From Lachnospiraceae bacterium (GTDB lineage Bacteria > Bacteroidota > Bacteroidia > Bacteroidales > Bacteroidaceae): a stretch of 64,000 nt of DNA. The DNA lies in assembly GCA_963632255.1 (NCBI GenBank), contig CAVGTC010000001.1:3965-67964 (forward strand), in the 5' to 3' direction. The position numbers and the translations under genes are program-made. Shown one piece after another: positions 1-64,000 of this stretch. The number at the start of each line of letters is the position of its first letter. Positions within the stretch are counted from its first letter, which is position 1. Under the pieces are notes generated by a model that saw only the letters and a program-made list of their open reading frames with translations, made no database searches and was not told the DNA's origin.

Positions 1-5
1 GCATC

Positions 6-404
6 GTGGAGCGCGGACTCCCCATGTTTGACCGCATCGTCATCGGCGTGGGCATCAACGAGAAAAAACGCTCGCTGCACCAGATAGAGCAGCGCGTGAA
101 AGACATCAGCGAGCTGTACGCCGACGAGCCGCGCGTAAAGGTGGTGGCCTATGACGACCTTACAATCGACCTCGCGCGTCGCGAAAAAGCCCGCTTCATC
201 ATCAGGGGGCTGCGCTCGGTGAAGGACTTCGAGTACGAGCGCGACATCGCCAGCATGAACCAGCGCCTCGGCGGCGTGGAGACTGTGCTGCTTTTCACCG
301 AGCCGCAGTATCTCAGCATCTCGTCCAGCGTGGTGCGCGAGCTGTTTGCCTTCGGGAAGGACGTGTCGCAGTTCCTCCCGAAAAAGAAGAAAAAGAAAGA
401 CTGA
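6..404 (+). CDS. coaD: Pantetheine-phosphate adenylyltransferase (5' end cut by the window edge)
   Basis: IIRGLR..DFEYE and ISSSVVRE motifs; N-terminal HxGH region lies outside the window. Confidence 0.93.
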   Translation: MERGLPMFDRIVIGVGINEKKRSLHQIEQRVKDISELYADEPRVKVVAYDDLTIDLARREKARFIIRGLRSVKDFEYERDIASMNQRLGGVETVLLFTEPQYLSISSSVVRELFAFGKDVSQFLPKKKKKKD

Positions 405-484
405 AAGCCCCGCCACACGGTGCGGGCGGGGACGGGACGCGCAAGACACACGGCACGCGCCCCTCACACAAAGCAAACCGGACA

Positions 485-2065
485 ATGAAACGAATACTTT
501 TGCTGCTTTCCGCCGCACTGTGCCTCACGGCAGCCGCGCAGCGGGGATACGGGGACATAGACATCGAGCAGGTGAAGAAGCTGCAAATGGCGCAGGTGGC
601 GGTCACCAGCCTCTACGTGGACAGCGTGGACCAGGAAAAACTGGCGGAGGATGCCATCAACGGCATGCTGTCGAAGCTCGACCCGCACTCCACCTACACC
701 AACGCCAAGGATACGCGCAAACTTAACGAGCCGCTCTCGGGCAACTTTGAGGGCATCGGCGTGCAGTTCAACATGGTGAAGGACACGCTCATCGTGCTGC
801 AGGTGATAAGCAAAGGTCCCAGCGAGCGTGCCGGTATACAGGCGGGCGACCGCATCACGGCCGTCAACGGGGTGAAGATAGCCGGCGTGAAGATGGAGCG
901 CGACAGCATCATGCAGAAGCTGCGCGGACCGAAAGGCACGGTGGCAAACCTTGTGGTGACGCGGCGCGGCGCGAAGGACGAGCTGCACTTCAAGGTAGTG
1001 CGCGACAAAATTCCGCTCAACACGCTTGACGCTGTCTACATGATTGCCCCGGGCGTGGGGTACATACATCTTGACAGCTTCGGGGCGACCTCGGGTGACG
1101 AGATGCACGCAAAGATAAAGGAGCTGCAGGGGCAGGGGATGAAAGACCTCATCCTCGACCTCGGGCTCAACGGCGGCGGATACCTCAACGCGGCGCAGGA
1201 GGTGGCGGGGGAGTTCCTCCCGAAGGGCTCGATGGTGGTATACACCGACGGCCGCCGCGCCCCGCGCCAGGAACTGCGCGCGGCGGGTGGCGGACTGATG
1301 CAGGACAGCGGGCGCGTGGTGGTGCTTGTTGACGAGTACACGGCGTCGGCCGCCGAGATTGTGAGCGGCGCGATACAGGACCACGACAGGGGAACCATAA
1401 TTGGCCGCCGCACCTTCGGCAAGGGACTCGTGCAGCGTCCGGTCGACCTGCCCGACGGCTCAATGATACGCCTCACCGTAGCGCACTACTTCACGCCCTC
1501 GGGGCGCTGCATACAGAAGCCGTTCGTGAAAGGGGAGAAAGAGGAATACAACAAGGACTTGGAAACACGCTACACGCACGGCGAGCTTACCTGCATAGAC
1601 AGCATACGCCTTGACAGCGCGAAAGTGTACCGCACGTTGAAGAAAGGGCGCACGGTGTACGGCGGCGGCGGCATCATGCCCGACATCTTCGTTCCGCTCG
1701 ACACCACAACCTACACGCCGTACTACCGCGCCCTGCGCCGCAACAACCTCATCAACGAGCATGTCCTGCGCTACGTTGACGAAAACCGCAAGCAGCTGCG
1801 GCGCAAATACCGCAAGTTTGACGACTATATGGCGCATTTCGAGGCTCCGCAGGCTCTCGTTGACTCCATCCTCGCCGACGGCAGGCGCAAGAAGATAGAA
1901 CCCAAGGACGACAAGGAGCTGCGCTCGGCCACGGACGACCTGCGCTTCACGCTGAAAGCTTCCATAGCCTACGACATCTGGGACCGCAACGAATACTTCC
2001 GCCTTGTCAACGGGCGCAACGACATCGTGAAGCGTGCCCTCATCTTCCTTAAAGAGGGCAAATAA
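485..2065 (+). CDS. S41 family C-terminal processing peptidase with signal peptide and PDZ domain
   Basis: LDPHS, GIGV, TASAAEIVSGAIQDHDRG and RTFGKGLVQ motifs. Confidence 0.92.
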   Translation: MKRILLLLSAALCLTAAAQRGYGDIDIEQVKKLQMAQVAVTSLYVDSVDQEKLAEDAINGMLSKLDPHSTYTNAKDTRKLNEPLSGNFEGIGVQFNMVKDTLIVLQVISKGPSERAGIQAGDRITAVNGVKIAGVKMERDSIMQKLRGPKGTVANLVVTRRGAKDELHFKVVRDKIPLNTLDAVYMIAPGVGYIHLDSFGATSGDEMHAKIKELQGQGMKDLILDLGLNGGGYLNAAQEVAGEFLPKGSMVVYTDGRRAPRQELRAAGGGLMQDSGRVVVLVDEYTASAAEIVSGAIQDHDRGTIIGRRTFGKGLVQRPVDLPDGSMIRLTVAHYFTPSGRCIQKPFVKGEKEEYNKDLETRYTHGELTCIDSIRLDSAKVYRTLKKGRTVYGGGGIMPDIFVPLDTTTYTPYYRALRRNNLINEHVLRYVDENRKQLRRKYRKFDDYMAHFEAPQALVDSILADGRRKKIEPKDDKELRSATDDLRFTLKASIAYDIWDRNEYFRLVNGRNDIVKRALIFLKEGK

Positions 2066-2212
2066 GCCCCCACTCGCGACGCAGGCTTGCGCAGGGATTC
2101 CTTTTTACGCCGCGCCGCCTTACCGCGCGTGTGACGCGCTCTTTCGCCCCTTTACGCGCCCTTACCGTGCGATATGCCTGTGGCATGTCACGCGCAAAAA
2201 GGCGCGGCAGCG

Positions 2213-2243
2213 TTTGCACGTTCGGCGAAAAGGCATAACTTTG
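2213..2243 (+). promoter_or_regulatory. Bacteroidota housekeeping promoter for tRNA-Leu
   Basis: TTTG (2213-2216), 19 nt, TAACTTTG (2236-2243). Confidence 0.7.
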
Positions 2244-2277
2244 CACCGCTTAACGCCCCGAAAGGGCAGGAGAAGCA

Positions 2278-2359
2278 GCCCAGATGGCGGAATCGGTAGA
2301 CGCGCTGGTCTCAAACACCAGTGGGGCAACCCGTGCCGGTTCGACCCCGGCTCTGGGTA
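2278..2359 (+). tRNA. tRNA-Leu(CAA)
   Basis: Acceptor GCCCAGA/TCTGGGT, anticodon arm CTGGT-CTCAAAC-ACCAG, long variable arm, GGTTCGACCC T-loop. Confidence 0.95.
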
Positions 2360-2368
2360 CGCGCAAGA

Positions 2369-2415
2369 AAAAGGGAGGAAGACAGCCTTTGGCTCTTCCT
2401 CCCTTTCTATTTTTA
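2369..2415 (+). terminator. Intrinsic terminator after tRNA-Leu
   Basis: AAAGGGAGGAAGA...TCTTCCTCCCTTT stem followed by a T-rich tract. Confidence 0.7.
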
Positions 2416-2535
2416 CTTTCACTATTTCCCCTTTCCCTTCGATTTCCACGTTCGCTTCCAACTCTTTTTCTCCCGAGTCGGGCGAAAGTTCGCGCTTTTC
2501 TCCCGTCAGGTACAGCAAACGGCGGCGTGCCAGTC

Positions 2536-3408
2536 TTATTTGGCAGACTTTGCCGCCTGCAGCGTATTGAGCATCAGCATACTGATGGTCATGGGACCTA
2601 CGCCGCCGGGGACGGGCGTGATGTACGAGCAGAGCGGAGCCACGTTGTCAAAGTCCACGTCACCACAAAGGCGGAAGCCCTTCGGCCGCGTGGCGTCCGG
2701 CACACGCGTCGTGCCCACATCTATCACCACCGCGCCCGGCTTCACCATGTCCGCAGTCACGAAGTGCGGCTGACCGATGGCCGCGATGAGTATGTCCGCC
2801 GCGCGGCACTCCTCACGCAGCCCCCTGCTGTGGCTGTGGCAGACGGTCACCGTGGCGTCGCCGTACTGCTTCTGCATCATCAGCTGCGCCATCGGCTTCC
2901 CCACGATGTTTGAGCGTCCCAAAATCACGCACTTGCGCCCCGATGTGGGTATGTCGTAACGTCGGAGCAGCTCGAAGATGCCTTTCGGTGTGGCGGAAAC
3001 GAAGCAAGGCAGCCCGGCGGCAAGCCGTCCTACGTTGACGGGGTGGAAACCGTCCACGTCCTTCTCCGGCGCGACTGCCTCAATCACTTTCTGCTCGGAG
3101 ATATGGCGCGGGAGCGGCAACTGCACGATAAAGCCGTCCACCTCATCGTCCGCGTTGAGACGCGCCACGCAGGAAAGGAGTTCCTCCTCCGTCACGTCGT
3201 CCTCATAACGCAGCAGCGTGGAGCGGAAGCCGCAAGCCTCGCACGCCAGCACCTTGTTTTTCACATAAGTCTCGCTGCCCCCGTCGTGCCCCACAAGCAC
3301 GGCGGCAAGGTGCGGGCGGCGGCCGCCGTCGGAGACGATGCCCTCCACCTCAGCCGCAATTTCCGCCTTTATACGGGTGGCGGTGGCTTTCCCGTCTATC
3401 AAGGTCAT
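2536..3408 (-). CDS. folD: Bifunctional methylenetetrahydrofolate dehydrogenase/cyclohydrolase
   Basis: [28 protein letters not shown]; start at MTLIDGK. Confidence 0.96.
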
Positions 3409-3540
3409 AGCAAAGTATTTTATTTCTGGCGGAGTTCCTTTCCTGTTGCAGGAAAGCCCTCGCCACAAAGTGTGACAAATAGGTTTGACGGGCTGCTAAC
3501 ACCGCACTCACGCCGCGCGGCTTTCGTCTGCACGCCTGTT

Positions 3541-4887
3541 TTACATCCCCTTGAAACCACCGGGCATCTTGGGCATGCGCCCCATCATTTTGCCCATCTT
3601 CGAACCCGTCACCATCTTCATCATCTTGCGCGTCTGGTCAAACTGCTTGACAAGGCGGTTTACCTCCTGTATCGTGGTGCCCGAACCCTTCGCGATGCGG
3701 TTTTTGCGGCTTTGGTTAAGCGCCTCCGGGTGATGGCGCTCGTAGGGGGTCATGGAAAGAATGATGGCCTCTATGCCGTTAAAGGCGTTGTCGTCAATCT
3801 CCACGTCCTTCAACGCTTTCCCCACGCCCGGAATCATCGACGCGAGGTCTTTGAGGTTGCCCATCTTCTTTATCTGGCGTATCTGCGAAAGGAAATCCTC
3901 AAAGTCAAACTGGTTTTTCTGTATCTTCCGCTGCAGCTTCAACGCCTCGTTCTCGTCAAACTGCGCCTGCGCGCGCTCGACAAGGCTCACGATGTCGCCC
4001 ATCCCGAGGATGCGGTCGGCCATTCGCTCGGGGTGGAACACGTCAAGCGCCTCCATCTTCTCGCCCGTGCCGACGAAAAGAATGGGCTTGTCCACCACCG
4101 TGCGGATGGAAAGCGCGGCACCGCCGCGCGTATCGCCGTCAAGTTTCGTCAACACCACGCCGTCAAAGTCGAGGCGGTCGTTGAATTCCTTGGCCGTGTT
4201 CACCGCGTCCTGTCCCGTCATAGAGTCCACCACGAAGAGAGTGTCGTCAGGCTGCGCCGCCTCCTTGATGGCTGCAATCTCGCGCATCAGTTCCTCGTCC
4301 ACGGCAAGGCGGCCGGCGGTGTCTATTATCACCGTGTCATACCCCTTTGCCTTTGCCTCGTGTATGCCGTCCCGTGCAATCTTCACGGGATCCTTCTCGT
4401 CAAGGTCCTTGTACACGGGCACCTCAATCTGTTCGGCCAGCACGCAAAGCTGCTGCACTGCGGCGGGGCGGTAGACATCACACGCCACAAGCAGGGGCTT
4501 GCGTGCACGCTTGCTCTTCAGCAAAAGCGCGAGCTTTCCCGAAAGAGTCGTCTTTCCCGCACCGTTCAGTCCCGCCATAAGTATCACGGAGGGATGTCCG
4601 GCGAGCTTCAGCTCCGAGGTCTGTCCGCCCATCAGCGCGGCCAGTTCGTCATGCACCAGCTTCACCATCAGCTGTCCCGGCTTCACGCTTGTCAGCACGT
4701 CCTGCCCGAGGGCTTTCCGCTTCACCGTGTCGGTGAACTGCTTCGCCACCTTATAGTTGACATCGGCGTCAAGCAGGGCACGCCGCACGTCTTTAAGCGT
4801 CTCGGCAACGTTTATCTCGGTAATTTTCCCTTCGCCTTTGAGTATCTTGAAAGACCGCTCGAGTCTCTCGCTCAGGTTTTCAAACAT
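3541..4887 (-). CDS. ffh: Signal recognition particle protein
   Basis: GLNGAGKTT, DTAGR, TKLDGDTRGGAALS, Met-rich M domain. Confidence 0.97.
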   Translation of the reverse strand: MFENLSERLERSFKILKGEGKITEINVAETLKDVRRALLDADVNYKVAKQFTDTVKRKALGQDVLTSVKPGQLMVKLVHDELAALMGGQTSELKLAGHPSVILMAGLNGAGKTTLSGKLALLLKSKRARKPLLVACDVYRPAAVQQLCVLAEQIEVPVYKDLDEKDPVKIARDGIHEAKAKGYDTVIIDTAGRLAVDEELMREIAAIKEAAQPDDTLFVVDSMTGQDAVNTAKEFNDRLDFDGVVLTKLDGDTRGGAALSIRTVVDKPILFVGTGEKMEALDVFHPERMADRILGMGDIVSLVERAQAQFDENEALKLQRKIQKNQFDFEDFLSQIRQIKKMGNLKDLASMIPGVGKALKDVEIDDNAFNGIEAIILSMTPYERHHPEALNQSRKNRIAKGSGTTIQEVNRLVKQFDQTRKMMKMVTGSKMGKMMGRMPKMPGGFKGM

Positions 4888-5070
4888 TTCTCGCTCTTTG
4901 CTGTTGTTATCTTGTTATCGTGGCGCGGTGTCCCGCCCTTGGGCACCCCCTGCCGCCATTGTATCCACAAAGGTATGAAAAAAGGGGAAAGTGCCACCTT
5001 GGTGCGCTCCTTTGCCCCTTTGCTGTATTGCCGTACCGCTGCCGCACCCTTGCGCCGCAGCGTACGAAGT

Positions 5071-5814
5071 TCACTTGTTCTGCTCTTCCAGATAGAGGTC
5101 GAGCGCGGCCGTCATCGAGCGTGCCTGCGCCGTCGGCGCGGCGAGGTCAACGCGCAGTCCCGCGTCCTCCATCGCCTTTTTCGTGGCGGGACCGAAACAC
5201 CCCAGGCGCATGTCCCCCTGCACAAAGGAGGGGAAGTTTTTCTGCAGCGACTCAACACCCGCCGGCGTGAAGAGTACAATCATGTCAAAGTCAAACGGCG
5301 TGCCCTCGGGGAAGTCGTTCTTCACCGTGCGGAACATCACGCACTCCGTGTGTCGCAGCTTCTTCTCCTCCAGCATACGGTGCACCTCGTCGCCGTGTAC
5401 GTCGCTCTGCGGTATGAGGTAGTTTTCCGCCTTGTGCCGGGACATGATTTCCACCAGCTCCGGCCACTTGCCCGTTTTCCCGAAGAAAGCCTTGCGCTTG
5501 CGGTACTGTACATACTTCTGTATGTAAAGCGACACGGACTCGGAAATGGCAAAGTATTTCATATCCTCGGGCACCGCCACGCGCAGCTCCTTGCAAAGTG
5601 TGAAGAAAAAGTCTATGGCGTGGCGCGAGTTGAACACGATGGCCGTGTGGTCGAGTATCCGCACCTTCTGGTCGCGGAATTCTCTCGCGGTCAGACCCTC
5701 AATCTTGATGAACGGATGGAACGTGAACTCCACACCGTGCTTTTTGGCGATGTCAAAGTAAGGGGACTTTTCAGAAGCGGGGCTCGGCTGCGAGACGAGT
5801 ATCTTCTTAATCAT
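5071..5814 (-). CDS. hemD: Uroporphyrinogen-III synthase family protein
   Basis: MIKKILVSQP start and Bacteroidales HemD-like sequence (YIQKYVQYRKRK); next to a DUF4271-like gene. Confidence 0.75.
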   Translation of the reverse strand: MIKKILVSQPSPASEKSPYFDIAKKHGVEFTFHPFIKIEGLTAREFRDQKVRILDHTAIVFNSRHAIDFFFTLCKELRVAVPEDMKYFAISESVSLYIQKYVQYRKRKAFFGKTGKWPELVEIMSRHKAENYLIPQSDVHGDEVHRMLEEKKLRHTECVMFRTVKNDFPEGTPFDFDMIVLFTPAGVESLQKNFPSFVQGDMRLGCFGPATKKAMEDAGLRVDLAAPTAQARSMTAALDLYLEEQNK

Positions 5815-5958
5815 AAGGCGGATGATTGGGGCGGCGGGCGCAGAGCCTCCCGGGGAAAAGAAGTCAGGGGCGCGGCATTCCACCGCCGGATGCGGCTTCC
5901 TCACCTCACCAAAACTCCCAGCCCGTGACCTGTCCGCCGACTACCTTATCGGTTGTCT

Positions 5959-7020
5959 TTAATTTATTGTCAACAAATAGTTGTTTGCGTATACCAACGC
6001 GCGGAACAGCACAAAAAGCGGTGCTACTTCAAGGGCGCAAAAGTACAAAAATAAATGCAGCCAGCCGCCTATGTATCTGAAAAATATGGAATAACACTTG
6101 TACAGCAGCAGCAGCTTCACCAGTGCCAGCACGCAGAAGAAGACGATGCGCAGGGGGGCGTACGCGAGGTCGAAGTATACCATGAGCAAGGCGGCGGGCA
6201 ACAGCGCCAGCCCCTCGCCCAACACGCTCACAAGGTAGGTCTCGCTCCACTGGCGGCTCTGTGCCGGCGAGAAGAATACGGCATTCACCGCCCCGTACGC
6301 CACAATCTTCACGAGATAGTAGGCCAGGCACAGCGCGGTGGACACACCGAGTATCTTGTAGGGCGAAACTTGGTTGAACACCTCCGTCTGCCACTGCCGC
6401 GTGTAGTCAAAGAACAAGATGCCCAGCACGAAGCACGTCTGCACCAAAAGGAAGAGCTGCCCACGCAGCTCGGCCTCCGTGCGCTCGGCGAAGAGGTTAC
6501 CACGCGTGCGGGTGTGGAAGAAATCCCTTACCTGCCCTTCAAGGTAGCGGCGCGAGTGGGCTATCACCCACACCACGAGGAAGAAGCTGGTGAGGATGGT
6601 AATGGTGACGATGTTGTCCGTCTTGAAGCGGTAGGGCAGCGGGTCGCCCGCCATGCCGCGCGTCTCCAGCGTGAGCGCCTCCGCCCTCACGCCCGACACG
6701 CTGTCAAGCTGCTGTGCGAAAGCAGGCTTGTCGAAATGCAGCAACCCATGCGCCCAGTAGTCCTTGCGCATAAAGTCCGGACCGCCGGTGAAAGGCAGGT
6801 CGGCCGGCAGGGGCTTAAGCTGGTGCGGATCTGGCGGCACGGTGTCCGGCGCCGCCACACGCACGCGGCGCACCGGCAGGGGTGTGCTTCCCTCCTCCGC
6901 CGTCACGGCATCCTCCGCCACCGGCGCCTCCACGGCCTCGGCGGGCGCGGCGTCGTGGTGCAGGGAGTCTTGCTGCATTCTCACGGACATACGCATCTCG
7001 TGTGTAGTGTTTCTCTCCAT
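5959..7020 (-). CDS. DUF4271-like polytopic membrane protein
   Basis: Multiple TM segments, C-terminal LFLYFCALEVAP; context upstream of hemD. Confidence 0.7.
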   Translation of the reverse strand: MERNTTHEMRMSVRMQQDSLHHDAAPAEAVEAPVAEDAVTAEEGSTPLPVRRVRVAAPDTVPPDPHQLKPLPADLPFTGGPDFMRKDYWAHGLLHFDKPAFAQQLDSVSGVRAEALTLETRGMAGDPLPYRFKTDNIVTITILTSFFLVVWVIAHSRRYLEGQVRDFFHTRTRGNLFAERTEAELRGQLFLLVQTCFVLGILFFDYTRQWQTEVFNQVSPYKILGVSTALCLAYYLVKIVAYGAVNAVFFSPAQSRQWSETYLVSVLGEGLALLPAALLMVYFDLAYAPLRIVFFCVLALVKLLLLYKCYSIFFRYIGGWLHLFLYFCALEVAPLFVLFRALVYANNYLLTIN

Positions 7021-7046
7021 CCGTCATTGTGGCGGGCCGGCCCTCC

Positions 7047-7622
7047 TCACAGCGCGGCGAACTTCCTTACCGACTTGTCCCAAAGCGGCGTGGTCTCCGC
7101 GAGGCGAAGCGCCTCCCTGGGCGTCGCCGCCACATGCCAGATTGCCTTGTGCTCCTCGCGCATGAAACGCTCCGCCGCCGCACGCTCCAGCTGTGAGAGC
7201 AGCGCGTCGTAGTAGCCGCCCGTGTTGAGCACGACAATAGGTTTGAGATAAAGCCCCAACTGCTTCCAGGTGATTATCTCGAGAAGTTCCTCGAGAGTCC
7301 CCACCCCGCCGGGCAGTGCCACGCAAGCGTCGGACATCTCCGCCATGCGCTCCTTTCGGCGGTGCATGTCGTGGGTCACTACAAGCTCGGTCATGCCCGT
7401 GTGCTGCCACCCCTGCTCAACCATGAACTCGGGTATCACCCCGACGGCACGCCCGCCGGCGGCGAGGCAGGCATCGGCGGCGGCGCCCATCAGCCCCGTG
7501 CGCCCCGCGCCGTTGACAAGGGTGTGTCCGCGCTCCGCCATAAGGCGGCCAAGTGCGGCTGCCGCATCGGTGTACTGCGGGGGCAGCTGCCCGCTCGACG
7601 CTCCGTATACTGTTATCGTCAT
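7047..7622 (-). CDS. LOG family nucleotide phosphoribohydrolase (TIGR00730-like)
   Basis: MHRRK and PGGVGTLEE motifs. Confidence 0.9.
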   Translation of the reverse strand: MTITVYGASSGQLPPQYTDAAAALGRLMAERGHTLVNGAGRTGLMGAAADACLAAGGRAVGVIPEFMVEQGWQHTGMTELVVTHDMHRRKERMAEMSDACVALPGGVGTLEELLEIITWKQLGLYLKPIVVLNTGGYYDALLSQLERAAAERFMREEHKAIWHVAATPREALRLAETTPLWDKSVRKFAAL

Positions 7623-7693
7623 TTCCTGCGTGATTTTGTTGCCTGCCCCGCCGCCAATCCGCGCGGAATGCGCGGCGCGGGCGGGGCGCGGGG

Positions 7694-8989
7694 TCAGTCA
7701 AGCCCGAAAGCGCGGCGTATGTCGTCCACGCGGTCAAGTTTCTCCCAAGTGAAGAGTTCCACCTCCATGGTCTTCTCCCCACCTCCGGGCGTGCGGAAAG
7801 TCTTTGTCACCTTGCGCGGGCAGCGTCCCACGTGTCCGTACGAGGCGGTCTCCTCGTAGATGGGGGCACGCAGTTTGAGGTTTTGCTCTATGGCGGCGGG
7901 ACGCAGGTCGAAGAGGCTCTTCACCTTCTCGGCAATTTCGCCGTCGCTAAGCGCCACGTGCGACTTGCCGTAGGTGTCGACGTAAACCGACACGGGCTCG
8001 GCCACACCGATGGCGTAACTGAGCTGCACCAGCATCTCGTCCGCCACGCCGGCGGCCACCATGTTTTTCGCGATGTGGCGGGCGGCGTACGCCGCAGAGC
8101 GGTCCACCTTCGAGGGATCCTTGCCCGAGAAAGCTCCTCCGCCGTGTCCGCCCTTGCCGCCGTAGGTGTCCACTATTATCTTGCGCCCGGTGAGGCCGGT
8201 GTCGCCGTGCGGTCCGCCGATGACGAACTTGCCCGTGGGGTTTACGTAATACTTTATGTCGCCCTTGCCGAAGAGTGCCTTCACCTCAGGCGTCTTGACG
8301 CGCTCGGCCACCACGCGGGGGATGAGCACCGTCTCCACGTCGTGGCGTATGCGGCTAAGCATCATCTCGTCGGCGGCCTCCTGCGAGCCGGCCTCGGCGG
8401 CGGTGACAAAGTCGTCGTGCTGGGTTGACACCACAATGGTGTCGATGCGCCGCGCGCGTCCGTTGTCGTCATACTCCACCGTCACCTGGCTTTTCGAGTC
8501 GGGGCGCAGGTAGGTCATCTCCTTGCCCTCGCGGCGTATCTCGGCCAGCACGTACACTATGTCGTGGGCGAGTGAGAGAGGGAGGGGCATGTAGGTGTCG
8601 GTCTCGTTGTTGGCGTACCCGAACATCATACCCTGGTCGCCCGCGCCCTGCGCCATGCGGTCGGCACGCTCCACGCCGCGGTTGATGTCGCCGCTCTGCT
8701 CGTGTATCGCGCTGAATATGCCGCAGCTCTCGGCCTCAAACTTGTAGGCGGCCTTGGTGTAGCCTATGCGGGCGATGGTGCGGCGCACCACGTCCTGCAG
8801 GTCAACGTACGCGGCCGATTTCACCTCACCGGCCACCACCACCTGCCCGGTGGTGACAAGTGTCTCGCACGCCACCTTTGAGGAGGGGTCGAAGGCAAGC
8901 AGCTCGTCAAGCACGGCGTCCGAAATCTGGTCGGCCACCTTGTCGGGGTGCCCTTCCGACACCGACTCCGAAGTAAAGAGATATCCCAT
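7694..8989 (-). CDS. metK: S-adenosylmethionine synthetase
   Basis: [35 protein letters not shown]. Confidence 0.98.
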
Positions 8990-9170
8990 TGTTTTTTCCT
9001 TTTATGTTGTACTTTCTGAAAAGAACAAAGCCTGCTTTCGCGGGGCGGAAACAGGCAGGGGACTCGTCCGGGGGTTTTCTTTCGCAGGGCTTCGCGCCCT
9101 TCCCCCTCTCTCACACTTGCGGGCGGTGGCGCAAGACAGCCGCCGCCGTGGGGCGGCGCGGGTCAACCGC

Positions 9171-9220
9171 GAGTTTTAGCATTGTTTTTGAGAGGTTGCA
9201 AGCAGCCAAATCTGTCCTCT
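9171..9220 (-). promoter_or_regulatory. SAM-II-class riboswitch aptamer in the metK leader
   Basis: Minus strand reads AGAGG-ACAGAUUU-GGCUGC-UUGCAA-CCUCU-CAAAAACAAU-GCUAAAACUC, with the SAM-II GAUUU, UUGC and GCUAAA elements and a GAGG/CCUC P1; TAACTTTG promoter at 9236-9243 just upstream. Confidence 0.75.
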
Positions 9221-9403
9221 TGTCTCGTTCGGGTGCAAAGTTAGCAATTCCGCCACACCCGCACGCCGCTTTTTCGCTAAACTTGCACCCGCCTACGGGG
9301 CATGGGACGCGGCGCACTCTCTGCGGCGGTCCTCCCCACCCCGTCCGTATGGTGGTTACGCCTGCCGTCAGGCACAAAAAACCACACATCAAAAAACTAT
9401 CCT

Positions 9404-9940
9404 ATGCCACACCCTCTTTCGCTCTTCACACACTGCCCCCGCTGCGGCTCCGCCGGCTTTGCCGACAACGACGCCTTCAGCCGTCGCTGTCCGCACTGCG
9501 GCTTTGTGTACTACCACAACGCCTCGGCCGCCACGGTGGCCGTCGTCACCAACAGCCGGGGCGAGCTGCTTTGCGTGCGACGTGGGCGAGAGCCGGCGCG
9601 AGGAACGCTTGACCTGCCCGGGGGCTTCGTCGACCCGGGGGAGAGCGTGACGGACGGCCTCGCCCGCGAGGTAAGGGAAGAACTGGGCGCGGAAGTGGCG
9701 GAATGGTGTTTTCTCTTCTCACTGCCAAACACTTACCTGTACAGCGGCTTTGAGGTACACACGGCCGACTCGTTTTTCCGTTGCCGCCTGCGCGACGAGG
9801 CGGCGGTTTCTCCCCGCGACGACGCCGCTGAGGTGCTTTGGATTGCCCCCGAAAAACTCGTCCCGGCGGATTTTGGCCTGGCGTCCGTAAGGCGGGGCGT
9901 GGAGCTGCTGCTGGAAAGGCGGGATCTCCTGGATTTCTGA
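9404..9940 (+). CDS. NUDIX hydrolase with N-terminal zinc ribbon (NudC-like)
   Basis: CPRCG...CPHCG and Nudix box GGFVDPGESVTDGLAREVREELG. Confidence 0.88.
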   Translation: MPHPLSLFTHCPRCGSAGFADNDAFSRRCPHCGFVYYHNASAATVAVVTNSRGELLCVRRGREPARGTLDLPGGFVDPGESVTDGLAREVREELGAEVAEWCFLFSLPNTYLYSGFEVHTADSFFRCRLRDEAAVSPRDDAAEVLWIAPEKLVPADFGLASVRRGVELLLERRDLLDF

Positions 9941-10255
9941 CCGAACCGGCGGCAATGCGTACCGTCTGCGCATCTCCGCGCGGGCAGCGTTTCCCCGCAG
10001 CGGCGAACGGCCGCGGAAAAACGGACACGCCGGCGGAAAAAGGAAAAGCGGCGTGGCTTCACGCCAGCGCCCGTGAAGCGGCGGGGAGAGGATGTCCCAA
10101 AGTGTCATTTTGCTACTTTTCGGGCGTTTTTCGTATATGCCCTACTGCCGAAAAACGGGCAAAACACCCCTATTTTTAAGCATTCTTAACGTCAAGGCGG
10201 GCTTTCCCGCAGCTAGGGTAAGCCTTCGGGCGGCACGCCGCCGACCTGTAGCTCC

Positions 10256-10445
10256 GATGCCGAGGCACTTTGAAGGCCAAGCCGCACTTCAGTGACGAGA
10301 CACCACGGTATTCCGTGGGCCAAGTGTAGGCGTTTTAACTCGTAAGTGGCTGAAAATCAATACAGGCAAAAATATAGGGACATTCCTCGCGGGATGTCCC
10401 TATCTTGTAGTACAAAGATAATACATTTTTCCGCCGAAAGCAAAT
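10256..10445 (-). repeat. Dispersed promoter-hairpin element, copy 1
   Basis: Near-identical to 30.8-31.2, 48.8-49.25 and 60.13-60.3 kb; promoter on minus strand (TTTG at 10441-10444, TATCTTTG at 10413-10420). Confidence 0.9.
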
Positions 10446-10579
10446 CGTGCCATATCGTGTCACAAATTGACAAAATGACACTTTTCCGCCCGTTTTCCCG
10501 CATTTTCCGTTTCACGCCAGGGTATGTTTCCGACTGGGCGGGGCGGGAAAACGGACTGTTCCGGCTGCCCCTCGGCGCG

Positions 10580-13045
10580 TCACTTCGCGCACGCTGCGGA
10601 AAGCTTGCCGCCCTCAGCGGTGACCGTATATGCATGCCCTTTCTTTGTGGGGAAAGTCAGCGCGGCCGCGCCGTAGCGCACGGTGCAGTTGCCACCCGAG
10701 TGCGACATGATGCGGGCCGAGGTGAGGTGTCCGCCCCGCCAGTGTATGTCCACGCCGAAGTTGCCCCGTGCGCAAAGTCCCGTGACGCTGCCTTCGCCCC
10801 ACGCGTCGGGCAGGGCGGGCAGCAGGTCGACGCAGCCCGCGTGGCTTTGCAGCAGCATCTCCGTCACGCCCGCCGTGCCGCCGAAGTTGCCGTCAATCTG
10901 GAAAGGCGGGTGAATGTCCCAAAGGTTGTCGGCGGTGCCGTTTTTCAGGAGGTTGCCATAAAGCGTGTACGAGCGGTTGCCGTCGCGCAGGCGCGCCCAC
11001 TGGTTGAGCTTCCAGCCCATGCTCCATCCCGTCGCGCCGTCGCCCCTGTGGTTGAGTACCACGCGGCATGCCTCGGCCAGCGCGGGCGTGGTGAGCGGGG
11101 AGATGGTGTGGCCCGGGTGCAGGCCGAAGAGGTGGTTGACGTGGCGGTGCTGGTCGGCGGGGTCGTCTATGTCTTCGCTCCATTCTAGCAGCTGTCCGTA
11201 CCGCCCCACGCGGTAGGGCGCGAGGTCGCGCAGCGCGGTCTCCCAGCGGGCGGTCTCCTCCGTGTCCGTCCCCAGCTCACGTGCGGCGGCGATGCAGTCA
11301 AGCAGCAGCTCGCGTATGACGGCATGCGTGAAAGTCGTCCCCTCGTCTATCGGCCCGTGCTCGGGCGAGGTGGAGGGCGCGGCGGTGAGCGTGCCGTCCG
11401 CCTTGCGCCAGAGGAAGTCCTCGCAGAAAAGCGCGCAGCCGCGCATCAGCGGGTAGGCCGTCTCGCGCAGAAACTTCCTGTCGCGCGTGTAGTCGTAGTA
11501 GTCCCACAGGTGTGTGGCGAGCCACGGCGCCGCCACAGGGTTGTAGTTCCATGACATGTCCTGGCTTTCAAGCGGCGCGGTGAAGCCGAAGATGTTGGCG
11601 GAGATGCCCGCCGCCCATCCGCGCGCCCCCCAGTACGCTTTCGCCGTGCGCTCACCGGGCTTCTCAAGCAGCCGGATGAAGTCGGCGAGGGGCAGGGCGC
11701 ACTCGGAGAGGTTGGTGCAGAGCGCAGGCCAGTAGTTCATCTGCAGGTTGATGTTGTTGTGGTAGTCCACGCGCCACGGACCGTCCACGTTGTTGTGCCA
11801 CATCCCCTGCAGGTTGGCGGGCAGGTTGCCCGGGCGCGAGGAGGAGATGAGCAGGTAGCGGCCGTACTGGTAGTAGAGTGCCTCCAGCCCCTTGTCCTCC
11901 GCCCCCGCGCGGTAGGCGGCGAGGCGCTGCGGTGTGGGGAGGTATGATGTCTTTCCCCCGAGCGTGAGGGTGACGCGCCCGTAAAGGGCGGCGTAGTCTT
12001 TGTAGTGTTCGCTGAAGAGTTTTCCGTAACCCTTGGCCGCCGCGCGTTTCATCCACCGCGCCGTCGTGGCGGCGGGATCGGTGCCCACGTACGCCAGGCT
12101 GTCGGTGAAGGAGGGTGCGTAGTTGGGCTTGTAGTCGGTGTCAGCCGTGAGCAGTATCGTCACGTCCTCCGCACCCTCCACGGTGACGCCGCCGCCGTCG
12201 TAGCGCACGCTGCCGCCGTCGGCCACCGCCCTCACGCGCACGGCGTAGCGCATACGGTTGTTGTCAAGCCGCCCGGTATACACAAGTCCCTCCCCGTTGT
12301 CGCGGGCGAAGGTGCCCTCGCCCACGGGACTCGGCGTGTAGCGTATGGTGAGCTTTTGCGGCATGCTGCTGCGGAAGCGCGTCGCCATCACGTTGGCGGG
12401 GTAGGAGACAAAGGTGGTGCGCTCGTGGCGCGTGCCGTCGGCCGCCGTGAAGCTCACGCGGGCGAAGGCGGAGTCGACGGACAGCTCGCGGCGGTAACCG
12501 CTCACACCCCCGCTCTGCGTCCCGGTCTCCACGCAGAGTTCGCCCATCGTGGTGTACGACCCGAAGCGCCCCTGCGGCTCGCCCCATGTCTCGTAGGGCA
12601 CGTCGCTGTGGAAGTTCTCCATAGTGAGCCGCGCGGCGCGTTCCTTGTCACCCTTGGCGAAGGCTTCGCGTATCTCGGCGAGGGCGGCCGTGCAGTCGCG
12701 GTTCTGCCGCCAGTAGTCCTCCGCTCCCTTCGCCGTGTTGGGTCCGCCGCGCCACAGCGTCTTCTCGTTGAGCGTGTAGCGCTCCGTGGCGACGGAACCC
12801 ATCACGTTGCAGCCTATGCTGCCGTTGCCAAGCGGCAGGGAGGCGTACTCCCACTCGTGGTCGGCGTTGGCCGCGCCCTCGCCGGCACTGACGGGCTTTT
12901 TTTCGTTGGTGAAGTTTTCGGGGTGGCCGCCGTACCAGCATTCCCTGCCGTTGAGGGTGGTGGGGGTGTCAAACCACATGGTGTTCTGCGCGGTGGCGGC
13001 GGACGGGGCGCAGAGCAGCAGGAGGGGGAGTAGTGTACTTCTCAT
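10580..13045 (-). CDS. Glycoside hydrolase family 95 (alpha-1,2-L-fucosidase-like), secreted
   Basis: SLPLGNG, QYGRYLLISSSR, NLQGMW, YHNNINLQMNYW, HRHVNHL, PPFQIDGNFG. Confidence 0.93.
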   Translation of the reverse strand: MRSTLLPLLLLCAPSAATAQNTMWFDTPTTLNGRECWYGGHPENFTNEKKPVSAGEGAANADHEWEYASLPLGNGSIGCNVMGSVATERYTLNEKTLWRGGPNTAKGAEDYWRQNRDCTAALAEIREAFAKGDKERAARLTMENFHSDVPYETWGEPQGRFGSYTTMGELCVETGTQSGGVSGYRRELSVDSAFARVSFTAADGTRHERTTFVSYPANVMATRFRSSMPQKLTIRYTPSPVGEGTFARDNGEGLVYTGRLDNNRMRYAVRVRAVADGGSVRYDGGGVTVEGAEDVTILLTADTDYKPNYAPSFTDSLAYVGTDPAATTARWMKRAAAKGYGKLFSEHYKDYAALYGRVTLTLGGKTSYLPTPQRLAAYRAGAEDKGLEALYYQYGRYLLISSSRPGNLPANLQGMWHNNVDGPWRVDYHNNINLQMNYWPALCTNLSECALPLADFIRLLEKPGERTAKAYWGARGWAAGISANIFGFTAPLESQDMSWNYNPVAAPWLATHLWDYYDYTRDRKFLRETAYPLMRGCALFCEDFLWRKADGTLTAAPSTSPEHGPIDEGTTFTHAVIRELLLDCIAAARELGTDTEETARWETALRDLAPYRVGRYGQLLEWSEDIDDPADQHRHVNHLFGLHPGHTISPLTTPALAEACRVVLNHRGDGATGWSMGWKLNQWARLRDGNRSYTLYGNLLKNGTADNLWDIHPPFQIDGNFGGTAGVTEMLLQSHAGCVDLLPALPDAWGEGSVTGLCARGNFGVDIHWRGGHLTSARIMSHSGGNCTVRYGAAALTFPTKKGHAYTVTAEGGKLSAACAK

Positions 13046-13152
13046 AGAGTGGGAGAGCGCGTGTGCCGTGCGGCACGGCGGTAAAAAGGGGAAAGGCGTT
13101 CGCATAAATCATCTATGCAAACGCCTTAGCCGTAGACTTTGATAAGGTTGTG

Positions 13153-13226
13153 CGCTTCAGGATGGGCTTGAACCAACGACCCCCTGATTAACAGTCAGGT
13201 GCTCTAACCAACTGAGCTACTGAAGC
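13153..13226 (-). tRNA. tRNA-Asn(GTT), copy 3 in transcription order
   Basis: Reverse complement GCTTCAGTAGCTCAGTTGGTTAGAGCACCTGACTGTTAATCAGG...GGTTCAAGCCC...CTGAAGCG. Confidence 0.95.
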
Positions 13227-13272
13227 AGTGTGCAATCCGCAGGGTGCAGTAAACCGGACTCGCGTCCCGTCG

Positions 13273-13346
13273 CGCTTCAGGATGGGCTTGAACCAACGAC
13301 CCCCTGATTAACAGTCAGGTGCTCTAACCAACTGAGCTACTGAAGC
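13273..13346 (-). tRNA. tRNA-Asn(GTT), copy 2
   Basis: Identical to 13153-13226, offset 120 bp. Confidence 0.95.
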
Positions 13347-13392
13347 AGTGTGCAATCCGCAGGGTGCAGTAAACCGGACTCGCGTCCCGTCG

Positions 13393-13466
13393 CGCTTCAG
13401 GATGGGCTTGAACCAACGACCCCCTGATTAACAGTCAGGTGCTCTAACCAACTGAGCTACTGAAGC
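13393..13466 (-). tRNA. tRNA-Asn(GTT), copy 1
   Basis: Identical to the other two; TACCTTTG -7 element upstream at 13511-13518. Confidence 0.95.
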
Positions 13467-13573
13467 AGTTCCCGTCCGTACGGGGAAAGCCCCCTTGCCG
13501 AATTGCGGTGCAAAGGTAAAGGTTCTTTTTGGATTTAACTATATCTTTGCACGGATTTTTGATATTTTTCGGG

Positions 13574-14560
13574 ATGGGAAAAGTTCTGGGAATAGGCAAC
13601 GCGCTGCTTGACCGCCTTGTGCAGATAGACAGCGGCAAGCTCCTCGGCGAGCTGGGGCTGGCGAAAGGCGGCATGCAACTGATAGACACCGTGCGCTACC
13701 GCCGGCTGCAGAGTGTGCTTGACGCTTATTCCACCATACGCACCACGGGCGGCTCCGCCTGCAACACAATGAAAGTCATCGCCCGCCTCGGCGGAAAGGC
13801 CGGGGTGATAGGCAAAGTGGGCAGCGACGACGAGGGACGCTTCTTTGAGGAGAGCTTTCGCCGCCTTGGCGTGGAGACGCAGCTTATAAAGGACACGCTC
13901 CCCACCGGCGTGGCCTCCACTTTCATTACCCCCGACGGGCAGCGCACTTTCGGCACCTACCTCGGCGCGGCGGCGCGACTCTCGGCGGACGAGCTGCGGG
14001 CGGAATGGTTTGCAGGCTGCGAGTACTTCTATATAGAGGGATATCTCGTGCAGGACCACGCGCTGGTGCGCCGCGCCACGCAGCTGGCGCACGCGGCGGG
14101 CGCAAAGGTGTGCCTCGACCTCGCGAGCTTCAACATCGTGGAGGAGCAGCGCGACTTCTTCACCGGACTTATGCCGGAGATAGACATCGTTTTTGCCAAC
14201 GAGTACGAGGCGTGCGCCTTTACCGGGATGGACGACGCGCAGGCCAACCTCCACCACCTCTCCGAGCTTTGCGGCACGGCCGTGGTGAAGATTGGCAAGC
14301 ACGGCGTGCTGGCCAAGCGCGGCGGGGAGGAGATATGCTGCCCGGCACGCGATGTGCCGCGCGTGGTGGACACCACGGCGGCGGGCGACTATTTCTCGGC
14401 TGGCTTCCTCTACGCCTTGCAGGACGGGCGCGGACTGATGGAGTGTGTGGAACTCGGCTCCCTCCTTGCCGGGCACATCATCGAGGTGGTGGGCACGTCC
14501 CTCCCGGACGAGGTGTGGAACAAACTTTGCCGCTACGCGCTGATGCAGGGACGCAAATGA
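13574..14560 (+). CDS. PfkB family kinase (adenosine kinase-like)
   Basis: GIGNALLD, GGSACNT, FANEYEA, VDTTAAGDYF; TATCTTTG at 13542-13549. Confidence 0.88.
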   Translation: MGKVLGIGNALLDRLVQIDSGKLLGELGLAKGGMQLIDTVRYRRLQSVLDAYSTIRTTGGSACNTMKVIARLGGKAGVIGKVGSDDEGRFFEESFRRLGVETQLIKDTLPTGVASTFITPDGQRTFGTYLGAAARLSADELRAEWFAGCEYFYIEGYLVQDHALVRRATQLAHAAGAKVCLDLASFNIVEEQRDFFTGLMPEIDIVFANEYEACAFTGMDDAQANLHHLSELCGTAVVKIGKHGVLAKRGGEEICCPARDVPRVVDTTAAGDYFSAGFLYALQDGRGLMECVELGSLLAGHIIEVVGTSLPDEVWNKLCRYALMQGRK

Positions 14561-14607
14561 CGCCGCCCCGCCTACCTTTCAGCCCCGCTCACACGTCATT
14601 TTGACTT

Positions 14608-16275
14608 ATGGCACGCTTACTTTTCCTTGCAGTTCTTTTCCTCGCCGCCCTATCCCCCGCCCGCGCGCAGCAGACGGGGCACAATTTCGAGGTGGCGAAA
14701 AACCTTGACATCTTTAACGCGCTTTACCGCGAGCTGGACCTCTACTACGTGGACACGCTTGACGCGAAGAAGAACATAGACAACGCGCTGCTCTATATGC
14801 TGGTGCAGATAGACCCCTACACCGAGTACTACGCGGAGGAGAACACCGGCGACCTGCGCCAGATGGCGACGGGCAAGTACGGCGGCATCGGCTCCGTGGT
14901 GCGCTATAAGCGCGGCGAGGATCGCTGCATACTCGAGCAGCCCTTAGAGGGGATGCCTGCCGCGCTTGCCGGACTGCGCCCCGGCGATGTCATCATGGCG
15001 ATAGACGGAAAGGAGATAGCTCCCTGTGGGAAGCAGGATAGCGTCGCCTACGTCAAAATGGTCAGCGGAAAGCTGCGTGGCGAGCCGGGCACCTCGCTGG
15101 TGCTTAGGGTGCGGCGGCCGGGGGCGGGGCGCACGCTCACGGCGAAGCTCACGCGCCGCAATATCGTGCTGCCCTCCGTCGCGCTGCACACTATGGCGGG
15201 CGACAGCGTGGGCTATATACATGTGTCCAAGTTTATCGAGGGCACGGCGAGCGAGATACGCCGCGCGGTGGTAGAGCTGAAGCAGCAGGGGGCGCGCCGC
15301 CTTGTGCTTGACCTGCGCGGCAACCCGGGCGGTTTGGTGGACGAGGCGGTGAAGACGGTCAACCTCTTTATTCCGCGCGGGCGCACGGTGGTCAGCATAA
15401 AGGGAAAGGTGAAAGATGTCAACCACACCTACAAGACATCCATCGACCCGCTTGACCCGGACATACCGCTGGCCGTGCTGACGGACGAACACTCTGCCTC
15501 GGCGGCGGAGATAACGAGCGGCGCGCTGCAGGACTACGACCGCGCGGTTATCATAGGTCAGCGCACCTACGGCAAGGGACTTGTGCAGCAGGACCGCGAG
15601 TTGCCCTACAAGGCGATGGTGAAGATTACCACGGGCAAATACTATATCCCCTCTGGGCGCTGCGTGCAGGCGTACAGCTTCGAGGATGGGGAACCCGTCC
15701 ACCTCGCGGACTCGCTTGCGAAGGACTTCCTGACGGCGGCGGGGCGCATTGTGAAGGACGGCGGCGGCGTAACACCTGACATCACGGTGGAGCCAGACAG
15801 CCTGCCGAACCTTGTGTACTACCTGATGGCAAGCGACCAGCTTTTCGATTACGCCGTGCTTTACCGCAACACACACGAGAGCATCGCCGCGCCGCCGCGC
15901 TTCACCCTTACGGCGGACGAGTACAGCGACTTTTGCGCCTACCTTAAGAAAAACGGTTTCAGCTATGACCGCCAGAGCCTGCGGGTGCTGGGGACACTGC
16001 GCAGGATTGCCGGCATGGAGGGCTACGGCACGGAGGCGAAAGCCGAGCTTGATGCGCTGGAGACAAAGCTGCGCCACAACGAGTCGCGCGACTTTGTGCG
16101 CTGGGAAAAGGAGATACGCGAAGTGGTGGAGGGGGAGATTGTGGGCAACTACTATTACACGCGCGGAGCAGAGGAGTATGCCCTGCGCGGTGACAAGTGC
16201 CTTCGCCGTGCCCTTCGCACGCTTTGCAACGACAAGGAGTACCGCAAGCTGCTGAGCGGCGAGCCGGAGGCGTGA
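14608..16275 (+). CDS. S41 family C-terminal processing peptidase (second paralog)
   Basis: IDPYT, DLRGNPGG, SASAAEITSGALQDYDRA, RTYGKGLVQ. Confidence 0.92.
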   Translation: MARLLFLAVLFLAALSPARAQQTGHNFEVAKNLDIFNALYRELDLYYVDTLDAKKNIDNALLYMLVQIDPYTEYYAEENTGDLRQMATGKYGGIGSVVRYKRGEDRCILEQPLEGMPAALAGLRPGDVIMAIDGKEIAPCGKQDSVAYVKMVSGKLRGEPGTSLVLRVRRPGAGRTLTAKLTRRNIVLPSVALHTMAGDSVGYIHVSKFIEGTASEIRRAVVELKQQGARRLVLDLRGNPGGLVDEAVKTVNLFIPRGRTVVSIKGKVKDVNHTYKTSIDPLDPDIPLAVLTDEHSASAAEITSGALQDYDRAVIIGQRTYGKGLVQQDRELPYKAMVKITTGKYYIPSGRCVQAYSFEDGEPVHLADSLAKDFLTAAGRIVKDGGGVTPDITVEPDSLPNLVYYLMASDQLFDYAVLYRNTHESIAAPPRFTLTADEYSDFCAYLKKNGFSYDRQSLRVLGTLRRIAGMEGYGTEAKAELDALETKLRHNESRDFVRWEKEIREVVEGEIVGNYYYTRGAEEYALRGDKCLRRALRTLCNDKEYRKLLSGEPEA

Positions 16276-16430
16276 GCCGCGCCGGCGTGGAAACGTAAAG
16301 ACGCGCGTAGTAAAGGAAAAACACATGGGGTCATAAGGTCGTTCCCGCAAAGGGAAGCCTTATGGCCCCATTTCTTTTGACCTGTTGGACAGCCTTTTGC
16401 CGCTGCCCTGCCCGCAGTGCGGGTTTCGCT

Positions 16431-17795
16431 TTATCGCCCTGCCGCCGCCTGCCGTCGCATGTCGCGGAAAGCACTCCACGCCACAGGCACGCTCAGGGCG
16501 AAAGCGCACACGTCCGCCACGGCCTGGCTCATCTCCACGCCGAGCAGTCCCGCCAGGCGCGGCAGTACGATGATGAGCGGTATGAAGAAGAGTCCGCTGC
16601 GTGCCGCCGCCACGAGGTTGGCACGCACGGGCTTGCGTATCGTCTGCAACAGCATGTTGGTCACCACGATGGTGGGCACAAGCACAAACGAGCACACCTG
16701 CCACCGCAGGGCGACGGCTCCGACGCGCACCACCTCGGGGTCGTGGCGGAAGAGATGCACTATCCCCCCGGCGTAGACAAACGACACCGCCGCCACCGCA
16801 CCGAGGAATACGGTGCCGAGTTTCACGCAGTAGACGAAGCCTTCGCGCACGCGGCGGTACAGTCCCGCGCCGTAGCAGAAGCCGCACAGGGGCTGGAAGC
16901 CCTGCCCCAGGCCCACCACGATGGCGAAGGTGAAGTAGCTGAAGCGCGTGACGATGGACATCGCCGCTATCGCCGCGTCGCCGTACGCTGCGGCGGCGTG
17001 GTTGAGCATCAGCGTGGAGAGGCTACCAAGCCCCTGCCGAGAGAGGGAGGGCGTGCCGCCCATCACCATCTCCTTTATATAGTGCGGGGAGGGGGAGAAC
17101 TGCCTCAGGCGTATGGCGATGTTGCCCGCGCGGCCGCTCATTCTCAGCAGTGCGAGGAAACCGCACAACTGGCTCGCCACCGTAGCCCACGCCGCGCCGC
17201 GCAGCCCCATGCCGAGACCGAAAACGAAGAGCGGGCAGAGCGCGAAGTTGAGCAGCACGCCGCTCATTATGCCGTACATGGCATAGAGCGCGTTGCCCTG
17301 GAAGCGCATCTGGTTGTTAAGCGTGAGGGAGGCGGTCATCACCGGCGCGCCGTAGAGAATGATGCCGAGGTACTGCTCGGTGTAGGGCAGTATGGTGGGA
17401 GTGGAGCCCAGCAGCAGTGAGAGCGGGGTGAGGAATACGTGACCCAGCACTGCGAGCACCGCGCCGAGCAGCACGCTGTACACAAAGCCCGTGGCGGCCA
17501 TTCGCCCCGCCTCCTCGTGCTGCCGCGCGCCGAGTTTGCGAGAGATGAAGTTGCCCGAGCCGTGCCCGCAGAAAAAACCTATGGCCTGTATCACGCACAT
17601 CACCGAGTAGACGATGCCCACCGCCGCCGTGCACTGCGTGTTGATGCGCCCGACGAAATAAGTGTCGGCCATGTTGTAAAGGCTTGACACCAGCATGGAG
17701 GCGATGGTGGGCGCGGACATCGCCAGTATCACGCGGTGTACGGGAGCTTGCGTGAGAAAGGTGTAGTTGTCCCTGTTGCCGCTCTTCCTTTTCAT
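16431..17795 (-). CDS. MATE family efflux transporter
   Basis: About 12 TM segments, LYNMADTYFVG, GLGQGFQP; start overlaps the upstream stop (ATGA). Confidence 0.9.
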   Translation of the reverse strand: MKRKSGNRDNYTFLTQAPVHRVILAMSAPTIASMLVSSLYNMADTYFVGRINTQCTAAVGIVYSVMCVIQAIGFFCGHGSGNFISRKLGARQHEEAGRMAATGFVYSVLLGAVLAVLGHVFLTPLSLLLGSTPTILPYTEQYLGIILYGAPVMTASLTLNNQMRFQGNALYAMYGIMSGVLLNFALCPLFVFGLGMGLRGAAWATVASQLCGFLALLRMSGRAGNIAIRLRQFSPSPHYIKEMVMGGTPSLSRQGLGSLSTLMLNHAAAAYGDAAIAAMSIVTRFSYFTFAIVVGLGQGFQPLCGFCYGAGLYRRVREGFVYCVKLGTVFLGAVAAVSFVYAGGIVHLFRHDPEVVRVGAVALRWQVCSFVLVPTIVVTNMLLQTIRKPVRANLVAAARSGLFFIPLIIVLPRLAGLLGVEMSQAVADVCAFALSVPVAWSAFRDMRRQAAAGR

Positions 17796-18430
17796 TTGTA
17801 TCTCATGTAGTCGGGCAAGGGTTCCTGCCGTGCCTCGTCAAAGCGCGAGCCGAGCAGGGTCTTCATCAGGGGGAAGAGCGTTTTGCGCAGCACTTTCTCG
17901 TTGAGCTGGTGACCGCCGTCAAAGCGCTCGGCGTGCGGGTAGCGCTTCGTGAAATCGGTGTACGCGTTGGCGGAGTTGGTGGTGGTGTCGCCTATGCCGA
18001 AGAGTCCGTAGCAAAGCTCACGGTCCTCGGGCGTGATTCCGTCAAACTGCCCCCGCTCCATTTCGCGGTAGTGCGCGATGGTGTCCTTTGTCACCTTAAA
18101 CTCCTTCTCGTTGTCCTTGCGCCCGTTGAGCCAGCGGTGCGTGCCGGTGTGCAGAGCCTTGCTCATGGACGACATGCGAAAGGCGGGATTGACGCACACG
18201 CGCAGATGGCCGCGCATCTGCTGCGCGTACATCGCGCCCATACTTGTGCCTATCAGGAGGTCGGGACGCTCTCGGTCGACGAGGTCCGTCAGCATGGGAA
18301 GTGCCTCGGCTGGGTCGGCGGGTATATCGGGTGCCACCACCTCGGCGGAGGGGAACAGCTTGCGCAGCAGCTCTACCGTGCCGCTCGCGCCGGACGAGGC
18401 GAAGCCGTGGAAGTACATCAGTTTTACCAT
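17792..18430 (-). CDS. YqiA/YcfP-like alpha/beta hydrolase (esterase)
   Basis: YFHGFASS, GTSMGA nucleophile elbow, VNPA, GGH. Confidence 0.8.
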   Translation of the reverse strand: MVKLMYFHGFASSGASGTVELLRKLFPSAEVVAPDIPADPAEALPMLTDLVDRERPDLLIGTSMGAMYAQQMRGHLRVCVNPAFRMSSMSKALHTGTHRWLNGRKDNEKEFKVTKDTIAHYREMERGQFDGITPEDRELCYGLFGIGDTTTNSANAYTDFTKRYPHAERFDGGHQLNEKVLRKTLFPLMKTLLGSRFDEARQEPLPDYMRYK

Positions 18431-18561
18431 CACTTTTTCCTTTTTACCGTTGGGGACACACCCCCGGGCGTGTGCAAAATTACAAATGCAACATTTCCCC
18501 CGCAAAGTGCAACGCCGCTCTTTTCCCCGTCCCCTACCTTTGCGGCATGAAAGAGACGGAT

Positions 18562-20562
18562 ATGACCATTGCGCGTTCGGCGGCGGTGTTGTCGGCATTG
18601 CTTTTCCCCGCCGCACTCGCGGCGCAAACCGATGCGCCGCAGGCCAAGGCTGACACACTTTCCGGGCGTTCGCTCGGCGTGGCCACCGTGTCCGCCCGCC
18701 GGAAGCCGGTGATGAGGGTGGAGGGGGCGGAAAACGCCCTCACGCTATCGCGGCAGGAGCTTTTCAAGGCGGCGTGCTGCAACCTCGGCGAGAGTTTTAC
18801 CACGAATCCCTCGGTGGACGTGAGCTACACCGATGCGGCTACGGGCGCAAGGCAGATAAAGCTGTTGGGGCTGGCGGGCACTTACGTGCAGATGCTCACG
18901 GAGAACATACCCGCCTACCGCGGCGCGGCCGCGCCTTTCGCGTTGGGCTATGTCCCCGGTCCGTGGATGCAAAGCATACAGGTGTCAAAGGGCTGTGCAT
19001 CGGTGAAGAACGGCTACGAGAGTCTGACGGGGCAGATAAACGTCGAATTCAAGAAACCGCAGGCCGACCCGTCCTTGGAGCTGAACCTCTTCGGCGACAC
19101 CAACGGGCGTGCCGAGGCTAACTTTGACGGCAACGTACGGCTGTCACGGCGGCTCAACACGGGCTTGCTGCTGCACTACGAGGACGAGTACGCCAGCCAC
19201 GACCGCAACGGGGACGGCTTCGCCGACCGCGCCAAGGTGCGGCAGGTACACGCCGCCAGCCGCTGGGCGTGGACTGGGGACAAATACATCTTTCAGGCGG
19301 CGGCGAGCGCACTGAAAGAGAACCGCAGCGGTGGGCAGCTGCACATGAAGGGTGACGGGGCTTACCGCATCGGCGTGGAGACAGAGCGCTATTCGGCATT
19401 CGCCAAAAACGCCTTTATACTTGACAAGGAGCGTGGCGAAAACCTCGCGCTCGTCCTTTCGGGCACCTACCACGCGGGTTCATCGCTTTACGGCGGGAAG
19501 TATTATGACGTGCGGCAGCGTACGGGGTACGCCTCGCTGCTTTACGAGACGGACTTCACGCGTGGGCACTCGCTTTCCGCTGGACTGTCGGTAAACCACG
19601 ACTATTACAACCAGCGCACCAACGCCGCGAAGGGTGTTGACGTGCGCGAGAGGGAAACCGTGGGCGGCGCGTACGCGCAGTACACCTACTCGCCGGACAG
19701 CCGCTTCTCGGTGATGGCCGGACTGCGGACCGACTATAGCAGCGTGTACGGCGCTTTCGTCACGCCGCGACTCCACATTAAGTACGCCCCCTCCACGCTA
19801 TTCTCTCTCCGCCTTTCCGCCGGGAAGGGCTACCGCACGCCGCACGCCTTGGCCGAAAACAGCAATCTGCTTGCCACCGGCCGCCGCCTTGTGGTGGAAC
19901 GGGTGCGGCAAGAGGAAGCGTGGAACGCGGGCGCTTCGCTCAACTTCAAAATACCGCTTGGCGGACACGTCCTCGACCTTAATGCTGAGTATTACTATAC
20001 GCACTTCCTCCACCAGACGCTCGCCGACATGGACAGCCGTGCGGACGAGATAAGGCTGGCGGACTTGCACGGGCGGTCGTACTCGCACACCGCGCAGATT
20101 GACGCAACTTACGATTTCGGCGCGGGTGTGAGCGTCACCGCCGCCTACCGCCATAACATAGTGCGTGCCACCTACGGTGGGCGACTGATGGAGAAACCGC
20201 TCACCGGGCGTTTCAAAGGACTGCTCTCCGTTTCCTGGAAGAGCCGTCTGGAGCTGTGGCAGGCCGACGCCACGCTGCAGCTTAACGGCGGTGGGCGGCT
20301 TACGCTTCACTACGCCGACGGCGCGTCCGAGCCTGTCGCCGACTCCCGCTACAAGCCTTTCGCGCAGGTCAACGCGCAGGTGACGAGATGGTTCAGGCAC
20401 TGGAGTGTGTACATAGGCGGGGAAAATCTCACCGGCTTCCGCCAGCGTCACCCCATTCTCGGCGCGGACAATCCGTGGGGAGAGCGTTTTGACGCGGTGA
20501 CGCAGGCGTGGGGACCGGCGATGGGCGCGATGGGCTATGCCGGCGTACGGGTACATTTCTGA
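18562..20562 (+). CDS. TonB-dependent outer-membrane receptor with AACCNL motif (metal-associated type)
   Basis: Signal peptide, plug region KAACCNLGESF...NGYESLTGQIN, C-terminal Phe; alternative start 18547. Confidence 0.82.
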   Translation: MTIARSAAVLSALLFPAALAAQTDAPQAKADTLSGRSLGVATVSARRKPVMRVEGAENALTLSRQELFKAACCNLGESFTTNPSVDVSYTDAATGARQIKLLGLAGTYVQMLTENIPAYRGAAAPFALGYVPGPWMQSIQVSKGCASVKNGYESLTGQINVEFKKPQADPSLELNLFGDTNGRAEANFDGNVRLSRRLNTGLLLHYEDEYASHDRNGDGFADRAKVRQVHAASRWAWTGDKYIFQAAASALKENRSGGQLHMKGDGAYRIGVETERYSAFAKNAFILDKERGENLALVLSGTYHAGSSLYGGKYYDVRQRTGYASLLYETDFTRGHSLSAGLSVNHDYYNQRTNAAKGVDVRERETVGGAYAQYTYSPDSRFSVMAGLRTDYSSVYGAFVTPRLHIKYAPSTLFSLRLSAGKGYRTPHALAENSNLLATGRRLVVERVRQEEAWNAGASLNFKIPLGGHVLDLNAEYYYTHFLHQTLADMDSRADEIRLADLHGRSYSHTAQIDATYDFGAGVSVTAAYRHNIVRATYGGRLMEKPLTGRFKGLLSVSWKSRLELWQADATLQLNGGGRLTLHYADGASEPVADSRYKPFAQVNAQVTRWFRHWSVYIGGENLTGFRQRHPILGADNPWGERFDAVTQAWGPAMGAMGYAGVRVHF

Positions 20563-20583
20563 AAAAACAGAATTATTATAAGG

Positions 20584-22851
20584 ATGATGATAACAAGAGA
20601 TTTCCCAGTGGACGGGATGAGCTGCGCTTCCTGTGCCGGACATGTGCGGCATGCGTTGGAGAAAACAGCCGGAGTGGCGGAGGCGGAGGTGAACCTCGCC
20701 ACTGCTACCGCCCGCGTCACCTATGACGAGGCGGTGTGCACGCCCGAGGGTATGAGGGCGAATGTGGCTCAAATGGGTTTCGACCTTGACATTTCCGCCG
20801 CCATTCCCGCCCCCGCTTCCGCCGCAGGGGGTGACGGCAGTGCGGCGAGTGGCGCGGAAACGCCCTCGCTGTCGTTGCTGCAAAGGCAGGAGGAAGATGC
20901 CGAACGCCGCGCCGCCGCGCGTTACCGTGATTTGCGCAAAAGGGCAGCAGGGGCTGTGGTGCTTGCCGTTCCGTCTGTGGTGCTCGCGTTTTTCCCCCGT
21001 CTTTTTTCGGGGGAGGAAATGCTGCTCTTCTTCCTTGCGGCGTGGACGCTGGGGAAATACGGTAGTGTCTTCTTTGCCAACGCGTGGCGGTTTCTGTGCC
21101 ACCGCGCCTGCGGGATGGACACGCTTGTCGCGCTCAGCACCGGCACGGCTTTCGCTTACAGCTGTTTCGCGCTGTTTTTCCCGCAGTGGTTTGTCGCCCA
21201 CGGCGGCGAGCCCCGGCTTTACTTTGACTCGTGCGTGATGGTCACGGCATTTGTGCTTTCGGGTAGACTGATGGAGGCGCGGGCGAAGCGGCGTGCGTCC
21301 TCCGCGCTGCGCCGTCTCGCCGAGTTGCAGCCCTGCCGCGTCACCCGCCGGCGTGCGGATGGCGGCACGGAGGAGGCGGACATCGCCTCGGTGCGTGCGG
21401 GCGACACGCTCGTAGCGCGTCCGGGCGAGCGCATCGCGGCGGACGGCGTGGTGAGGTTGGGAAAGTCGGAGGTGGACGAGAGTACGCTGACGGGTGAGCC
21501 GCTCCCCGTGGCGAAAAGTCCCGCAGACAAGGTGATGGCGGGTACGGTGAACGGCAGTGGCGTGCTGGAGTATGAAGCACTGCGGGCGGGTGACGACACC
21601 CTGTTGGCACGTGTGGTGCGGTCGGTGCGCGAGGCGCAGGGCAGCAAAGTGCCGGCGCAGGCACTGGCGGACCGCGTCGCGGCGGTTTTTGTGCCCGCCA
21701 TCTTTTGTGCCGCCCTGCTAAGCGGCGCGGCGTGGCTGGTGTGGGGTGCGGCGGATGTGCGCTGCGCCAACGCCCTGCTGGCCGTGGTGTCCGTGCTTGT
21801 GATGGCGTGCCCCTGCGCCTTGGGGCTTGCCACGCCCACGGCCATCGTGGCGGGCGTGGGGGCGTGCGCAAGGCACGGCATACTGGTGAGGGATGCGGCC
21901 GCGCTTGAGGGTGCGTGCCGTGTCGATACGTTTGTATTCGACAAGACGGGCACGCTCACCGAGGGGCGGCCCGTAGTGGTGGCGTGCGAAAATCCCGACT
22001 TCGCCGGCGTGCTTGCCGCCTTGGAGCGTTATTCCGTTCATCCCGTGGGACGCGCGGTGAGGGAACGCTTCAAGGACACGCCGCGACTGGCAGTGGCCAA
22101 TTTCCGCAGCACGTCGGGCTTCGGGGTGGAAGGCGAGGTGGACGGAAAGCGGTATGCGCTGGGCAGTCTGCCCCGTCTTCTCGGGCGCGGCGCGAGCATC
22201 GGAGCGCAGCTCCGCGCAAGGGCTGAGGCTTGGGCGTGTGACGGCTTCACGGTGGCCGCACTGGCCGAGGAGGGCAGGGTGGTGTCCCTGCTCTGTGTGG
22301 CGGACAAGGTGAGGGATGACGCGGCGGAGGTGGTGCATGCGTTGCATGGCGGCGGCGTGCGCGTGTGCGTGCTGAGCGGCGACAACGAGGCTGCTGTGGC
22401 TCGCGTGGCGCAGCAAGTGGGTGCGGACACCTACAAGGCCAACGCGCTGCCCGATGACAAAGCGACCTACATACGTCGCTTGCGCTCGGGCGGTCGCCGC
22501 GTGGCGATGGCGGGCGATGGGGTAAACGACAGCGCGGCGCTTGCGGCGGCCGACCTTGGTGTGGCAATGGGGCGTGGGAGTGACACGGCCGTGGAGGCGG
22601 CCATGGTCACCGTGCTTTCGGCCGCCCCGTCCGCGCTACCTGCGTTGCTGCGCATTTCGCGCCGCACGCGCTACACCGTGCGGCAGAACCTCGTGTGGGC
22701 TTTCGCGTACAACATTCTTGCCGTGCCTGTGGCGGCTGGCGTGCTCTACCCGCTTTGCGGCGTGATGCTCAGTCCGGCGGTGGCCGGCGCGGCGATGGCT
22801 TTCAGCAGCGTGAGCGTGGTGGCCAACAGCCTGCGCCTGAGCCGGGCGTGA
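20584..22851 (+). CDS. copA: Heavy-metal P1B-type ATPase, Cu(I) type
   Basis: GMSCASC HMA domain, TGEP, CPCALG, DKTGT, GDGVND, YN and MAFSS motifs. Confidence 0.88.
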
Positions 22852-22966
22852 GTGCGGGGCGCGTGCCGCTTAATACGCTTTGTCCCTTTTAATGGCTACA
22901 TTTGCCGCGTGGCGGCGCATCGCCCGGCACAGCGGCGGAAACAACAAACAAAACCACAGAGTATAT

Positions 22967-23344
22967 ATGAAGACATTGCTGACATTCATCGCGGCTTTCG
23001 TCCTTGGGACGGCGGCGGCTTTCGCAAAAGACATCAAGACGCTTGTCGTCACCCCTACGCCGCAGATGCATTGCGCTTCGTGCGAGAAGAAAATAAAGGA
23101 CGGGCTGCGCTTTGAGCGCGGCGTGAAGGACATCGTGACGAGCCTTGACAGCCAGACGGTGACGGTGAAGTATGACGCCGACAAAACCACGGAAGAGAAA
23201 CTTCTCAAGTGTTTCGTAAAGATAGGCTACTCGGTGGAGGTGGTGAAGTCCGGCGGCACGGAGGGAAAGCCGTGCTGCGCGGCAAAGGATAAGCGTGAAG
23301 CGAGCTGCGCCAAGGGTGGCGACCGTGCTTGCTGCGGAAAGTAA
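22967..23344 (+). CDS. Exported heavy-metal-associated (HMA) domain protein with Cys-rich tail
   Basis: Signal peptide, MHCASC, C-terminal CC..C..CC. Confidence 0.8.
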   Translation: MKTLLTFIAAFVLGTAAAFAKDIKTLVVTPTPQMHCASCEKKIKDGLRFERGVKDIVTSLDSQTVTVKYDADKTTEEKLLKCFVKIGYSVEVVKSGGTEGKPCCAAKDKREASCAKGGDRACCGK

Positions 23345-23557
23345 AGGCGCAGCTTGCGGCAAACTCGGCGTGCTTTTTTCGTGTCCTGCGGTGTGTGGTT
23401 GTTTTGCGAAGTGTCACAAAAACGGCACAGAAACTGACATACGGAGAATGTGACAATGTGGATTTACGGGGTCGGGCGGATTTCCCGCCGCCGGGGATGC
23501 GTCGTGGCGGTCGGTCGGGGCGGCGGTAGTTGTTGGAGGATATTCAGAAATGCCCCT

Positions 23558-23836
23558 TTATCCAAATGCGGGGAGCAGTTGTTTGATTCGCCCTATAAGG
23601 TAGAAAGGAAGGTTCACCAAGGTGAATGTCTTTCCGTTAGGCGTTGTCACCTTGTCAACGGAATAGGGCTTCGACCATACCCTTATCGCCACATCGTTGT
23701 CAGAGCTGTCCATAAAGACCTGAATGGAACGCAGGTGGGCGTTGGCGCCGCTTTTCACCTCTATGGGGTATAGGCGTGAGTCGTGCTGCAGCACGAAGTC
23801 CACCTCCGCGCCATTGTTGGGCTTTGCCCAGAACCC
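23558..23836 (-). pseudogene. C-terminal remnant of a DUF4143-type AAA ATPase
   Basis: Reads FWAKPNNGAEVDFVLQHDSRLYPIEVKSG...LPFYL; no N-terminal Walker A region, upstream DNA is a repeat array. Confidence 0.7.
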
Positions 23837-23845
23837 TCTTGAAAA

Positions 23846-23962
23846 TGTTGCAAATCAGTGGCAAAATGCGTCTGAATTTGTCGTAAATCAGCAGCAAGCG
23901 TTTCCTTCTTTGTCGCAAATCAGTGGCAAAACGCATCAAAACCTGTCGTAAATCAGCGGCAA
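23846..23962. repeat. Four-unit 32-33 bp tandem repeat
   Basis: Core TGTYGYAAATCAGYRGCAA starting at 23846, 23879, 23911 and 23944. Confidence 0.85.
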
Positions 23963-23980
23963 GGCGGCGGGGAAGGCTTG

Positions 23981-25543
23981 TCACTCGCCCCAATTGCCGC
24001 GGTCGAGGTTGCGGTAGCCTATGGCTTCGGCGATGTGTTGGCGCTGTATGTCGGGCGACGCGTCAAGGTCGGCTATGGTGCGGGCGACGCGCAGTATGCG
24101 GTCGTAGGCGCGGGCGGAGAGGTCGAGCCGTTTCATAGCCTGTGTGAGCGTGCGGCTGCACTCCGTGTCAAGGTGCGCGTGCTGCTCAAGCAGCGGACGC
24201 GTCATCTGCGCGTTGCAGTGTATGCCCTTGTGCCCCTTGTAACGCTCGGTTTGTATGGCGCGAGCCGCCATCACCCGCTCGCGTATTACGGCGCTCGGCT
24301 CGCCAGCCGGCGCGTTGGCGAGTTCCTCCACGGGGACGGGCGTCACCTCCGTCTGTATGTCTATGCGGTCGAGCAGCGGGCCGCTTATCTTGCCCATGTA
24401 GTTTTGTATCTGCCACGGCGTGCACTTGCACTTGTGCGTGGGGTGGTTGTAGTAACCGCAGGGGCAGGGGTTCATTGACGCCACCAGCATGAACGAGCAC
24501 GGCAGCGTGACCGTGTACTTTGCCCGCGATATGGTGATTTCCCTGTCCTCCAGGGGTTGGCGTAGGGTCTCCAGTGCCGTGCGGCTGAACTCCGGCAGCT
24601 CGTCAAGGAAGAGTATGCCGTTGTGTGCGAGGCTTATTTCGCCCGGCTTGCACTGTGCCCCGCCGCCGATGAGCGCCACGTCGCTGATGGTGTGGTGGGG
24701 CGAGCGGAAAGGCCGTTGCGCCACGAGGGAGGTCTGCGCCCCCAGCTTTCCCGCCACGGAGTGTATCTGCGTCGTTTCGAGACTCTCGGCCATGGTTAGC
24801 TGAGGCAGGATGGACGGCAGGCGTTTTGCCATCATGCTCTTTCCGCAGCCCGGCGAGCCCACGAGGAGGATGTTGTGGCCGCCGGCCGCCGCCACCTCAA
24901 ACGCCCGCTTCACGCTTTCCTGCCCTTTCACGTCGGCGAAGTCGTAGGGGCAGCTGGCCTGGGCGGCGCGGAACTCCTTGCGGGTGTCAATTTCGGTGGC
25001 GGGCAGCGCATCCGCGTCGCCTTTGAGAAACGCCACCACCTGCCGCAGGTTGTCCGCCCCGTACACCTTGAGCCTGTTCACCACGGCGGCCTCCATCACG
25101 TTGTCCTTTGGCACGATAAGTCCCTCAAAGCCCATCGCCCGCGCCTGGATGGAGATGGAGAGCGCGCCTTTCACCGGGCGCAGCGAGCCGTCCAGCCCCA
25201 GCTCGCCTACGAAGACATAGCGGTCGAGCTGCTCGGGCGGCACCTCGCGGCACGCCGCCAGCATGCCTATGGCGAGCGGGAGGTCGTAGCCGGAGCCTTC
25301 CTTGCGCACGTCGGCGGGGGCGAAGTTCACCGTGTATTTCATGCGCGGCGGGAGGCGGAACTGGCTGTTCTGGAATGCTCCGTCCACGCGCATGCGGCTC
25401 TCGCGCACGGCGTTGTCGGGCAGCCCCACCATAAGGAACATGGGCGTGTCCTCGGAGGCCGCCATTTGCCGCATGTTCACTTCAAGGAAAACGGGCATCG
25501 CCTTGAGGCCGTTGACTGCGCAGGTGTTTACTTTTACAAGCAT
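23981..25543 (-). CDS. comM: YifB/ComM family Mg-chelatase-like AAA+ ATPase
   Basis: MVGLPDNAVRESR, RKEGSGYDLP, GSPGCGKS, PGEISLAHNGILFLDELPEF, NPCPCG, LSARAYDRILRVARTIADL. Confidence 0.93.
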   Translation of the reverse strand: MLVKVNTCAVNGLKAMPVFLEVNMRQMAASEDTPMFLMVGLPDNAVRESRMRVDGAFQNSQFRLPPRMKYTVNFAPADVRKEGSGYDLPLAIGMLAACREVPPEQLDRYVFVGELGLDGSLRPVKGALSISIQARAMGFEGLIVPKDNVMEAAVVNRLKVYGADNLRQVVAFLKGDADALPATEIDTRKEFRAAQASCPYDFADVKGQESVKRAFEVAAAGGHNILLVGSPGCGKSMMAKRLPSILPQLTMAESLETTQIHSVAGKLGAQTSLVAQRPFRSPHHTISDVALIGGGAQCKPGEISLAHNGILFLDELPEFSRTALETLRQPLEDREITISRAKYTVTLPCSFMLVASMNPCPCGYYNHPTHKCKCTPWQIQNYMGKISGPLLDRIDIQTEVTPVPVEELANAPAGEPSAVIRERVMAARAIQTERYKGHKGIHCNAQMTRPLLEQHAHLDTECSRTLTQAMKRLDLSARAYDRILRVARTIADLDASPDIQRQHIAEAIGYRNLDRGNWGE

Positions 25544-25613
25544 GGTGTGTGTGGTGTGCGGTGGGTTGGGGGGAGGGTGCTTTGCGGTCGCTTCTTTATG
25601 GAGGTCTGTTGGC

Positions 25614-26672
25614 TTATTTGGCGGGGAGGTCGGCGGGGGAGGTGATGTCGCGCCGCCTTATCACGCCGCGTGCGTCCACCTCCATCACCGAGGGGACGTA
25701 GCGCAGGGCGGTCTTTTGCGCGAGCGGCGTGGCGAAAGCCTTTCCGTCCCACACTATGGTAGCGTGGGAGAGGCTGTCGGTGGCCAGTACCCTGCGCAGC
25801 GGGTCGGCGGAGGGGTCGAGCGAAACCGCAAGTAGGCGGCAGTCGCCGTATTTTCCCTCGCGTATGCTCCTGTTGACGGTGCGCAGCATGGAGATGCTCT
25901 CACCGCTCCACGCCGCGCAAAACACGATGAAGAAGCGGTGGCCGGCGAAAGTGGCGTTGTCCACCGTCGCGCCGCCGAGCGTCTTCGCCGAAAAGGCGGG
26001 CAGACGGCAGTCCGTGCCGCACAGCAGGCGGGGGCGCAGGCGCGTGCAGAGCTGCGTGACGGCCGCGTTGGACGGCTGTGCCTTGTGCAGCGCGTCAAGC
26101 AACGGGAGGGCTGTGCGCGGGTCGGTGTCGCGCGGCGTGTCGAAGTATTTGCGGAAAACCGCCACGGCGGCGAGCGTGGCGGGGTGGTCACGCACAAACT
26201 GCGCCGCCGCCGCGCGCTGGTTGGAGGCGGGCGCGGCGTTGTTGGTGGCACGGAAGTCGGAGAGAAGCCGGTTCTCCTCCGTCCCTGTCACCTCCGCCGC
26301 GCCGATGTGCGCCGCCTCGCCCCGCATGCGCACGGTTTTGCCGGGCTCCATGACGAGGTGGGTCTGTGTGAAGTTGGGGTAGAGCAGCGTGACAAGCACG
26401 GGGCGCGTGGCGGTGCGCTCGTAGGTGAAGCGTCCGTCCTCTATGCGCACGGTGTCCACGCCGCCCTCCGCGCCGTCCTCGCAGTAGATGTAGACATCGG
26501 CTTGGGATATGTTGTCAATCCTTCCCTCCAGCCTGGCTTTCCCCTTGCCCGGACCGCAGGCGGCGGCGAGCAGTGCGGCGAGAGCCAGAAGCAGCAGGGT
26601 GAGGGGTGTGGACGGCTTGGCGTGTGCGTAAATACGGGCGGCTGTGCGGGCGGCGGCAGCGTGGGTGTGCAT
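25614..26672 (-). CDS. DUF4369/TlpA-like lipoprotein (thioredoxin-like fold without a full CxxC)
   Basis: Lipobox LLAAC, DTVRIEDGRF N-terminal domain, FCAAWS; start uncertain. Confidence 0.6.
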   Translation of the reverse strand: MHTHAAAARTAARIYAHAKPSTPLTLLLLALAALLAAACGPGKGKARLEGRIDNISQADVYIYCEDGAEGGVDTVRIEDGRFTYERTATRPVLVTLLYPNFTQTHLVMEPGKTVRMRGEAAHIGAAEVTGTEENRLLSDFRATNNAAPASNQRAAAAQFVRDHPATLAAVAVFRKYFDTPRDTDPRTALPLLDALHKAQPSNAAVTQLCTRLRPRLLCGTDCRLPAFSAKTLGGATVDNATFAGHRFFIVFCAAWSGESISMLRTVNRSIREGKYGDCRLLAVSLDPSADPLRRVLATDSLSHATIVWDGKAFATPLAQKTALRYVPSVMEVDARGVIRRRDITSPADLPAK

Positions 26673-26786
26673 CTCTTTGCGTGTGGTGGTAAACAAAAAA
26701 GGAGAATGCCGCCCGCCCTTTCTTCTCTCTTACGGGGCGGGCGCATTCTCCGTGTGCGGTGCGTGCCGCTCGCGCGGCGGCGTGTT

Positions 26787-28484
26787 TTACTTCACGAGGC
26801 TTTGGAAGTAGCTGTCGTTGAAGAGCGAGACAAACTCAAGATCCTTTTCCGCGTAGCTTTTCAGCGAGCCGTCCTTGGCTATGGCGGAGCGCAGGCTTGC
26901 CAGCGCGTCGGAGCTGCGGTTGGTGCGGGCGGCGAGGATGGCTTTGAGGTAGTCGGTGTAGGCGTCGGGCTGCGCCACCTTGGAGAGGGTGCCGGCGGCC
27001 GAGGCGTAGTCCTTGCTGAGTATCTGCGCCAGCGCGGCGGAGTTGGTGTTGCAGCCTTTCAGGCTCTGTGCGGCCTGGGCGTAGTTGCCCTGCGCCACTT
27101 GCAGGTTGCTGAGAGCCTCGTTGTAGTTCTTTGCCGAGGTGGCCTGTGACAGGTAGTTCTGCGCCCCCTCCGTGTCGCCTCCGGACAGGGCGAGCAGCGC
27201 GCGGTTGGCGTTTACCTCGGCGGCGTCGCCCCTCTTCGCGGCGGCCTTGTCAAGGTAGCCTTTCGCGGCGGCGGTGTCACCCTTTGCGTAGGCGAGGGCG
27301 GCGAGGTTGTTGAAGGCGCGGTAGTCGGCGGGGTACTGCTTGGCGGCGGTGGAGTAGATGTCCTGCTGCTTGGTGGTGTCCTCGGTGAGCGTCGCCGCGT
27401 AGAGGAGTTCCTCCACGGAGAGCTTGGAAGCGTCGGTCTTATACTGCTCGTCTATTTCGTCGTCCGTGCGTCCGATGAGGTTGTAGTTGATGGTGAGGCG
27501 GGCGCGGCGCAGCTCGGGCAGGATTTCGTCAGCCAGCTCGCCGAAGCCCTTGGAGAGGTTGCGTATCTGCGTCTCGCGCTCCTCGGGGTCCTGGTACATT
27601 GAGAGGACGCGCAGAATTACGTCCTTGTCCTGCATGTTGGAAGCCTGCACAAGTTCCTGGAAACCCTCCCAGTCCTGCGCCGTGTAGCGCGTGTCGACGT
27701 CGGTGCTGAGGCTGAGGCTCTTCAGCTGTTTGTCCACATACTGCGAGGACGATTTCCCGCGCTGCTCGGCGAGGCCCTTGTTGAGTTTGAGTCCGCCGTC
27801 GGGCGAGGCGTACGCCGACACCTCGATGTTTTCCAGCATAAGCCCTTTCTGGTCGGCTTTTATGTCGCGCAGCGTCTGCACAAAGTCCTTTACGGAGGTG
27901 GTGGAGAGTTCGCTGTTGCGTATGTTGGCCTGCTGTATGAGGTACTTAATCTGTGCCTGTTTCGTCTGCTTCACCGCGTACTGGTAGGCGTCCTCGGCCA
28001 GGGTCGTGTTGGCCGTCGCCGCAGTCTTGCCAATGAGGGCTGAGGTGGCAAGCACGCCGTCGGCCACTTTCACCTCGGGCACCTTCACCTCCTTTTTGCC
28101 AAGGCGGGCGGTGAATTTGAGGTACAGCTCGCTGCGCTCCATGTCGGGCGTGTAGTCAAACTGGCTCTTCATGGTGTAGCTGCCGCCGAGCTTGTAGCTT
28201 ATCTCCTGGTCGTTGCCCTGCACTTTCTCGCCCTGGAAGGTGGCTTCCTTGCCCGTGGCGGAGCTTGTGGCGGAGCGCAGCTCGGGGGTGACGGTGACGA
28301 CGGCGTTTCTCTTCATGTATTTCTCGGGGAAGGTGCCGTTGATGGTCACGGGCACTTTCCCGCCCACTGCCTCGAGGGGCGAGGGCGTCACAGTGAAATT
28401 GTCAGCGGAGAGTTCTCCCAGCTTTCCGCAGGAGGCGAGCAGCAGTGTGCCCGCCGCCAGCGTCAGATAGATGTGGCTTCGCAT
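26787..28484 (-). CDS. TPR-containing lipoprotein with OmpA-like segment
   Basis: Lipobox LLLASC, SAYASPDGG..LNKGLAEQR, C-terminal TPR-like helices. Confidence 0.7.
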   Translation of the reverse strand: MRSHIYLTLAAGTLLLASCGKLGELSADNFTVTPSPLEAVGGKVPVTINGTFPEKYMKRNAVVTVTPELRSATSSATGKEATFQGEKVQGNDQEISYKLGGSYTMKSQFDYTPDMERSELYLKFTARLGKKEVKVPEVKVADGVLATSALIGKTAATANTTLAEDAYQYAVKQTKQAQIKYLIQQANIRNSELSTTSVKDFVQTLRDIKADQKGLMLENIEVSAYASPDGGLKLNKGLAEQRGKSSSQYVDKQLKSLSLSTDVDTRYTAQDWEGFQELVQASNMQDKDVILRVLSMYQDPEERETQIRNLSKGFGELADEILPELRRARLTINYNLIGRTDDEIDEQYKTDASKLSVEELLYAATLTEDTTKQQDIYSTAAKQYPADYRAFNNLAALAYAKGDTAAAKGYLDKAAAKRGDAAEVNANRALLALSGGDTEGAQNYLSQATSAKNYNEALSNLQVAQGNYAQAAQSLKGCNTNSAALAQILSKDYASAAGTLSKVAQPDAYTDYLKAILAARTNRSSDALASLRSAIAKDGSLKSYAEKDLEFVSLFNDSYFQSLVK

Positions 28485-28629
28485 ATAATATATAAGGTGT
28501 GGTTTTTCTTTCGTGTGCGGTTTCTTCCAGGGCAAAGGTAGGAAAAGTGCCGGCTACGCCGCGCGGACGGCAGTGCCTTTTCAGGTTATATAACAGAAAT
28601 CCGCCTTAACGCGCCGTCCCCGTCTCGCC

Positions 28630-29469
28630 TCACGCTTTCTCGCCCAGGCGGCGGCAGAGCTTGCCGCCCAGCAGGCAGTAAAGCCCGAGGGCGATGAACG
28701 GGATGCTGAGCAGCTGCCCCTGGTCAAGACCGATGAGCGACACCATTTTCTGCTCCCACGGCTCCTGCACCTCCTTGCAGAACTCCACGAGGAGGCGGAA
28801 GGTGAAGATGCTTGTCAGGCACCAGCCGAAGAAGAAGCCCGTCCCCACTTTCTGCGGGCGGCGGCGGTACAGCAGCAGTCCGGCGGCGAAGAAAAGCAGG
28901 TACGCGGCGGCCTCGTACAGCTGCGCCGGGTGGCGCGGCAGCGTGTCGCCGAGGCGGGCGAAGACAAAGCCGTAGTCCGTGCCGGTGTACTTGCCCACAA
29001 TCTCCGAGTTCATCAGGTTGCCAAGGCGTATGAAGCACGCCGCCACGGGCGTGGCGATGGCTATGTTGTCCAGCACGCGCATCAGGTTCACCTTCGTGCG
29101 GCGCACGTACAGCCACAGCGCCACCATAAGCCCCAGCGTGCCGCCGTGCGAGGCCAGCCCGGCGTAGCCCGTGAAGTGCCATGCGCCGTCCGCGCCGCGC
29201 CGCGCCGGCAGCACCATCTCCAGCGGGTGGGCGAGGAAGTACTGCGGCTCGTAGAGGAGGCAGTGCCCCAGCCGCGCCCCGGCGAGAATGCCGATGAAGC
29301 AGTAGAGGAAGAGCGGGTCGAATTTTTCCTGCGGTATGCCCTGGCGGCGGTAGAGGCGGTACACCACGACGTAGGCCAGCGCCAGCGCGAGGCACCAGCA
29401 CACGCCGTACCAGCGCACGCCGTACGTGCCGACGGAGAAAGCCGTGACGGAGGGATCCCAGTATATCAT
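28630..29469 (-). CDS. lgt: Prolipoprotein diacylglyceryl transferase
   Basis: VRWYG, GARLGH, GLASHGG, RLGNLMNSE, HPAQLYE. Confidence 0.95.
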   Translation of the reverse strand: MIYWDPSVTAFSVGTYGVRWYGVCWCLALALAYVVVYRLYRRQGIPQEKFDPLFLYCFIGILAGARLGHCLLYEPQYFLAHPLEMVLPARRGADGAWHFTGYAGLASHGGTLGLMVALWLYVRRTKVNLMRVLDNIAIATPVAACFIRLGNLMNSEIVGKYTGTDYGFVFARLGDTLPRHPAQLYEAAAYLLFFAAGLLLYRRRPQKVGTGFFFGWCLTSIFTFRLLVEFCKEVQEPWEQKMVSLIGLDQGQLLSIPFIALGLYCLLGGKLCRRLGEKA

Positions 29470-29538
29470 AAGGTGGTGGATAAGGCGGGTTGGGTGTAGT
29501 GTCTTGGTTGCGCGCGCGGGACGCGGCGGGGCGCGGGC

Positions 29539-30642
29539 TTACACGTTGAAGCGGAAGTGCATGATGTCGCCGTCCTGCACCTCGTATTCCTTACCCTCGA
29601 CGTGCAGCAGGCCGGCGTCGCGCACGGCGCTCTCCGAGCCGAGTCGTATGTAGTCGGCGTACTTTATCACCTCGGCGCGTATGAAGCCCTTTTCAAAGTC
29701 GGTGTGTATCACGCCGGCGCACTGCGGCGCTTTCCAGCCCTTGCGGTAGGTCCAGGCTTTCACCTCCATCTCGCCGGCCGTGATGAACGTCTCAAGGTTC
29801 AGCATCTTGTACGCCGCCTTGACGAGGCGGTTGCAGCCGCTCTCCTCCAGACCCACGTCCTGCAGAAACATCTGCCGCTCCTCGTAGGTCTCCAGCTCGG
29901 CGATGTCGGCCTCGGTCTGCGCGGCCAGCACCAGCACTTCCGCGCCCTCGGGCTCCACCGCCTTGCGCACCTCGTCCACGTAGTGGTTGCCCGTGGCGGC
30001 CGAGGCCTCGTCGACGTTGCACACGTACAGCACGGGCTTTGAGGTGAGCAGGAAGAGGTTGCGGGCGGCCGTCTGCTCCTCCTTGATGTCAAACTGCACG
30101 CTGCGGGCGCTTTTGCCCTGCAGCAGCGCGGCGCGGTAGGCCTGCAGCACCTCGTACTCGGTCTTCGCGCCCTTGTCGCCGCCCACCTGCGCTATTTTCT
30201 CCACGCGCTTCATGCGGTTTTCCACCGTCTCAAGGTCTTTCAGCTGCAGCTCGGTGTCTATAATCTCCTTGTCGCGCACGGGGTCCACGCTTCCGTCCAC
30301 GTGCACCACGTTGCCGTCGTCAAAGCAGCGCAGCACGTGTATGATGGCGTCGGTCTCGCGTATGTTGCCCAGAAACTGGTTGCCGAGCCCCTCGCCTTTC
30401 GACGCGCCTTTCACCAGTCCGGCTATGTCCACTATCTCCACCGTGGTGGGCACTATGCGCCCGGGGTGCACCAGCTCGGCCAGCTTGCCCAGCCGCTCGT
30501 CGGGCACGGTGATGACGCCCACGTTGGGCTCTATGGTGCAGAAGGGGAAGTTGGCAGACTGCGCCTTGGCGTTGCTAAGGCAGTTGAAGAGGGTGGACTT
30601 CCCCACGTTGGGCAGGCCCACGATGCCGCATTGTAAGCTCAT
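29539..30642 (-). CDS. ychF: Redox-regulated ATPase YchF
   Basis: GIVGLPNVGKSTLFN, NFPFCTIEPN, DIAGLVKGASKGEGLGN, HFRFNV. Confidence 0.97.
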   Translation of the reverse strand: MSLQCGIVGLPNVGKSTLFNCLSNAKAQSANFPFCTIEPNVGVITVPDERLGKLAELVHPGRIVPTTVEIVDIAGLVKGASKGEGLGNQFLGNIRETDAIIHVLRCFDDGNVVHVDGSVDPVRDKEIIDTELQLKDLETVENRMKRVEKIAQVGGDKGAKTEYEVLQAYRAALLQGKSARSVQFDIKEEQTAARNLFLLTSKPVLYVCNVDEASAATGNHYVDEVRKAVEPEGAEVLVLAAQTEADIAELETYEERQMFLQDVGLEESGCNRLVKAAYKMLNLETFITAGEMEVKAWTYRKGWKAPQCAGVIHTDFEKGFIRAEVIKYADYIRLGSESAVRDAGLLHVEGKEYEVQDGDIMHFRFNV

Positions 30643-30786
30643 GTGTTTGTCGTTCTCGGTTTTTCCAATCGGCAAAGTTACCATTTTCGCGCCGAACGCG
30701 GGGCATCCGGCGGCGCGGAGGGCGTGCCTTCGCGGCGGCGGGCTGATGTTTCCGCGCATTGCGCTAACTTTGCAGCCCAGCCGCCG

Positions 30787-31235
30787 CGCCCTTCCCGCCG
30801 CCAGGCGCGGAAATCAGTAAGTAAGCAAAACGGCGTTTTTTCTGACACTTTGAATTTCCGCCCGCATTTTAACATATTTGCTTTCGGCGGAAAAATGTAT
30901 TATCTTTGTACTACAAGATAGGGACATGCCGCGAGGCGTGCCCCTATTTTTGACCTATACTAATTATCAGCCACTTACGAGTCAAAATGCCTGCACTTGG
31001 ACCACGGAGTACCGCGGTATCTTGTCACTGGGGTGCGGCTTGGCCTTCAAAGTACCGCGGCATCTTGTCACTGAAGTGCGGCTTGGCGAAAAAAGCCCCG
31101 CGCGAGGCGTCTGAAAGTCCGCACCCTGCATTAAAGAAAGTTAAAGTTCGACTGTTTTCCGCCGCGCCTGTTTTGACACTTTGCCAACTTTTCCGGCGAA
31201 AAACAAGACAAACGAAAAAACCGCGCCTTTTCCGC
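30787..31235 (+). repeat. Dispersed promoter-hairpin element, copy 2 (long form)
   Basis: Reverse complement of 48803-49250 over about 450 bp; TTTG 30877-30880, TATCTTTG 30901-30908. Confidence 0.92.
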
Positions 31236-31381
31236 GCGGCCGCCCCCGCGCCCCGCCGGCGGGCGGACGCGCGGCCGAAAAACACAAAAAGCCGCGCGGC
31301 GGCGGGCGGGGCGCGAAGAAATTGCTAATTTTGCGTGATTTACGCAAGGTAAAAACATATTCATAACATTCAATTCGAGAG

Positions 31382-33598
31382 ATGAACGTGATTACAAAGA
31401 CCGTCGCGCTGCCTGATGGCCGCACCATCAGCATCGAGACGGGCAAGCTGGCCAAGCAGGCCGACGGCGCCGTGATGCTGCGCCTCAACAACACCGTGCT
31501 GCTGGCCACCGTCTGCGCAGCCCGCACCGCACAGCCGGGCACCGACTTCATGCCCCTGCAGTGCGACTACAAAGAGAAATACAGCGCCGCCGGCCGTTTC
31601 CCCGGCGGCTTCACAAAGCGCGAGGGACGCCCCGGCGACTACGAGATACTCACGTCGCGCCTTGTCGACCGCGCCCTGCGCCCCCTCTTCCCCTCCGACT
31701 ACCACTGTGAGGTGTACGTCAACATCACCCTCTTCTCAGCCGACGGCGTGGACTTGCCCGACGCCCTTGCCGGCTTCGCCGCATCGGCCGCCCTCGCCGC
31801 GAGCGACATACCTTTCGAGGGTCCCATCTCCGAGGTGCGCGTGGCACGCGTGGACGGCGAGTACATCGTCGACCCCACCTCCGAGCAGCTGAAAAGCGCC
31901 GACATGGACATCATGGTGGGCGCCACGGAGGAGAACATCATGATGGTGGAGGGCGAAATGGACGAAGTGCCCGAGAGCGCCCTGCTTGAGGCCCTCAAGG
32001 TGGCCCACGAGGCCATCAAGCCCATGTGCCGCCTGCAGAAGGAGCTCTCCAAGGAGCTCGGCACCGACGTGAAGCGCGAGTACGAGGACGAGGTGAACGA
32101 CGAGGAGCTGCGCGCGCAGGTGAAAGACGAGTGCTACGCCCCCGCCTACGCCATCGCGCAGGCCGGCGACCACGACAAGCACCAGCGCGAGGACGCCTTC
32201 ACCAAGATACGCGAGGACTTCAAGGAGAGCTACGCCGCCGCCCACGCCGAAATGGCCGCCGACGAGCTGGAGGAGAAAAACGCCCTCATCGACCGCTACT
32301 ACCACGACGTGGAGCGCGACGCCATGCGCCGCTGCATACTTGACGAGGGCAAGCGCCTCGACGGCCGCCGTACGGACGAGATACGCCCCATATGGTGTGA
32401 GGCGGGTCCCCTGCCCATGCCCCACGGCTCGGCCATCTTCACGCGCGGCGAGACGCAGGCGCTCGCCACCACCACCCTCGGCACGAAAATGGACGAGAAG
32501 ATGGTGGACGACGTGCTTGACAAGAGCTACATGCGCTTCCTCCTGCACTACAACTTCCCCCCGTTCTCCACGGGCGAGGCTAAGGCGCAGCGCGGCGTGG
32601 GACGCCGCGAGATTGGCCACGGGCATCTGGCGTGGCGCGCGCTGAAGGGACAGATTCCCGCCGACTTCCCCTACACGGTGCGCGTGGTGAGCGACATACT
32701 CGAGAGCAACGGCTCGTCGTCAATGGCAACCGTGTGCGCCGGCACACTCTCGCTGATGGACGCCGGCGTGCCCCTCAAGGCACCCGTGAGCGGCATCGCG
32801 ATGGGGCTCATCAAAAACCCCAGCGAGGACAAGTACGCCGTGCTGAGCGACATCCTTGGTGACGAGGACCACCTCGGCGACATGGACTTTAAGACGACGG
32901 GTACGCTCAAGGGACTCACCGCCACGCAGATGGACATCAAGTGCGACGGCCTGTCGTACGAGATACTTGAAAAGGCGCTGGCCCAGGCCAAGGCCGGCCG
33001 CGAGCACATCCTCGGCAAGCTCACCGAGACGCTCGCCGCGCCGCGCGATGACTTCAAGCCGCAGGTGCCCCGCATCGTGGCCTTCGAGATACCCAAGGAG
33101 TTTATCGGAGCCGTGATTGGCCCGGGCGGAAAGATTATCCAGGGCATGCAGGAGGACACCGGCGCCACCATCACCATAGACGAGGAGGACGGCGTAGGCA
33201 AGATACAGGTGAGCGCCCCCAACAAGGAGTCCATCGACGCCGCCGTGGCGAAGATACGCGCCATCGTGGCGATGCCCGAGGTGGGCGAGGTGTACGACGC
33301 CAAGGTGGTGAGCATCATGCCCTACGGCTGCTTCGTCGAGTTCATGCCGGGCAAGGAAGGCCTGCTGCACATCAGCGAAATTGCCTGGAAGCGCCTTGAA
33401 AGCGTGGAGGAGGCCGGCATCAAGGAGGGCGACGCCATCAAGGTGAAGCTGCTTGAGATTGACGAGAAGACCGGCAAGTTCCGCCTCTCCCACCGCGTGC
33501 TGGAAGAGAAGCCCGAGGGCTGGGAGGACCGCCCCGCGCGCCGTCCCCGCCGCGAGGGGGGCGAGGCCCGCAGCCCGCGCCGTCCGCACCGCGACTGA
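31382..33598 (+). CDS. pnp: Polyribonucleotide nucleotidyltransferase
   Basis: [38 protein letters not shown] and S1 domains. Confidence 0.98.
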
Positions 33599-33852
33599 CA
33601 ACGCCGCCGCGCCGCCTCCCGCGCCAAGTGACCGCATGACATGACGCGGCCAAGGCGCGTGCCGCAGCCGGCTAATATGACACGAGCCGCCCGCCCGGAG
33701 CCGCACAGGCCCGGCGGGCGGCTCTCTTTGCGCCCTTTTTCTTAACTTTACCGCAACTTTAAGGTGGGTTCTATTAATTCCCACCGTAAAGAATAACATT
33801 AAACTAACAAAGCAAATTTATAGAACCCACCTTTAATAAGACCCCCTACCAC

Positions 33853-34917
33853 ATGCGCCACCTCCTACCCGCCATACTGCTTGCCGCGCTGCACGCCGCG
33901 TGCCTCAGGGCACAGCCGAAAGTGGAGTTCGACCAGACGATGCGCGACATGGGCACGCTGATTTGGCAGCAGCCCCGCACCGCAGTCTTCAACCTTGTCA
34001 ACAAAAGCACGGAAACGCTTTACATAAAGGACGTGGAGACCGACTGCGGCTGCACCCTGCCGCAGTGGACGGAAACGGCGATAGAGCCGGGCGGAAAGGG
34101 CACCGTGAGCGCCACGTACGACGCCGCGCTGCTGGGGCATTTCTCGAAAAACCTCTTTGTGCACACCAGCCTTTCGGACACGCCCTACCGCCTCCGCCTC
34201 ACCGGCGAGGTGGCGCTGCGCGAAAAGGCGGGCGCGGGCAGCGACTACCCCTACAAGGTGGGCAGCTTCTCGCTGAGCGCGGAGGACGTGGAGTTTGACG
34301 ACGTGCGCAAGGGCGACACCCCCGAGCAGACAATATATATATACAACGGCAGCGGAAAGAGTTACGAGCCCGAGCTGATGCACATGCCGAAATACCTCAC
34401 CGCCGCCATGGAGCCGGCGGTGATACGCCCGGGGGCGACGGGGCGCGTGACGCTGCGCCTCAACAGCCACGAGCTGCGCAACCTCGGTTTGACGCAGACA
34501 AACGTGTACCTAAGCCGCTTCGTGGGCGACCGCGTGAGCCGCGAAAACGAGATAGGCGTGTCGGTGGTGCTTCTGCCCGAAGTGCCTGAAACGCCCGACT
34601 CGGACAGTCCGCAGCTGCTGCTTGACAGCGCCACGGTGACGGTTGCGCCGTCGGGGCGCAAGGGCGCGGCGGGACAGCTGCTGCTTTCAAACGGCGGCAC
34701 GCGCCCGCTCACCGTAAGCATGCTGCAGGTGTACCACCCGGGCATCAGCGTGAGCTTGTCCAAGCGCGAGGTGGCGCGGGGCGAGACGGTGAAGCTGAAA
34801 ATAAAGCTCAACGACGCGGCGGTGCAACAGGGGAAAAACCGCAGGATACTGCTTATCACCAACGACCCGCTGCACCCGAAGACCATCATCAACGTGCACA
34901 TAGCGGAGGCGGAGTGA
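33853..34917 (+). CDS. DUF1573 domain protein (Ig-like repeats)
   Basis: Signal peptide, TDCGCT..W...IEPGGKG motif. Confidence 0.8.
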   Translation: MRHLLPAILLAALHAACLRAQPKVEFDQTMRDMGTLIWQQPRTAVFNLVNKSTETLYIKDVETDCGCTLPQWTETAIEPGGKGTVSATYDAALLGHFSKNLFVHTSLSDTPYRLRLTGEVALREKAGAGSDYPYKVGSFSLSAEDVEFDDVRKGDTPEQTIYIYNGSGKSYEPELMHMPKYLTAAMEPAVIRPGATGRVTLRLNSHELRNLGLTQTNVYLSRFVGDRVSRENEIGVSVVLLPEVPETPDSDSPQLLLDSATVTVAPSGRKGAAGQLLLSNGGTRPLTVSMLQVYHPGISVSLSKREVARGETVKLKIKLNDAAVQQGKNRRILLITNDPLHPKTIINVHIAEAE

Positions 34918-34960
34918 CCACACCCGCGGCACGCACGCCGCCTTGAAAGGAAGAGTGACA

Positions 34961-35008
34961 AGCAAAAGGGCAAAGACGGACTTGCGCCGCCTTTGCCCTT
35001 TTGCTTTT
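34961..35008. terminator. Probable bidirectional intrinsic terminator
   Basis: AGCAAAAGGGCAAAG...CTTTGCCCTTTTGCT between convergent genes. Confidence 0.7.
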
Positions 35009-35084
35009 GTGCTTTGCCGGACAGCCCGGGGTGTCACAGGATATCCCGCGCGGGTTTTGCCGCCCCCGGGGGATGCCGCCGGGG

Positions 35085-35585
35085 TTATCCCTCCTCCGCC
35101 CGCACGTAGTCGGCGAAGGTGAACGGCGCGGCGTTTTTCTCGTCGGCCGTGTGGCTCTCCTCCGCCACCAGCCGCCACTCCGCCGCGTCAAAGGGCGGGA
35201 AAAAGGCGTCGGCGGCGGGCGCCTCGGCGTGCACAAGGGTGAGGTAGAGGCGCGAGGCCCGCGGCAGGGCGGCGGCGTAGACGCTCTCGCCGCCGATGGC
35301 GAAGATCTCCTCGCCGGCTCCGCACGCCGCCAGCGCGTCCCCGAAAGAGCCGAAGACCTCCGCGCCCGGGGCGGCGTACCCCTCCTGCCGGCTTATGACG
35401 ATGTTGCGGCGGTTGGGCAGCGCGCCCTTGGGCAGCGACTCGTACGTCTTGCGCCCCATCAGCACGGTGTGCCCCGTGGTGAGCCGCTTGAAGCGTTTCA
35501 GGTCGGCGGAGAGGCGGAAAAGCAGTCCGCCCTCATACCCTATGGCGCGGCGCTCGTCAAGCGCGCAGATGATGGATAGTGGCAT
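35085..35585 (-). CDS. folA: Dihydrofolate reductase
   Basis: DLKRFK, MGRKTYESLP, LPNRRNIVISR, IGG, ADAFFP. Confidence 0.95.
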   Translation of the reverse strand: MPLSIICALDERRAIGYEGGLLFRLSADLKRFKRLTTGHTVLMGRKTYESLPKGALPNRRNIVISRQEGYAAPGAEVFGSFGDALAACGAGEEIFAIGGESVYAAALPRASRLYLTLVHAEAPAADAFFPPFDAAEWRLVAEESHTADEKNAAPFTFADYVRAEEG

Positions 35586-35627
35586 ATATATGGTGTGTGT
35601 AGGGTTTTCCTGTCCGTGTAGAGGCGT

Positions 35628-36629
35628 TCACTCCCCCTCAAGCTCGCGCAGCTCGTCCCCGGAGAGAGGGGAGCCGGAAATGACGCGCAGGTTGTCGGCA
35701 AGCTGCTCGACGCGGCTTACGCCGACGATGACGCTCGTCACCCCGTGGTGTCCCAGCACCCAGCGCAGCGCCACATCGGCAAGGCTTTCGCCTCGGTGGC
35801 GGGCAAGTGCGTCCCAGCGTCGCAGGCGGGCGAGCAGCTCCGGCGTGAGCGCGCTCTCCTTGAGTGTGACGTCGGTGCGCATCCGCGAGTCCGCCGGCAC
35901 GCCCGAAAGGTAGCGGTCGGTCAGAAGCCCCTGCGCAAGCGGCGAGAAAGCCACAAGTCCCGTGCGCTGCTCCCTCACCGCGTCCAGCACGCCGTCGTGC
36001 TCAATAGTGCGGTCGAGCAGGTTGAGTCTGCCCTGGTAGGCAAGGACGGGCACGTCGCGCTTGCGCAGGTATCCGCAAGCGTAGCGGAAAGCGTCCGCCG
36101 GCCAGCGCGAGATGCCTATGTACAGGGCTTTCCCCTGCCTTACGATGTCGGCAAGCGCCTGCAGGGTTTCGTCAAGCGGCGTGAGCGGGTCGTAGCGGTG
36201 GGAGTAGAAAAGGTCGACATAGTCCAGCCGCATGCGCCTCAGGCTCTGGTCGAGACTCGCCATAAGGTACTTGCGCGAGCCCCAGTTGCCGTAAGGTCCG
36301 GGCCACATGTCGTAACCCGCCTTTGTGGCGACGAAAAGCTCGTCGCGGTAGGGGCGGAAAGAGCCGTCCATCAAGCGCCCGAAAGTCTCCTCCGCCGAGC
36401 CGTACGGCGGCCCGTAGTTGTTGGCGAGGTCGAAGTGCGTCACGCCGTGGTCGAAAGCGTAGTGCAGCATGCGCTCGCTCTCGGAGAAAGGGCGCGCCGC
36501 GCCGAAGCCTTTCCACAGCCCCAGCGACACGCGGGGGAGAAGCACGCCGCTGTCGCCGCAGCGGGCGAAAAGGGCTTCGGCGTCGGCGTAGCGCGTGTCG
36601 GACGCGCGGTAGGGGAGGTGGTCTTGCAT
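35628..36629 (-). CDS. Aldo/keto reductase (YghZ/Gpr-like)
   Basis: HFDLANNYGPPYGSAE, TKAGYDMWPGPYG, FSPLAQGLLT. Confidence 0.92.
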   Translation of the reverse strand: MQDHLPYRASDTRYADAEALFARCGDSGVLLPRVSLGLWKGFGAARPFSESERMLHYAFDHGVTHFDLANNYGPPYGSAEETFGRLMDGSFRPYRDELFVATKAGYDMWPGPYGNWGSRKYLMASLDQSLRRMRLDYVDLFYSHRYDPLTPLDETLQALADIVRQGKALYIGISRWPADAFRYACGYLRKRDVPVLAYQGRLNLLDRTIEHDGVLDAVREQRTGLVAFSPLAQGLLTDRYLSGVPADSRMRTDVTLKESALTPELLARLRRWDALARHRGESLADVALRWVLGHHGVTSVIVGVSRVEQLADNLRVISGSPLSGDELRELEGE

Positions 36630-36741
36630 GGGGAGCTTGTTGTTGTGCTTATATAAAGATGCGTGTCGCGGCGAAGTGTCCGGTGCGGGCACACGGGGGC
36701 GCAGTGGGGCGGGGATGCCGCGCGGCAGTGCGCGTTACGTG

Positions 36742-38202
36742 TCAGTTCTCCCCCGTCCCCTTCCAGTTGACGAGGTAGAGCTTTCCCGTGGTGCGGGTGA
36801 AGGCCGTGTAGAGCCAGCGCAGGTAGGGCAGCCCCATGTCCTCCTCGGGCACGTAGCCCTGGTCGATGTACACGCGCTCCCACTGGCCGCCCTGCGCCTT
36901 GTGGCAAGTGACGGCGTAGGCGTACTTAAGCTGTATGGCGTTGTAGTAGGGGTCCTGCCGCAGGGCACGCATGCGCTCGCGCTTGGAGGGGATGTGCATA
37001 TAGTCTTCCAGCACGCCCTCGTAAAGCCTGTGGCTCTCCTCGCGCGTGAGTGAGGGCGACTCGGAGGTGAGCGTGGAGAGCAGCACGCGGCAGTCCGCCT
37101 CAAAGTCGCCGTAGTCGGGGAAACGCAGCGTGGCGTCGGCGAAGCGGAAGCCGTACTGCTCGTGCTCATTGTGTATGCGCACCACCTCCGCCGTGTCGCC
37201 GTTGGCTATGAAGCTGAGGGGGAGACGCTCGCCGGGGGTGAGCGACTTGGCAATCTGCTCCGTCCAGTAGTAGTTGTTCTTCACCGCCATCACGAGGTCG
37301 CCGCGCGTCAGCTCGTCCTCACGGTCGAAGATGCGGCTGCGTATGCCGTTGTTGTAGATGTTGGCGCGTTTGTTGGAGCGCGTGACCACGATGACCTGGT
37401 CGGTGCCGTAGTTGCGGTAGTCGCCCTCCAAAGCCTCTACAAGTTCGCTGCCGGGCAGTGCCACCACCTCGCCCGCCGCGCTTGTGCGCAGGGGCGGGAT
37501 GCCCGTGAAGCCCTCCGCCTGCAGGCGGCGTATGAGCGTGGCGCCGGAAAGCACGCCGCTGTCGCTGTGCTGGCGCACTACCTCGGTGAGGTCGGCGCTG
37601 CCCACAAGCAGTCCGTAGCGGTGCAGCACTTCCTCGCGCAGGGCGGGACTTTCGTCCTCGCCCACGGGGGGGAGCTGCGCGGTGTCGCCCACGAGGAGCA
37701 GGCGGCAGCCCTGCCCTTGGTAGACAAATGACACGAGGTCGTCCATCAGTTCGCCCGTGCCGAAGAGTGAGTCGCCCATCACGCCCGCCCCGCTGGCTAT
37801 CATCGAGGCCTCGTCGACAATGAAGAGCGCGTCGCGCAGCTTGTTGTAGCCAAGAGAGAAGCGCGTACCCTCGCCGTTGAAGGTTTCCTGGCGGTATATC
37901 ACGCGGTGTATGGTGTACGCCGCCTCGCCGGCGTGGCGGGAGAATACCTTCGCCGCCCGCCCTGTGGGAGCAAGCAACACAGCCTCGCGCCCCAGCTGCC
38001 GCAGCACGCGCACCAACGCGCCGACAAGGGAGGTCTTGCCCGTGCCGGCGTACCCGCGCAGTATGCACGCCGCCATAGGACGCGGCGTGGTGACGAAATG
38101 GGTGAGCAGCAGTGCCGCCTTGCCCTGGGAGGGGGTGAACGGCAGGCCGAACTCCTTTTCAAGGAGTGTGTATACTCTTTCGTTTGTGGTGTCTGTCTGC
38201 AT
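36742..38202 (-). CDS. RecD-like superfamily 1 DNA helicase/ATPase
   Basis: GYAGTGKT, APTGRAA, VDEASM, GDTAQLPPV, YAVTCHKAQG. Confidence 0.9.
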   Translation of the reverse strand: MQTDTTNERVYTLLEKEFGLPFTPSQGKAALLLTHFVTTPRPMAACILRGYAGTGKTSLVGALVRVLRQLGREAVLLAPTGRAAKVFSRHAGEAAYTIHRVIYRQETFNGEGTRFSLGYNKLRDALFIVDEASMIASGAGVMGDSLFGTGELMDDLVSFVYQGQGCRLLLVGDTAQLPPVGEDESPALREEVLHRYGLLVGSADLTEVVRQHSDSGVLSGATLIRRLQAEGFTGIPPLRTSAAGEVVALPGSELVEALEGDYRNYGTDQVIVVTRSNKRANIYNNGIRSRIFDREDELTRGDLVMAVKNNYYWTEQIAKSLTPGERLPLSFIANGDTAEVVRIHNEHEQYGFRFADATLRFPDYGDFEADCRVLLSTLTSESPSLTREESHRLYEGVLEDYMHIPSKRERMRALRQDPYYNAIQLKYAYAVTCHKAQGGQWERVYIDQGYVPEEDMGLPYLRWLYTAFTRTTGKLYLVNWKGTGEN

Positions 38203-38402
38203 GGCTTTACGGGCGGGACAAATTTACGGAAAAACGCACTAACCGCCTTGAAGCCGTCCGCTGTCCGCCGCTTTTGCCATGATCGCTTTACGATTTGCCA
38301 TACAAACGTCCAATCGCGCCCTTTGTTGACAAAATGCGAGATTTAATCTAAATAAGTCAGTCAGGGCTTGGAGTAACGGAAATAGTTACTACTTTTGCAG
38401 TG

Positions 38403-38654
38403 TGTTAAAGCGAACGACGGTTCGCAAGCCCGCGAAAGCGGTCAGACACAAGCCACAAATACGGAATTCTGACGGGACTCGGCAGGGAAGGGTTTTGAAG
38501 CCGAAACAAATCTCCCGGAAGATATAGGAAGGTCTCATCCCCCCCGAAAGAGGGCGGGACACTTCGGACAATAGCTATAAGGTAATAGTGTTTTTTAGGT
38601 AAATGACGAAAGGGGCAGCTCGCGTTGTGAAACGAGGACTGCCCCGCTTTTTTT
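38403..38654 (+). ncRNA. Candidate structured small RNA (about 250 nt)
   Basis: CTTG-N19-TACTTTTG promoter (38367-38397), several hairpins, terminator GGGGCAG...CTGCCCC plus T7; no credible ORF. Confidence 0.6.
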
Positions 38655-39106
38655 ATCCTGTTTTGTCCTGCCGCGCCCCCTTTGTGGCTCTTTACGGGTG
38701 CGAAAGCTCTCTTCGCCCATCGTTTTCCCTGCCGCGCAAGGGATTCGCTGCCGGAATTCCCGCTGTTCCGCCTACGCGTTTCCGCTTTTCCACCTGCTAA
38801 ATTCCGCCTTCTCCTCCCGTTTCTCACGCAACCACGTTTGATTTTGCCCTGCGAAACCACTTGACCGGGCTTCCTTATATCCAGACCGCCCGCGAGACCG
38901 CCTCTTGCGCCATTCACCCGCTGCCGCCGCGCACAAGAAAGCGCACTTGCCGCACAGGATGCGCAGCAAGTCCGCCTTTTAGGTTAATTTCGGTCAAATC
39001 CGTGTCCGCCTTCAAGCCTTTATAGAACCCGCCTATAATGTATGCCAGCCGTAGAGTATGCCCGTGCGGGGCGCAACCTCCGGCAGGGAGGGGCGCATTT
39101 GGCGCG

Positions 39107-40015
39107 TCAGAAGCCCCACTTGGCCTTGACGCACTGGTCCTCCACGCTCTCCTCATCCGCCACTTTGGAAAGGTTGGGGAAGAAGTTGATGCCCGTGAGC
39201 TGCTCCAGCCGGTTGACACTGACGGCGTGCGTGCCAATCACCGAAAGCGGTGCTTTGTTTTCGTACGTGTAACCGTACTCTTTGTGCTCCATCCAGAAAG
39301 CGATGGAGCTGTATCCGCCGTTCTTGATGGCAAGCAAAGCCATGAAGTAGTACTTCGGCACAGCCACCCGCGCCCCGTTGCTGCGCGTCTGGTAGCCCAG
39401 CGTCTGGTCGAGCGTCCCGCCTTTCACCACATAAAGTGTGTCGGCAAAGCTGGAGCTGCGTCCGAGCGTCTGCACACGGGCTTCAAGCGTAGTCCAGTAG
39501 CCCTGGTTGAAAGAGGAGAGCATCGGTGACATATTGGACATGTAAAAGGTAAGGTAGTTGGCGCTGACGGAGTAGAGGCGGTCGGCCGAGGCGCAGAGGT
39601 GGCCGCGGTTGTAGCCCCAGTCAAACGTCTGCGTGCCGATGCGCAGCGAGGCGGGGAGGTCGGGGTCGTCGGCCCAGGGGTTGTCGCTGCGTCCCGTGCC
39701 TTTCGCACGCGTGACACCGTCGAAGCGGAAAGCCACCCAGCGCGAGTGGTACTTCGCCTTGTTGTACTCAAGGCAGTAGGCCATCACGTTCTTTCCGTTT
39801 TCGGTGGTGGTGTGAATCAGCGTCACCGTCGAGCCGTCGGTGCATGTCGCGGGGCACTCCATGCGTGTGGTGACATCGGCGGAGGCCTCCGGCGTGCTGG
39901 TGTCGCTGCCGCCCTCCTTGCCGTAGCTTACGCGCCCGGAGCTGTCGTCGTCACCGCACGAAAGGAGGAGGACGGCGGAAAAGGAAAGGAGAATATATAT
40001 TGCGTATTTCTTCAT
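39107..40015 (-). CDS. DNA/RNA non-specific endonuclease lipoprotein (His-Me finger, NucA/EndA-like)
   Basis: Lipobox LLLSC, YNRGHLCAS, TFYMSNMSP..FNQGYW..LE, VPKYYF. Confidence 0.9.
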   Translation of the reverse strand: MKKYAIYILLSFSAVLLLSCGDDDSSGRVSYGKEGGSDTSTPEASADVTTRMECPATCTDGSTVTLIHTTTENGKNVMAYCLEYNKAKYHSRWVAFRFDGVTRAKGTGRSDNPWADDPDLPASLRIGTQTFDWGYNRGHLCASADRLYSVSANYLTFYMSNMSPMLSSFNQGYWTTLEARVQTLGRSSSFADTLYVVKGGTLDQTLGYQTRSNGARVAVPKYYFMALLAIKNGGYSSIAFWMEHKEYGYTYENKAPLSVIGTHAVSVNRLEQLTGINFFPNLSKVADEESVEDQCVKAKWGF

Positions 40016-40102
40016 TGTCGTCTGTCTGCGTAAACAATAGGAAAGCCGCTGCCGCAAAAGGACTTGCGGCGGCGGCTTTCCCCTGTTTCAGGAAGCCGGG
40101 GG

Positions 40103-41713
40103 TTACTCGGCGTAGTAGATGGTGAACGAAACGATGCGCAGCTGCGTCGGACTGCCCGTCGTGGTGTTGGCGTTGGTGAGCAGCGTGGAGGTTGCGCCAA
40201 TGCTGCTTACCCACAGTTTCTGCCCGTTGACTGTCACCGTGCCCGGCTCGGCGTTGATAAGTCCGTTAGCCGTGTATACCGTGCCCTGGTAGCTGTCGCA
40301 GTTGAACAGGATGGAGGCAATCTTTTTGGAAGAGGCCACCGTGATGGTGTTCTTGGGATACACGCGGATGTTTTTGCCCGAGGTGTAGTATTTCGGGGTG
40401 TTGGTTGCGCCGCCGCCCGCAAAGGTCAGCGTCGTGCCGTCCGAAAGGGTGAGCGTCTCCATGGCGGTGCCGTTCTCATAACCGAAGGACTCTGCCGTAG
40501 CCGTAATGAAGTTGCTTGTCACCGCGCCCTCGGGGTCGCTTCCTGTGTCACCGCCTGTGTCACCGCCGGTGTCGCCTCCGCCCGTGCTCTCGCCCGGTTT
40601 GCCTGCCGCGATGCTGAAATTCTTCACCTCCCAAGTGGAGCCGCTCGTGGCGTTGGTGTTGTAGCGGAAGGCTATGCGCACCGTCTTGCCCATGTACTCG
40701 GAGGGTATGGCGATGTCAGACGAGGAGAAAGTCGACCAGTCCGAGCCCTCGGTGTGCGTCTGGTTGAGCACCGTCCAGCCCTCTGCGGCGTTGGCCTCGT
40801 TGAAGGCGGTGGAGATGAGCAGCTGCTGGTTTTCGTCTCCCTTGTTGTAGCGCAGGATATAGTCGTAGCTTACGTGCGCCTCGGTCTGTCCCTGCAGCGA
40901 TATCTCAGGGCTCACGAGGTAGTAAGTGCCAGCCGTCGTGGTCTTGGACGTGTTGTCGTAACCCGTGGCCTTTGCCGTGCTGTAGTCAATGGTCCACGCG
41001 CCGGAACCGCTTGTGAGGTAGCTGGTGAAGCTGCCGAGTGTCGTGGAGAATGCCTCCGTGTAAGGCAGGGTCTTCGTGCCGCCGGTGTCGGTGCCGCCGC
41101 CCGATGCGCCGCCCTCGTTCACCGCGAAGTTTTTCACCTCCCAGGTGGAGCCGCTCGTGGCGTTGGTGTAGTAGCGGAAGGCTATGCGCACCGTGTCGCC
41201 CATATACTCGGCGGGGATGCTCACGTCAGCCGAGGAGAAAGTCGACCAGTCCGCGCCCTCGGTGTGTGTCTGGTTGAGCACCACCCAACCCTGCGCGGGG
41301 TTGGAGGCGTCAAAGGAGGGGTTGATGAGTACCTGCTGGTTTTCGTCTCCCTTGTTGTAGCGCAGGATGTAGTCGTAGGTGACGTGTGCCGCGCTCTTTC
41401 CCACAAGCGATATCTCGGGACTTATGAGGTAGTACGTGCCTGCCGTCGTGGTCTTGGTTGTGTTATCGTAACCCGTGGCCTTGGCCGTGCTGTAGTCAAT
41501 CTCCCACTTGCCCGAGCCGTCGGTGGTGTAGTTGGTGAAACTTCCGAGTGAGGAGGCGAACGACTCCTCGTAGGGCAGCGTCTTCACGTTGCTTTCGCTT
41601 TCGCCGCTTCCGCTCGTTCCGGCGTTGACCCCGTAAGGTGCCGGCACATCCTCGCAGGCTGTGAAACCGAGCGCCATTACGGCGGCAGCGAGGCTAAGAA
41701 TGTATTTCTTCAT
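40103..41713 (-). CDS. Surface lipoprotein with two tandem near-identical ~160-aa beta-rich domains
   Basis: Lipobox FTAC-EDVP; internal duplication with about 510-nt period; Gly/Thr linkers (GGDT x3). Confidence 0.75.
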   Translation of the reverse strand: MKKYILSLAAAVMALGFTACEDVPAPYGVNAGTSGSGESESNVKTLPYEESFASSLGSFTNYTTDGSGKWEIDYSTAKATGYDNTTKTTTAGTYYLISPEISLVGKSAAHVTYDYILRYNKGDENQQVLINPSFDASNPAQGWVVLNQTHTEGADWSTFSSADVSIPAEYMGDTVRIAFRYYTNATSGSTWEVKNFAVNEGGASGGGTDTGGTKTLPYTEAFSTTLGSFTSYLTSGSGAWTIDYSTAKATGYDNTSKTTTAGTYYLVSPEISLQGQTEAHVSYDYILRYNKGDENQQLLISTAFNEANAAEGWTVLNQTHTEGSDWSTFSSSDIAIPSEYMGKTVRIAFRYNTNATSGSTWEVKNFSIAAGKPGESTGGGDTGGDTGGDTGSDPEGAVTSNFITATAESFGYENGTAMETLTLSDGTTLTFAGGGATNTPKYYTSGKNIRVYPKNTITVASSKKIASILFNCDSYQGTVYTANGLINAEPGTVTVNGQKLWVSSIGATSTLLTNANTTTGSPTQLRIVSFTIYYAE

Positions 41714-41805
41714 TTTGTCGCGTGTTTGTTATGTGGTTATTTGTCGGTGTGTCATAGCGTTCGTGCCGCGCGGTCTTCCGCGCCGCCGCCCGCCGTGGCG
41801 TAGTG

Positions 41806-42819
41806 TCAGTTTGCGGAGATGTCCGTTGTGTCGCGCAGCTGCACCTGCCAGTTGTCATAGTAGGAAAGCACGCCCGTGTAGGTGCGGCTGTCCTCGGGCA
41901 GCTCGAGGTAGGATATTACGTTCTTGGTGGAGGTGCGCAGCGTCACCTTGCTGTTGTTGCTTTCCAGGAGGATGGTGCGGTCCACGCCGTAGCCCTGGTC
42001 GTGCAGTTCGTAGGGGGCGAAAATCTTCTTCCCGTTGGCGGAGAGCGTTTCCACCTTGTCAAGCACGTCGTCCTCGCTTCCCTTGTCAAGGGAGGTCTTC
42101 TTTGCGCCCTGCACCTCGTCTATCGTGCCGCGCACCTTGGCAAGCAGCGGGGTGTACTGGTAGGTCTTGTTGGCGGAGGCGCGCAGCCACGCGTCACCCG
42201 TCGTGCCGGTGAGGTCGAGCGGTGTGAGCTCGGGAGCCGACATGTCAGGCGCACCCACCAGCTGCACGTTGGTGGCGAGCAGCTGGAAGAGGATGGGGCC
42301 GAGGTTGATGTTCCCGTACGACGACTTCAGCGGCTGCCCGATGCGGGGCACTTTGCTGTACACGCCGCAGTAAAGCCCTTTGAGGTTCACCTTGACGCGC
42401 TGACCCAGCTTGATGTAGGGGTAGATTGCCGTGGTCTTCACGCCGAGTATGATGCACTGGTCGTGTGCCGGGTCGGACGCGTCCTTTGTGCTGTCAATGT
42501 TGCGCAGCAGCAGCGTCTGGTAGAGGTTGCCGCTGACGTCGTTGGCCACCACCACGCCGGTGATGATGACATCCTCGTTCACTTTGGTGAAGAAGTTGCT
42601 TGAGTTGCGCTTGTAGTCGCATCCCTCGCTGCTGGCGCAGTACTTCGTCTTCACGTCGAGTATCGTGGAGTTGACCTCACCTATGTCCGTGGGGCTTGTC
42701 ACGCTGTACGAGGCGGTCGCAGGCTCGTCGTGGTCGTCCATGCACGAGGTGGCGAGCGTGCCCGTCAGCCCCAACGCCGCAACAGCCAGAGCGGAAAATA
42801 ACTTGTATCTCGTAAACAT
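41806..42819 (-). CDS. DUF5689-like lipoprotein (putative OB-fold)
   Basis: Lipobox LATSC-MDD, ITGVVVAND.SGNLY, GQRVKVNLKGL, WQVQLR..DI. Confidence 0.65.
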   Translation of the reverse strand: MFTRYKLFSALAVAALGLTGTLATSCMDDHDEPATASYSVTSPTDIGEVNSTILDVKTKYCASSEGCDYKRNSSNFFTKVNEDVIITGVVVANDVSGNLYQTLLLRNIDSTKDASDPAHDQCIILGVKTTAIYPYIKLGQRVKVNLKGLYCGVYSKVPRIGQPLKSSYGNINLGPILFQLLATNVQLVGAPDMSAPELTPLDLTGTTGDAWLRASANKTYQYTPLLAKVRGTIDEVQGAKKTSLDKGSEDDVLDKVETLSANGKKIFAPYELHDQGYGVDRTILLESNNSKVTLRTSTKNVISYLELPEDSRTYTGVLSYYDNWQVQLRDTTDISAN

Positions 42820-42869
42820 AATTGCCTTAGTGTGTGTTGTTGGATTGTTATACTCCCGGAGCCGCCTCC

Positions 42870-45614
42870 TTAGAACTTGAAGCCGATGTTGAGGAAACCG
42901 TTGATGGAGTTGGCGTAATAGTACTTGGAGTTCTTTGAGAAGCTGTAAGCCTTTTTCTCGCCCGAGGAGTAGTTGTCGTCACGGTTCTGCTCGTAGCCTC
43001 CGGTTTTGAGGTTGCGGTTGTTTGTGATGTTCTGCACCGAGAGGTTGATGCTGAGGCTCTTTCCCTTTTTAAGGCGGATGTACTTTCCGATGCTTGCGTC
43101 AAGCATGAAGCCGCCCTTTGCCTTTTCCTGCTTGGGTGAGTGCGTCTCCACGATGTTGAGGTCGCGGTCAAGCAGGATGGCACCGTTCTCCTTTATCTCC
43201 GAGGGGGTCATATTGAACTTCACCACGGCGTCCTTTATGCTGTTGTCGGATATTTCCCACGTCTTGCCGAGGTTGTTCTTGTTGGTCATCACGCTCGTCA
43301 GGCGGCGGTACTCGGAGAAGTCGATGTACACGCGGTCGTAGTAGTTGAGGTTCGCGCTGAAAAACCACCCCTTTATGTTGTAGTCGAAGCCGAGGCTCAC
43401 TGCCGTGAGCGGCGTGCCGCTTTCGCGCATCCCCTTTGCCAGCACGCGCAGCGGCAATACCTTTTGGTTGGCTGTGTTGGTGGTGATGTTGCCGTCGGTG
43501 TCCTTGGTGGTCTGTGTGATGGTCCACTTGTTGAGGTCGGCCAGCGTGCTGGCGTCCATGCCCTCGTAAGCCACCTGCGCCAGCGGGTTGTTGACATACT
43601 TCGCCTCGCTGTACGTGCCGATGAGGTGTACGGAGAAGTTGGAGGTTATCTGGTAGTTGAAGGCTGCCTCCACGCCGTAGTGCTCACGCTCCACGCCGCT
43701 CATGGTGAGGTAGGTGAAACGCGACTCCTGGTCGTTGTAGAAAGCCGTCTGCTCCACGCCGCCGCTGAAGCGTGAGTAGTATCCGCCCACCTTGCCCGAG
43801 AAGTTGCCGAAGCGGAAGGTGTAGGAAAGGTCGGCGTGGAAGATGTTCTCGTTGGAGAGGTTGTCCACGAAGTTGTTCTGCATGCGCGGGGCAACAAACG
43901 AGTTGCGTGCCAGCGGGGCGTTGCTCTCCGCGCCGAAGTTGAGCGCGATGACATGCGAGCCGCTGGGGCGCATCGTCAGGCCGAAGCGTCCGCCGCCGCC
44001 GAGGAACTTCGCCTTGCCGCTTCGCCCGAGCGAGTTTTGCGGGGCGCGGCCGTTGCGCATCAGGCCCTCGCGCTCAATGGTAGTGCCCTCGCCGAAGGCG
44101 GTGAGGTTGTACTGCCACATGCCCTTGTTGTACTGGTAGAGGCCGTAGGCGCGTGCCTTGTTGACGAAGATGTTATAGTTGTACCCGAACTTGTCGTCCA
44201 CGCCAATCTGGCGGTTGGGGTTGTCGAGGTCGTTCTGCGCCTGCGTGCTGCCCTCGCCGTAGTCGTTGGCGGCAAACTTGTCGATGTCCGTGTAGCGCGT
44301 GGCGCCGAGGAGGTCGGCCATCGTCTTGTAGTGCATGCCCTTCGTCGTGTTGAGCTGCACGCCCACTGTGTACTTGTGGTTGGGGTTTACGCTGTGGTTG
44401 AAAGCCGTGTTGAAGACAAACGCCATCTGGTCGTTGTGGCGGCGCTCCTGGTAGTAGAGAGCCTCGCCGCCCTGCGCCTCGTTCTGGCGGTTGACGTAGT
44501 ACATGCGGTCCCAGTCAATCTGCCGGTTGGCCTTGCTGCTCTTCCAGTAGTCGTAGAGGCTGTTGTACTGGTCGAGGTACCACGGCGTGGAGGCCAGGCT
44601 CTCCGGGGTGTTGGCTCCGCCTTTTTCCGTGTCGTACACGTCGAAGATGGAGCTGGGCATGTTTTTGTAGTAGTCGGGGCGCGGGTCGTAAGCGTCGCCG
44701 TTCCACCCCAGCGCGGTGCTGCTGTACATGGCGTACTTGAAGCCCGCCGAGGTGGTGAGCTTCATGTTGTCGCGCATCTTCCAGTCCCAGGTGAGAATGG
44801 CGGTAGGCTCAAAGTCGTTCACCACGCGGGCGTTGCGGCGTTCGCCGTTTTGGTAGCCCCAGTTGGGGTTGTAGTAGTGCGAGTTTGCCAGCCAGTAGGC
44901 CTCCTCGGTCGAGGCGCCCTGCTGTCCGCGCTCGGTGGGTGAGCCGAAGGTCACCAGTGAGAGGGCGTGCTTGTCGCCGAAACGCTTCTCGACGGAGAGC
45001 AGGTAGGAGAGCGAGTTGTAGAAAGTGCCCTCGATGTAGCCCTTGTTGGCCCAGCGGTAGCCCACCAGCCCGGCGAAAGCCCAGCCCGAGGGCAGCAGTC
45101 CCGTGGCGTAGCTGTACATGCCGCGTGCCACATAGTTGCGGTTGCAGCCGGAGAGGGTCAGTTTGTTGCCGTGGGCAAACTGGCTCGCCCTCGTGTTGAC
45201 GCTCGTCGCGCCGCCTATGCCGCCCACGCCGATGTGGTTGAACTCGTAGGCGTTGAGACCCTCCTGGTTGCGCGTGGCGTCGTTCATGCCGCCCACCATG
45301 CTGTAGCTGAAACGCCCCATCTCCAGGTCGTTGAGCTGCAGCCCGTTCATATAGTAGCTGTTGTACTGGTTGTCAAGCCCGCGCACGCGGAAGCGCATAG
45401 GGCTGAAGAGGTAGCCCACTTCGGAGAGGTAGGGGTCGCTCTTTGTGCCCGTGATGGTCGAAACGGTCTGGGACGCGTCGTTGTCCTCGTCAAGCTGCGA
45501 CTCCGTGAAGGTAAAGTCGGAGTTGTCAACCTGCAGGGTGTCAACTGGCTGCTGCGCGTACGCCCCTGTGGCGAACAGCAGCGCGGCGGCCGTGATTTTT
45601 ACACCTTTGCTCAT
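42870..45614 (-). CDS. TonB-dependent receptor-like outer-membrane beta-barrel (non-SusC)
   Basis: Signal peptide, RFRVRG plug-like motif, aromatic-rich beta strands, C-terminal GFKF. Confidence 0.8.
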   Translation of the reverse strand: MSKGVKITAAALLFATGAYAQQPVDTLQVDNSDFTFTESQLDEDNDASQTVSTITGTKSDPYLSEVGYLFSPMRFRVRGLDNQYNSYYMNGLQLNDLEMGRFSYSMVGGMNDATRNQEGLNAYEFNHIGVGGIGGATSVNTRASQFAHGNKLTLSGCNRNYVARGMYSYATGLLPSGWAFAGLVGYRWANKGYIEGTFYNSLSYLLSVEKRFGDKHALSLVTFGSPTERGQQGASTEEAYWLANSHYYNPNWGYQNGERRNARVVNDFEPTAILTWDWKMRDNMKLTTSAGFKYAMYSSTALGWNGDAYDPRPDYYKNMPSSIFDVYDTEKGGANTPESLASTPWYLDQYNSLYDYWKSSKANRQIDWDRMYYVNRQNEAQGGEALYYQERRHNDQMAFVFNTAFNHSVNPNHKYTVGVQLNTTKGMHYKTMADLLGATRYTDIDKFAANDYGEGSTQAQNDLDNPNRQIGVDDKFGYNYNIFVNKARAYGLYQYNKGMWQYNLTAFGEGTTIEREGLMRNGRAPQNSLGRSGKAKFLGGGGRFGLTMRPSGSHVIALNFGAESNAPLARNSFVAPRMQNNFVDNLSNENIFHADLSYTFRFGNFSGKVGGYYSRFSGGVEQTAFYNDQESRFTYLTMSGVEREHYGVEAAFNYQITSNFSVHLIGTYSEAKYVNNPLAQVAYEGMDASTLADLNKWTITQTTKDTDGNITTNTANQKVLPLRVLAKGMRESGTPLTAVSLGFDYNIKGWFFSANLNYYDRVYIDFSEYRRLTSVMTNKNNLGKTWEISDNSIKDAVVKFNMTPSEIKENGAILLDRDLNIVETHSPKQEKAKGGFMLDASIGKYIRLKKGKSLSINLSVQNITNNRNLKTGGYEQNRDDNYSSGEKKAYSFSKNSKYYYANSINGFLNIGFKF

Positions 45615-45941
45615 AAATAGATAAGAAATTGGGGCGCAGTGTCCCCGTTTGCCAATTACATGTGCAAATGTAGGGCAAAAGGCGGAAAGGAATTTTACAT
45701 TTATGTGAAAAAATGCCGTGCCTCCCGCCGCGCCCGCCCCACTTTCGGAAAATAATTAGGAAATTTGCAACCGTCCGCGCCCTCTTGCGGCTTGCCCCCG
45801 CACCCCCGCACACGGGGGGTGGCGGCCGCGCGAAGCCTTTGTCTGCGGGGCGCGCCTCGCCATGCGGGAAGGCTTTCCCGGGGCACACCTTATATATATA
45901 GACGAAACCATATCACACGACACACTTACATAACTCTTATT

Positions 45942-47081
45942 ATGAAGCGTCTCCCCCTCACCCTCGCAGCCGTGCTGCTTGCGCTCGCGGCTCTCTGCTC
46001 GTTCACCACGGCGCCCGGCACGCGCCCCGCGCCGCAGCAGAAGCGGTACGCGCTCTACGGCGTGGCTTTCTACAACCTTGAAAACCTCTTCGACACGCTG
46101 CACGACGCGGGGAAAAACGATTACGAGTACCTGCCCGGCGGCACGATGAAGTGGGGGCGCATGAAGTACGAGGCCAAGCTGCACAACATGGCGCGCGTGC
46201 TGTCGGAGCTGTGTACGGACAAGCTGCCCCTCGGCCCGGCGGTGATAGGCCTGTCGGAGGTGGAGAACAGCCGCGCCCTTGAGGATCTGCTCGCCCAGCC
46301 CGCCCTCGCCGGACGCGGGTACAAATACATCGACTACCCCGGCGTCGACCGCCGCGGCGTGGAGTGCGCCCTGCTGTACAACCCGCGTTTCTTCAAGTGC
46401 GAGGGTTCGATGATTGTGCCCTACTTCTACAAGGACGCGTCGCAGCCCGACGTCGACCTCGGCTTCCGCATGGAGGGCGGCGAGGTGGTGCCCTACGACA
46501 CCCTGCGCGGCGACACCACTTACATCACGCGCGGCTTCCTCGTGGCGCACGGCCGCCTGGCCGGTGAGGAGATGTACTTCATCGTCAACCACTGGCCCTC
46601 GCGCGGTGCGGCAAGTCCCGCCCGCGAGCGTGCCGGCTACCAGGTGCGCTGCCTCAAGGACAGCATCATGAAATACCACACCGCCGCCAAGGTCATCATC
46701 ATGGGTGACATGAACGACGACCCCGGCGACAAGAGCATCACCTCCGCCCTGGGTTGCGTCAGCCGCCAGAAGGACGCCAAGAAGTCCGCCGACCTTTTCA
46801 ACCCGTGGGGCGAGACGCTCTACAAGGTGGGGCAGGGCACGCTGCTGTACAACGGCAAGTGGAACCTCTTCGACCAGATTATCCTCTCGGCCAACCTGCT
46901 CGGCACGGACCGCAGCACGCTGAAGTATTACAGGCATGAGATATTCATGCGCGACTACCTCTTCCAGCAGGAGGGCAAGTACAAGGGCTCGCCCCTCCGC
47001 ACCCACGCCGGCGGCGTGTGGCTCAACGGATACTCTGACCACCTGCCCACGTATGTCTACCTTGTGAAGGAGGCCAACTGA
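45942..47081 (+). CDS. Secreted endonuclease/exonuclease/phosphatase (EEP) family nuclease
   Basis: FYNLENLFD, GLSEVEN, VNHWPSR, MGDMND, FDQI, GYSDHLP. Confidence 0.9.
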   Translation: MKRLPLTLAAVLLALAALCSFTTAPGTRPAPQQKRYALYGVAFYNLENLFDTLHDAGKNDYEYLPGGTMKWGRMKYEAKLHNMARVLSELCTDKLPLGPAVIGLSEVENSRALEDLLAQPALAGRGYKYIDYPGVDRRGVECALLYNPRFFKCEGSMIVPYFYKDASQPDVDLGFRMEGGEVVPYDTLRGDTTYITRGFLVAHGRLAGEEMYFIVNHWPSRGAASPARERAGYQVRCLKDSIMKYHTAAKVIIMGDMNDDPGDKSITSALGCVSRQKDAKKSADLFNPWGETLYKVGQGTLLYNGKWNLFDQIILSANLLGTDRSTLKYYRHEIFMRDYLFQQEGKYKGSPLRTHAGGVWLNGYSDHLPTYVYLVKEAN

Positions 47082-47267
47082 GCGCGCCCCTGCGGCGGCC
47101 CCCGCGAATAAGGCGACAGGCAAGTCCCGCCCGCGAGCGCGGACGGACAATTGACACACAACGGCGCGGAGACGGCGGCGCGGGGACGGAAAGCCCCGCC
47201 GCGCCGCCCCCGCGCCGCACGGCGAAACACACACAAGCACACCAAACCAAGACACACATCAAATACT

Positions 47268-48629
47268 ATGGCACAAAAACCCGGCATACCCAAAGGCACG
47301 CGCGACTTCGGTCCCGTCGAGACGGCGCGCCGCAACTACATCTTCGGCACGATACGCTCGGTGTACGCCCTTCACGGCTACCGCCAGATAGAGACGCCCG
47401 CCATGGAGAACCTCTCCACCCTTATGGGAAAGTATGGCGAGGAGGGCGACAAGCTGCTCTTCAAGATTCTCAACTCGGGTGAGTTCAAGGGCGCGGTCAC
47501 CACGGACGACTACAACGCCAAGACCTCCCTGCAGCTTGCCCCGCGCTTCTGCGAGAAAGGCCTGCGCTACGACCTTACCGTGCCTTTCGCACGCTATGTG
47601 GTGCAGCACCGTGACGAGCTGCAGATGCCCTTCAAGCGCTACCAGATACAGCCCGTGTGGCGCGCCGACCGCCCGCAGAAGGGACGCTACCGCGAGTTCT
47701 ACCAGTGCGACGCCGACGTGGTGGGTTCCGACTCGCTGCTCAACGAGGTGGAACTTATGGAGATTGTCGACGAGGTGTTCTCCCGCTTCGGCATACGCGT
47801 GGCGATAAAGATAAACAACCGCAAGATTCTCTCCGGCATTGCCGAGGTCATCGGCGCGGCGGACAAGATTGTCGACATCACCGTGGCCATTGACAAGCTC
47901 GACAAGATAGGGCTTGACAACGTCAACGCCGAGCTGCTGGCCGCCGGCCTCACCCCTGAGGCCGTGGAGCGGCTGCAGCCGGTCATCTCGCTCACGGGCA
48001 CCAACGCCGGGAAGCTCGCCACAATGCGCGGCGTGCTGGCGGACAGCGAGACGGGACTGAAAGGCCTTGACGAGGTGGCTTTCGTGCTTGACACGCTGGA
48101 GGGCAGCGGACTGCGCAACGCGCTGGAGCTTGACCTCACGCTCGCCCGCGGCCTCAACTACTACACGGGCTGCATCTTCGAGGTGAAGGCGCTTGACGTG
48201 CAGATAGGCTCCATCACGGGCGGCGGACGCTACGACAACCTCACGGGCATCTTCGGCATGCCGGGGCTGAGCGGCGTGGGCATCTCCTTCGGAGCCGACC
48301 GCATTTACGACGTGCTGGCGCAGCTCGACCTCTACCCCACGGACACGGCCTCGGGCGTGGAGGTGCTTTTCTGCAACTTCGGCGAAAAGGAGGCGGCGTG
48401 CTGCCTGCGCCTTGCCGCCGCGCTGCGCAAGGCGGGGCACGCTGCCGAGGTGTACCCCGACAGCGTGAAGATGAAGAAACAGATGGCTTACGCCAACGCG
48501 CACAACGTGCCTTTCGTCGCCCTCGTGGGGGAGACGGAGATGGAGCAGGGCACCGTTTCGCTGAAGAATATGGCGACGGGCGAGCAGCGCACCGTCAAGG
48601 CGGACCAACTGCCCGCCGCGCTGGGCTGA
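47268..48629 (+). CDS. hisS: Histidine--tRNA ligase
   Basis: [49 protein letters not shown]. Confidence 0.97.
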
Positions 48630-48802
48630 CGCGCCGCCCTGTCATCGCTGGGGAGTGGCAAGACTTTCTTTGAAAGCCGGCTTGGTTTTCCGACACCGGA
48701 CAGCCACTCTTGCGCGGACATGGCCTATCATACTGCCGCACGGGTTCGCGCCTTTCCGCCACGCCTTTCCCCCGTTCCGTTTTTGGGGCGGGAGGGACGC
48801 GG

Positions 48803-49250
48803 GGCGGAAAGGCGCGATTTTTTGTTTGTCTTGTTTTTCGCCGGAAAAGTTGGCAAAGTGTCAAAACGGGCGCGACGGGAAACAGTCGAACTTTAACTTT
48901 CTTTAATGCAGGGTGCGGACTTTCGGGCGCCTCGCGTGGGGCTTTTTTCGCCAAGCCGCACCCCAGTGACAAGATGCCGCGGTACCTTGAAGGCCAAGCC
49001 GCACCCCAGTGACAAGATACCGCGGTACTCCGTGGCCCAAGTGCAGGCATTTTGACTCGCAAGTGGCTGAAAATCAATATAGGTCCAAAAATAGGGACAT
49101 TCCTCGCGGGATGTCCCTATCTTGTAGTACAAAGATAATACATTTTTCCGCCGAAAGCAAATATGTTAAAATGCGGGCGGAAATTCAAAGTGTCAGAAAA
49201 AACGCCGTTTTGCTTACATCCTGATTTCCGCATGTGGCGGCGGAAAGGCG
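48803..49250 (-). repeat. Dispersed promoter-hairpin element, copy 3 (long form)
   Basis: Reverse complement of copy 2; TATCTTTG at 49130-49137 and TTTG at 49158-49161 on minus strand. Confidence 0.92.
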
Positions 49251-49259
49251 GCACGCCGC

Positions 49260-50756
49260 CTACGCCCTGCTGCCGCCGCGCCCTGCGGAAGCCAGCGCGA
49301 GGCCGAGGAAGGTCAGCGCGCCGTTTAGCAGTAGCAGCTCGTACCCGAAAGTGTAGCCCCACAGCCGCGGGGCGGCGTGGCCGAGCCACGCGCACAGCAG
49401 CGGCGCGGCGACGCACACGGCGGGCACAAGGCGGCCGCGCGGTACGCCGCGCGTGTAAAGTCCGTAGGCAAATAGCCCCAGCAGCGGGCCGTAGGTGTAG
49501 GAGGCCATCACATACACCGTGTTGATGACGTTTTGGCTGCCCGCCGCGCGGAAAACCGCTATGCAGACGAGAAAGGCCGCCGCCACGGCCACATGCACCC
49601 GCCGCCGCACGTCCAGCGAGCGGGCGGGTGTGAAGCCGCGCCGCTCCACGCCGAGGAGGTCTATGCACACCGTCGTGGTGAGCGCGGTGAGTGCCGAGTC
49701 GGCGCTGGAGAAAGCCGCCGCCACGATGCCCACTGTGAATGGCACCACCACCCACGCCCCCAGCTGTCCGCCGGCCACCAGCGTGGGCAGCAGCGCGTCC
49801 CCCGCCGCAGTGACGGGCGGCGCCTGCTGCGCCGCAAGCGTGTAGAGCAGTATGCCGAGGCCAAGGAAGAGGGCGTTGACGGGCAGGAAAGCAAGTCCGT
49901 AGGCGCACATGTCCTTCTGCGCCTCGCGCAGGGAGCGGCAGGTGAGGTTTTTCTGCATCATGTCCTGGTCCAGCCCCGTCATCACCACCACGATGAAGAC
50001 GCCGCTGAGAAACTGCCGCCAGAAAGCCTGCGGGCTGTGCCAGTCCCATTCCCACACGCGGCACATGTCGCTTTGCAGCACCGTCTGCACAGCCCCGGGG
50101 AGGGAGAGATGCAGCCTCGCCGCCGCCGCCGCCACCACGCCGAAGAGGGCAAGCAGCATGCAGAAGGTCTGCAGCACGTCCGTGCGCACCACCGTTTGTA
50201 TGCCGCCGCGCCGCGTGTAGAGCCAGATGAGCGCCAGCACGCAAACAGCCACCGCCATGAATGCCGCCATCCCCGCCGCGCCGTCCGCGCTGCCCAGCCA
50301 CGGGCGCACGGCAAACTGCTCTATCACCACGCACACAAGGTAGAGCCGCGCCGCCGCGCCGCACAGCTTGCTCAGCACGAAGAAGAGCGCGCCCGTGCGG
50401 TGCGCCGCGCCGCCGAAGCGCCCCTCAAGGTAGGTGTATATGCTGGTGAGCCGCAGGCGGTAGTATACGGGCAGCAGGACGAAAGCCACAGCAAAGTAGC
50501 CCACGGCGAAGCCCATGCACATTTGCAGGTAGGTCATGCCCGTGGCTTTCGCCCAGCCCGGCACGGAGACAAACGTCACGCCCGATATGCTTGCGCCTAT
50601 CATGCCGAAAGCCACCATGCCCCAGTGCGATTGCCGCCCGGCGCGGAAGAAAGTGTCGTTGTCCCCGCCGCTGCGGCGTGTGGCACGGCGTGAGACGAAA
50701 AGAAGAAGCAGGAAATAGGCCAGCAGCGTGGCGGGCATGAGCAGTGCGGCGGACAT
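49260..50756 (-). CDS. Sodium:solute symporter family transporter
   Basis: FFRAGR, ASISGVTFVSVPG, SIYTYLEGRFG, GLDQDMMQK, AAFSSADSAL. Confidence 0.9.
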   Translation of the reverse strand: MSAALLMPATLLAYFLLLLFVSRRATRRSGGDNDTFFRAGRQSHWGMVAFGMIGASISGVTFVSVPGWAKATGMTYLQMCMGFAVGYFAVAFVLLPVYYRLRLTSIYTYLEGRFGGAAHRTGALFFVLSKLCGAAARLYLVCVVIEQFAVRPWLGSADGAAGMAAFMAVAVCVLALIWLYTRRGGIQTVVRTDVLQTFCMLLALFGVVAAAAARLHLSLPGAVQTVLQSDMCRVWEWDWHSPQAFWRQFLSGVFIVVVMTGLDQDMMQKNLTCRSLREAQKDMCAYGLAFLPVNALFLGLGILLYTLAAQQAPPVTAAGDALLPTLVAGGQLGAWVVVPFTVGIVAAAFSSADSALTALTTTVCIDLLGVERRGFTPARSLDVRRRVHVAVAAAFLVCIAVFRAAGSQNVINTVYVMASYTYGPLLGLFAYGLYTRGVPRGRLVPAVCVAAPLLCAWLGHAAPRLWGYTFGYELLLLNGALTFLGLALASAGRGGSRA

Positions 50757-50857
50757 GGGGCGGCGTGTGGGTGTGGCGCGTGTGGGGTGTGGCGGTGCGA
50801 AAAGCCCCGCGCGTGGCGCGGGGCGGCGTTATGGTCATCGGGTGTGGCGGCGTGGTG

Positions 50858-51160
50858 TCAGGCGTCCACCGTCACGGCTAAACATATAAGGAGAATGAGG
50901 TAAGGTATCACGGTGGCGAAAGCGGCGGCGGCCGACACTATCGCCCAGAGCCGCGCCTTGCGCGAGGCATTCTCGGCCTGCGCGTACAGCCCTTGGGCGT
51001 GCAGCGTGCTTACCTGTGTGGCGTAAACAATGGACACCACGCCGAACGGCAGGCAGCACAGCACGGTGGTGAGTACCGCCCACACAAGGTAGGTGGCGGG
51101 GCAGGGCGGCATGCCGTCCTGCTTTTCCGCGTGGGTGTCGTGTCGTTTCTCCAAATCCAT
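50858..51160 (-). CDS. CD225/dispanin family membrane protein
   Basis: P.TYLVWAVLTTVLCCLPFGVVSIVYATQV......G.Y..A..AS..A. Confidence 0.85.
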   Translation of the reverse strand: MDLEKRHDTHAEKQDGMPPCPATYLVWAVLTTVLCCLPFGVVSIVYATQVSTLHAQGLYAQAENASRKARLWAIVSAAAAFATVIPYLILLICLAVTVDA

Positions 51161-51234
51161 GGGGCAGGGTATAGTTTCCGCGCCGGTCGCGGGTGTTTCA
51201 CGATTGATTATGGTGGAAATTTATAGCCCCCACC

Positions 51235-51762
51235 TTATGCAAGGCTGCCAAGACTGCCCAAAAGGGAGAGTCCGCCGCCTATGAAACAGGTCACGATGCC
51301 AAGGACAAAGGCCACAATCGTCCATTTCTTCGCCTCGTCGGAGGCCATCAGCGCAAGGTCGTACTTTCCTTGCTCGTACAGTGAAGTCACGTTGTTGCCT
51401 TTCACTATCGCCACGATGCCGAAGGGCAGGCAGCACAGCACGGTGGCCAGCACCGCCCACACCGTGTAGGTGGGCGGGCAGGGCGGCGCGGCGTGTGGTG
51501 CGGCGTTTTCCTTGAAAGTGGCGCCGTGCCATCCGTCGTGTGTCGTTCCCGCCGCGCCGGGGGGCGGGGGAGGGCACTGCGCCGCTTCGGGCGCGAGGAA
51601 GCCGTCAAGCTCGGGCAGCGTGCCGGCCTTTACCCAGTCGCTCAGCCCCGACCGCCACACGGCCGTGGCGGCGGTGACTCCGAGTCCCGCGAGCTGCGCG
51701 GCCTCCACGGGTCCTTGCTGCGTGTTGTTGTGGTCGAGGTAAAAATAGGCGTATGTGGCCAT
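51235..51762 (-). CDS. GYF_2 (DUF4339)-CD225/dispanin fusion protein
   Basis: QQGP...L....VW..GLSDW..A..LPEL then Pro-rich linker and VLCCLPFGIVAI. Confidence 0.8.
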   Translation of the reverse strand: MATYAYFYLDHNNTQQGPVEAAQLAGLGVTAATAVWRSGLSDWVKAGTLPELDGFLAPEAAQCPPPPPGAAGTTHDGWHGATFKENAAPHAAPPCPPTYTVWAVLATVLCCLPFGIVAIVKGNNVTSLYEQGKYDLALMASDEAKKWTIVAFVLGIVTCFIGGGLSLLGSLGSLA

Positions 51763-51851
51763 AGGGCGTGTCAGTTTTTCGGTGTTTGGTACTTGCGGCG
51801 CGGCGGCTCGCTTTTTGTGGTTCTGCAAGGGTGGCGGTGGCTGGCCTGCGG

Positions 51852-52277
51852 TTATATGCCCAGCACGTTGCGTGCCACGCCCCATATTGTGTAAAGCGTG
51901 AGGTAGAGCAGTACGGCCGTGCGCCCCTCCAGCACGGCACGCCATTTCTCGCGGCGCGCCCCCTGCGGCATCAGCTCCGCCGCAAGGAGCGCGCTGAGGT
52001 AGGGCAGGGAAATCAGCAGGAAAGGGTTGTAGCCCGCCGCCTCCGCCCAGCGGCCGTGAAGCATGGCATGCGCCGCGCGCTGCAGTCCGCAGCCGGGACA
52101 GCTCCACCCCGTGGCGAGGCGGAAGACGCAGCGCGGCGCGAGGTGGCTCTGCGCGGGATCCACCATGTAAAGGAAAACAGCCGCGCCCGTCAAAAGGGCG
52201 GCGGCGAGAAACCAGAGGGCGCGGCGGCGCGTGGGCGCGTATTGCGCGGCGGAGGTGTCAGTTTCGCGCTTTCCCAT
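51852..52277 (-). CDS. DUF2752 family membrane protein
   Basis: CVFRLATGWSCPGCGLQRA, YNP, WGVARN; start uncertain. Confidence 0.85.
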   Translation of the reverse strand: MGKRETDTSAAQYAPTRRRALWFLAAALLTGAAVFLYMVDPAQSHLAPRCVFRLATGWSCPGCGLQRAAHAMLHGRWAEAAGYNPFLLISLPYLSALLAAELMPQGARREKWRAVLEGRTAVLLYLTLYTIWGVARNVLGI

Positions 52278-52430
52278 TAACGTATGTGCCATTACACACG
52301 GCAAAAGTACGGAAAAAGCGAGGGCGTTTGCCGTCCGCCGCAAAAAAACTTAACTTTGCGCGAAAACCGCGCCCCTTGCAAGGGATTGCGCCCGGAAAAC
52401 GGCAAACTGCAAAGAACACACACCAGAAAA

Positions 52431-53702
52431 ATGGAAAGAGGAAAGGTAGACGCGCTGCTCGGCATCGTCTTCGGCGACGAGGGAAAGGGAAAGGTTGTGG
52501 ACTATTTCACCCCGCGCTATGACATCGTGGCGCGTTTCGCCGGCGGTCCCAACGCCGGGCATACCATCATCTTCGGCGGAAAGAAGTTTGTGCTCCGCTC
52601 CATCCCCTCCGGCGTCTTCGGAGAGGGGAAGGTCAACGTGATAGGCAACGGCTGCGTGATAGCCCCCGACCTCTTTATGGCCGAGGCACGCGAGCTTGAG
52701 GCCGCTGGCTATGACCTCACCGGCCGCCTGCACATCAGCCGCCGCGCCCACCTCATACTGCCCACCCACCGTGTGTTGGATCGCGCCTACGAGGCTGCCA
52801 AGGGAAAGAAAGCCGTTGGCACGACGGGCAAGGGCATCGGTCCCACGTACAGCGACAAGGCGGCCCGCGTGGGGCTGCGCGTGGGTGACATCCTGGGCAA
52901 CTTTCCGGAAAAATACGCCGCGCTCAAGGCACGCCACGAGCAGATACTGCGCGACCTGCACTACACCGACTACGACATCACGGCGGAGGAGGCTCTCTGG
53001 ATGGAGGGCGTGGAGTACATGCGCAAGTTCCGCCTCACCGACACGGAGTACGAGATAAACCGCGCCCTTGACGAGGGCAAGAGCGTGCTTGCCGAGGGGG
53101 CGCAGGGTTCGCTGCTCGACATCGACCACGGCACCTACCCTTACGTGTCGTCGTCAAGCACCACCTGCGGCGGCGTGTGTACGGGACTTGGTGTCGCGCC
53201 GCGCTCGCTGGGACGTGTCTTCGGCATCTTCAAGGCTTACAGCACCCGCGTGGGCGGCGGCCCGTTCCCCGTCGAGCTTTTTGACGGGACGGGCGACACG
53301 ATACGCCGCATAGGCAACGAGTACGGAGCCGTGACGGGGCGCAACCGCCGCTGCGGCTGGCTTGACCTTGTCGCGCTGAAATACGCCATCATGGTGAACG
53401 GCGTGACCGACCTCGTGATGATGAAGGGCGACGTGCTTGACAATTTCGCCACCATAAAGGTTTGTACCGCCTACACCAAGGACGGCGGGACCGTCACCGA
53501 GATGCCCTACGACACGGAGGGCTGGCAACCGGTGTACACCGAGCTGCCCGGCTGGGAGACCGACCTCACCGGCGTGCGCTCGGAGGACGCTTTCCCCAAG
53601 GCTTTCGCCGACTACATAGCCTATATAGAGAAAGAGACGGGCACGCGCGTGGCGATTGTGTCCGTGGGACCCGACCGCGAGGCCACCATCGTGCGCGGGT
53701 AG
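52431..53702 (+). CDS. purA: Adenylosuccinate synthetase
   Basis: GDEGKGK, GGPNAGHT, GTTGKGIGPTY, EGAQG, GRNRRCGW. Confidence 0.97.
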   Translation: MERGKVDALLGIVFGDEGKGKVVDYFTPRYDIVARFAGGPNAGHTIIFGGKKFVLRSIPSGVFGEGKVNVIGNGCVIAPDLFMAEARELEAAGYDLTGRLHISRRAHLILPTHRVLDRAYEAAKGKKAVGTTGKGIGPTYSDKAARVGLRVGDILGNFPEKYAALKARHEQILRDLHYTDYDITAEEALWMEGVEYMRKFRLTDTEYEINRALDEGKSVLAEGAQGSLLDIDHGTYPYVSSSSTTCGGVCTGLGVAPRSLGRVFGIFKAYSTRVGGGPFPVELFDGTGDTIRRIGNEYGAVTGRNRRCGWLDLVALKYAIMVNGVTDLVMMKGDVLDNFATIKVCTAYTKDGGTVTEMPYDTEGWQPVYTELPGWETDLTGVRSEDAFPKAFADYIAYIEKETGTRVAIVSVGPDREATIVRG

Positions 53703-53705
53703 CGC

Positions 53706-54332
53706 ATGGACACGATGGCAGAAATGGAATACCAACAACCGCAACAGCATACTCCAATGGCCTCTCCCTCGCTTACCCCGTCCCAGGCTTTCTCGCACGC
53801 TTTCGCAAGGATAGCCCAGCTGAAAGGGCGCAGCCGCCGCAGCGAGTACTGGTGGGTTTCGGGGCTTCACATCGTCATGTTTGTGCTTTGTCCGCCGCAG
53901 GTGAGCATGGTGATGGGCATCGTGACGACACCCCTTGCCGTGCGCAGGTTGCACGACACGGGGCGCAGCGGGTGGCTGCTTGTGTGGAACTGGCTCTTCG
54001 CCTTCGTCCTCATCCTTGTCGCGCTGGCTTTCTCGCTCACCGTCGCGGCCGACTATGTCTGTGTGCCGGTTGAGGAGGCTCTCAACGAAGGCAAGGACGG
54101 CGTGGACACGCTGCTTGTCGTGGGATGGGACGCGTTGCTCAAGGCGGGGCTGCCGGCTGTGGTGGCGAGGTACAAGCTGTTTTTTGCGGTGTACGGTGTA
54201 TTCCTGCTTGCCTATTGGGGCTACACCACCTTTATCTACGGCTGTATGTGCAAGGACAGCATACCGTGCGCCAACCGTTACGGCGCGTCGCCAAAGTATA
54301 CACCGGGCTCACCCGCCGCCCCTGCGGCGTAG
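53706..54332 (+). CDS. DUF805 family membrane protein
   Basis: GRSRRSEYWW, AVRRLHDTGRSGW, NRYGASP. Confidence 0.88.
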   Translation: MDTMAEMEYQQPQQHTPMASPSLTPSQAFSHAFARIAQLKGRSRRSEYWWVSGLHIVMFVLCPPQVSMVMGIVTTPLAVRRLHDTGRSGWLLVWNWLFAFVLILVALAFSLTVAADYVCVPVEEALNEGKDGVDTLLVVGWDALLKAGLPAVVARYKLFFAVYGVFLLAYWGYTTFIYGCMCKDSIPCANRYGASPKYTPGSPAAPAA

Positions 54333-54479
54333 GATTTCCGGAGGGGAGGCTTTGGCGTGCTTCGTGTCCTTGCCCTGCGCGGTTTCTGCGTGTTTGTGAG
54401 AAAAAACGCCGTAAAGTTTTGCCCGTTTCACGGAAAACAAATACTTTTGCAACGCTTTTCCGAAAGGATAGGCTTATAT

Positions 54480-54554
54480 GGTGCTTATAGTTCAGTTGGT
54501 TAGAGCGTCAGATTGTGGTTCTGAATGTCGTGGGTTCGAGTCCCACTAAGCACC
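54480..54554 (+). tRNA. tRNA-His(GTG)
   Basis: G-1 plus GTGCTTA/TAAGCAC acceptor, TCAGA-TTGTGGT-TCTGA anticodon arm, GGTTCGAGTCC; terminator-like hairpin at about 54574-54612. Confidence 0.95.
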
Positions 54555-54809
54555 CAACAAGGACAAAGGACAGAAAAGGCGGAGGTTTGCCATACGGCAT
54601 TCCTCCGCCTTTAGCTTTGTTGTGTCTTCTAGTCCGCCGCGGCACACGGGGGAGCCGGTCACGTCGTAGTCCTGCGGCTCGCAAGTCCCCACGAAGGTGC
54701 AGCCCGTACCGTGCCGCTCACTGCGAATGGTGGCGCGAAAGTGAAAAACCCTTAGGCTTGCCCGGCTCTTACGGCGGAATCCGTTACATTTGCCTTACAA
54801 TCATTAAAG

Positions 54810-55463
54810 ATGGAGAACACCACACAGACCGCCCCGCAGCCCTCGGCGGACGACACCGCCGCGTGGCTGAGGCTTGTCAAGCGCTCGCTGCGCGGCATGA
54901 TGAACGGTCCCGTTAGCGCGTCCATGCGGGAGAAAGGTCTGGCGTACAAGGTTATATTCGGCGTTGAGCTGCCGCGCCTCCAGCGTTTCGGGGAGGAGCT
55001 GCCGCACACCTACGCCCTCGCCGCCGCCCTGTGGCGCGAGGACATACGCGAGTGCCGCCTGCTGGCGGGGATGGTGATGCCGCCCCGCAGCTTCGACGCC
55101 GGGCTCGCCGCGCTTTGGACGGAGCAGATGCGCTTCACGGAGGAGGCGGAGTGTACGGTGATGCACCTCTTCTGCCGCCTGCCCGAGGCTTCCACGCTGG
55201 CTTACACGTGGATAGCCCGCGAGGAGCGGATGTACGCGCTGTGCGGCTACCTCCTGCTTGCCCGCCTCTTTATGGGCGGTGCGGAGCCGGGGCAGCGTGA
55301 CACGGACGAGTTTCTCGACCAGGCGCAATCCGCCCTGCGCGGCGGTGACTCCGCGGTCAGCCGCGCGGCGGGCAAGGCGTTGCTCAAGTTTATGGACCTC
55401 GGCAAGAGGCAGGAGGCGGCCGGCGAAAGGCTGCTGCGCGGTCTCGCGGGGGATGGAAAGTAG
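54810..55463 (+). CDS. DNA alkylation repair (AlkD-like HEAT) protein
   Basis: MNG.VS.SMREKG..YK..FGV.LP.L and LW....RECRLLA pattern. Confidence 0.7.
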   Translation: MENTTQTAPQPSADDTAAWLRLVKRSLRGMMNGPVSASMREKGLAYKVIFGVELPRLQRFGEELPHTYALAAALWREDIRECRLLAGMVMPPRSFDAGLAALWTEQMRFTEEAECTVMHLFCRLPEASTLAYTWIAREERMYALCGYLLLARLFMGGAEPGQRDTDEFLDQAQSALRGGDSAVSRAAGKALLKFMDLGKRQEAAGERLLRGLAGDGK

Positions 55464-55508
55464 TAAAGGTGGGAATTTTTAGAACCCACCTAAAACCAAG
55501 CACAAGAT

Positions 55509-56486
55509 ATGCAAGCACTGAAATTCAGCCCTATCCTTAAAACCACCATTTGGGGCGGTGAGGAGGTGACGCGCCTGAAAGGGCTGGCCGCCGCGCCGCG
55601 GAAAGTGGGGGAGAGCTGGGAGGTGTCCGGCGTGCCGGGCAACGAGACACCCGTGTCCGAAGGCCCGCTCAAGGGAAAGACGCTCCCCGAGCTGATACGC
55701 ACCTACGGCGCGGAGCTGGTGGGCGAGGAAAACCTGCGCCGCTACGGCGAGACGTTCCCTCTGCTTGTCAAGTTCATCTCCGCCGCGCAGGATCTCAGCA
55801 TTCAGGTGCATCCCGACGATGCCATGGCGCAGCGTATGGGGCATCCCTACGGCAAGACAGAGATGTGGTACATCGTCTCGGCGGCGGCGGGCGCGTCACT
55901 CTGTTCGGGCTTCAACGCCGACTTCTCCGCCGAGGGCTACACCCGCAGCCTTGAGAACGGCACGCTGACGCAGCACCTCAGCCGCCACGCCACGCACGCA
56001 GGTGATGTCTTTTTCATCCCCGCCGGACGCATACACAGCATCGGCGCGGGCAACCTGCTTGTCGAGATACAGCAGAGCAGCAACGACACTTTCCGCGTGT
56101 ACGACTTCGACCGCCGCGACGCCAACGGCAACAAGCGCGAGCTGCATGTGGCGCAGGCCCGCGAGGCACTCGACTACAAGGCGTGCGCCGACTACCGCAC
56201 GCACTACACCCCGTGCCGCAACGCCGCCGTCACGGTGGTGGACTGCCCGCAGTTCACCACGCGCCTTTACGATATGGACGCGCCCATTCCGGCTGACTAC
56301 ACGGGTCTTGACTCTTTCGTCATCCTCGTGGCTTTCGAGGGGGCGGCGGAGGTGGACTATGACGGCGGCACCGCCACACTGCGTGCCGGCGAGAGCCTCC
56401 TGCTGCCCGCCACCAACGGTCACGCCATTTTCCGTCCCGCCGGCGGCGGCTGCAAGGTGATAGAGACCTTCTGCCGCCCGCAGTGA
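55509..56486 (+). CDS. manA: Mannose-6-phosphate isomerase, class I
   Basis: IWGG, GESWE, FPLLVKFI, LSIQVHPDD, GKTEMWY, EIQQSS. Confidence 0.9.
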   Translation: MQALKFSPILKTTIWGGEEVTRLKGLAAAPRKVGESWEVSGVPGNETPVSEGPLKGKTLPELIRTYGAELVGEENLRRYGETFPLLVKFISAAQDLSIQVHPDDAMAQRMGHPYGKTEMWYIVSAAAGASLCSGFNADFSAEGYTRSLENGTLTQHLSRHATHAGDVFFIPAGRIHSIGAGNLLVEIQQSSNDTFRVYDFDRRDANGNKRELHVAQAREALDYKACADYRTHYTPCRNAAVTVVDCPQFTTRLYDMDAPIPADYTGLDSFVILVAFEGAAEVDYDGGTATLRAGESLLLPATNGHAIFRPAGGGCKVIETFCRPQ

Positions 56487-56658
56487 CGTGGCGCGGCGTG
56501 CCGTGCCCGCTCCACCCGGTTGTCCGCAGCCCTTTCCCTGCAAAAGGTACGTCCCCCCCCCCTTGCTTTGCGGGCTGTACGGCGGCAGTTACACGCGCTT
56601 TCCGCATTTCTTCTTTGTGTCTAACCTTATTTAATCACCCTCAAATCCCTTTACACTT

Positions 56659-57115
56659 ATGACACTCTCAGAGTCAGTCAAAACCGTCCTGCATGACAAG
56701 TACGCCACGTTCACCGGCCGCGCCAGCCGATCCGAGTATTGGTGGTTTGTTCTCTTCAATTGTATAATTGGGGGTCGCCCTATTAGTTCTCGGTGTGATT
56801 ATCGGCGCGATGTTCGGCTTTTCCGCCAGCGGCATATGCGGAAGCCGGATGGCGGAGTGCGGACTGGCTGGCCTCGGCATCGGTGTCCTCATCGGCTATG
56901 TGCTTATGATTATTTACGGACTTGCCGTGCTTGTACCCTCCATTGCCGTTGTGGTGCGCCGCCTGCATGACACAGGTCACAGCGGCTGGTGGTATCTCAT
57001 CTCCTTTGTTCCTTACGTTGGCGGCATAGTCCTCTTTGTCTTCTTGCTGCTTGCGTCCACTCCCGGAGACAATGTCTACGGTCCCAACCCCTGCGACACG
57101 CCCGAGGGCGAATAA
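56659..57115 (+). pseudogene. DUF805 family gene split by a +1 frameshift in a G5 run (56770-56774)
   Basis: First frame gives GRASRSEYWW; second frame continues GVALLVLG...VRRLHDTGHSGWW...NVYGPNP. Confidence 0.8.
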
Positions 57116-57312
57116 TCCGGTATAATCCATCCCGTAAAAACTACACAGCCGCCCGCCTTGACTGGTGGGCGGCTGTTTCTTTCACTATCAGTCTTTTGGG
57201 GCGAAGCCGTCCCGCCCGTTCCGTGAGCTTGCCACCGGCATCCGTCCGCGTACCCGTCCGGCGGCTGCACCGCCCTCACACATATATATAATAAGGTGTG
57301 CCCGCCCTGTGT

Positions 57313-57440
57313 GTATGCAAAGAGAGCGGCTCCGCCCGCAATGGGCAGAGCCGCTCCCTTTATCATAATCAACTATGGCATTTCGGTCGCCGCCCCTCCG
57401 TGTCCCGCCGGAAGCGTGCCGCGCCGGGGCTGTCGTAACC
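57313..57440 (-). ncRNA. Candidate small RNA (about 125 nt)
   Basis: Minus-strand TTTG (57473-57476), 19 nt, TACATTTG (57446-57453); ends in GAGCGGCTC..GAGCCGCTC hairpin followed by TCTTT. Confidence 0.5.
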
Positions 57441-57769
57441 ATATGCAAATGTAAGCCAAAAGTGCCTTGCGGCAAAATAAATGGACGGTTTATCGGACTA
57501 AATCTTTCTTTTTGTCAACAAACGCTGGCTGCGGCTGTCAAGAGCCAAGATATTTCCCCAACAGAAACTTGCGGATGTCCGCGAATGACGCAGACTCGTC
57601 CAGCATCTCGGAAAGCCCGTTGCCGGATTGTGAGCTCCGGCTTTGCCCGTCTCGCTAATAGTTGCTACGCGCGGCGGGGAACGGGCGGCCAAGGGCTGAA
57701 AGGAATTTCGTACTTTTGCCGCTGAGCATACAAACCAAAGGAAAAAACTGCAAGCAAATGACGATACAC

Positions 57770-58330
57770 ATGATGAAGAGAACGCTCGCGGCGGCCGCCG
57801 CCGCGCTTATCGTGGCCACCGGCTGCGCCAAACGCCCCGCCGCGAACACCGGAGCCGCACAGACCGCCACGCAGGAAGCCGCCGCCGACAGCGCGGAGTA
57901 CACGGTGAAGACCATCCCCGCCACCGTGCGCGGGGCGGACATACTGCCCGCCATCGCCGCCAACTACAAAGGGCGCGTGGCGCTTATAGACTTTTGGGCG
58001 ACGTGGTGCGGACCCTGCCGCATGGCTATGAAGCAGGTTGACACCATCAAGCCCGCGCTGGCGGAGAAAGGCTGCGCCTTTGTCTACGTCACCGGCGAGA
58101 CATCGCCCCTGGCCGACTGGCAGCGGATGATTCCCGCCATCGCCGGCGACCACTACCGCCTCACCGATGCCCAGTGGGGCGAGCTTTGCCGCGAGCTGGG
58201 CATTTCGGGCATACCCTCCTACCTGCTTCTTGACAAGAGCGGCAACACCGCTTACGACAACATTGCCGAGGGCGGCTACCCCGGCAACGAGAAACTGCAG
58301 AACAACATAGAGGTGGCGCTCACCAAGTAG
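57770..58330 (+). CDS. TlpA/thioredoxin-like lipoprotein
   Basis: Lipobox VATGC, IDFWATWCGPC, GIPSYLLLD; start could be 57758 or 57773. Confidence 0.88.
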   Translation: MMKRTLAAAAAALIVATGCAKRPAANTGAAQTATQEAAADSAEYTVKTIPATVRGADILPAIAANYKGRVALIDFWATWCGPCRMAMKQVDTIKPALAEKGCAFVYVTGETSPLADWQRMIPAIAGDHYRLTDAQWGELCRELGISGIPSYLLLDKSGNTAYDNIAEGGYPGNEKLQNNIEVALTK

Positions 58331-58358
58331 TACGCCCCGTCCCCTCCCGCACCACCTT

Positions 58359-59177
58359 ATGGCAAGAAAGAAGAAAAACGGACTCTCCGCCGCGCTGCTT
58401 GTTGCGGGCGTGCTGTTGCTGGGTGTCTGGGCGAAATCGGTCCCGGGCTGCAACGCCCGCACCGGTTCGGACACGGTGCCCGCTGCGGCGGCAGTGCCCG
58501 AGGGCGTGGAGATACCCCGCTACGAGAGCAGTCGCGGCGGGCAGACCATCAGCCACACGGGCTTCACGCTCTCCTACGACGCCGACTACAAGACACCACA
58601 GTGGGTGGCGTGGACGCTGACGCGCGAAAAGGCGCAGGGCACGGTGAAGCGCAGCGACTCGTTTGAACCCGACCCCGAGGTGCGCGGCGCGAAAGCCTAC
58701 ACCACCGACTACACGGGTTCGGGCTACGACCGCGGACACATGGCGCCGGCGGGCGACATGAAATGGGACAGGCGGGCGATGGAGGAGTCGTTTTACCTCA
58801 GCAACGTGTGCCCGCAAAACCGCAACCTCAACCGGGGCGACTGGAAGAAGCTTGAAGAGCAGGAGCGCCAGTGGGCGGAGCGCTTCGGCAGCGTGAGCAT
58901 CGCGGCGGGCCCCATGTACGCCACCCCCGCCCCCGCCCGCATAGGAGCCAACAAGGTGGCCGTGCCCGACGCCTTCTTCAAGGTGCTGCTTGTGGGCTAC
59001 CCCGACGAGCCGCGCGCCTACGGCTTTGTCTTCCGCAACGAGGCCGGCAGCCACCCGCTCACCTACTACCAGCTGAGCGTGGACGAGGTGGAGCAGCGCA
59101 CGGGCATGGACTTCTTCCCGTCGCTGCCGGACGACGTGGAGCAGCGCATCGAGGCGGAGACACCCGCCCTGCCGTAA
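58359..59177 (+). CDS. DNA/RNA non-specific endonuclease (membrane-anchored)
   Basis: N-terminal TM segment, GYDRGHMAPA, SFYLSNVCPQ, NRGDW..LE, VPDAFFK. Confidence 0.92.
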   Translation: MARKKKNGLSAALLVAGVLLLGVWAKSVPGCNARTGSDTVPAAAAVPEGVEIPRYESSRGGQTISHTGFTLSYDADYKTPQWVAWTLTREKAQGTVKRSDSFEPDPEVRGAKAYTTDYTGSGYDRGHMAPAGDMKWDRRAMEESFYLSNVCPQNRNLNRGDWKKLEEQERQWAERFGSVSIAAGPMYATPAPARIGANKVAVPDAFFKVLLVGYPDEPRAYGFVFRNEAGSHPLTYYQLSVDEVEQRTGMDFFPSLPDDVEQRIEAETPALP

Positions 59178-59266
59178 GTCCGCTGCCCGCGCCGGTGCGT
59201 GTTGTGCGCATTTTAATTGCTATTTTTGCGGATGGAAAGGCGGGCTGAGCCGAGCAAAGAGGAAAA

Positions 59267-59674
59267 ATGAAGCAGCACACGTTTAAGAAACCCGAGCACC
59301 TCTGCCTCCAGACGGAGATAGAGGCACTTTTCGCGCCGGGCAGCCCGTCTGTGTCGGTGTATCCTGTGCGGGCGGTTTTCCGCGTACTGCCCTATGGCGG
59401 GCGCGGCCCGCGCGTGAAAGTGCTGCTCAGCGTTTCGAAGCGCCGCCTGCGCCACGCCGTTGACCGCAACCGCGCCAAGCGCCAGTTGCGCGAGGCGTAC
59501 CGCTTGCAAAAACGCCTGCTTTGGGACGTGCTGCCAGCGGGGGCGGCCGCGCACGTCGCTTTCATCTGGCTTGCCGACCACACCAAGGAGACGCCGCGCG
59601 TGCAGCGCAGTGTCGGCACCCTTTTGCAGCGCATCGGCGAAAAGTGCGCAAAGGCGGCCGCCGTCCCCGAGTAG
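59267..59674 (+). CDS. rnpA: Ribonuclease P protein component
   Basis: SVSKRRLRHAVDRNRAKRQLREAYR RNR motif. Confidence 0.9.
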   Translation: MKQHTFKKPEHLCLQTEIEALFAPGSPSVSVYPVRAVFRVLPYGGRGPRVKVLLSVSKRRLRHAVDRNRAKRQLREAYRLQKRLLWDVLPAGAAAHVAFIWLADHTKETPRVQRSVGTLLQRIGEKCAKAAAVPE

Positions 59675-59776
59675 TTTTTGCGGCAGTCGTGCAAATTGGC
59701 TTTGGCACGCCATTCGGTGGCAATTTATAAGCCCCGCCGTTTGCGCAGCCCGTTCACCCCAATCCAATATGAGGCA

Positions 59777-59998
59777 ATGGAAAATCCGCTCACCACGCTG
59801 CTCATACTCCCCATCCGTTTCTACCAGCGTTTTGTCTCACCCCTCACGCCGCCCGTGTGCCGTTTCACCCCCACCTGCTCGCAGTATGCCGTGGAGGCGC
59901 TGCGCAAGCACGGACCCGTGAAAGGGCTTTACCTTGCCGTGCGCCGCATTTTGCGTTGCCACCCGTGGGGCGGGAGCGGATACGACCCCGTGCCGTAG
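59777..59998 (+). CDS. yidD: Membrane protein insertion efficiency factor
   Basis: [34 protein letters not shown]. Confidence 0.95.
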
Positions 59999-60132
59999 GC
60001 GGCGTGGTGCTGTCGGCGAGGTTTTTTACAGCGGAGAACCTTGTCTTTTGTGACGAAATTTTGAAACGCGTCGCCCCAAAAGATTTATGAAAGTTTAACG
60101 GTGTCCGACACCGGCGGCGGGCGTGTTTGGGG

Positions 60133-60299
60133 CAAGCCGCACCTCAGTGACAAGATGCCGCGGTATTCCGTGGGCCAAGTGCAGGTATTTTGACTCGTAA
60201 GTGGCTGAAAATCAATATAGGCAAAAATATAGGGACATTCCTCGCGGGATGTCCCTATCTTGTAGTACAAAGATAATACATTTTCGGGCGTTTTGCAAA
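60133..60299 (-). repeat. Dispersed promoter-hairpin element, copy 4 (short form)
   Basis: Core matches copies 1-3; TATCTTTG at 60268-60275 and TTTG at 60296-60299 on minus strand. Confidence 0.9.
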
Positions 60300-60682
60300 C
60301 GCCGCAAAAGGGCAGGGGAAATTTTTTTGACACATTTCGGCGGACTTTTCCCAGCCAAATTGCGGACGGTTGCGGGAAACGTATGTGGGGTAGGGGGAGC
60401 CTGCGCGTAAAGCGTGCGTGGAAGCCCTTTCCCCTCCCAATCCGCGCCGCAGCCGTGGGGAGGGGTTCTGTACCAAAAACCGACAAAAATCGGTGTATGC
60501 GCAAAAAATACCCACGAAACGCCCAGCCTTTGCGGAAACCCATTATTTTTGCAACAATAATCGACCTTAAATCCACCCGCGACGCCATACACCGCACGGA
60601 GGAGACAGACGCGCGAAAGTAGTCTGCCGCCCGGCGAAAAACGCAGCGCGGTGCGAAAAACACTTCCCCTTTCTGAAAAACC

Positions 60683-63600
60683 ATGAGACAAAAGAGTAAT
60701 GCGCTTTACCTGCCCCTGCTGCTTCTTGCGGCCGCCGGGGCCGGCACGGGGCAGACCGCCCGCGCCGCGCAGCCCGCGCCTTTTTACATGCACGCCGTGC
60801 GGCACGCCGACGCGGTGCAGCAAGCGAAAAAAGTGACCGGGCGCGTCACCGACAAGCACGGCGAGCCGCTTGTGGGAGCCAGCGTGGCGGTGCGCGGCAC
60901 GAAAGTGATGACCGTCACCGACGCCGACGGACGTTACTCGCTCACACTCCCCGCCGGAAAGGACGAGATAACCGTCTCCTACATTGGCGCGAAGCCCCAG
61001 ACCGTCAAGGTGGGCGGACGCGCGTCCGTCGACGTGACGCTCGACACCGACGACAGCGAGCTGGGCGAGGTGGTGGTGACCGCGCTCGGCATAGAGCGCA
61101 AGCCCGACGAACTCACCTACGCCACGCAGAAGGTGAAGGGTGACGAACTCACCCGCGCCAAGGACGCCAACCTCATCAATTCCCTGCAGGGCAAGTCGGC
61201 CGGACTTGTCATCACTCCCAACGCCAGCGGCGCGGGCGGCTCTTCAAAGATACTGCTGCGCGGCAACGCATCCATAATGGGCGAAAACCAGCCCCTCATC
61301 GTGGTGGACGGCGTGCCCATGTCGAGCACGCTGCGCACCACGCAGATTACCGACGCGCTACTCTCCGGCGGCAACACCACCGACGGCGGCGACGCCCTCT
61401 CCAACATCAACCCTGACGACGTAGACAACATCACCATACTTAAGGGTGCCAACGCCGCCGCGCTGTACGGCTCGATGGCCGCCAACGGCGTGATAATGAT
61501 AACCACGAAGAAAGGGCAGGAAGGGCGCGTGCGGCTCAACGTGTCAAGCTCGCTGCTTGTGGAGACACCGCTCGTCACGCCGAAACTGCAAAACACCTAC
61601 GGCGCCGACGTGGAGGACTTTTCAAACTCGTGGTACGATCCCAACAATCCTTACACCGACCGCCGGCTTGGGCTCTACTCGTGGGGGCAGCCCATCGGGC
61701 GACTTTCCGACAACTCCCTCGCCTCTGTGCCCTACGCACGCAACTCGGCGCAGGACAACATAGGCAACTACCTGCAGACGGCCACCAACTTCAACAACAC
61801 CATCTCGGCCTCCTTCGGGTCGAAGCACGCCGCAAACTACGTGTCGTACAGCAACATGCACTCCAACGGCATGATGCCCGGCAACAAGTTCAACCGCCAC
61901 ATCCTCACCTTCCGGCAGAACACCAAACTCTTCAACGACCGCCTCGAGATTAGCCTCGCCGGAAACTACGTGCACCAGGACGCGAAAAACCGCCCGGGCT
62001 CCGGCATCTACGGCAATCCGCTATACGACCTCTACCTCATGCCGCGCAACGCTGACATACGCTACTTCAAAAACAACGGCGAGGCGTGGGGGCAGCTCTA
62101 TTACATCAACCCCACCAACAACGTCTATCCCAAGGCCGGTCCCAACAGCGACACGCAAGGCCCCATACAGACCTGGCCCTGGAGCAACGAGGAAAACCGC
62201 AATTCGCCCTACTGGTACCAAAACCGCCTGTTGCGCGACCAGGTGCGCGAGCGCTTCTACGGCACGCTCGGGCTGTCCGTGAAAATATGGGACGGACTCT
62301 CGGCGCAGGCGCACTTCAAAATTGACCGCACAAAGGACACCTACGAGAGCAAAACCTACCAGGGCACGCGTGCAAAGACCTACTACAACTCCATTTACGA
62401 GTATTCCAAGTCCGACCAGAACGAAATTTACGCCGACTTCCTCCTTTCGTACACCAAGAAGATACGCGCCGTTGACCTCACGGCCAACTTCGGCGGCAGC
62501 ACGTGGAAGTTCAACACCGACGAGGCGGGATGGAACTACTGGATGAACGACTCCACCAGCACGCCCAACGTCTTCGACCCCTCCAACCTCATCACCAGCA
62601 AGCGCGACGGAGCCAACGTGCCTGTCACGAAGACCGTCTCCGAGGACTGGAAAAACGCGCTTTACGGCACCGTGTCTCTTGGCTACAAGGGCTTCGCCTT
62701 TGTGGATGCCTCGTGGCGCGCCGACTGGGCACGCACGTACACGCAGTTTCATGACCTGGGCGGAAGCAAGAAGTATTTTATGTATTACAGCGCGGGTGGC
62801 AACGTTCTGCTCAATAAGCTGCTGCGCCTGCCCGAGGACTTCTTCATCAACCACTCCAAGCTGCGCGTCTCCTACTCGGAGGTGGGCAACGCCATGCCCA
62901 ACGTGGACATTTACAGTCTGAAAAAGAGCTTCTCCACGGGCGGGCTCACCGCCTCGCAGTACCGCCAGATGAAGCGCATCAAGCCCGAGCGCGTCCGCTC
63001 CACCGAGGTGGGCGTGGACCTGCGCATGCTGCAGGACCGCCTGACTTTCGACCTCACTTTCTACAATGCCCTGATGGTGGACCAGTGGCTGCCGCAGACC
63101 GCCGCGACGGGCGGCTCCATACCCGACATGTCCGGACGCATACGCAACCGCGGCGTGGAAACGACCATTGGCTACAACCTCAACGTGCCGGCCTGCCACT
63201 TCTCGTGGCGCACGTCGGTGAACTACTCATTCAACAAGAACAAAATTCTCAGCACGTACAACAACAACTCCACCTACAACACGAGCCTTGTATACCAGGG
63301 CGGGCTCTACGTGCGCTACGAGGTGGGCAAGCCCTACGGCGAGCTTTACGGCCGCGGCTACATGTACGGCGAGGACGGCAAGATAAAGCTCGACCCCAAC
63401 GGCGTGCCCATCAAGTCGTCCACCTACGACACTTACCTCGGCAATGCCAACTCGCCGCACCACCTCGGGTGGAGCAACACTTTCACTTGGAAGGACTTCT
63501 CGCTGTATCTTCTCGTCGACGGGAAGATTGGCGGCAACGTGGTTTCGTACACCGAGGCGCTGCTTGACGCCTACGGCGTGTCCGAGCGCACGGGAAAGGC

Positions 63601-64000
63601 GCGGCAGAGCGGCGTGACGTACACCAAGAAAAGCGTGGTGGGCGGCGTCGAGGTGATGCGCCCCGTGGCGGGGGTGCAGCTGCCCGACGGACAAGTGGTG
63701 CCCGCCGAGGACTACTACAAGGCGATGGGGCAGGGTGAGCCGCTGCTGGAAAACTACACCTACTCGGCCACCAACTTCCGCCTGCGCGAGGCCTCCCTTG
63801 GGTACACTTTCCGCAACCTCTTTGGCGAGCAGCGCGACCTGAGTGTGTCCTTCGTGGCGCGAAACCTCTTCTTCATCTACAAGAAGTCGCCCGTCGACCC
63901 CGACATCTCGGTATCCACCGCCAACTCGTACAGCGGGATTGACGCTTTCAGCATCCCCTCCACACGCAGCTACGGCATCACGCTCAAAGCCACATTCTGA
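60683..64000 (+). CDS. SusC/RagA family TonB-linked outer-membrane transporter
   Basis: CarboxypepD-like N-terminus, EVVVTALGI, PLIVVDGVP, LKGANAAALYGS.AANGVI.ITTKKG, C-terminal Phe; stop at 63998-64000. Confidence 0.95.
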   Translation: MRQKSNALYLPLLLLAAAGAGTGQTARAAQPAPFYMHAVRHADAVQQAKKVTGRVTDKHGEPLVGASVAVRGTKVMTVTDADGRYSLTLPAGKDEITVSYIGAKPQTVKVGGRASVDVTLDTDDSELGEVVVTALGIERKPDELTYATQKVKGDELTRAKDANLINSLQGKSAGLVITPNASGAGGSSKILLRGNASIMGENQPLIVVDGVPMSSTLRTTQITDALLSGGNTTDGGDALSNINPDDVDNITILKGANAAALYGSMAANGVIMITTKKGQEGRVRLNVSSSLLVETPLVTPKLQNTYGADVEDFSNSWYDPNNPYTDRRLGLYSWGQPIGRLSDNSLASVPYARNSAQDNIGNYLQTATNFNNTISASFGSKHAANYVSYSNMHSNGMMPGNKFNRHILTFRQNTKLFNDRLEISLAGNYVHQDAKNRPGSGIYGNPLYDLYLMPRNADIRYFKNNGEAWGQLYYINPTNNVYPKAGPNSDTQGPIQTWPWSNEENRNSPYWYQNRLLRDQVRERFYGTLGLSVKIWDGLSAQAHFKIDRTKDTYESKTYQGTRAKTYYNSIYEYSKSDQNEIYADFLLSYTKKIRAVDLTANFGGSTWKFNTDEAGWNYWMNDSTSTPNVFDPSNLITSKRDGANVPVTKTVSEDWKNALYGTVSLGYKGFAFVDASWRADWARTYTQFHDLGGSKKYFMYYSAGGNVLLNKLLRLPEDFFINHSKLRVSYSEVGNAMPNVDIYSLKKSFSTGGLTASQYRQMKRIKPERVRSTEVGVDLRMLQDRLTFDLTFYNALMVDQWLPQTAATGGSIPDMSGRIRNRGVETTIGYNLNVPACHFSWRTSVNYSFNKNKILSTYNNNSTYNTSLVYQGGLYVRYEVGKPYGELYGRGYMYGEDGKIKLDPNGVPIKSSTYDTYLGNANSPHHLGWSNTFTWKDFSLYLLVDGKIGGNVVSYTEALLDAYGVSERTGKARQSGVTYTKKSVVGGVEVMRPVAGVQLPDGQVVPAEDYYKAMGQGEPLLENYTYSATNFRLREASLGYTFRNLFGEQRDLSVSFVARNLFFIYKKSPVDPDISVSTANSYSGIDAFSIPSTRSYGITLKATF

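Follow-up and report, generated by a model that had tools for sequence, protein, structure and literature searches.

A dispersed, evenly spaced promoter-terminator-array cassette in a Bacteroidales genome and its congeners

Introduction

What is the non-coding sequence that recurs beside unrelated genes in this chromosome: a mobile element, an RNA gene, or something of another kind? The first-pass annotation of the window (the whole stretch of DNA that was analysed, 64,000 nucleotides) had located four copies and proposed an undescribed non-autonomous mobile element or multicopy RNA-gene family, with perhaps more than 100 copies genome-wide. The host is a gut-type bacterium. The promoter-terminator pair, the phased array, the inversion at copies 2 and 3 and the even spacing reported below were absent from that annotation.

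Results

Copies in the window

All four copies were recovered as a 190-nt family at 10256-10445, 48973-49162 and 60111-60300 (83-90%), inverted relative to 30876-31064, and Pfam confirmed that their neighbours are unrelated (NUDIX/GH95, YchF/PNPase, HisS/SSF symporter and YidD/SusC-type TonB receptor). The long stretch said to be shared by copies 2 and 3 proved to be a 94% match over 163 + 273 nt, and these copies are the closest of the 153 pairs among 18 full copies (median pair 61%). The core of 150-190 bp first described had to be enlarged to about 270 bp, from the promoter to the TTAA end motif, within a full unit of about 430 bp in most copies.

10098..10515, minus strand: copy 1, between GH95 and NUDIX, at a synteny breakpoint relative to genome G162
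Copy 1 parts, minus strand: promoter 10444-10413, hairpin 10406-10373, T-run 10372-10368, TTAA end 10190-10175
23401..23440, plus strand: end module without core, at a synteny breakpoint; the genome has 3 such solo modules at internal positions
30790..31225, plus strand: copy 2, full unit of about 435 bp between ychF and pnp, 94% to copy 3
30797..30865, plus strand: left end module of copy 2, AAAATC-N4-TGTAAG...CTGACA-N4-TGA, which the right module repeats imperfectly in inverted orientation
30877..30908, plus strand: copy 2 Bacteroidota promoter, -33 TTTG at 30877-30880 and -7 TATCTTTG at 30901-30908
30915..30951, plus strand: copy 2 terminator-type hairpin and T-run (-21.8 kcal/mol, z -5.9), predicted transcript of about 40 nt
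30960..30970, plus strand: copy 2 YTGATWWTCAR-type box, by motif match
30975..31120, plus strand: array of copy 2, made of semi-palindromic 21-22-bp units that repeat as a 43-bp dimer, from sequence
31130..31145, plus strand: TTAA-N6-TAAA end motif of copy 2; its distance to the -7 box is 222 nt
31170..31225, plus strand: copy 2 right end module, inverted counterpart of the left
31236..48802, unstranded: pnp...hisS segment, 17.6 kb, in the reverse orientation to that in genomes G014 and G162; copies 2 and 3 flank it, inverted to each other
48815..49250, minus strand: copy 3, between the symporter and hisS, by sequence match to copy 2
Copy 3 parts, minus strand: promoter 49161-49130, hairpin 49123-49092, T-run 49091-49087, TTAA end 48907-48892
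60035..60340, minus strand: copy 4, short-array form; orthologous yidD/SusC site empty in G014 and G162
Copy 4 parts, minus strand: promoter 60299-60268, hairpin 60261-60228, TTAA end 60099-60084

The solo end module at 23401..23440 is possibly the scar of a lost copy. The GC-rich repeat noticed at the element's ends exists in copy 3, where GCGGAAAGGCG stands at both ends (48804 and 49240), but does not characterise the family: this 11-mer occurs 33 times in G000, the genome of the window, and in 17 full G000 copies the longest end-to-end repeat has a mean length of 7.2 nt, where shuffled pairs give 6.4.

Copy number and occurrence

G000 is 94.6% complete, and the assemblies are drafts that collapse repeats. 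We counted about 124 copies in its 2.33 Mb (202 contig-end halves plus 23 internal hits), in keeping with the number forecast; the assemblies break because the cassette sits at contig ends (202 of 284 in G000). The copy load reaches 120-190, and several lineages have low copy numbers. None of 56 copies in six long stretches falls within a called ORF, and as a non-coding, multicopy sequence of between 50 and 1000 bp the cassette agrees with what is expected of a MITE in size and copy number.

The layout recurs with diverged sequence in at least 15 of 148 congeneric genomes; 13 of the 148 gave at least five matches to one pattern, and 120 gave none. No match was obtained in 368 genomes of other genera of the family (one pattern tried), in a metagenome scan with the G000 core, outside which near-identical records may fall and which yielded no same-species empty site for G000, in phage and plasmid collections, or in Rfam at gathering score (best E 0.54 for the cassette; 0 matches for 11 congener loci). 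A literature search, subscription journals and supplements excluded, found no description of such an element. The expectation of an undescribed family, with copies beyond the window and no Rfam entry, is supported.

Promoter, terminator and predicted transcript

The cassette runs from a -33/-7 Bacteroidota promoter (consensus TAnnTTTG/TTTG in the available text of PMC7366714) through a terminator-type hairpin with T-run and four to six units of 21-22 bp to the TTAA end motif. The -7 box is 98% and the -33 box 95% identical in 108-112 copies, and the promoter is invariant in 19 aligned copies from 16 genomes; a TTTAAC motif lies just upstream of it in copy 2. Judged by sequence, the promoter would be strong and closed by the terminator within about 45 nt, with a predicted transcript of about 40 nt, so that the cassette appears to carry both canonical marks of an sRNA gene, its own promoter and an intrinsic terminator. 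Of 44 G000 copies, 42 have a terminator-like stem with T-run; such a stem follows 3 of 85 other promoters, and among phage promoters it follows 2 of 62. A viral scan returned 65 loci that share the promoter string only, without the cassette, and that, on inspection by eye, immediately precede phage ORFs or an RNA gene.

The hairpin shows covariation, with changes on both sides in 8 of 18 pairs, pairing in 94% of cells (more than in any shuffle or slid control) and a U-G pair kept in 28 of 42. This could partly reflect palindrome-correcting mutation and the relatedness of copies (27 A-C mismatches against 49 G-U). The part of the first-pass proposal that spoke of RNA genes holds only in part: no structure besides the terminator hairpin of about 35 nt was seen, and between species neither the hairpin sequence nor its stem length or loop is kept. 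Neighbouring genes start after the cassette in 53 cases and converge in 47, and this lack of an orientation rule gives no support for the cassette as a promoter of adjacent genes.

Between G136 and a 98%-identical strain the promoter shows 2/364 changes against 103/2544 in the flanks (p 1e-4), the spacer 1/196 and the TTAA end 0/224, while the array (71/1606) drifts like flanking DNA. Such conservation in place is not predicted by a purely selfish element. The promoter spacer is unconserved in the G109/G026 (7/181) and G014/G162 (20/56) pairs, where conservation of the boxes is partly built into the detection pattern.

Array, ends and helical phase

Across species, nothing but the promoter and the terminator right behind it is kept, and the two ends stay in helical phase. 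Distances from the -7 box to the end cluster at 191, 202, 212, 222 and 232, with a Rayleigh R of 0.62 at 10.4-10.5 bp (61 lineage-distance values), and 38 G136 copies measure 226, 246-249 or 269-270 bp; gain and loss of 21-bp units, together with a 10-bp repeat inside the end motif, may account for part of the phase. The G000 cassette (about 430 bp in total) is enclosed by imperfect inverted end modules of about 50 bp, whose column identity is 59% and whose ends fade out without sharp terminal bases. The ends in G136 are TTAACA/TGTTAA of about 10 bp; end modules differ by lineage and the inner promoter does not. Neither end module nor array folds better than its shuffles (in copy 2, z -0.45 for the left module and 0.0 for the array). 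Candidate target-site duplications at 38 G136 and 17 G000 copies, among which there is no close filled/empty pair, were no better than in shuffled pairs. Fuzzy ends, flank capture and hairpin-centred head-to-head fusions are seen among the copies.

The YTGATWWTCAR box occurs in some lineages only, and of its 112 matches in the genome, 103 fall within or next to an element or at a contig end; we take it to resemble an IHF site, as a putative assignment. The TTAA-N6-TAA motif presumably resembles only the inner core of a XerCD dif-like module (XerC arm, 6 bp, XerD arm), and the dif pattern used found no site in G000 for comparison.

Spacing

Copies keep a minimum distance from each other. None of 93 gaps in G000 is shorter than 8 kb, and even spacing is significant in three more genomes, four in all, also inside long contigs, independently of orientation (46 adjacent pairs direct, 47 inverted). 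G136 provides the exceptions: on C4 the distance between left ends is 317 bp, and C66 and C89 have gaps of 3.0-3.5 kb.

Gain, loss and rearrangement

The cassette is gained and lost at intergenic sites between species. All collinear sites compared lack a G000 copy (9/9 in G014, 3/3 in G162). The sites of copy 4 and C3:31353 are empty in both genomes, and for 38 of the 48 G014 copies no flank recurs among those of the 36 G162 copies compared. That orthologous sites are so often empty indicates that the cassette spreads, and the earlier suggestion of a non-autonomous mobile sequence is supported. Movement is slow: 14 of 14 sites common to G136 and its strain are filled, and for 14 of the 18 G109 copies a flank recurs in G026. 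Three comparisons within the G109/G026 group, made to obtain close filled/empty pairs, were confounded by other insertions. Bacteroidota invertible promoters likewise place a TAnnTTTG promoter within a few hundred bases, flanked by inverted motifs, but the cassette promoter does not read into a gene, and an inverton was rejected since no copy was flipped at the shared sites (10 in G014/G162, 14 in G109/G026, 14 in the G136 strain pair).

Copies recombine with each other and reshuffle the chromosome. Synteny breakpoints carry a copy in 20 of 29 cases against 4 of 58 collinear gaps (OR 30, p 3e-9), and one clean reciprocal flank swap between two copies separates G014 from G162; the gene order scrambled between close species is attributed to the cassette. 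In both these genomes the symporter lies directly upstream of pnp without an element, and the other junction reads ychF-element-hisS, the copy there being oriented opposite to what an inversion model needs. Intramolecular replicative transposition of IS26, as described in the accessible part of PMC4471558, leaves inverted copies bracketing an inverted segment. Copies 2 and 3 show this kind of arrangement: they are the most similar pair in the genome and lie inverted on either side of a segment that has one junction empty in relatives.

Search for a mobiliser

Pfam models of the Y1 HUH transposase (PF01797), the DEDD recombinase (PF02371) and the reverse transcriptase (PF00078) gave 0 matches in G000 (94.6% complete), which rejects REP/REPIN (RAYT) or IS200/IS605 derivatives, IS110/IS1111 derivatives and a retroelement, the last also because every copy has the promoter although the predicted transcript does not include it. 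Rpn had no match in G000, and its four tyrosine recombinases read as XerC, XerD and two island/prophage integrases. IstB, absent from G000, G014 and G162 beyond DnaA-like hits, does not track the cassette; neither does a resolvase-domain gene (C19), present in these three and in pattern-negative genomes and missing from G024, G073 and G075. The 393 flanking ORFs contain no recurring enzyme, clustering only as LRR surface proteins and housekeeping genes, and 397 kb of G136 hold no long copy. The autonomous parent that the first-pass annotation had wished to find, an IS sharing the cassette ends, was not found in the draft assemblies. Contig ends do show unassembled IS-type sequences, presumably of the IS4, IS21 and ISL3 families, none resembling the cassette ends. 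A real MITE at a G136 copy shows a crisp repeat-and-duplication pattern that the cassette lacks.

Discussion

The reading that we favour, though only tentatively, is a non-autonomous mobile cassette that acts at the DNA level, with replicative copying and an exclusion zone. A protein on the TTAA ends, end modules and 21-bp array would bend the core of about 250 bp into a looped complex, and transcription of the RNA of about 40 nt would act in cis by opening or supercoiling the DNA, while the terminator would shield neighbouring genes, so that a load of 120-190 copies could be tolerated. A separate enzyme would make the new copy by replication (copy-in), in some cases with inversion of the DNA that lies between donor and target, and existing copies would exclude new ones within about 4-8 kb. 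Target immunity of this sort is found in Mu, Tn3 and Tn7, which share with the cassette an apparent exclusion distance. As far as the available text of PMC4471558 goes, IS26 and replicative transposons share the inversion bracketed by two inverted near-identical copies and the rearrangement hot spots; the cassette differs in that no transposase, fixed ends or diagnostic split duplication was found. Against the mobile reading stand the lack of target duplication beyond shuffled pairs and of sharp ends, unlike DDE elements with target immunity, the absence of a mobiliser among the candidates searched, the slow movement, the promoter conserved in place and the orientation of the ychF-hisS copy in G014 and G162.

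A close rival, possible rather than probable, is that the host keeps the copies as landmarks, selected in place as polymerase-loading, bent, protein-bound sites that divide the chromosome into units of about 10-17 kb and serve as topological barriers, nucleoid anchors or recombination-repair nodes. Spacing would then be host selection and the rearrangements a side effect; whatever first spread the cassette, each copy would now be kept in place. Even spacing in four genomes whatever the orientation, the 0/14 polymorphic sites and conserved promoter, spacer and TTAA end of the G136 pair, and the missing mobiliser all agree with this, but most congeners, near-complete ones included, have no match to the patterns used, the promoter spacer is unconserved in the other two pairs, whose box conservation partly follows from the detection pattern, and site turnover is high, with low copy numbers in several lineages.

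That the cassette is an ordinary MITE of an IS family, its transposase collapsed out of the drafts and its spacing and conservation by-products of assembly and of selection against close pairs, we consider improbable. The G000 terminal modules and the IS-type sequences at contig ends would suit it, and known MITEs carry promoters, IHF sites and internal minisatellites (PMC4596501 and PMC10969869, as far as available). It is opposed by the absence of target duplication and fixed termini, by ends that vary while the inner promoter does not, by the dissimilar IS-type ends, by spacing that holds inside long contigs, and by the contrast with the real MITE in G136. BrickBuilt of Porphyromonas gingivalis, in the accessible part of PMC4596501, has 19 copies, 23-nt near-perfect repeats and 12-bp IS5-type terminal repeats matching ISPg1/ISPg9; like the cassette (in which promoter activity is predicted) it is an intergenic Bacteroidales element with leader, short tandem units of varying number, tail and promoter activity. 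The cassette, by contrast, reaches 120-190 copies, its units of 21-22 bp are degenerate, its promoter points inward and is closed off by a terminator, and no matching IS was found. Correia elements and RUP, BOX and SPRITE are likewise high-copy non-coding repeats with promoters, an IHF site or a terminator; in the available text of PMC10969869, BOX, RUP and SPRITE are bunched in clusters and Correia promoters drive neighbouring genes, whereas cassette copies are over-dispersed and the promoter is terminated within about 45 nt. DNA uptake sequences, short oligomers arising by point mutation, share an even spacing for which molecular drive was argued (PMC1939737, as far as available), and the cassette is instead a multi-part unit of 250-430 bp.

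We think it equally unlikely that the cassette is a small-RNA gene whose hairpin RNA works in trans, perhaps by serving as a decoy for a protein or polymerase, with copy number as dose. The invariant promoter, the covarying hairpin and the stem with T-run in nearly all G000 copies speak for it, but the transcript is little more than a terminator of unconserved sequence and shape, the covariation could have the other sources named above, and array, phased end motif and spacing are left unexplained.

Least probable of all is a selfish or secondary replication origin, its promoter and short RNA priming or activating, 21-bp units serving as iterons and A/T-rich TTAA repeats unwinding, with local firing that seeds copies by template switching and origin interference that sets the spacing; the layout may recall that of iteron origins. 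In G000 (difference 0.027, p 0.0002) and G136 (0.033, p 0.004), genes directed away from their nearest copy have a higher G content at fourfold sites, and fuzzy ends, flank capture and head-to-head fusions fit enzyme-free copying, but the skew is reversed and not significant in G162 and G014 (signal in two of four genomes), in G136 C60 a long-range strand bias runs through 17 of 21 segments, operon position could yield the same skew, and the search for an initiator protein found none.

More broadly, the cassette may partition the chromosome, as a self-spacing promoter-terminator-array unit every 10-17 kb that is functional at each site and spreads without a dedicated transposase, a kind undescribed in the literature searched. 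It might then, just as tentatively, cut the chromosome into exchangeable gene blocks and set local topology or fire as a local origin. Dispersed bacterial repeats are usually clustered or random, and a cassette with minimum spacing departs from this. Together with its self-terminated promoter and phased ends, this would mean that target immunity occurs naturally for a non-coding element moved by a separate enzyme, or else that the cassette is a sequence-encoded domain landmark; either reading, if true, would offer a direct test of how domains of about 10 kb or the spacing of insertions are set.

Copy number and distribution

The first-pass annotation had placed four copies of the cassette in the window and named their neighbouring genes; positions and neighbours were both as described. 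The features concerned, with two further matches in the same stretch, are:

9166-9225, match to the SAM-II long-loop riboswitch
10256-10445 (-), copy 1, NUDIX/GH95
13153-13466, three tandem tRNA genes with a 120-bp period
30787-31235 (+), copy 2, ychF/pnp
48803-49250 (-), copy 3, hisS/symporter
60133-60299 (-), copy 4, yidD/SusC

The likeness claimed for copies 2 and 3, which are inverted relative to each other, amounts to 94% identity across about 436 nt. The expectation of more than 100 copies was borne out, as a profile search with an end-motif scan of the whole assembly of the studied genome, G000 (2.33 Mb, 142 contigs, 61% GC), gave 202 halves at contig ends and 23 hits inside contigs, or about 124 copies, and its contigs mostly terminate in cassette sequence. 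In agreement with the view of the element as undescribed, it matched nothing in Rfam, nor in the phage and plasmid collections. Scanning a genome collection with the promoter-side pattern returned nine hits, six to Alloprevotella sp. and three to Bacteroidales/Bacteroidaceae. One promoter pattern matched in 28 of 148 congeneric genomes, with at least five matches in 13 of those, while two more patterns added G073 (33 matches) and G110 (25) and brought the total in congener G136 to 191. The TTTAACA-promoter pattern was found in 0 of 368 genomes belonging to 28 further genera of the family, although this pattern is lineage-specific and absence is hence not proven.

Architecture of the cassette

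The cassette runs from an end module through a TTTG box, a TATCTTTG box, a hairpin with T-run beginning about 7 nt past that box, a YTGATWWTCAR box, 4-6 semi-palindromic units and a TTAA-N6-TAAA motif to a second end module. The YTGATWWTCAR box resembles an IHF site, and in TTAA-N6-TAA the likeness to dif is confined to the inner core. The TTTG to TATCTTTG spacing is that of the Bacteroidota primary promoter, whose consensus was drawn from PMC7366714. Identity over 108-112 copies was 98% in the -7 box, 95% in the -33 box, 68% in the spacer and 59% in the end module, the copies having been gathered by an anchor spanning the -7 box and the 5' stem, which inflates identity there; across 19 copies from 16 genomes the promoter was the sole invariant part. 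The same promoter string occurs at 65 viral loci, where by eye ORFs or an RNA gene follow it; in many large viral contigs (L133-L195) a tmRNA-like gene stands behind it, also by eye.

The four window hairpins gave folding z values of -5.2 to -5.9, and the end module and array folded no better than shuffles. A stem of at least 9 pairs with at least 5 T followed the promoter in 42/44 copies of G000, 36/38 of G014, 24/31 of G162, 7/7 of G024, 14/20 of G136, 15/35 of G109 and G026, 1/4 of G073 and 13/21 other congener loci. Among controls it followed 3/85 other G000 promoters and 2/62 viral promoters. In the 42 of 69 G014 and G162 hairpins that have equal length, both partners differ in 8 of 18 pairs and 94% of cells are paired, exceeding shuffles and slid controls; the kinship of the copies makes them look more independent than they are.

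The array has a periodicity of 21-22 or 42-43 bp in every lineage examined. The end motif lay 191, 202, 212, 222 or 232 nt from the -7 box, with a period peak at 10.4-10.5 bp, and 38 G136 copies measured 226, 246-249 or 269-270 bp; gain and loss of units accounts for part of this phasing. Hairpin length varies between lineages with phase mostly retained, the exceptions being G073 and G079 (198-199, off phase). Promoter-less 21-bp phased arrays lie at other intergenic sites (L111, L248, L249, L373, L375, L093, L100), some with a YTGAT box or TTAAC ends, and also in pattern-negative genomes.

Spacing between copies

The 93 measurable gaps in G000 averaged 16.1 kb (CV 0.35, minimum 8.0 kb), none being shorter than 8 kb against about 30 expected under a shifted exponential. 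None of 28 contigs below 8 kb carried a copy at both ends, bearing in mind that binning may under-sample short contigs. Within long contigs, and relative to positions drawn at random from intergenic gaps (six definitions), spacing was also even in G136 (35 gaps, CV 0.48 versus 0.72-0.88, p <=0.007; a few closer pairs are exceptions), G162 (10 gaps, CV 0.36, p <=0.004) and G014 (5 gaps, CV 0.24, p <=0.02). Because neighbouring copies were direct (46) and inverted (47) equally often, deletion between direct repeats does not by itself account for the spacing.

Mobility and rearrangement

The nearest relatives of G000 by pnp are G162 (90%) and G014 (89%). In both, the symporter lies immediately upstream of pnp with no element in between, and the other junction reads ychF-element-hisS. 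Compared with them, the window carries the 17.6-kb pnp-hisS block in reverse, with copies 2 and 3 at its two ends; this pair is the most alike of 153 (94% versus a median of 61%). Intramolecular replicative transposition gives such a pattern, as described in PMC4471558; an insertion with later recombination and conversion would fit as well. Both relatives are empty at the copy 4 site and at C3:31353, and all 12 of the relatives' collinear sites were without a G000 copy. Over 354 kb of G014/G162, 20 of 29 breakpoints held a copy, compared with 4 of 58 collinear gaps longer than 150 bp. In the window, the long gap with a solo end module and a synteny breakpoint also holds two 53-nt direct repeats, 85% identical (23846-23963).

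Common flanks were found at 10 of 48 copies between G014 and G162, including one reciprocal swap between two copies, and at 14 of 18 between G109 and G026, none flipped in either pair. Relative to G000, flank orientation of the relatives' copies was random (21 concordant, 19 not), which suggests that the cassette used the same gaps repeatedly and independently. A further route is evident on C15 (internal) and C96 (at a contig end), each of which has a head-to-head fusion at the hairpin. Within one species the cassette keeps its positions: all 14 sites common to G136 and an approximately 98% identical metagenome strain, located starting from the filled side, were filled.

No mobiliser was found among the enzyme families searched: Y1, IS110, reverse transcriptase and Rpn had no match in G000, its four tyrosine recombinases read as XerC, XerD and two island or prophage integrases, and IstB gave nothing but DnaA-like hits in G000, G014 and G162. 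No enzyme recurred among 393 ORFs flanking the copies, and 397 kb of G136 contained no long copy. Draft assemblies collapse multicopy enzymes, and a mobiliser may yet be present. No target duplication was found at cassette copies.

Neighbouring insertions and genes

A fifth copy just outside the window (G000:C1:75133-75865) has its -7 box interrupted by a transposase-coding insertion, IS4-like by its end sequence; similar ends adjoin several G026/G109 copies. Immediately left of a G136 copy (L264, C3), and missing from the strain (L472), lies a 191-bp MITE-like insertion with inverted ends of about 19 bp and a short TTTAA-type duplication. GTAG-type palindrome doublets stand immediately left of other G136 copies (L058, L061, L064, L073), in two cases following a duplicated partial promoter. 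LRR surface-protein genes behind the cassette (L215, L225, L226, L230, L244, L287) have a common leader of about 600 bp but differ in what lies to their left, as though they had travelled with the cassette. In G103 a TIR-domain gene cassette (L250, L219; start TAAGTTAAAG) lies within an acyltransferase gene, and in G109 it adjoins a copy. The solo resolvase-domain gene at L245:1462-2097 (G000:C19), patchy in the genus (12/148 genomes), lacks the N-terminal catalytic motif usual for such genes.

Interpretation

We tentatively prefer a non-autonomous cassette that spreads replicatively with an exclusion zone, comparable to the target immunity of Mu, Tn3 and Tn7, although this reading falls short of even odds. 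In its working the cassette resembles both a MITE and a replicative IS, but it did not pass the duplication test and no parent was found, and for these reasons we file it as neither. Other systems compared were the BrickBuilt MITE (PMC4596501), Correia and RUP/BOX/SPRITE elements (PMC10969869) and DNA uptake sequences (PMC1939737).

A chromosome landmark kept by the host is possible, if somewhat doubtful. Across the 14 G136/strain sites, differences numbered 2/364 in the promoter, 11/559 in the hairpin and 0/224 in the end motif, compared with 103/2544 in the flanks and 71/1606 in the array. On the strain side the search itself fixed the end motif, and promoter boxes had to match the pattern, no pair being dropped for mismatch. 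The pattern-free promoter spacer differed at 1/196 (p 0.006), but this conservation was absent in the other two species pairs. Promoter conservation in place favours a host role or shielding of a bound promoter.

The RNA varies in sequence, the ends are phased and the modules look like protein sites, all of which places the function in the DNA; the cassette would act at that level, with its transcription acting in cis, and an RNA acting in trans seems unlikely. An ordinary MITE is just as improbable. Least probable is a secondary replication origin: the layout is reminiscent of iteron origins, and G000 and G136 show a strand skew directed outward from the copies, which G014 and G162 do not.

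Replicative spread and a landmark kept by the host can hold together, and the 21-bp array may be an older and wider module than the cassette.

Follow-up and report, generated by a model that had tools for sequence, protein, structure and literature searches.

A dispersed non-coding repeat headed by a predicted promoter and terminator, with an IHF-like site and palindromic array like those of the PINSR elements of Prevotella intermedia

The window, the whole stretch of 64,000 nucleotides analyzed here, comes from a genome (G000) that is represented by an assembly of 2.33 Mb in 142 contigs and is 94.6% complete. Four copies of a non-coding repeat lie in it. Copy 1 (approximately 10060-10520, minus strand) lies between a NUDIX gene and a GH95 gene, copy 2 (30790-31219, plus strand) between ychF and pnp, copy 3 (48818-49248, minus strand) between hisS and a sodium symporter gene, where it is directed into the 3' end of hisS, and copy 4 (approximately 60050-60370, minus strand) between yidD and a gene for a SusC-like receptor. 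The extent given for copy 2 is the one it has in common with copy 3, to which it is 94% identical in inverted orientation. A 76-nt motif that had been singled out from the sequence alone is only the conserved head of this larger dispersed repeat, which is 250 to 430 bases long and is present in more than 100 copies in G000.

A full copy consists, in order, of a left arm, a predicted promoter, a hairpin with a U-run, an IHF-like site, four to five palindromes, TTAA boxes, and a right arm. In the case of copy 2, all of whose features are given on the plus strand, the left arm (30790-30876) is degenerate, is approximately the inverse of the right arm, and ends in a TTTTAACA box just 5' of the promoter. 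The predicted sigma-ABfr promoter (30877-30908) has a -33 TTTG at 30877-30880, a 20-nt spacer, and the -7 box TATCTTTG at 30901-30908, and the sigma-ABfr consensus, in the available text of its description, is TAnnTTTG at -7 with TTTG near -33 (PMC7366714). A start at about 30912-30915, placed from the position of the -7 box, would give a predicted RNA of about 35 to 40 nt (30913-30951) that ends in the U-run; the intrinsic-terminator-like element (30918-30951) comprises a hairpin at 30918-30947 and a U-rich run at 30945-30951, and is called from folding and from covariation in sister species. The IHF-like site (30965-30977) was recognized by the IHF consensus WATCAAnnnnTTR, and beyond it lie an array (30988-31090) of four to five imperfect palindromes at 21/22-nt spacing, a 43-nt period, with units at 31010, 31031, 31053, and 31074, and the right arm (31130-31230) with tandem TTAA boxes (31130-31145). 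The -7 promoter box of pnp itself (31326-31333, plus strand) is outside the repeat, and the pnp-to-hisS gene block (31382-48629), which is flanked by copies 2 and 3, is inverted relative to the genomes of two sister species, G154 and G014.

The sequence-only reading had described each copy as a promoter firing straight into a hairpin, and its description of the four copies was accurate. TTTG, exactly 20 nt, and TATCTTTG are present in all four (30877-30908 on the plus strand; 49161-49130, 10444-10413, and 60299-60268 on the minus strand), including copy 4, in which the spacer has diverged and its length has been kept, and the hairpin begins 9 nt 3' of the -7 box in the window copies and is followed by the U-rich run. 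The stem of copy 2 has the changes C-A to G-C, U-A to U-G, and A-U to A-C around a retained GCGA loop, and read-through from the copies would run in the sense direction into pnp and antisense to the NUDIX, hisS, and yidD genes. The window-copy hairpins fold with z = -4.4 to -5.6, with 0/200 shuffles equally stable. Rfam has nothing at gathering score in the repeat, the matches below that score having E values of 0.43 and 3.2.

Both promoter boxes are intact at exactly 20 nt in 109 of the 111 scorable G000 copies (88 with TTTG, 21 with CTTG), and when copies were anchored on the IHF-like module instead of on the promoter, a count that left out one match inside coding sequence and 19 truncated matches, the promoter was intact in 71/73. 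Spacer positions outside the boxes are likewise 91 to 99% conserved in G000, and the uniformity of the heads could thus be due in part to gene conversion. The spacer (window 30881-30900, and in other copies) is also an imperfect palindrome whose center occurs in either orientation among copies, a micro-inversion, and it is a possible operator. A degenerate form of the promoter pattern also matches IMG/VR contigs, and since these matches precede an AT-rich leader, often with an ATG, and no hairpin, the pattern looks like a strong near-consensus promoter. The viral matches were rejected as copies of the element and regarded as ordinary promoters, the terminator test being passed by 3/89.

A G-C-based stem with a U-run stands 3' of the promoter in 83/85 scorable G000 copies; a terminator-like hairpin was found at 5 of 159 other promoter-like sites, and two of those five are variants of the element. 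Other species have retained the promoter, the placement of stem and U-run, and the distance of the stem to the -7 box, with stem sequences that are unrelated. Within G014 and G154, two-sided changes occur in 10/16 pairs and 86% of cells are paired across 39 copies (39 of the 40 found, one identical copy having been omitted), figures that are inflated by relatedness; none of 500 shuffles reached 86%, and slid controls gave 39 to 74%. The four window copies, when aligned, have two-sided changes in 0/12 pairs, so the evidence for covariation comes from other species, and among the distinct G000 variants 15 stem changes keep a pair and 13 break one, and the core GGG/CCC pairs are constant among the G000 rows compared. 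Covariation is thus seen in the two sister species, and the stem changes in the genome of the window are mixed. G-T oppositions outnumber A-C oppositions by 69 to 18 in 93 stems from outside G000, and the corresponding numbers in G000 are 6 and 9, in a count biased by a classifier that folds the transcribed strand.

By sequence, the head has what an intrinsic terminator should have, namely a G-C-based stem, a U-run, and pairing on the transcribed strand. The GNRA loop is another matter: 96/109 G000 copies have it, versus none of the 104 distinct hairpins collected elsewhere, in other genomes or in metagenome contigs. The unpaired 5' stretch of about 5 to 10 nt differs among species and contains no conserved seed. 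The idea of a conserved GNRA hairpin RNA is not supported, as the loop is confined to G000 and the stems are unrelated between species. Since the stem changes completely across species and yet remains paired, the promoter and terminator look selected, and because stems and loops turn over while pairing, position, and U-run persist, the constraint would be on having a terminator and not on having this RNA. What survives of the proposal that both promoter and RNA structure are under selection is the promoter and terminator-like hairpin as a unit, which selection appears to keep, and not the GNRA loop or the RNA sequence. The head likely yields an RNA of about 40 bases whose sequence drifts freely.

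The element lies 3' of a co-oriented gene more often than expected by chance (74/107, P = 3e-5; neighbor genes called with a simple custom model), and the genes downstream are read in sense in 33 cases and in antisense in 41 (41/74, P = 0.30). The -7 box of pnp, at 31326 in G000, occupies the same place in all 29 pnp loci shown from relatives. A leader role for pnp is not needed because pnp has its own -7 box, and an attenuated leader for the neighboring genes is not supported, given this conserved box and the mixed orientation of downstream genes. Among 179 neighbors there was no recurring mobility gene.

An IHF-like site with at most two mismatches is found in 60/78 G000 copies versus 346/2000 shuffles, and with at most one mismatch in 38/40 G014/G154 copies. 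The array has an autocorrelation peak at 43 in G000, and peaks at 21 and 43 in copies of the type found in genomes G125 and G024. The latter have a fixed length of 247-250, 260-262, or 269-270 nt in 54 of 56 loci scanned, and their ends are sharp, information falling to background no more than about 4 nt from inverted TTAAC boxes of about 10 bp. The G000 copies have long, degenerate arms, and those of G014/G154 have arms with direct-repeat motifs. Homology between a copy and its best partner usually stops about 60 to 90 nt 5' of the -33 box (median 70), and two G000 pairs have 194 and 289 nt of left-side sequence in common. Filled-minus-empty lengths in G014 are 553, 552, and 509 nt, larger than the 250- to 290-nt core; the junctions at the empty sites of the sister species could not be placed, as the sequences are too diverged. 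A target duplication was not found at 56 loci, where the direct match was 4.62 versus 4.41 in shuffled sequence (38/500). A subfamily of the G125 type (L040, L333, L358, L360, L413, L500) has about 40 extra nucleotides on the left that include a REP-like palindrome, and tandem pairs of elements also occur.

This layout resembles iteron origins as well as the ends of recombinase substrates and transposons, for which an IHF site beside repeated sites of about 22 bp is typical; the parts that look iteron-like by their layout are the two-helical-turn repeats, IHF-like site, AT-rich element, and upstream promoter. The TTAA boxes were considered as a dif/Xer site, and no dif site was recognized in them. 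A CRISPR- or TIGR-type guide array was rejected on the likeness of the units from copy to copy and on the absence of a recurring neighbor gene, and type I and type III toxin-antitoxin systems because no ORF is conserved and the parts come in the wrong order. A separate intergenic array with units of about 21/22 nt (a 53-nt repeat at 65-nt spacing) is located at window 23846-23963.

The 25-nt head anchor has 113 matches in G000, of which five begin close to a contig start and were possibly counted twice, and 90 are located no farther than 220 nt from the end of a contig. There are also 52 right halves that lack a head, almost all of them truncated where a contig ends, and at least 146 of the 284 contig ends bear a piece of the repeat. 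Across 148 genomes of the genus, counts of the promoter pattern are bimodal, with 50 to 162 in nine genomes, 8 to 18 in four, 1 to 6 in 15, and none in 120; a zero count is not absence, because the single pattern used misses diverged forms such as those carried by G143, G137, and G080. There were no high-copy genomes among 400 family and 400 order genomes outside the genus, and one element-like locus (L081) was found in another genus among those of the family. The exact G000 head matched 0 metagenome stretches, and blastn gave no match of the repeat to plasmids or phages.

A stretch of about 180 kb is colinear between the genomes G014 and G154, and within it some element sites are filled in both. 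Three G014 copies correspond to empty sites in G154, one more to a remnant, and another to a copy without its -7 box; decayed copies of the element exist. Neither G154 nor G014 has an element at the site of copy 4 (yidD/SusC-like) or at the symporter/pnp site, whereas G154, G014, and also the more distant G143 have one at the 3' end of hisS. One likely within-species pair was found (L360/L040), with both sites filled. A fifth copy on contig C1, near 75141-75865 (L074) and thus past the right end of the window, has an IS fragment (a DDE_Tnp_1 match) within its -7 box, and its hairpin side is gone.

Copies 2 and 3, 94% alike, stand at the two ends of an inversion of 18 kb, the pnp-to-hisS block having in G000 the orientation opposite to that in both sister species. 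A second block, 54810-71001 of C1 in window numbering, is also inverted relative to G154 and G014, and elements are at both of its ends in those genomes. Elements occur at 29/79 gene-order breaks versus 9/334 conserved adjacencies, and with all 21 contig-end cases scored as conserved the comparison is 29/79 versus 24/355 (P = 8e-11); 50 of the 79 G000 breakpoints are without an element. Left arms are more than 0.8 alike in 4/31 same-contig pairs versus 0.4% of 5747 others (P = 1e-5), right ends are at least 0.7 alike in 8/15 inverted pairs and 0/6 direct pairs, and left arms by orientation give 9/23 inverted versus 0/8 direct (P = 0.07). The close same-contig pairs are all inverted and 10 to 21 kb apart, although direct-orientation neighbors are undersampled because contigs break at copies, and deletion would also be expected to purge similar direct pairs. 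The right end of copy 1 is 0.85 alike to an inverted copy 14 kb off, at the start of contig C1, and an inverted pair 22 kb apart in G154 is identical across the 87-nt head. Recurrence of the element accounts for part of the scrambled gene order of the lineage and for many of the assembly breaks. Replication-strand bias is weak and inconsistent, with 62 C-rich, 36 G-rich, and 15 flat cases in G000 and 23 versus 17 in relatives. Two head-to-head fusions joined through the stem/loop were found, and no tail-to-tail fusions; the former (G000:C96 near 11680-11740, and C15 near 12042) have two promoters converging on one hairpin and no arrays.

The repeat behaves as a dispersed repeat of the PINSR or MITE type, and it has the general features of a MITE in being short, non-coding, intergenic, and of high copy number; the target duplication that a DDE-type MITE should leave was not found. 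G000 gave no match to Y1, PDDEXK_2, DUF4372, or reverse transcriptase, and none of these families, nor HU-HIG or the tyrosine recombinases, could be linked to the repeat as a helper, in a search of few families in incomplete assemblies. Only two tyrosine recombinases were found in each of G014 and G154. No autonomous IS with matching ends was found in G000 among the few families searched, in an assembly broken at repeats, and an IS fragment is present at the end of contig C1. Assignment to the RAYT-associated REP/REPIN class was rejected, as the stem is unrelated between species and Y1 is present in 2/9 high-copy genomes, against 78/148 overall, and in none of the G000 contigs.

Among known elements, PINSR of Prevotella intermedia comes closest. 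The available part of its report describes it as a non-coding, intergenic, lineage-restricted sequence of 188 bp in about 180 copies with some inversions between copies (PMC4755523), and the present repeat is like it in all of these qualitative respects. The PINSR-F primer was searched in 285 Prevotella-type genomes, a set with G000 and its genus outside it. Loci with the primer have an IHF-like site and then a palindromic array with a 22/44-nt period, in the same order as the present repeat, but the array sequence, compared by eye, differs, and the promoter-terminator head is present in 0/12 (one being a short fragment). Three PINSR genomes have 0 to 1 exact matches to the present promoter pattern, and a promoter is nowhere mentioned in the part of the PINSR text available (PMC4755523). 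The primer loci (L469-L480) start with TGTAAA and end with TTTACA, a short inverted end, and PINSR is stated, in that same part, to be without terminal inverted repeats (PMC4755523). The promoter-terminator-headed layout had no description in a full-text literature search, with subscription journals largely outside it, and the repeat is apparently an undescribed, promoter-terminator-headed variant of PINSR-like repeats.

Other described elements have one or another of its parts. The BrickBuilt MITE of Porphyromonas gingivalis, likewise an intergenic Bacteroidales element with repeats and a promoter, has in the portion of its report available a leader, 23-nt repeats, a tail, and promoter activity (PMC4596501). 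It differs in that its 12-bp terminal repeats are of the IS5 type and match resident IS elements, it is present in 19 copies, its tandem repeats are non-palindromic and vary in number, and its promoters are bidirectional; that portion describes no terminator directly 3' of a promoter (PMC4596501). The FopS small RNAs of Bacteroides thetaiotaomicron, as far as the available text goes, have a sigma-ABfr promoter, a short single-stranded 5' end, and a terminator, are present in 12 to 15 copies across the Bacteroidaceae, and have a conserved seed and mRNA targets (PMC11697453). The present repeat has, by sequence, the same outline of a multicopy unit, but it is seedless and its copies range from 0 to more than 160, in contrast to the seed and the stable copy number of FopS in that text. 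Putative mobile promoters are repeated promoter-bearing sequences beside unrelated genes whose mechanism of movement is unknown (PMC3575422); they are not self-terminated, whereas the present promoter is followed by its own predicted terminator and its orientation to downstream genes is random.

Genes of the HU-HIG family, described in PMC5499826 in the part available, provide a further comparison. Cassettes of HU-HIG and small-protein genes in the Prevotella-type genomes G434 and G292 have a promoter 1 to 2 bases from a common G000 variant and an IHF-like site upstream, and the G292 HU-HIG-type cassette also has a visible 21-nt array, as in the present repeat. The promoter of these cassettes drives a protein gene and has no terminator behind it, in contrast to the repeat, and an element promoter was found near HU-HIG genes in none of five carrier genomes; G014 has no HU-HIG gene. 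The HU-HIG cassettes, whose promoter is nearly identical, may be the source. Long, mirror-symmetric palindromes of heptamer repeats that look like origins were also seen 5' of HU-HIG genes (L085, L089, and L093 in G434, and C10, 9600-9900, in G000), the one in G000 lying among phage-like genes.

Our preferred interpretation, to which we give a probability of about one half, is that transcription of the head likely serves the copying of the repeat itself and not the genes of the cell, and that the repeat is most likely selfish. The strong promoter would make an RNA of about 40 nt that ends at the hairpin right behind it, and RNA polymerase would open the DNA at the head and stop before the array, so that neighboring genes would be largely spared. 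The short terminated transcript would act in cis. A host bending protein on the IHF-like site and a lineage-specific dimeric protein on the 21/22-bp array would form a copying complex, and the copying would be coupled to replication or recombination, carrying along flanks of variable length and often placing the new copy near by and inverted, rather than by precise cut-and-paste. Later recombination between copies would homogenize them and invert the intervening DNA. Selfish dynamics are suggested by the bimodal counts, the filled and empty orthologous sites, the decayed copies, and the high copy number restricted to the genus, and clean cut-and-paste is argued against by the absence of a target duplication, by the filled-minus-empty lengths of 509 to 553 nt that exceed the core, and by the 194 and 289 nt of shared left sequence. 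The preserved head with its freely changing RNA sequence, the similar inverted neighbors, and the excess of elements at gene-order breaks also speak for this interpretation. There are considerations on the other side. Host selection could also explain the old hisS 3' site that is filled in G154, G014, and G143; the many copies in G014 and G154 have left about 180 kb of the two genomes colinear, and 50/79 breakpoints are element-free; the uniform heads could reflect gene conversion, and the G000 stems are without a G-U excess (6 versus 9); no helper protein was found in the few families searched in incomplete assemblies; and the sharp ends and fixed length of the G125/G024-type copies fit an ordinary MITE better.

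Such a MITE, moved in trans by a transposase or tyrosine recombinase that would bind the array and the ends, with the promoter-terminator as a passenger or as an insulator with no role in copying, is in our estimate unlikely. It would account for the fixed lengths and sharp, inverted end boxes of about 10 bp in the 54 G125/G024-type loci and for an IHF site beside repeated sites of about 22 bp. Intramolecular replicative transposition yields an inverted copy together with an inversion, as observed for copies 2 and 3. Metagenome assemblies often lose IS elements, and a fragment of one lies at the end of C1. It is harder to reconcile such a MITE with the lack of a target duplication and with ends that vary from lineage to lineage and in G000 are degenerate, and no shared transposase was found, Y1 being present in 2/9 high-copy genomes versus 78/148 and no mobility gene recurring among the 179 neighbors; nor should a mere passenger promoter have survived intact in all lineages when the remainder turns over. 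We consider it somewhat less plausible that the copies are host-selected genes for tiny RNAs, similar to FopS, or jointly form a sink that titrates RNA polymerase or an RNA-binding protein. The FopS-like outline, in the part of that report available (PMC11697453), the nearly always intact heads, and the loci kept across three species agree with this, but the unpaired 5' part of about 5 to 10 nt differs among species with no conserved seed, nothing in Rfam matches at gathering score, and an RNA gene would not need to be tied to an array and end boxes. Moreover, the 12 to 15 copies of FopS across the Bacteroidaceae in that text contrast with a pattern that is missing from 120/148 congeners.

The G000 stem resembles GTAG-type REPs, a likeness that, together with the two head-to-head fusions joined at the loop, would suit the idea that nothing is transcribed, that the hairpin acts as DNA, a REP-like palindrome recognized by an HUH nuclease, and that the promoter is a frozen ancestral sequence. 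This is improbable, as the stems of other lineages are not REP-like and yet keep the U-run and the distance to the -7 box, the G-U excess outside G000 is on the transcribed strand, and there is no association with a Y1 transposase. We give marginally less credence to the hairpin as a leaky attenuator by which the element, as a mobile promoter, regulates read-through into the array and adjacent genes. A strong predicted promoter does face pnp in copy 2, some read-through is plausible because the U-run in G000 is interrupted, and in G434 an HU-HIG gene is driven, with no terminator, by a promoter that is a close variant; against this, pnp has its own conserved promoter, downstream orientation is as expected by chance (41/74 antisense, P = 0.30), no leader sequence on which an antiterminator might act is conserved, and the neighbors are unrelated.

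An extension of the selfish reading, speculative and in our estimate doubtful, is that the repeat is a mini-origin whose own terminated transcript of about 40 nt would serve as a primer or license for DNA synthesis nearby, at an IHF site and iteron-like array. Resolution of the over-replicated stretch would leave an inverted sister 10 to 20 kb away, at times with inversion of the genes between. If the mini-origin existed, it would be a gene-free replicator run by a promoter-terminator and host proteins alone, and PINSR would be its headless relative. The design is odd in any case, since a near-consensus promoter that would be silenced by its own terminator is maintained in 50 to 160 copies in several species while the transcribed sequence changes. 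The unexplained PINSR class gains an anatomy, consisting of an IHF-like site and a 21/22-bp array, and if the repeat is copied without a transposase of its own, this would be a new route by which non-coding DNA spreads in bacteria.

The window contains some further features of its own. A SAM-II long-loop riboswitch is predicted at 9166-9225 on the minus strand, with 57.8 bits against a gathering score of 44, and three tRNA genes stand in tandem at 13152-13511 with a 120-nt period, two of the units being identical. A 28-nt palindromic motif at 33758-33785, 33820-33835, and 55468-55495 lies 5' of two unrelated genes and is a possible operator.
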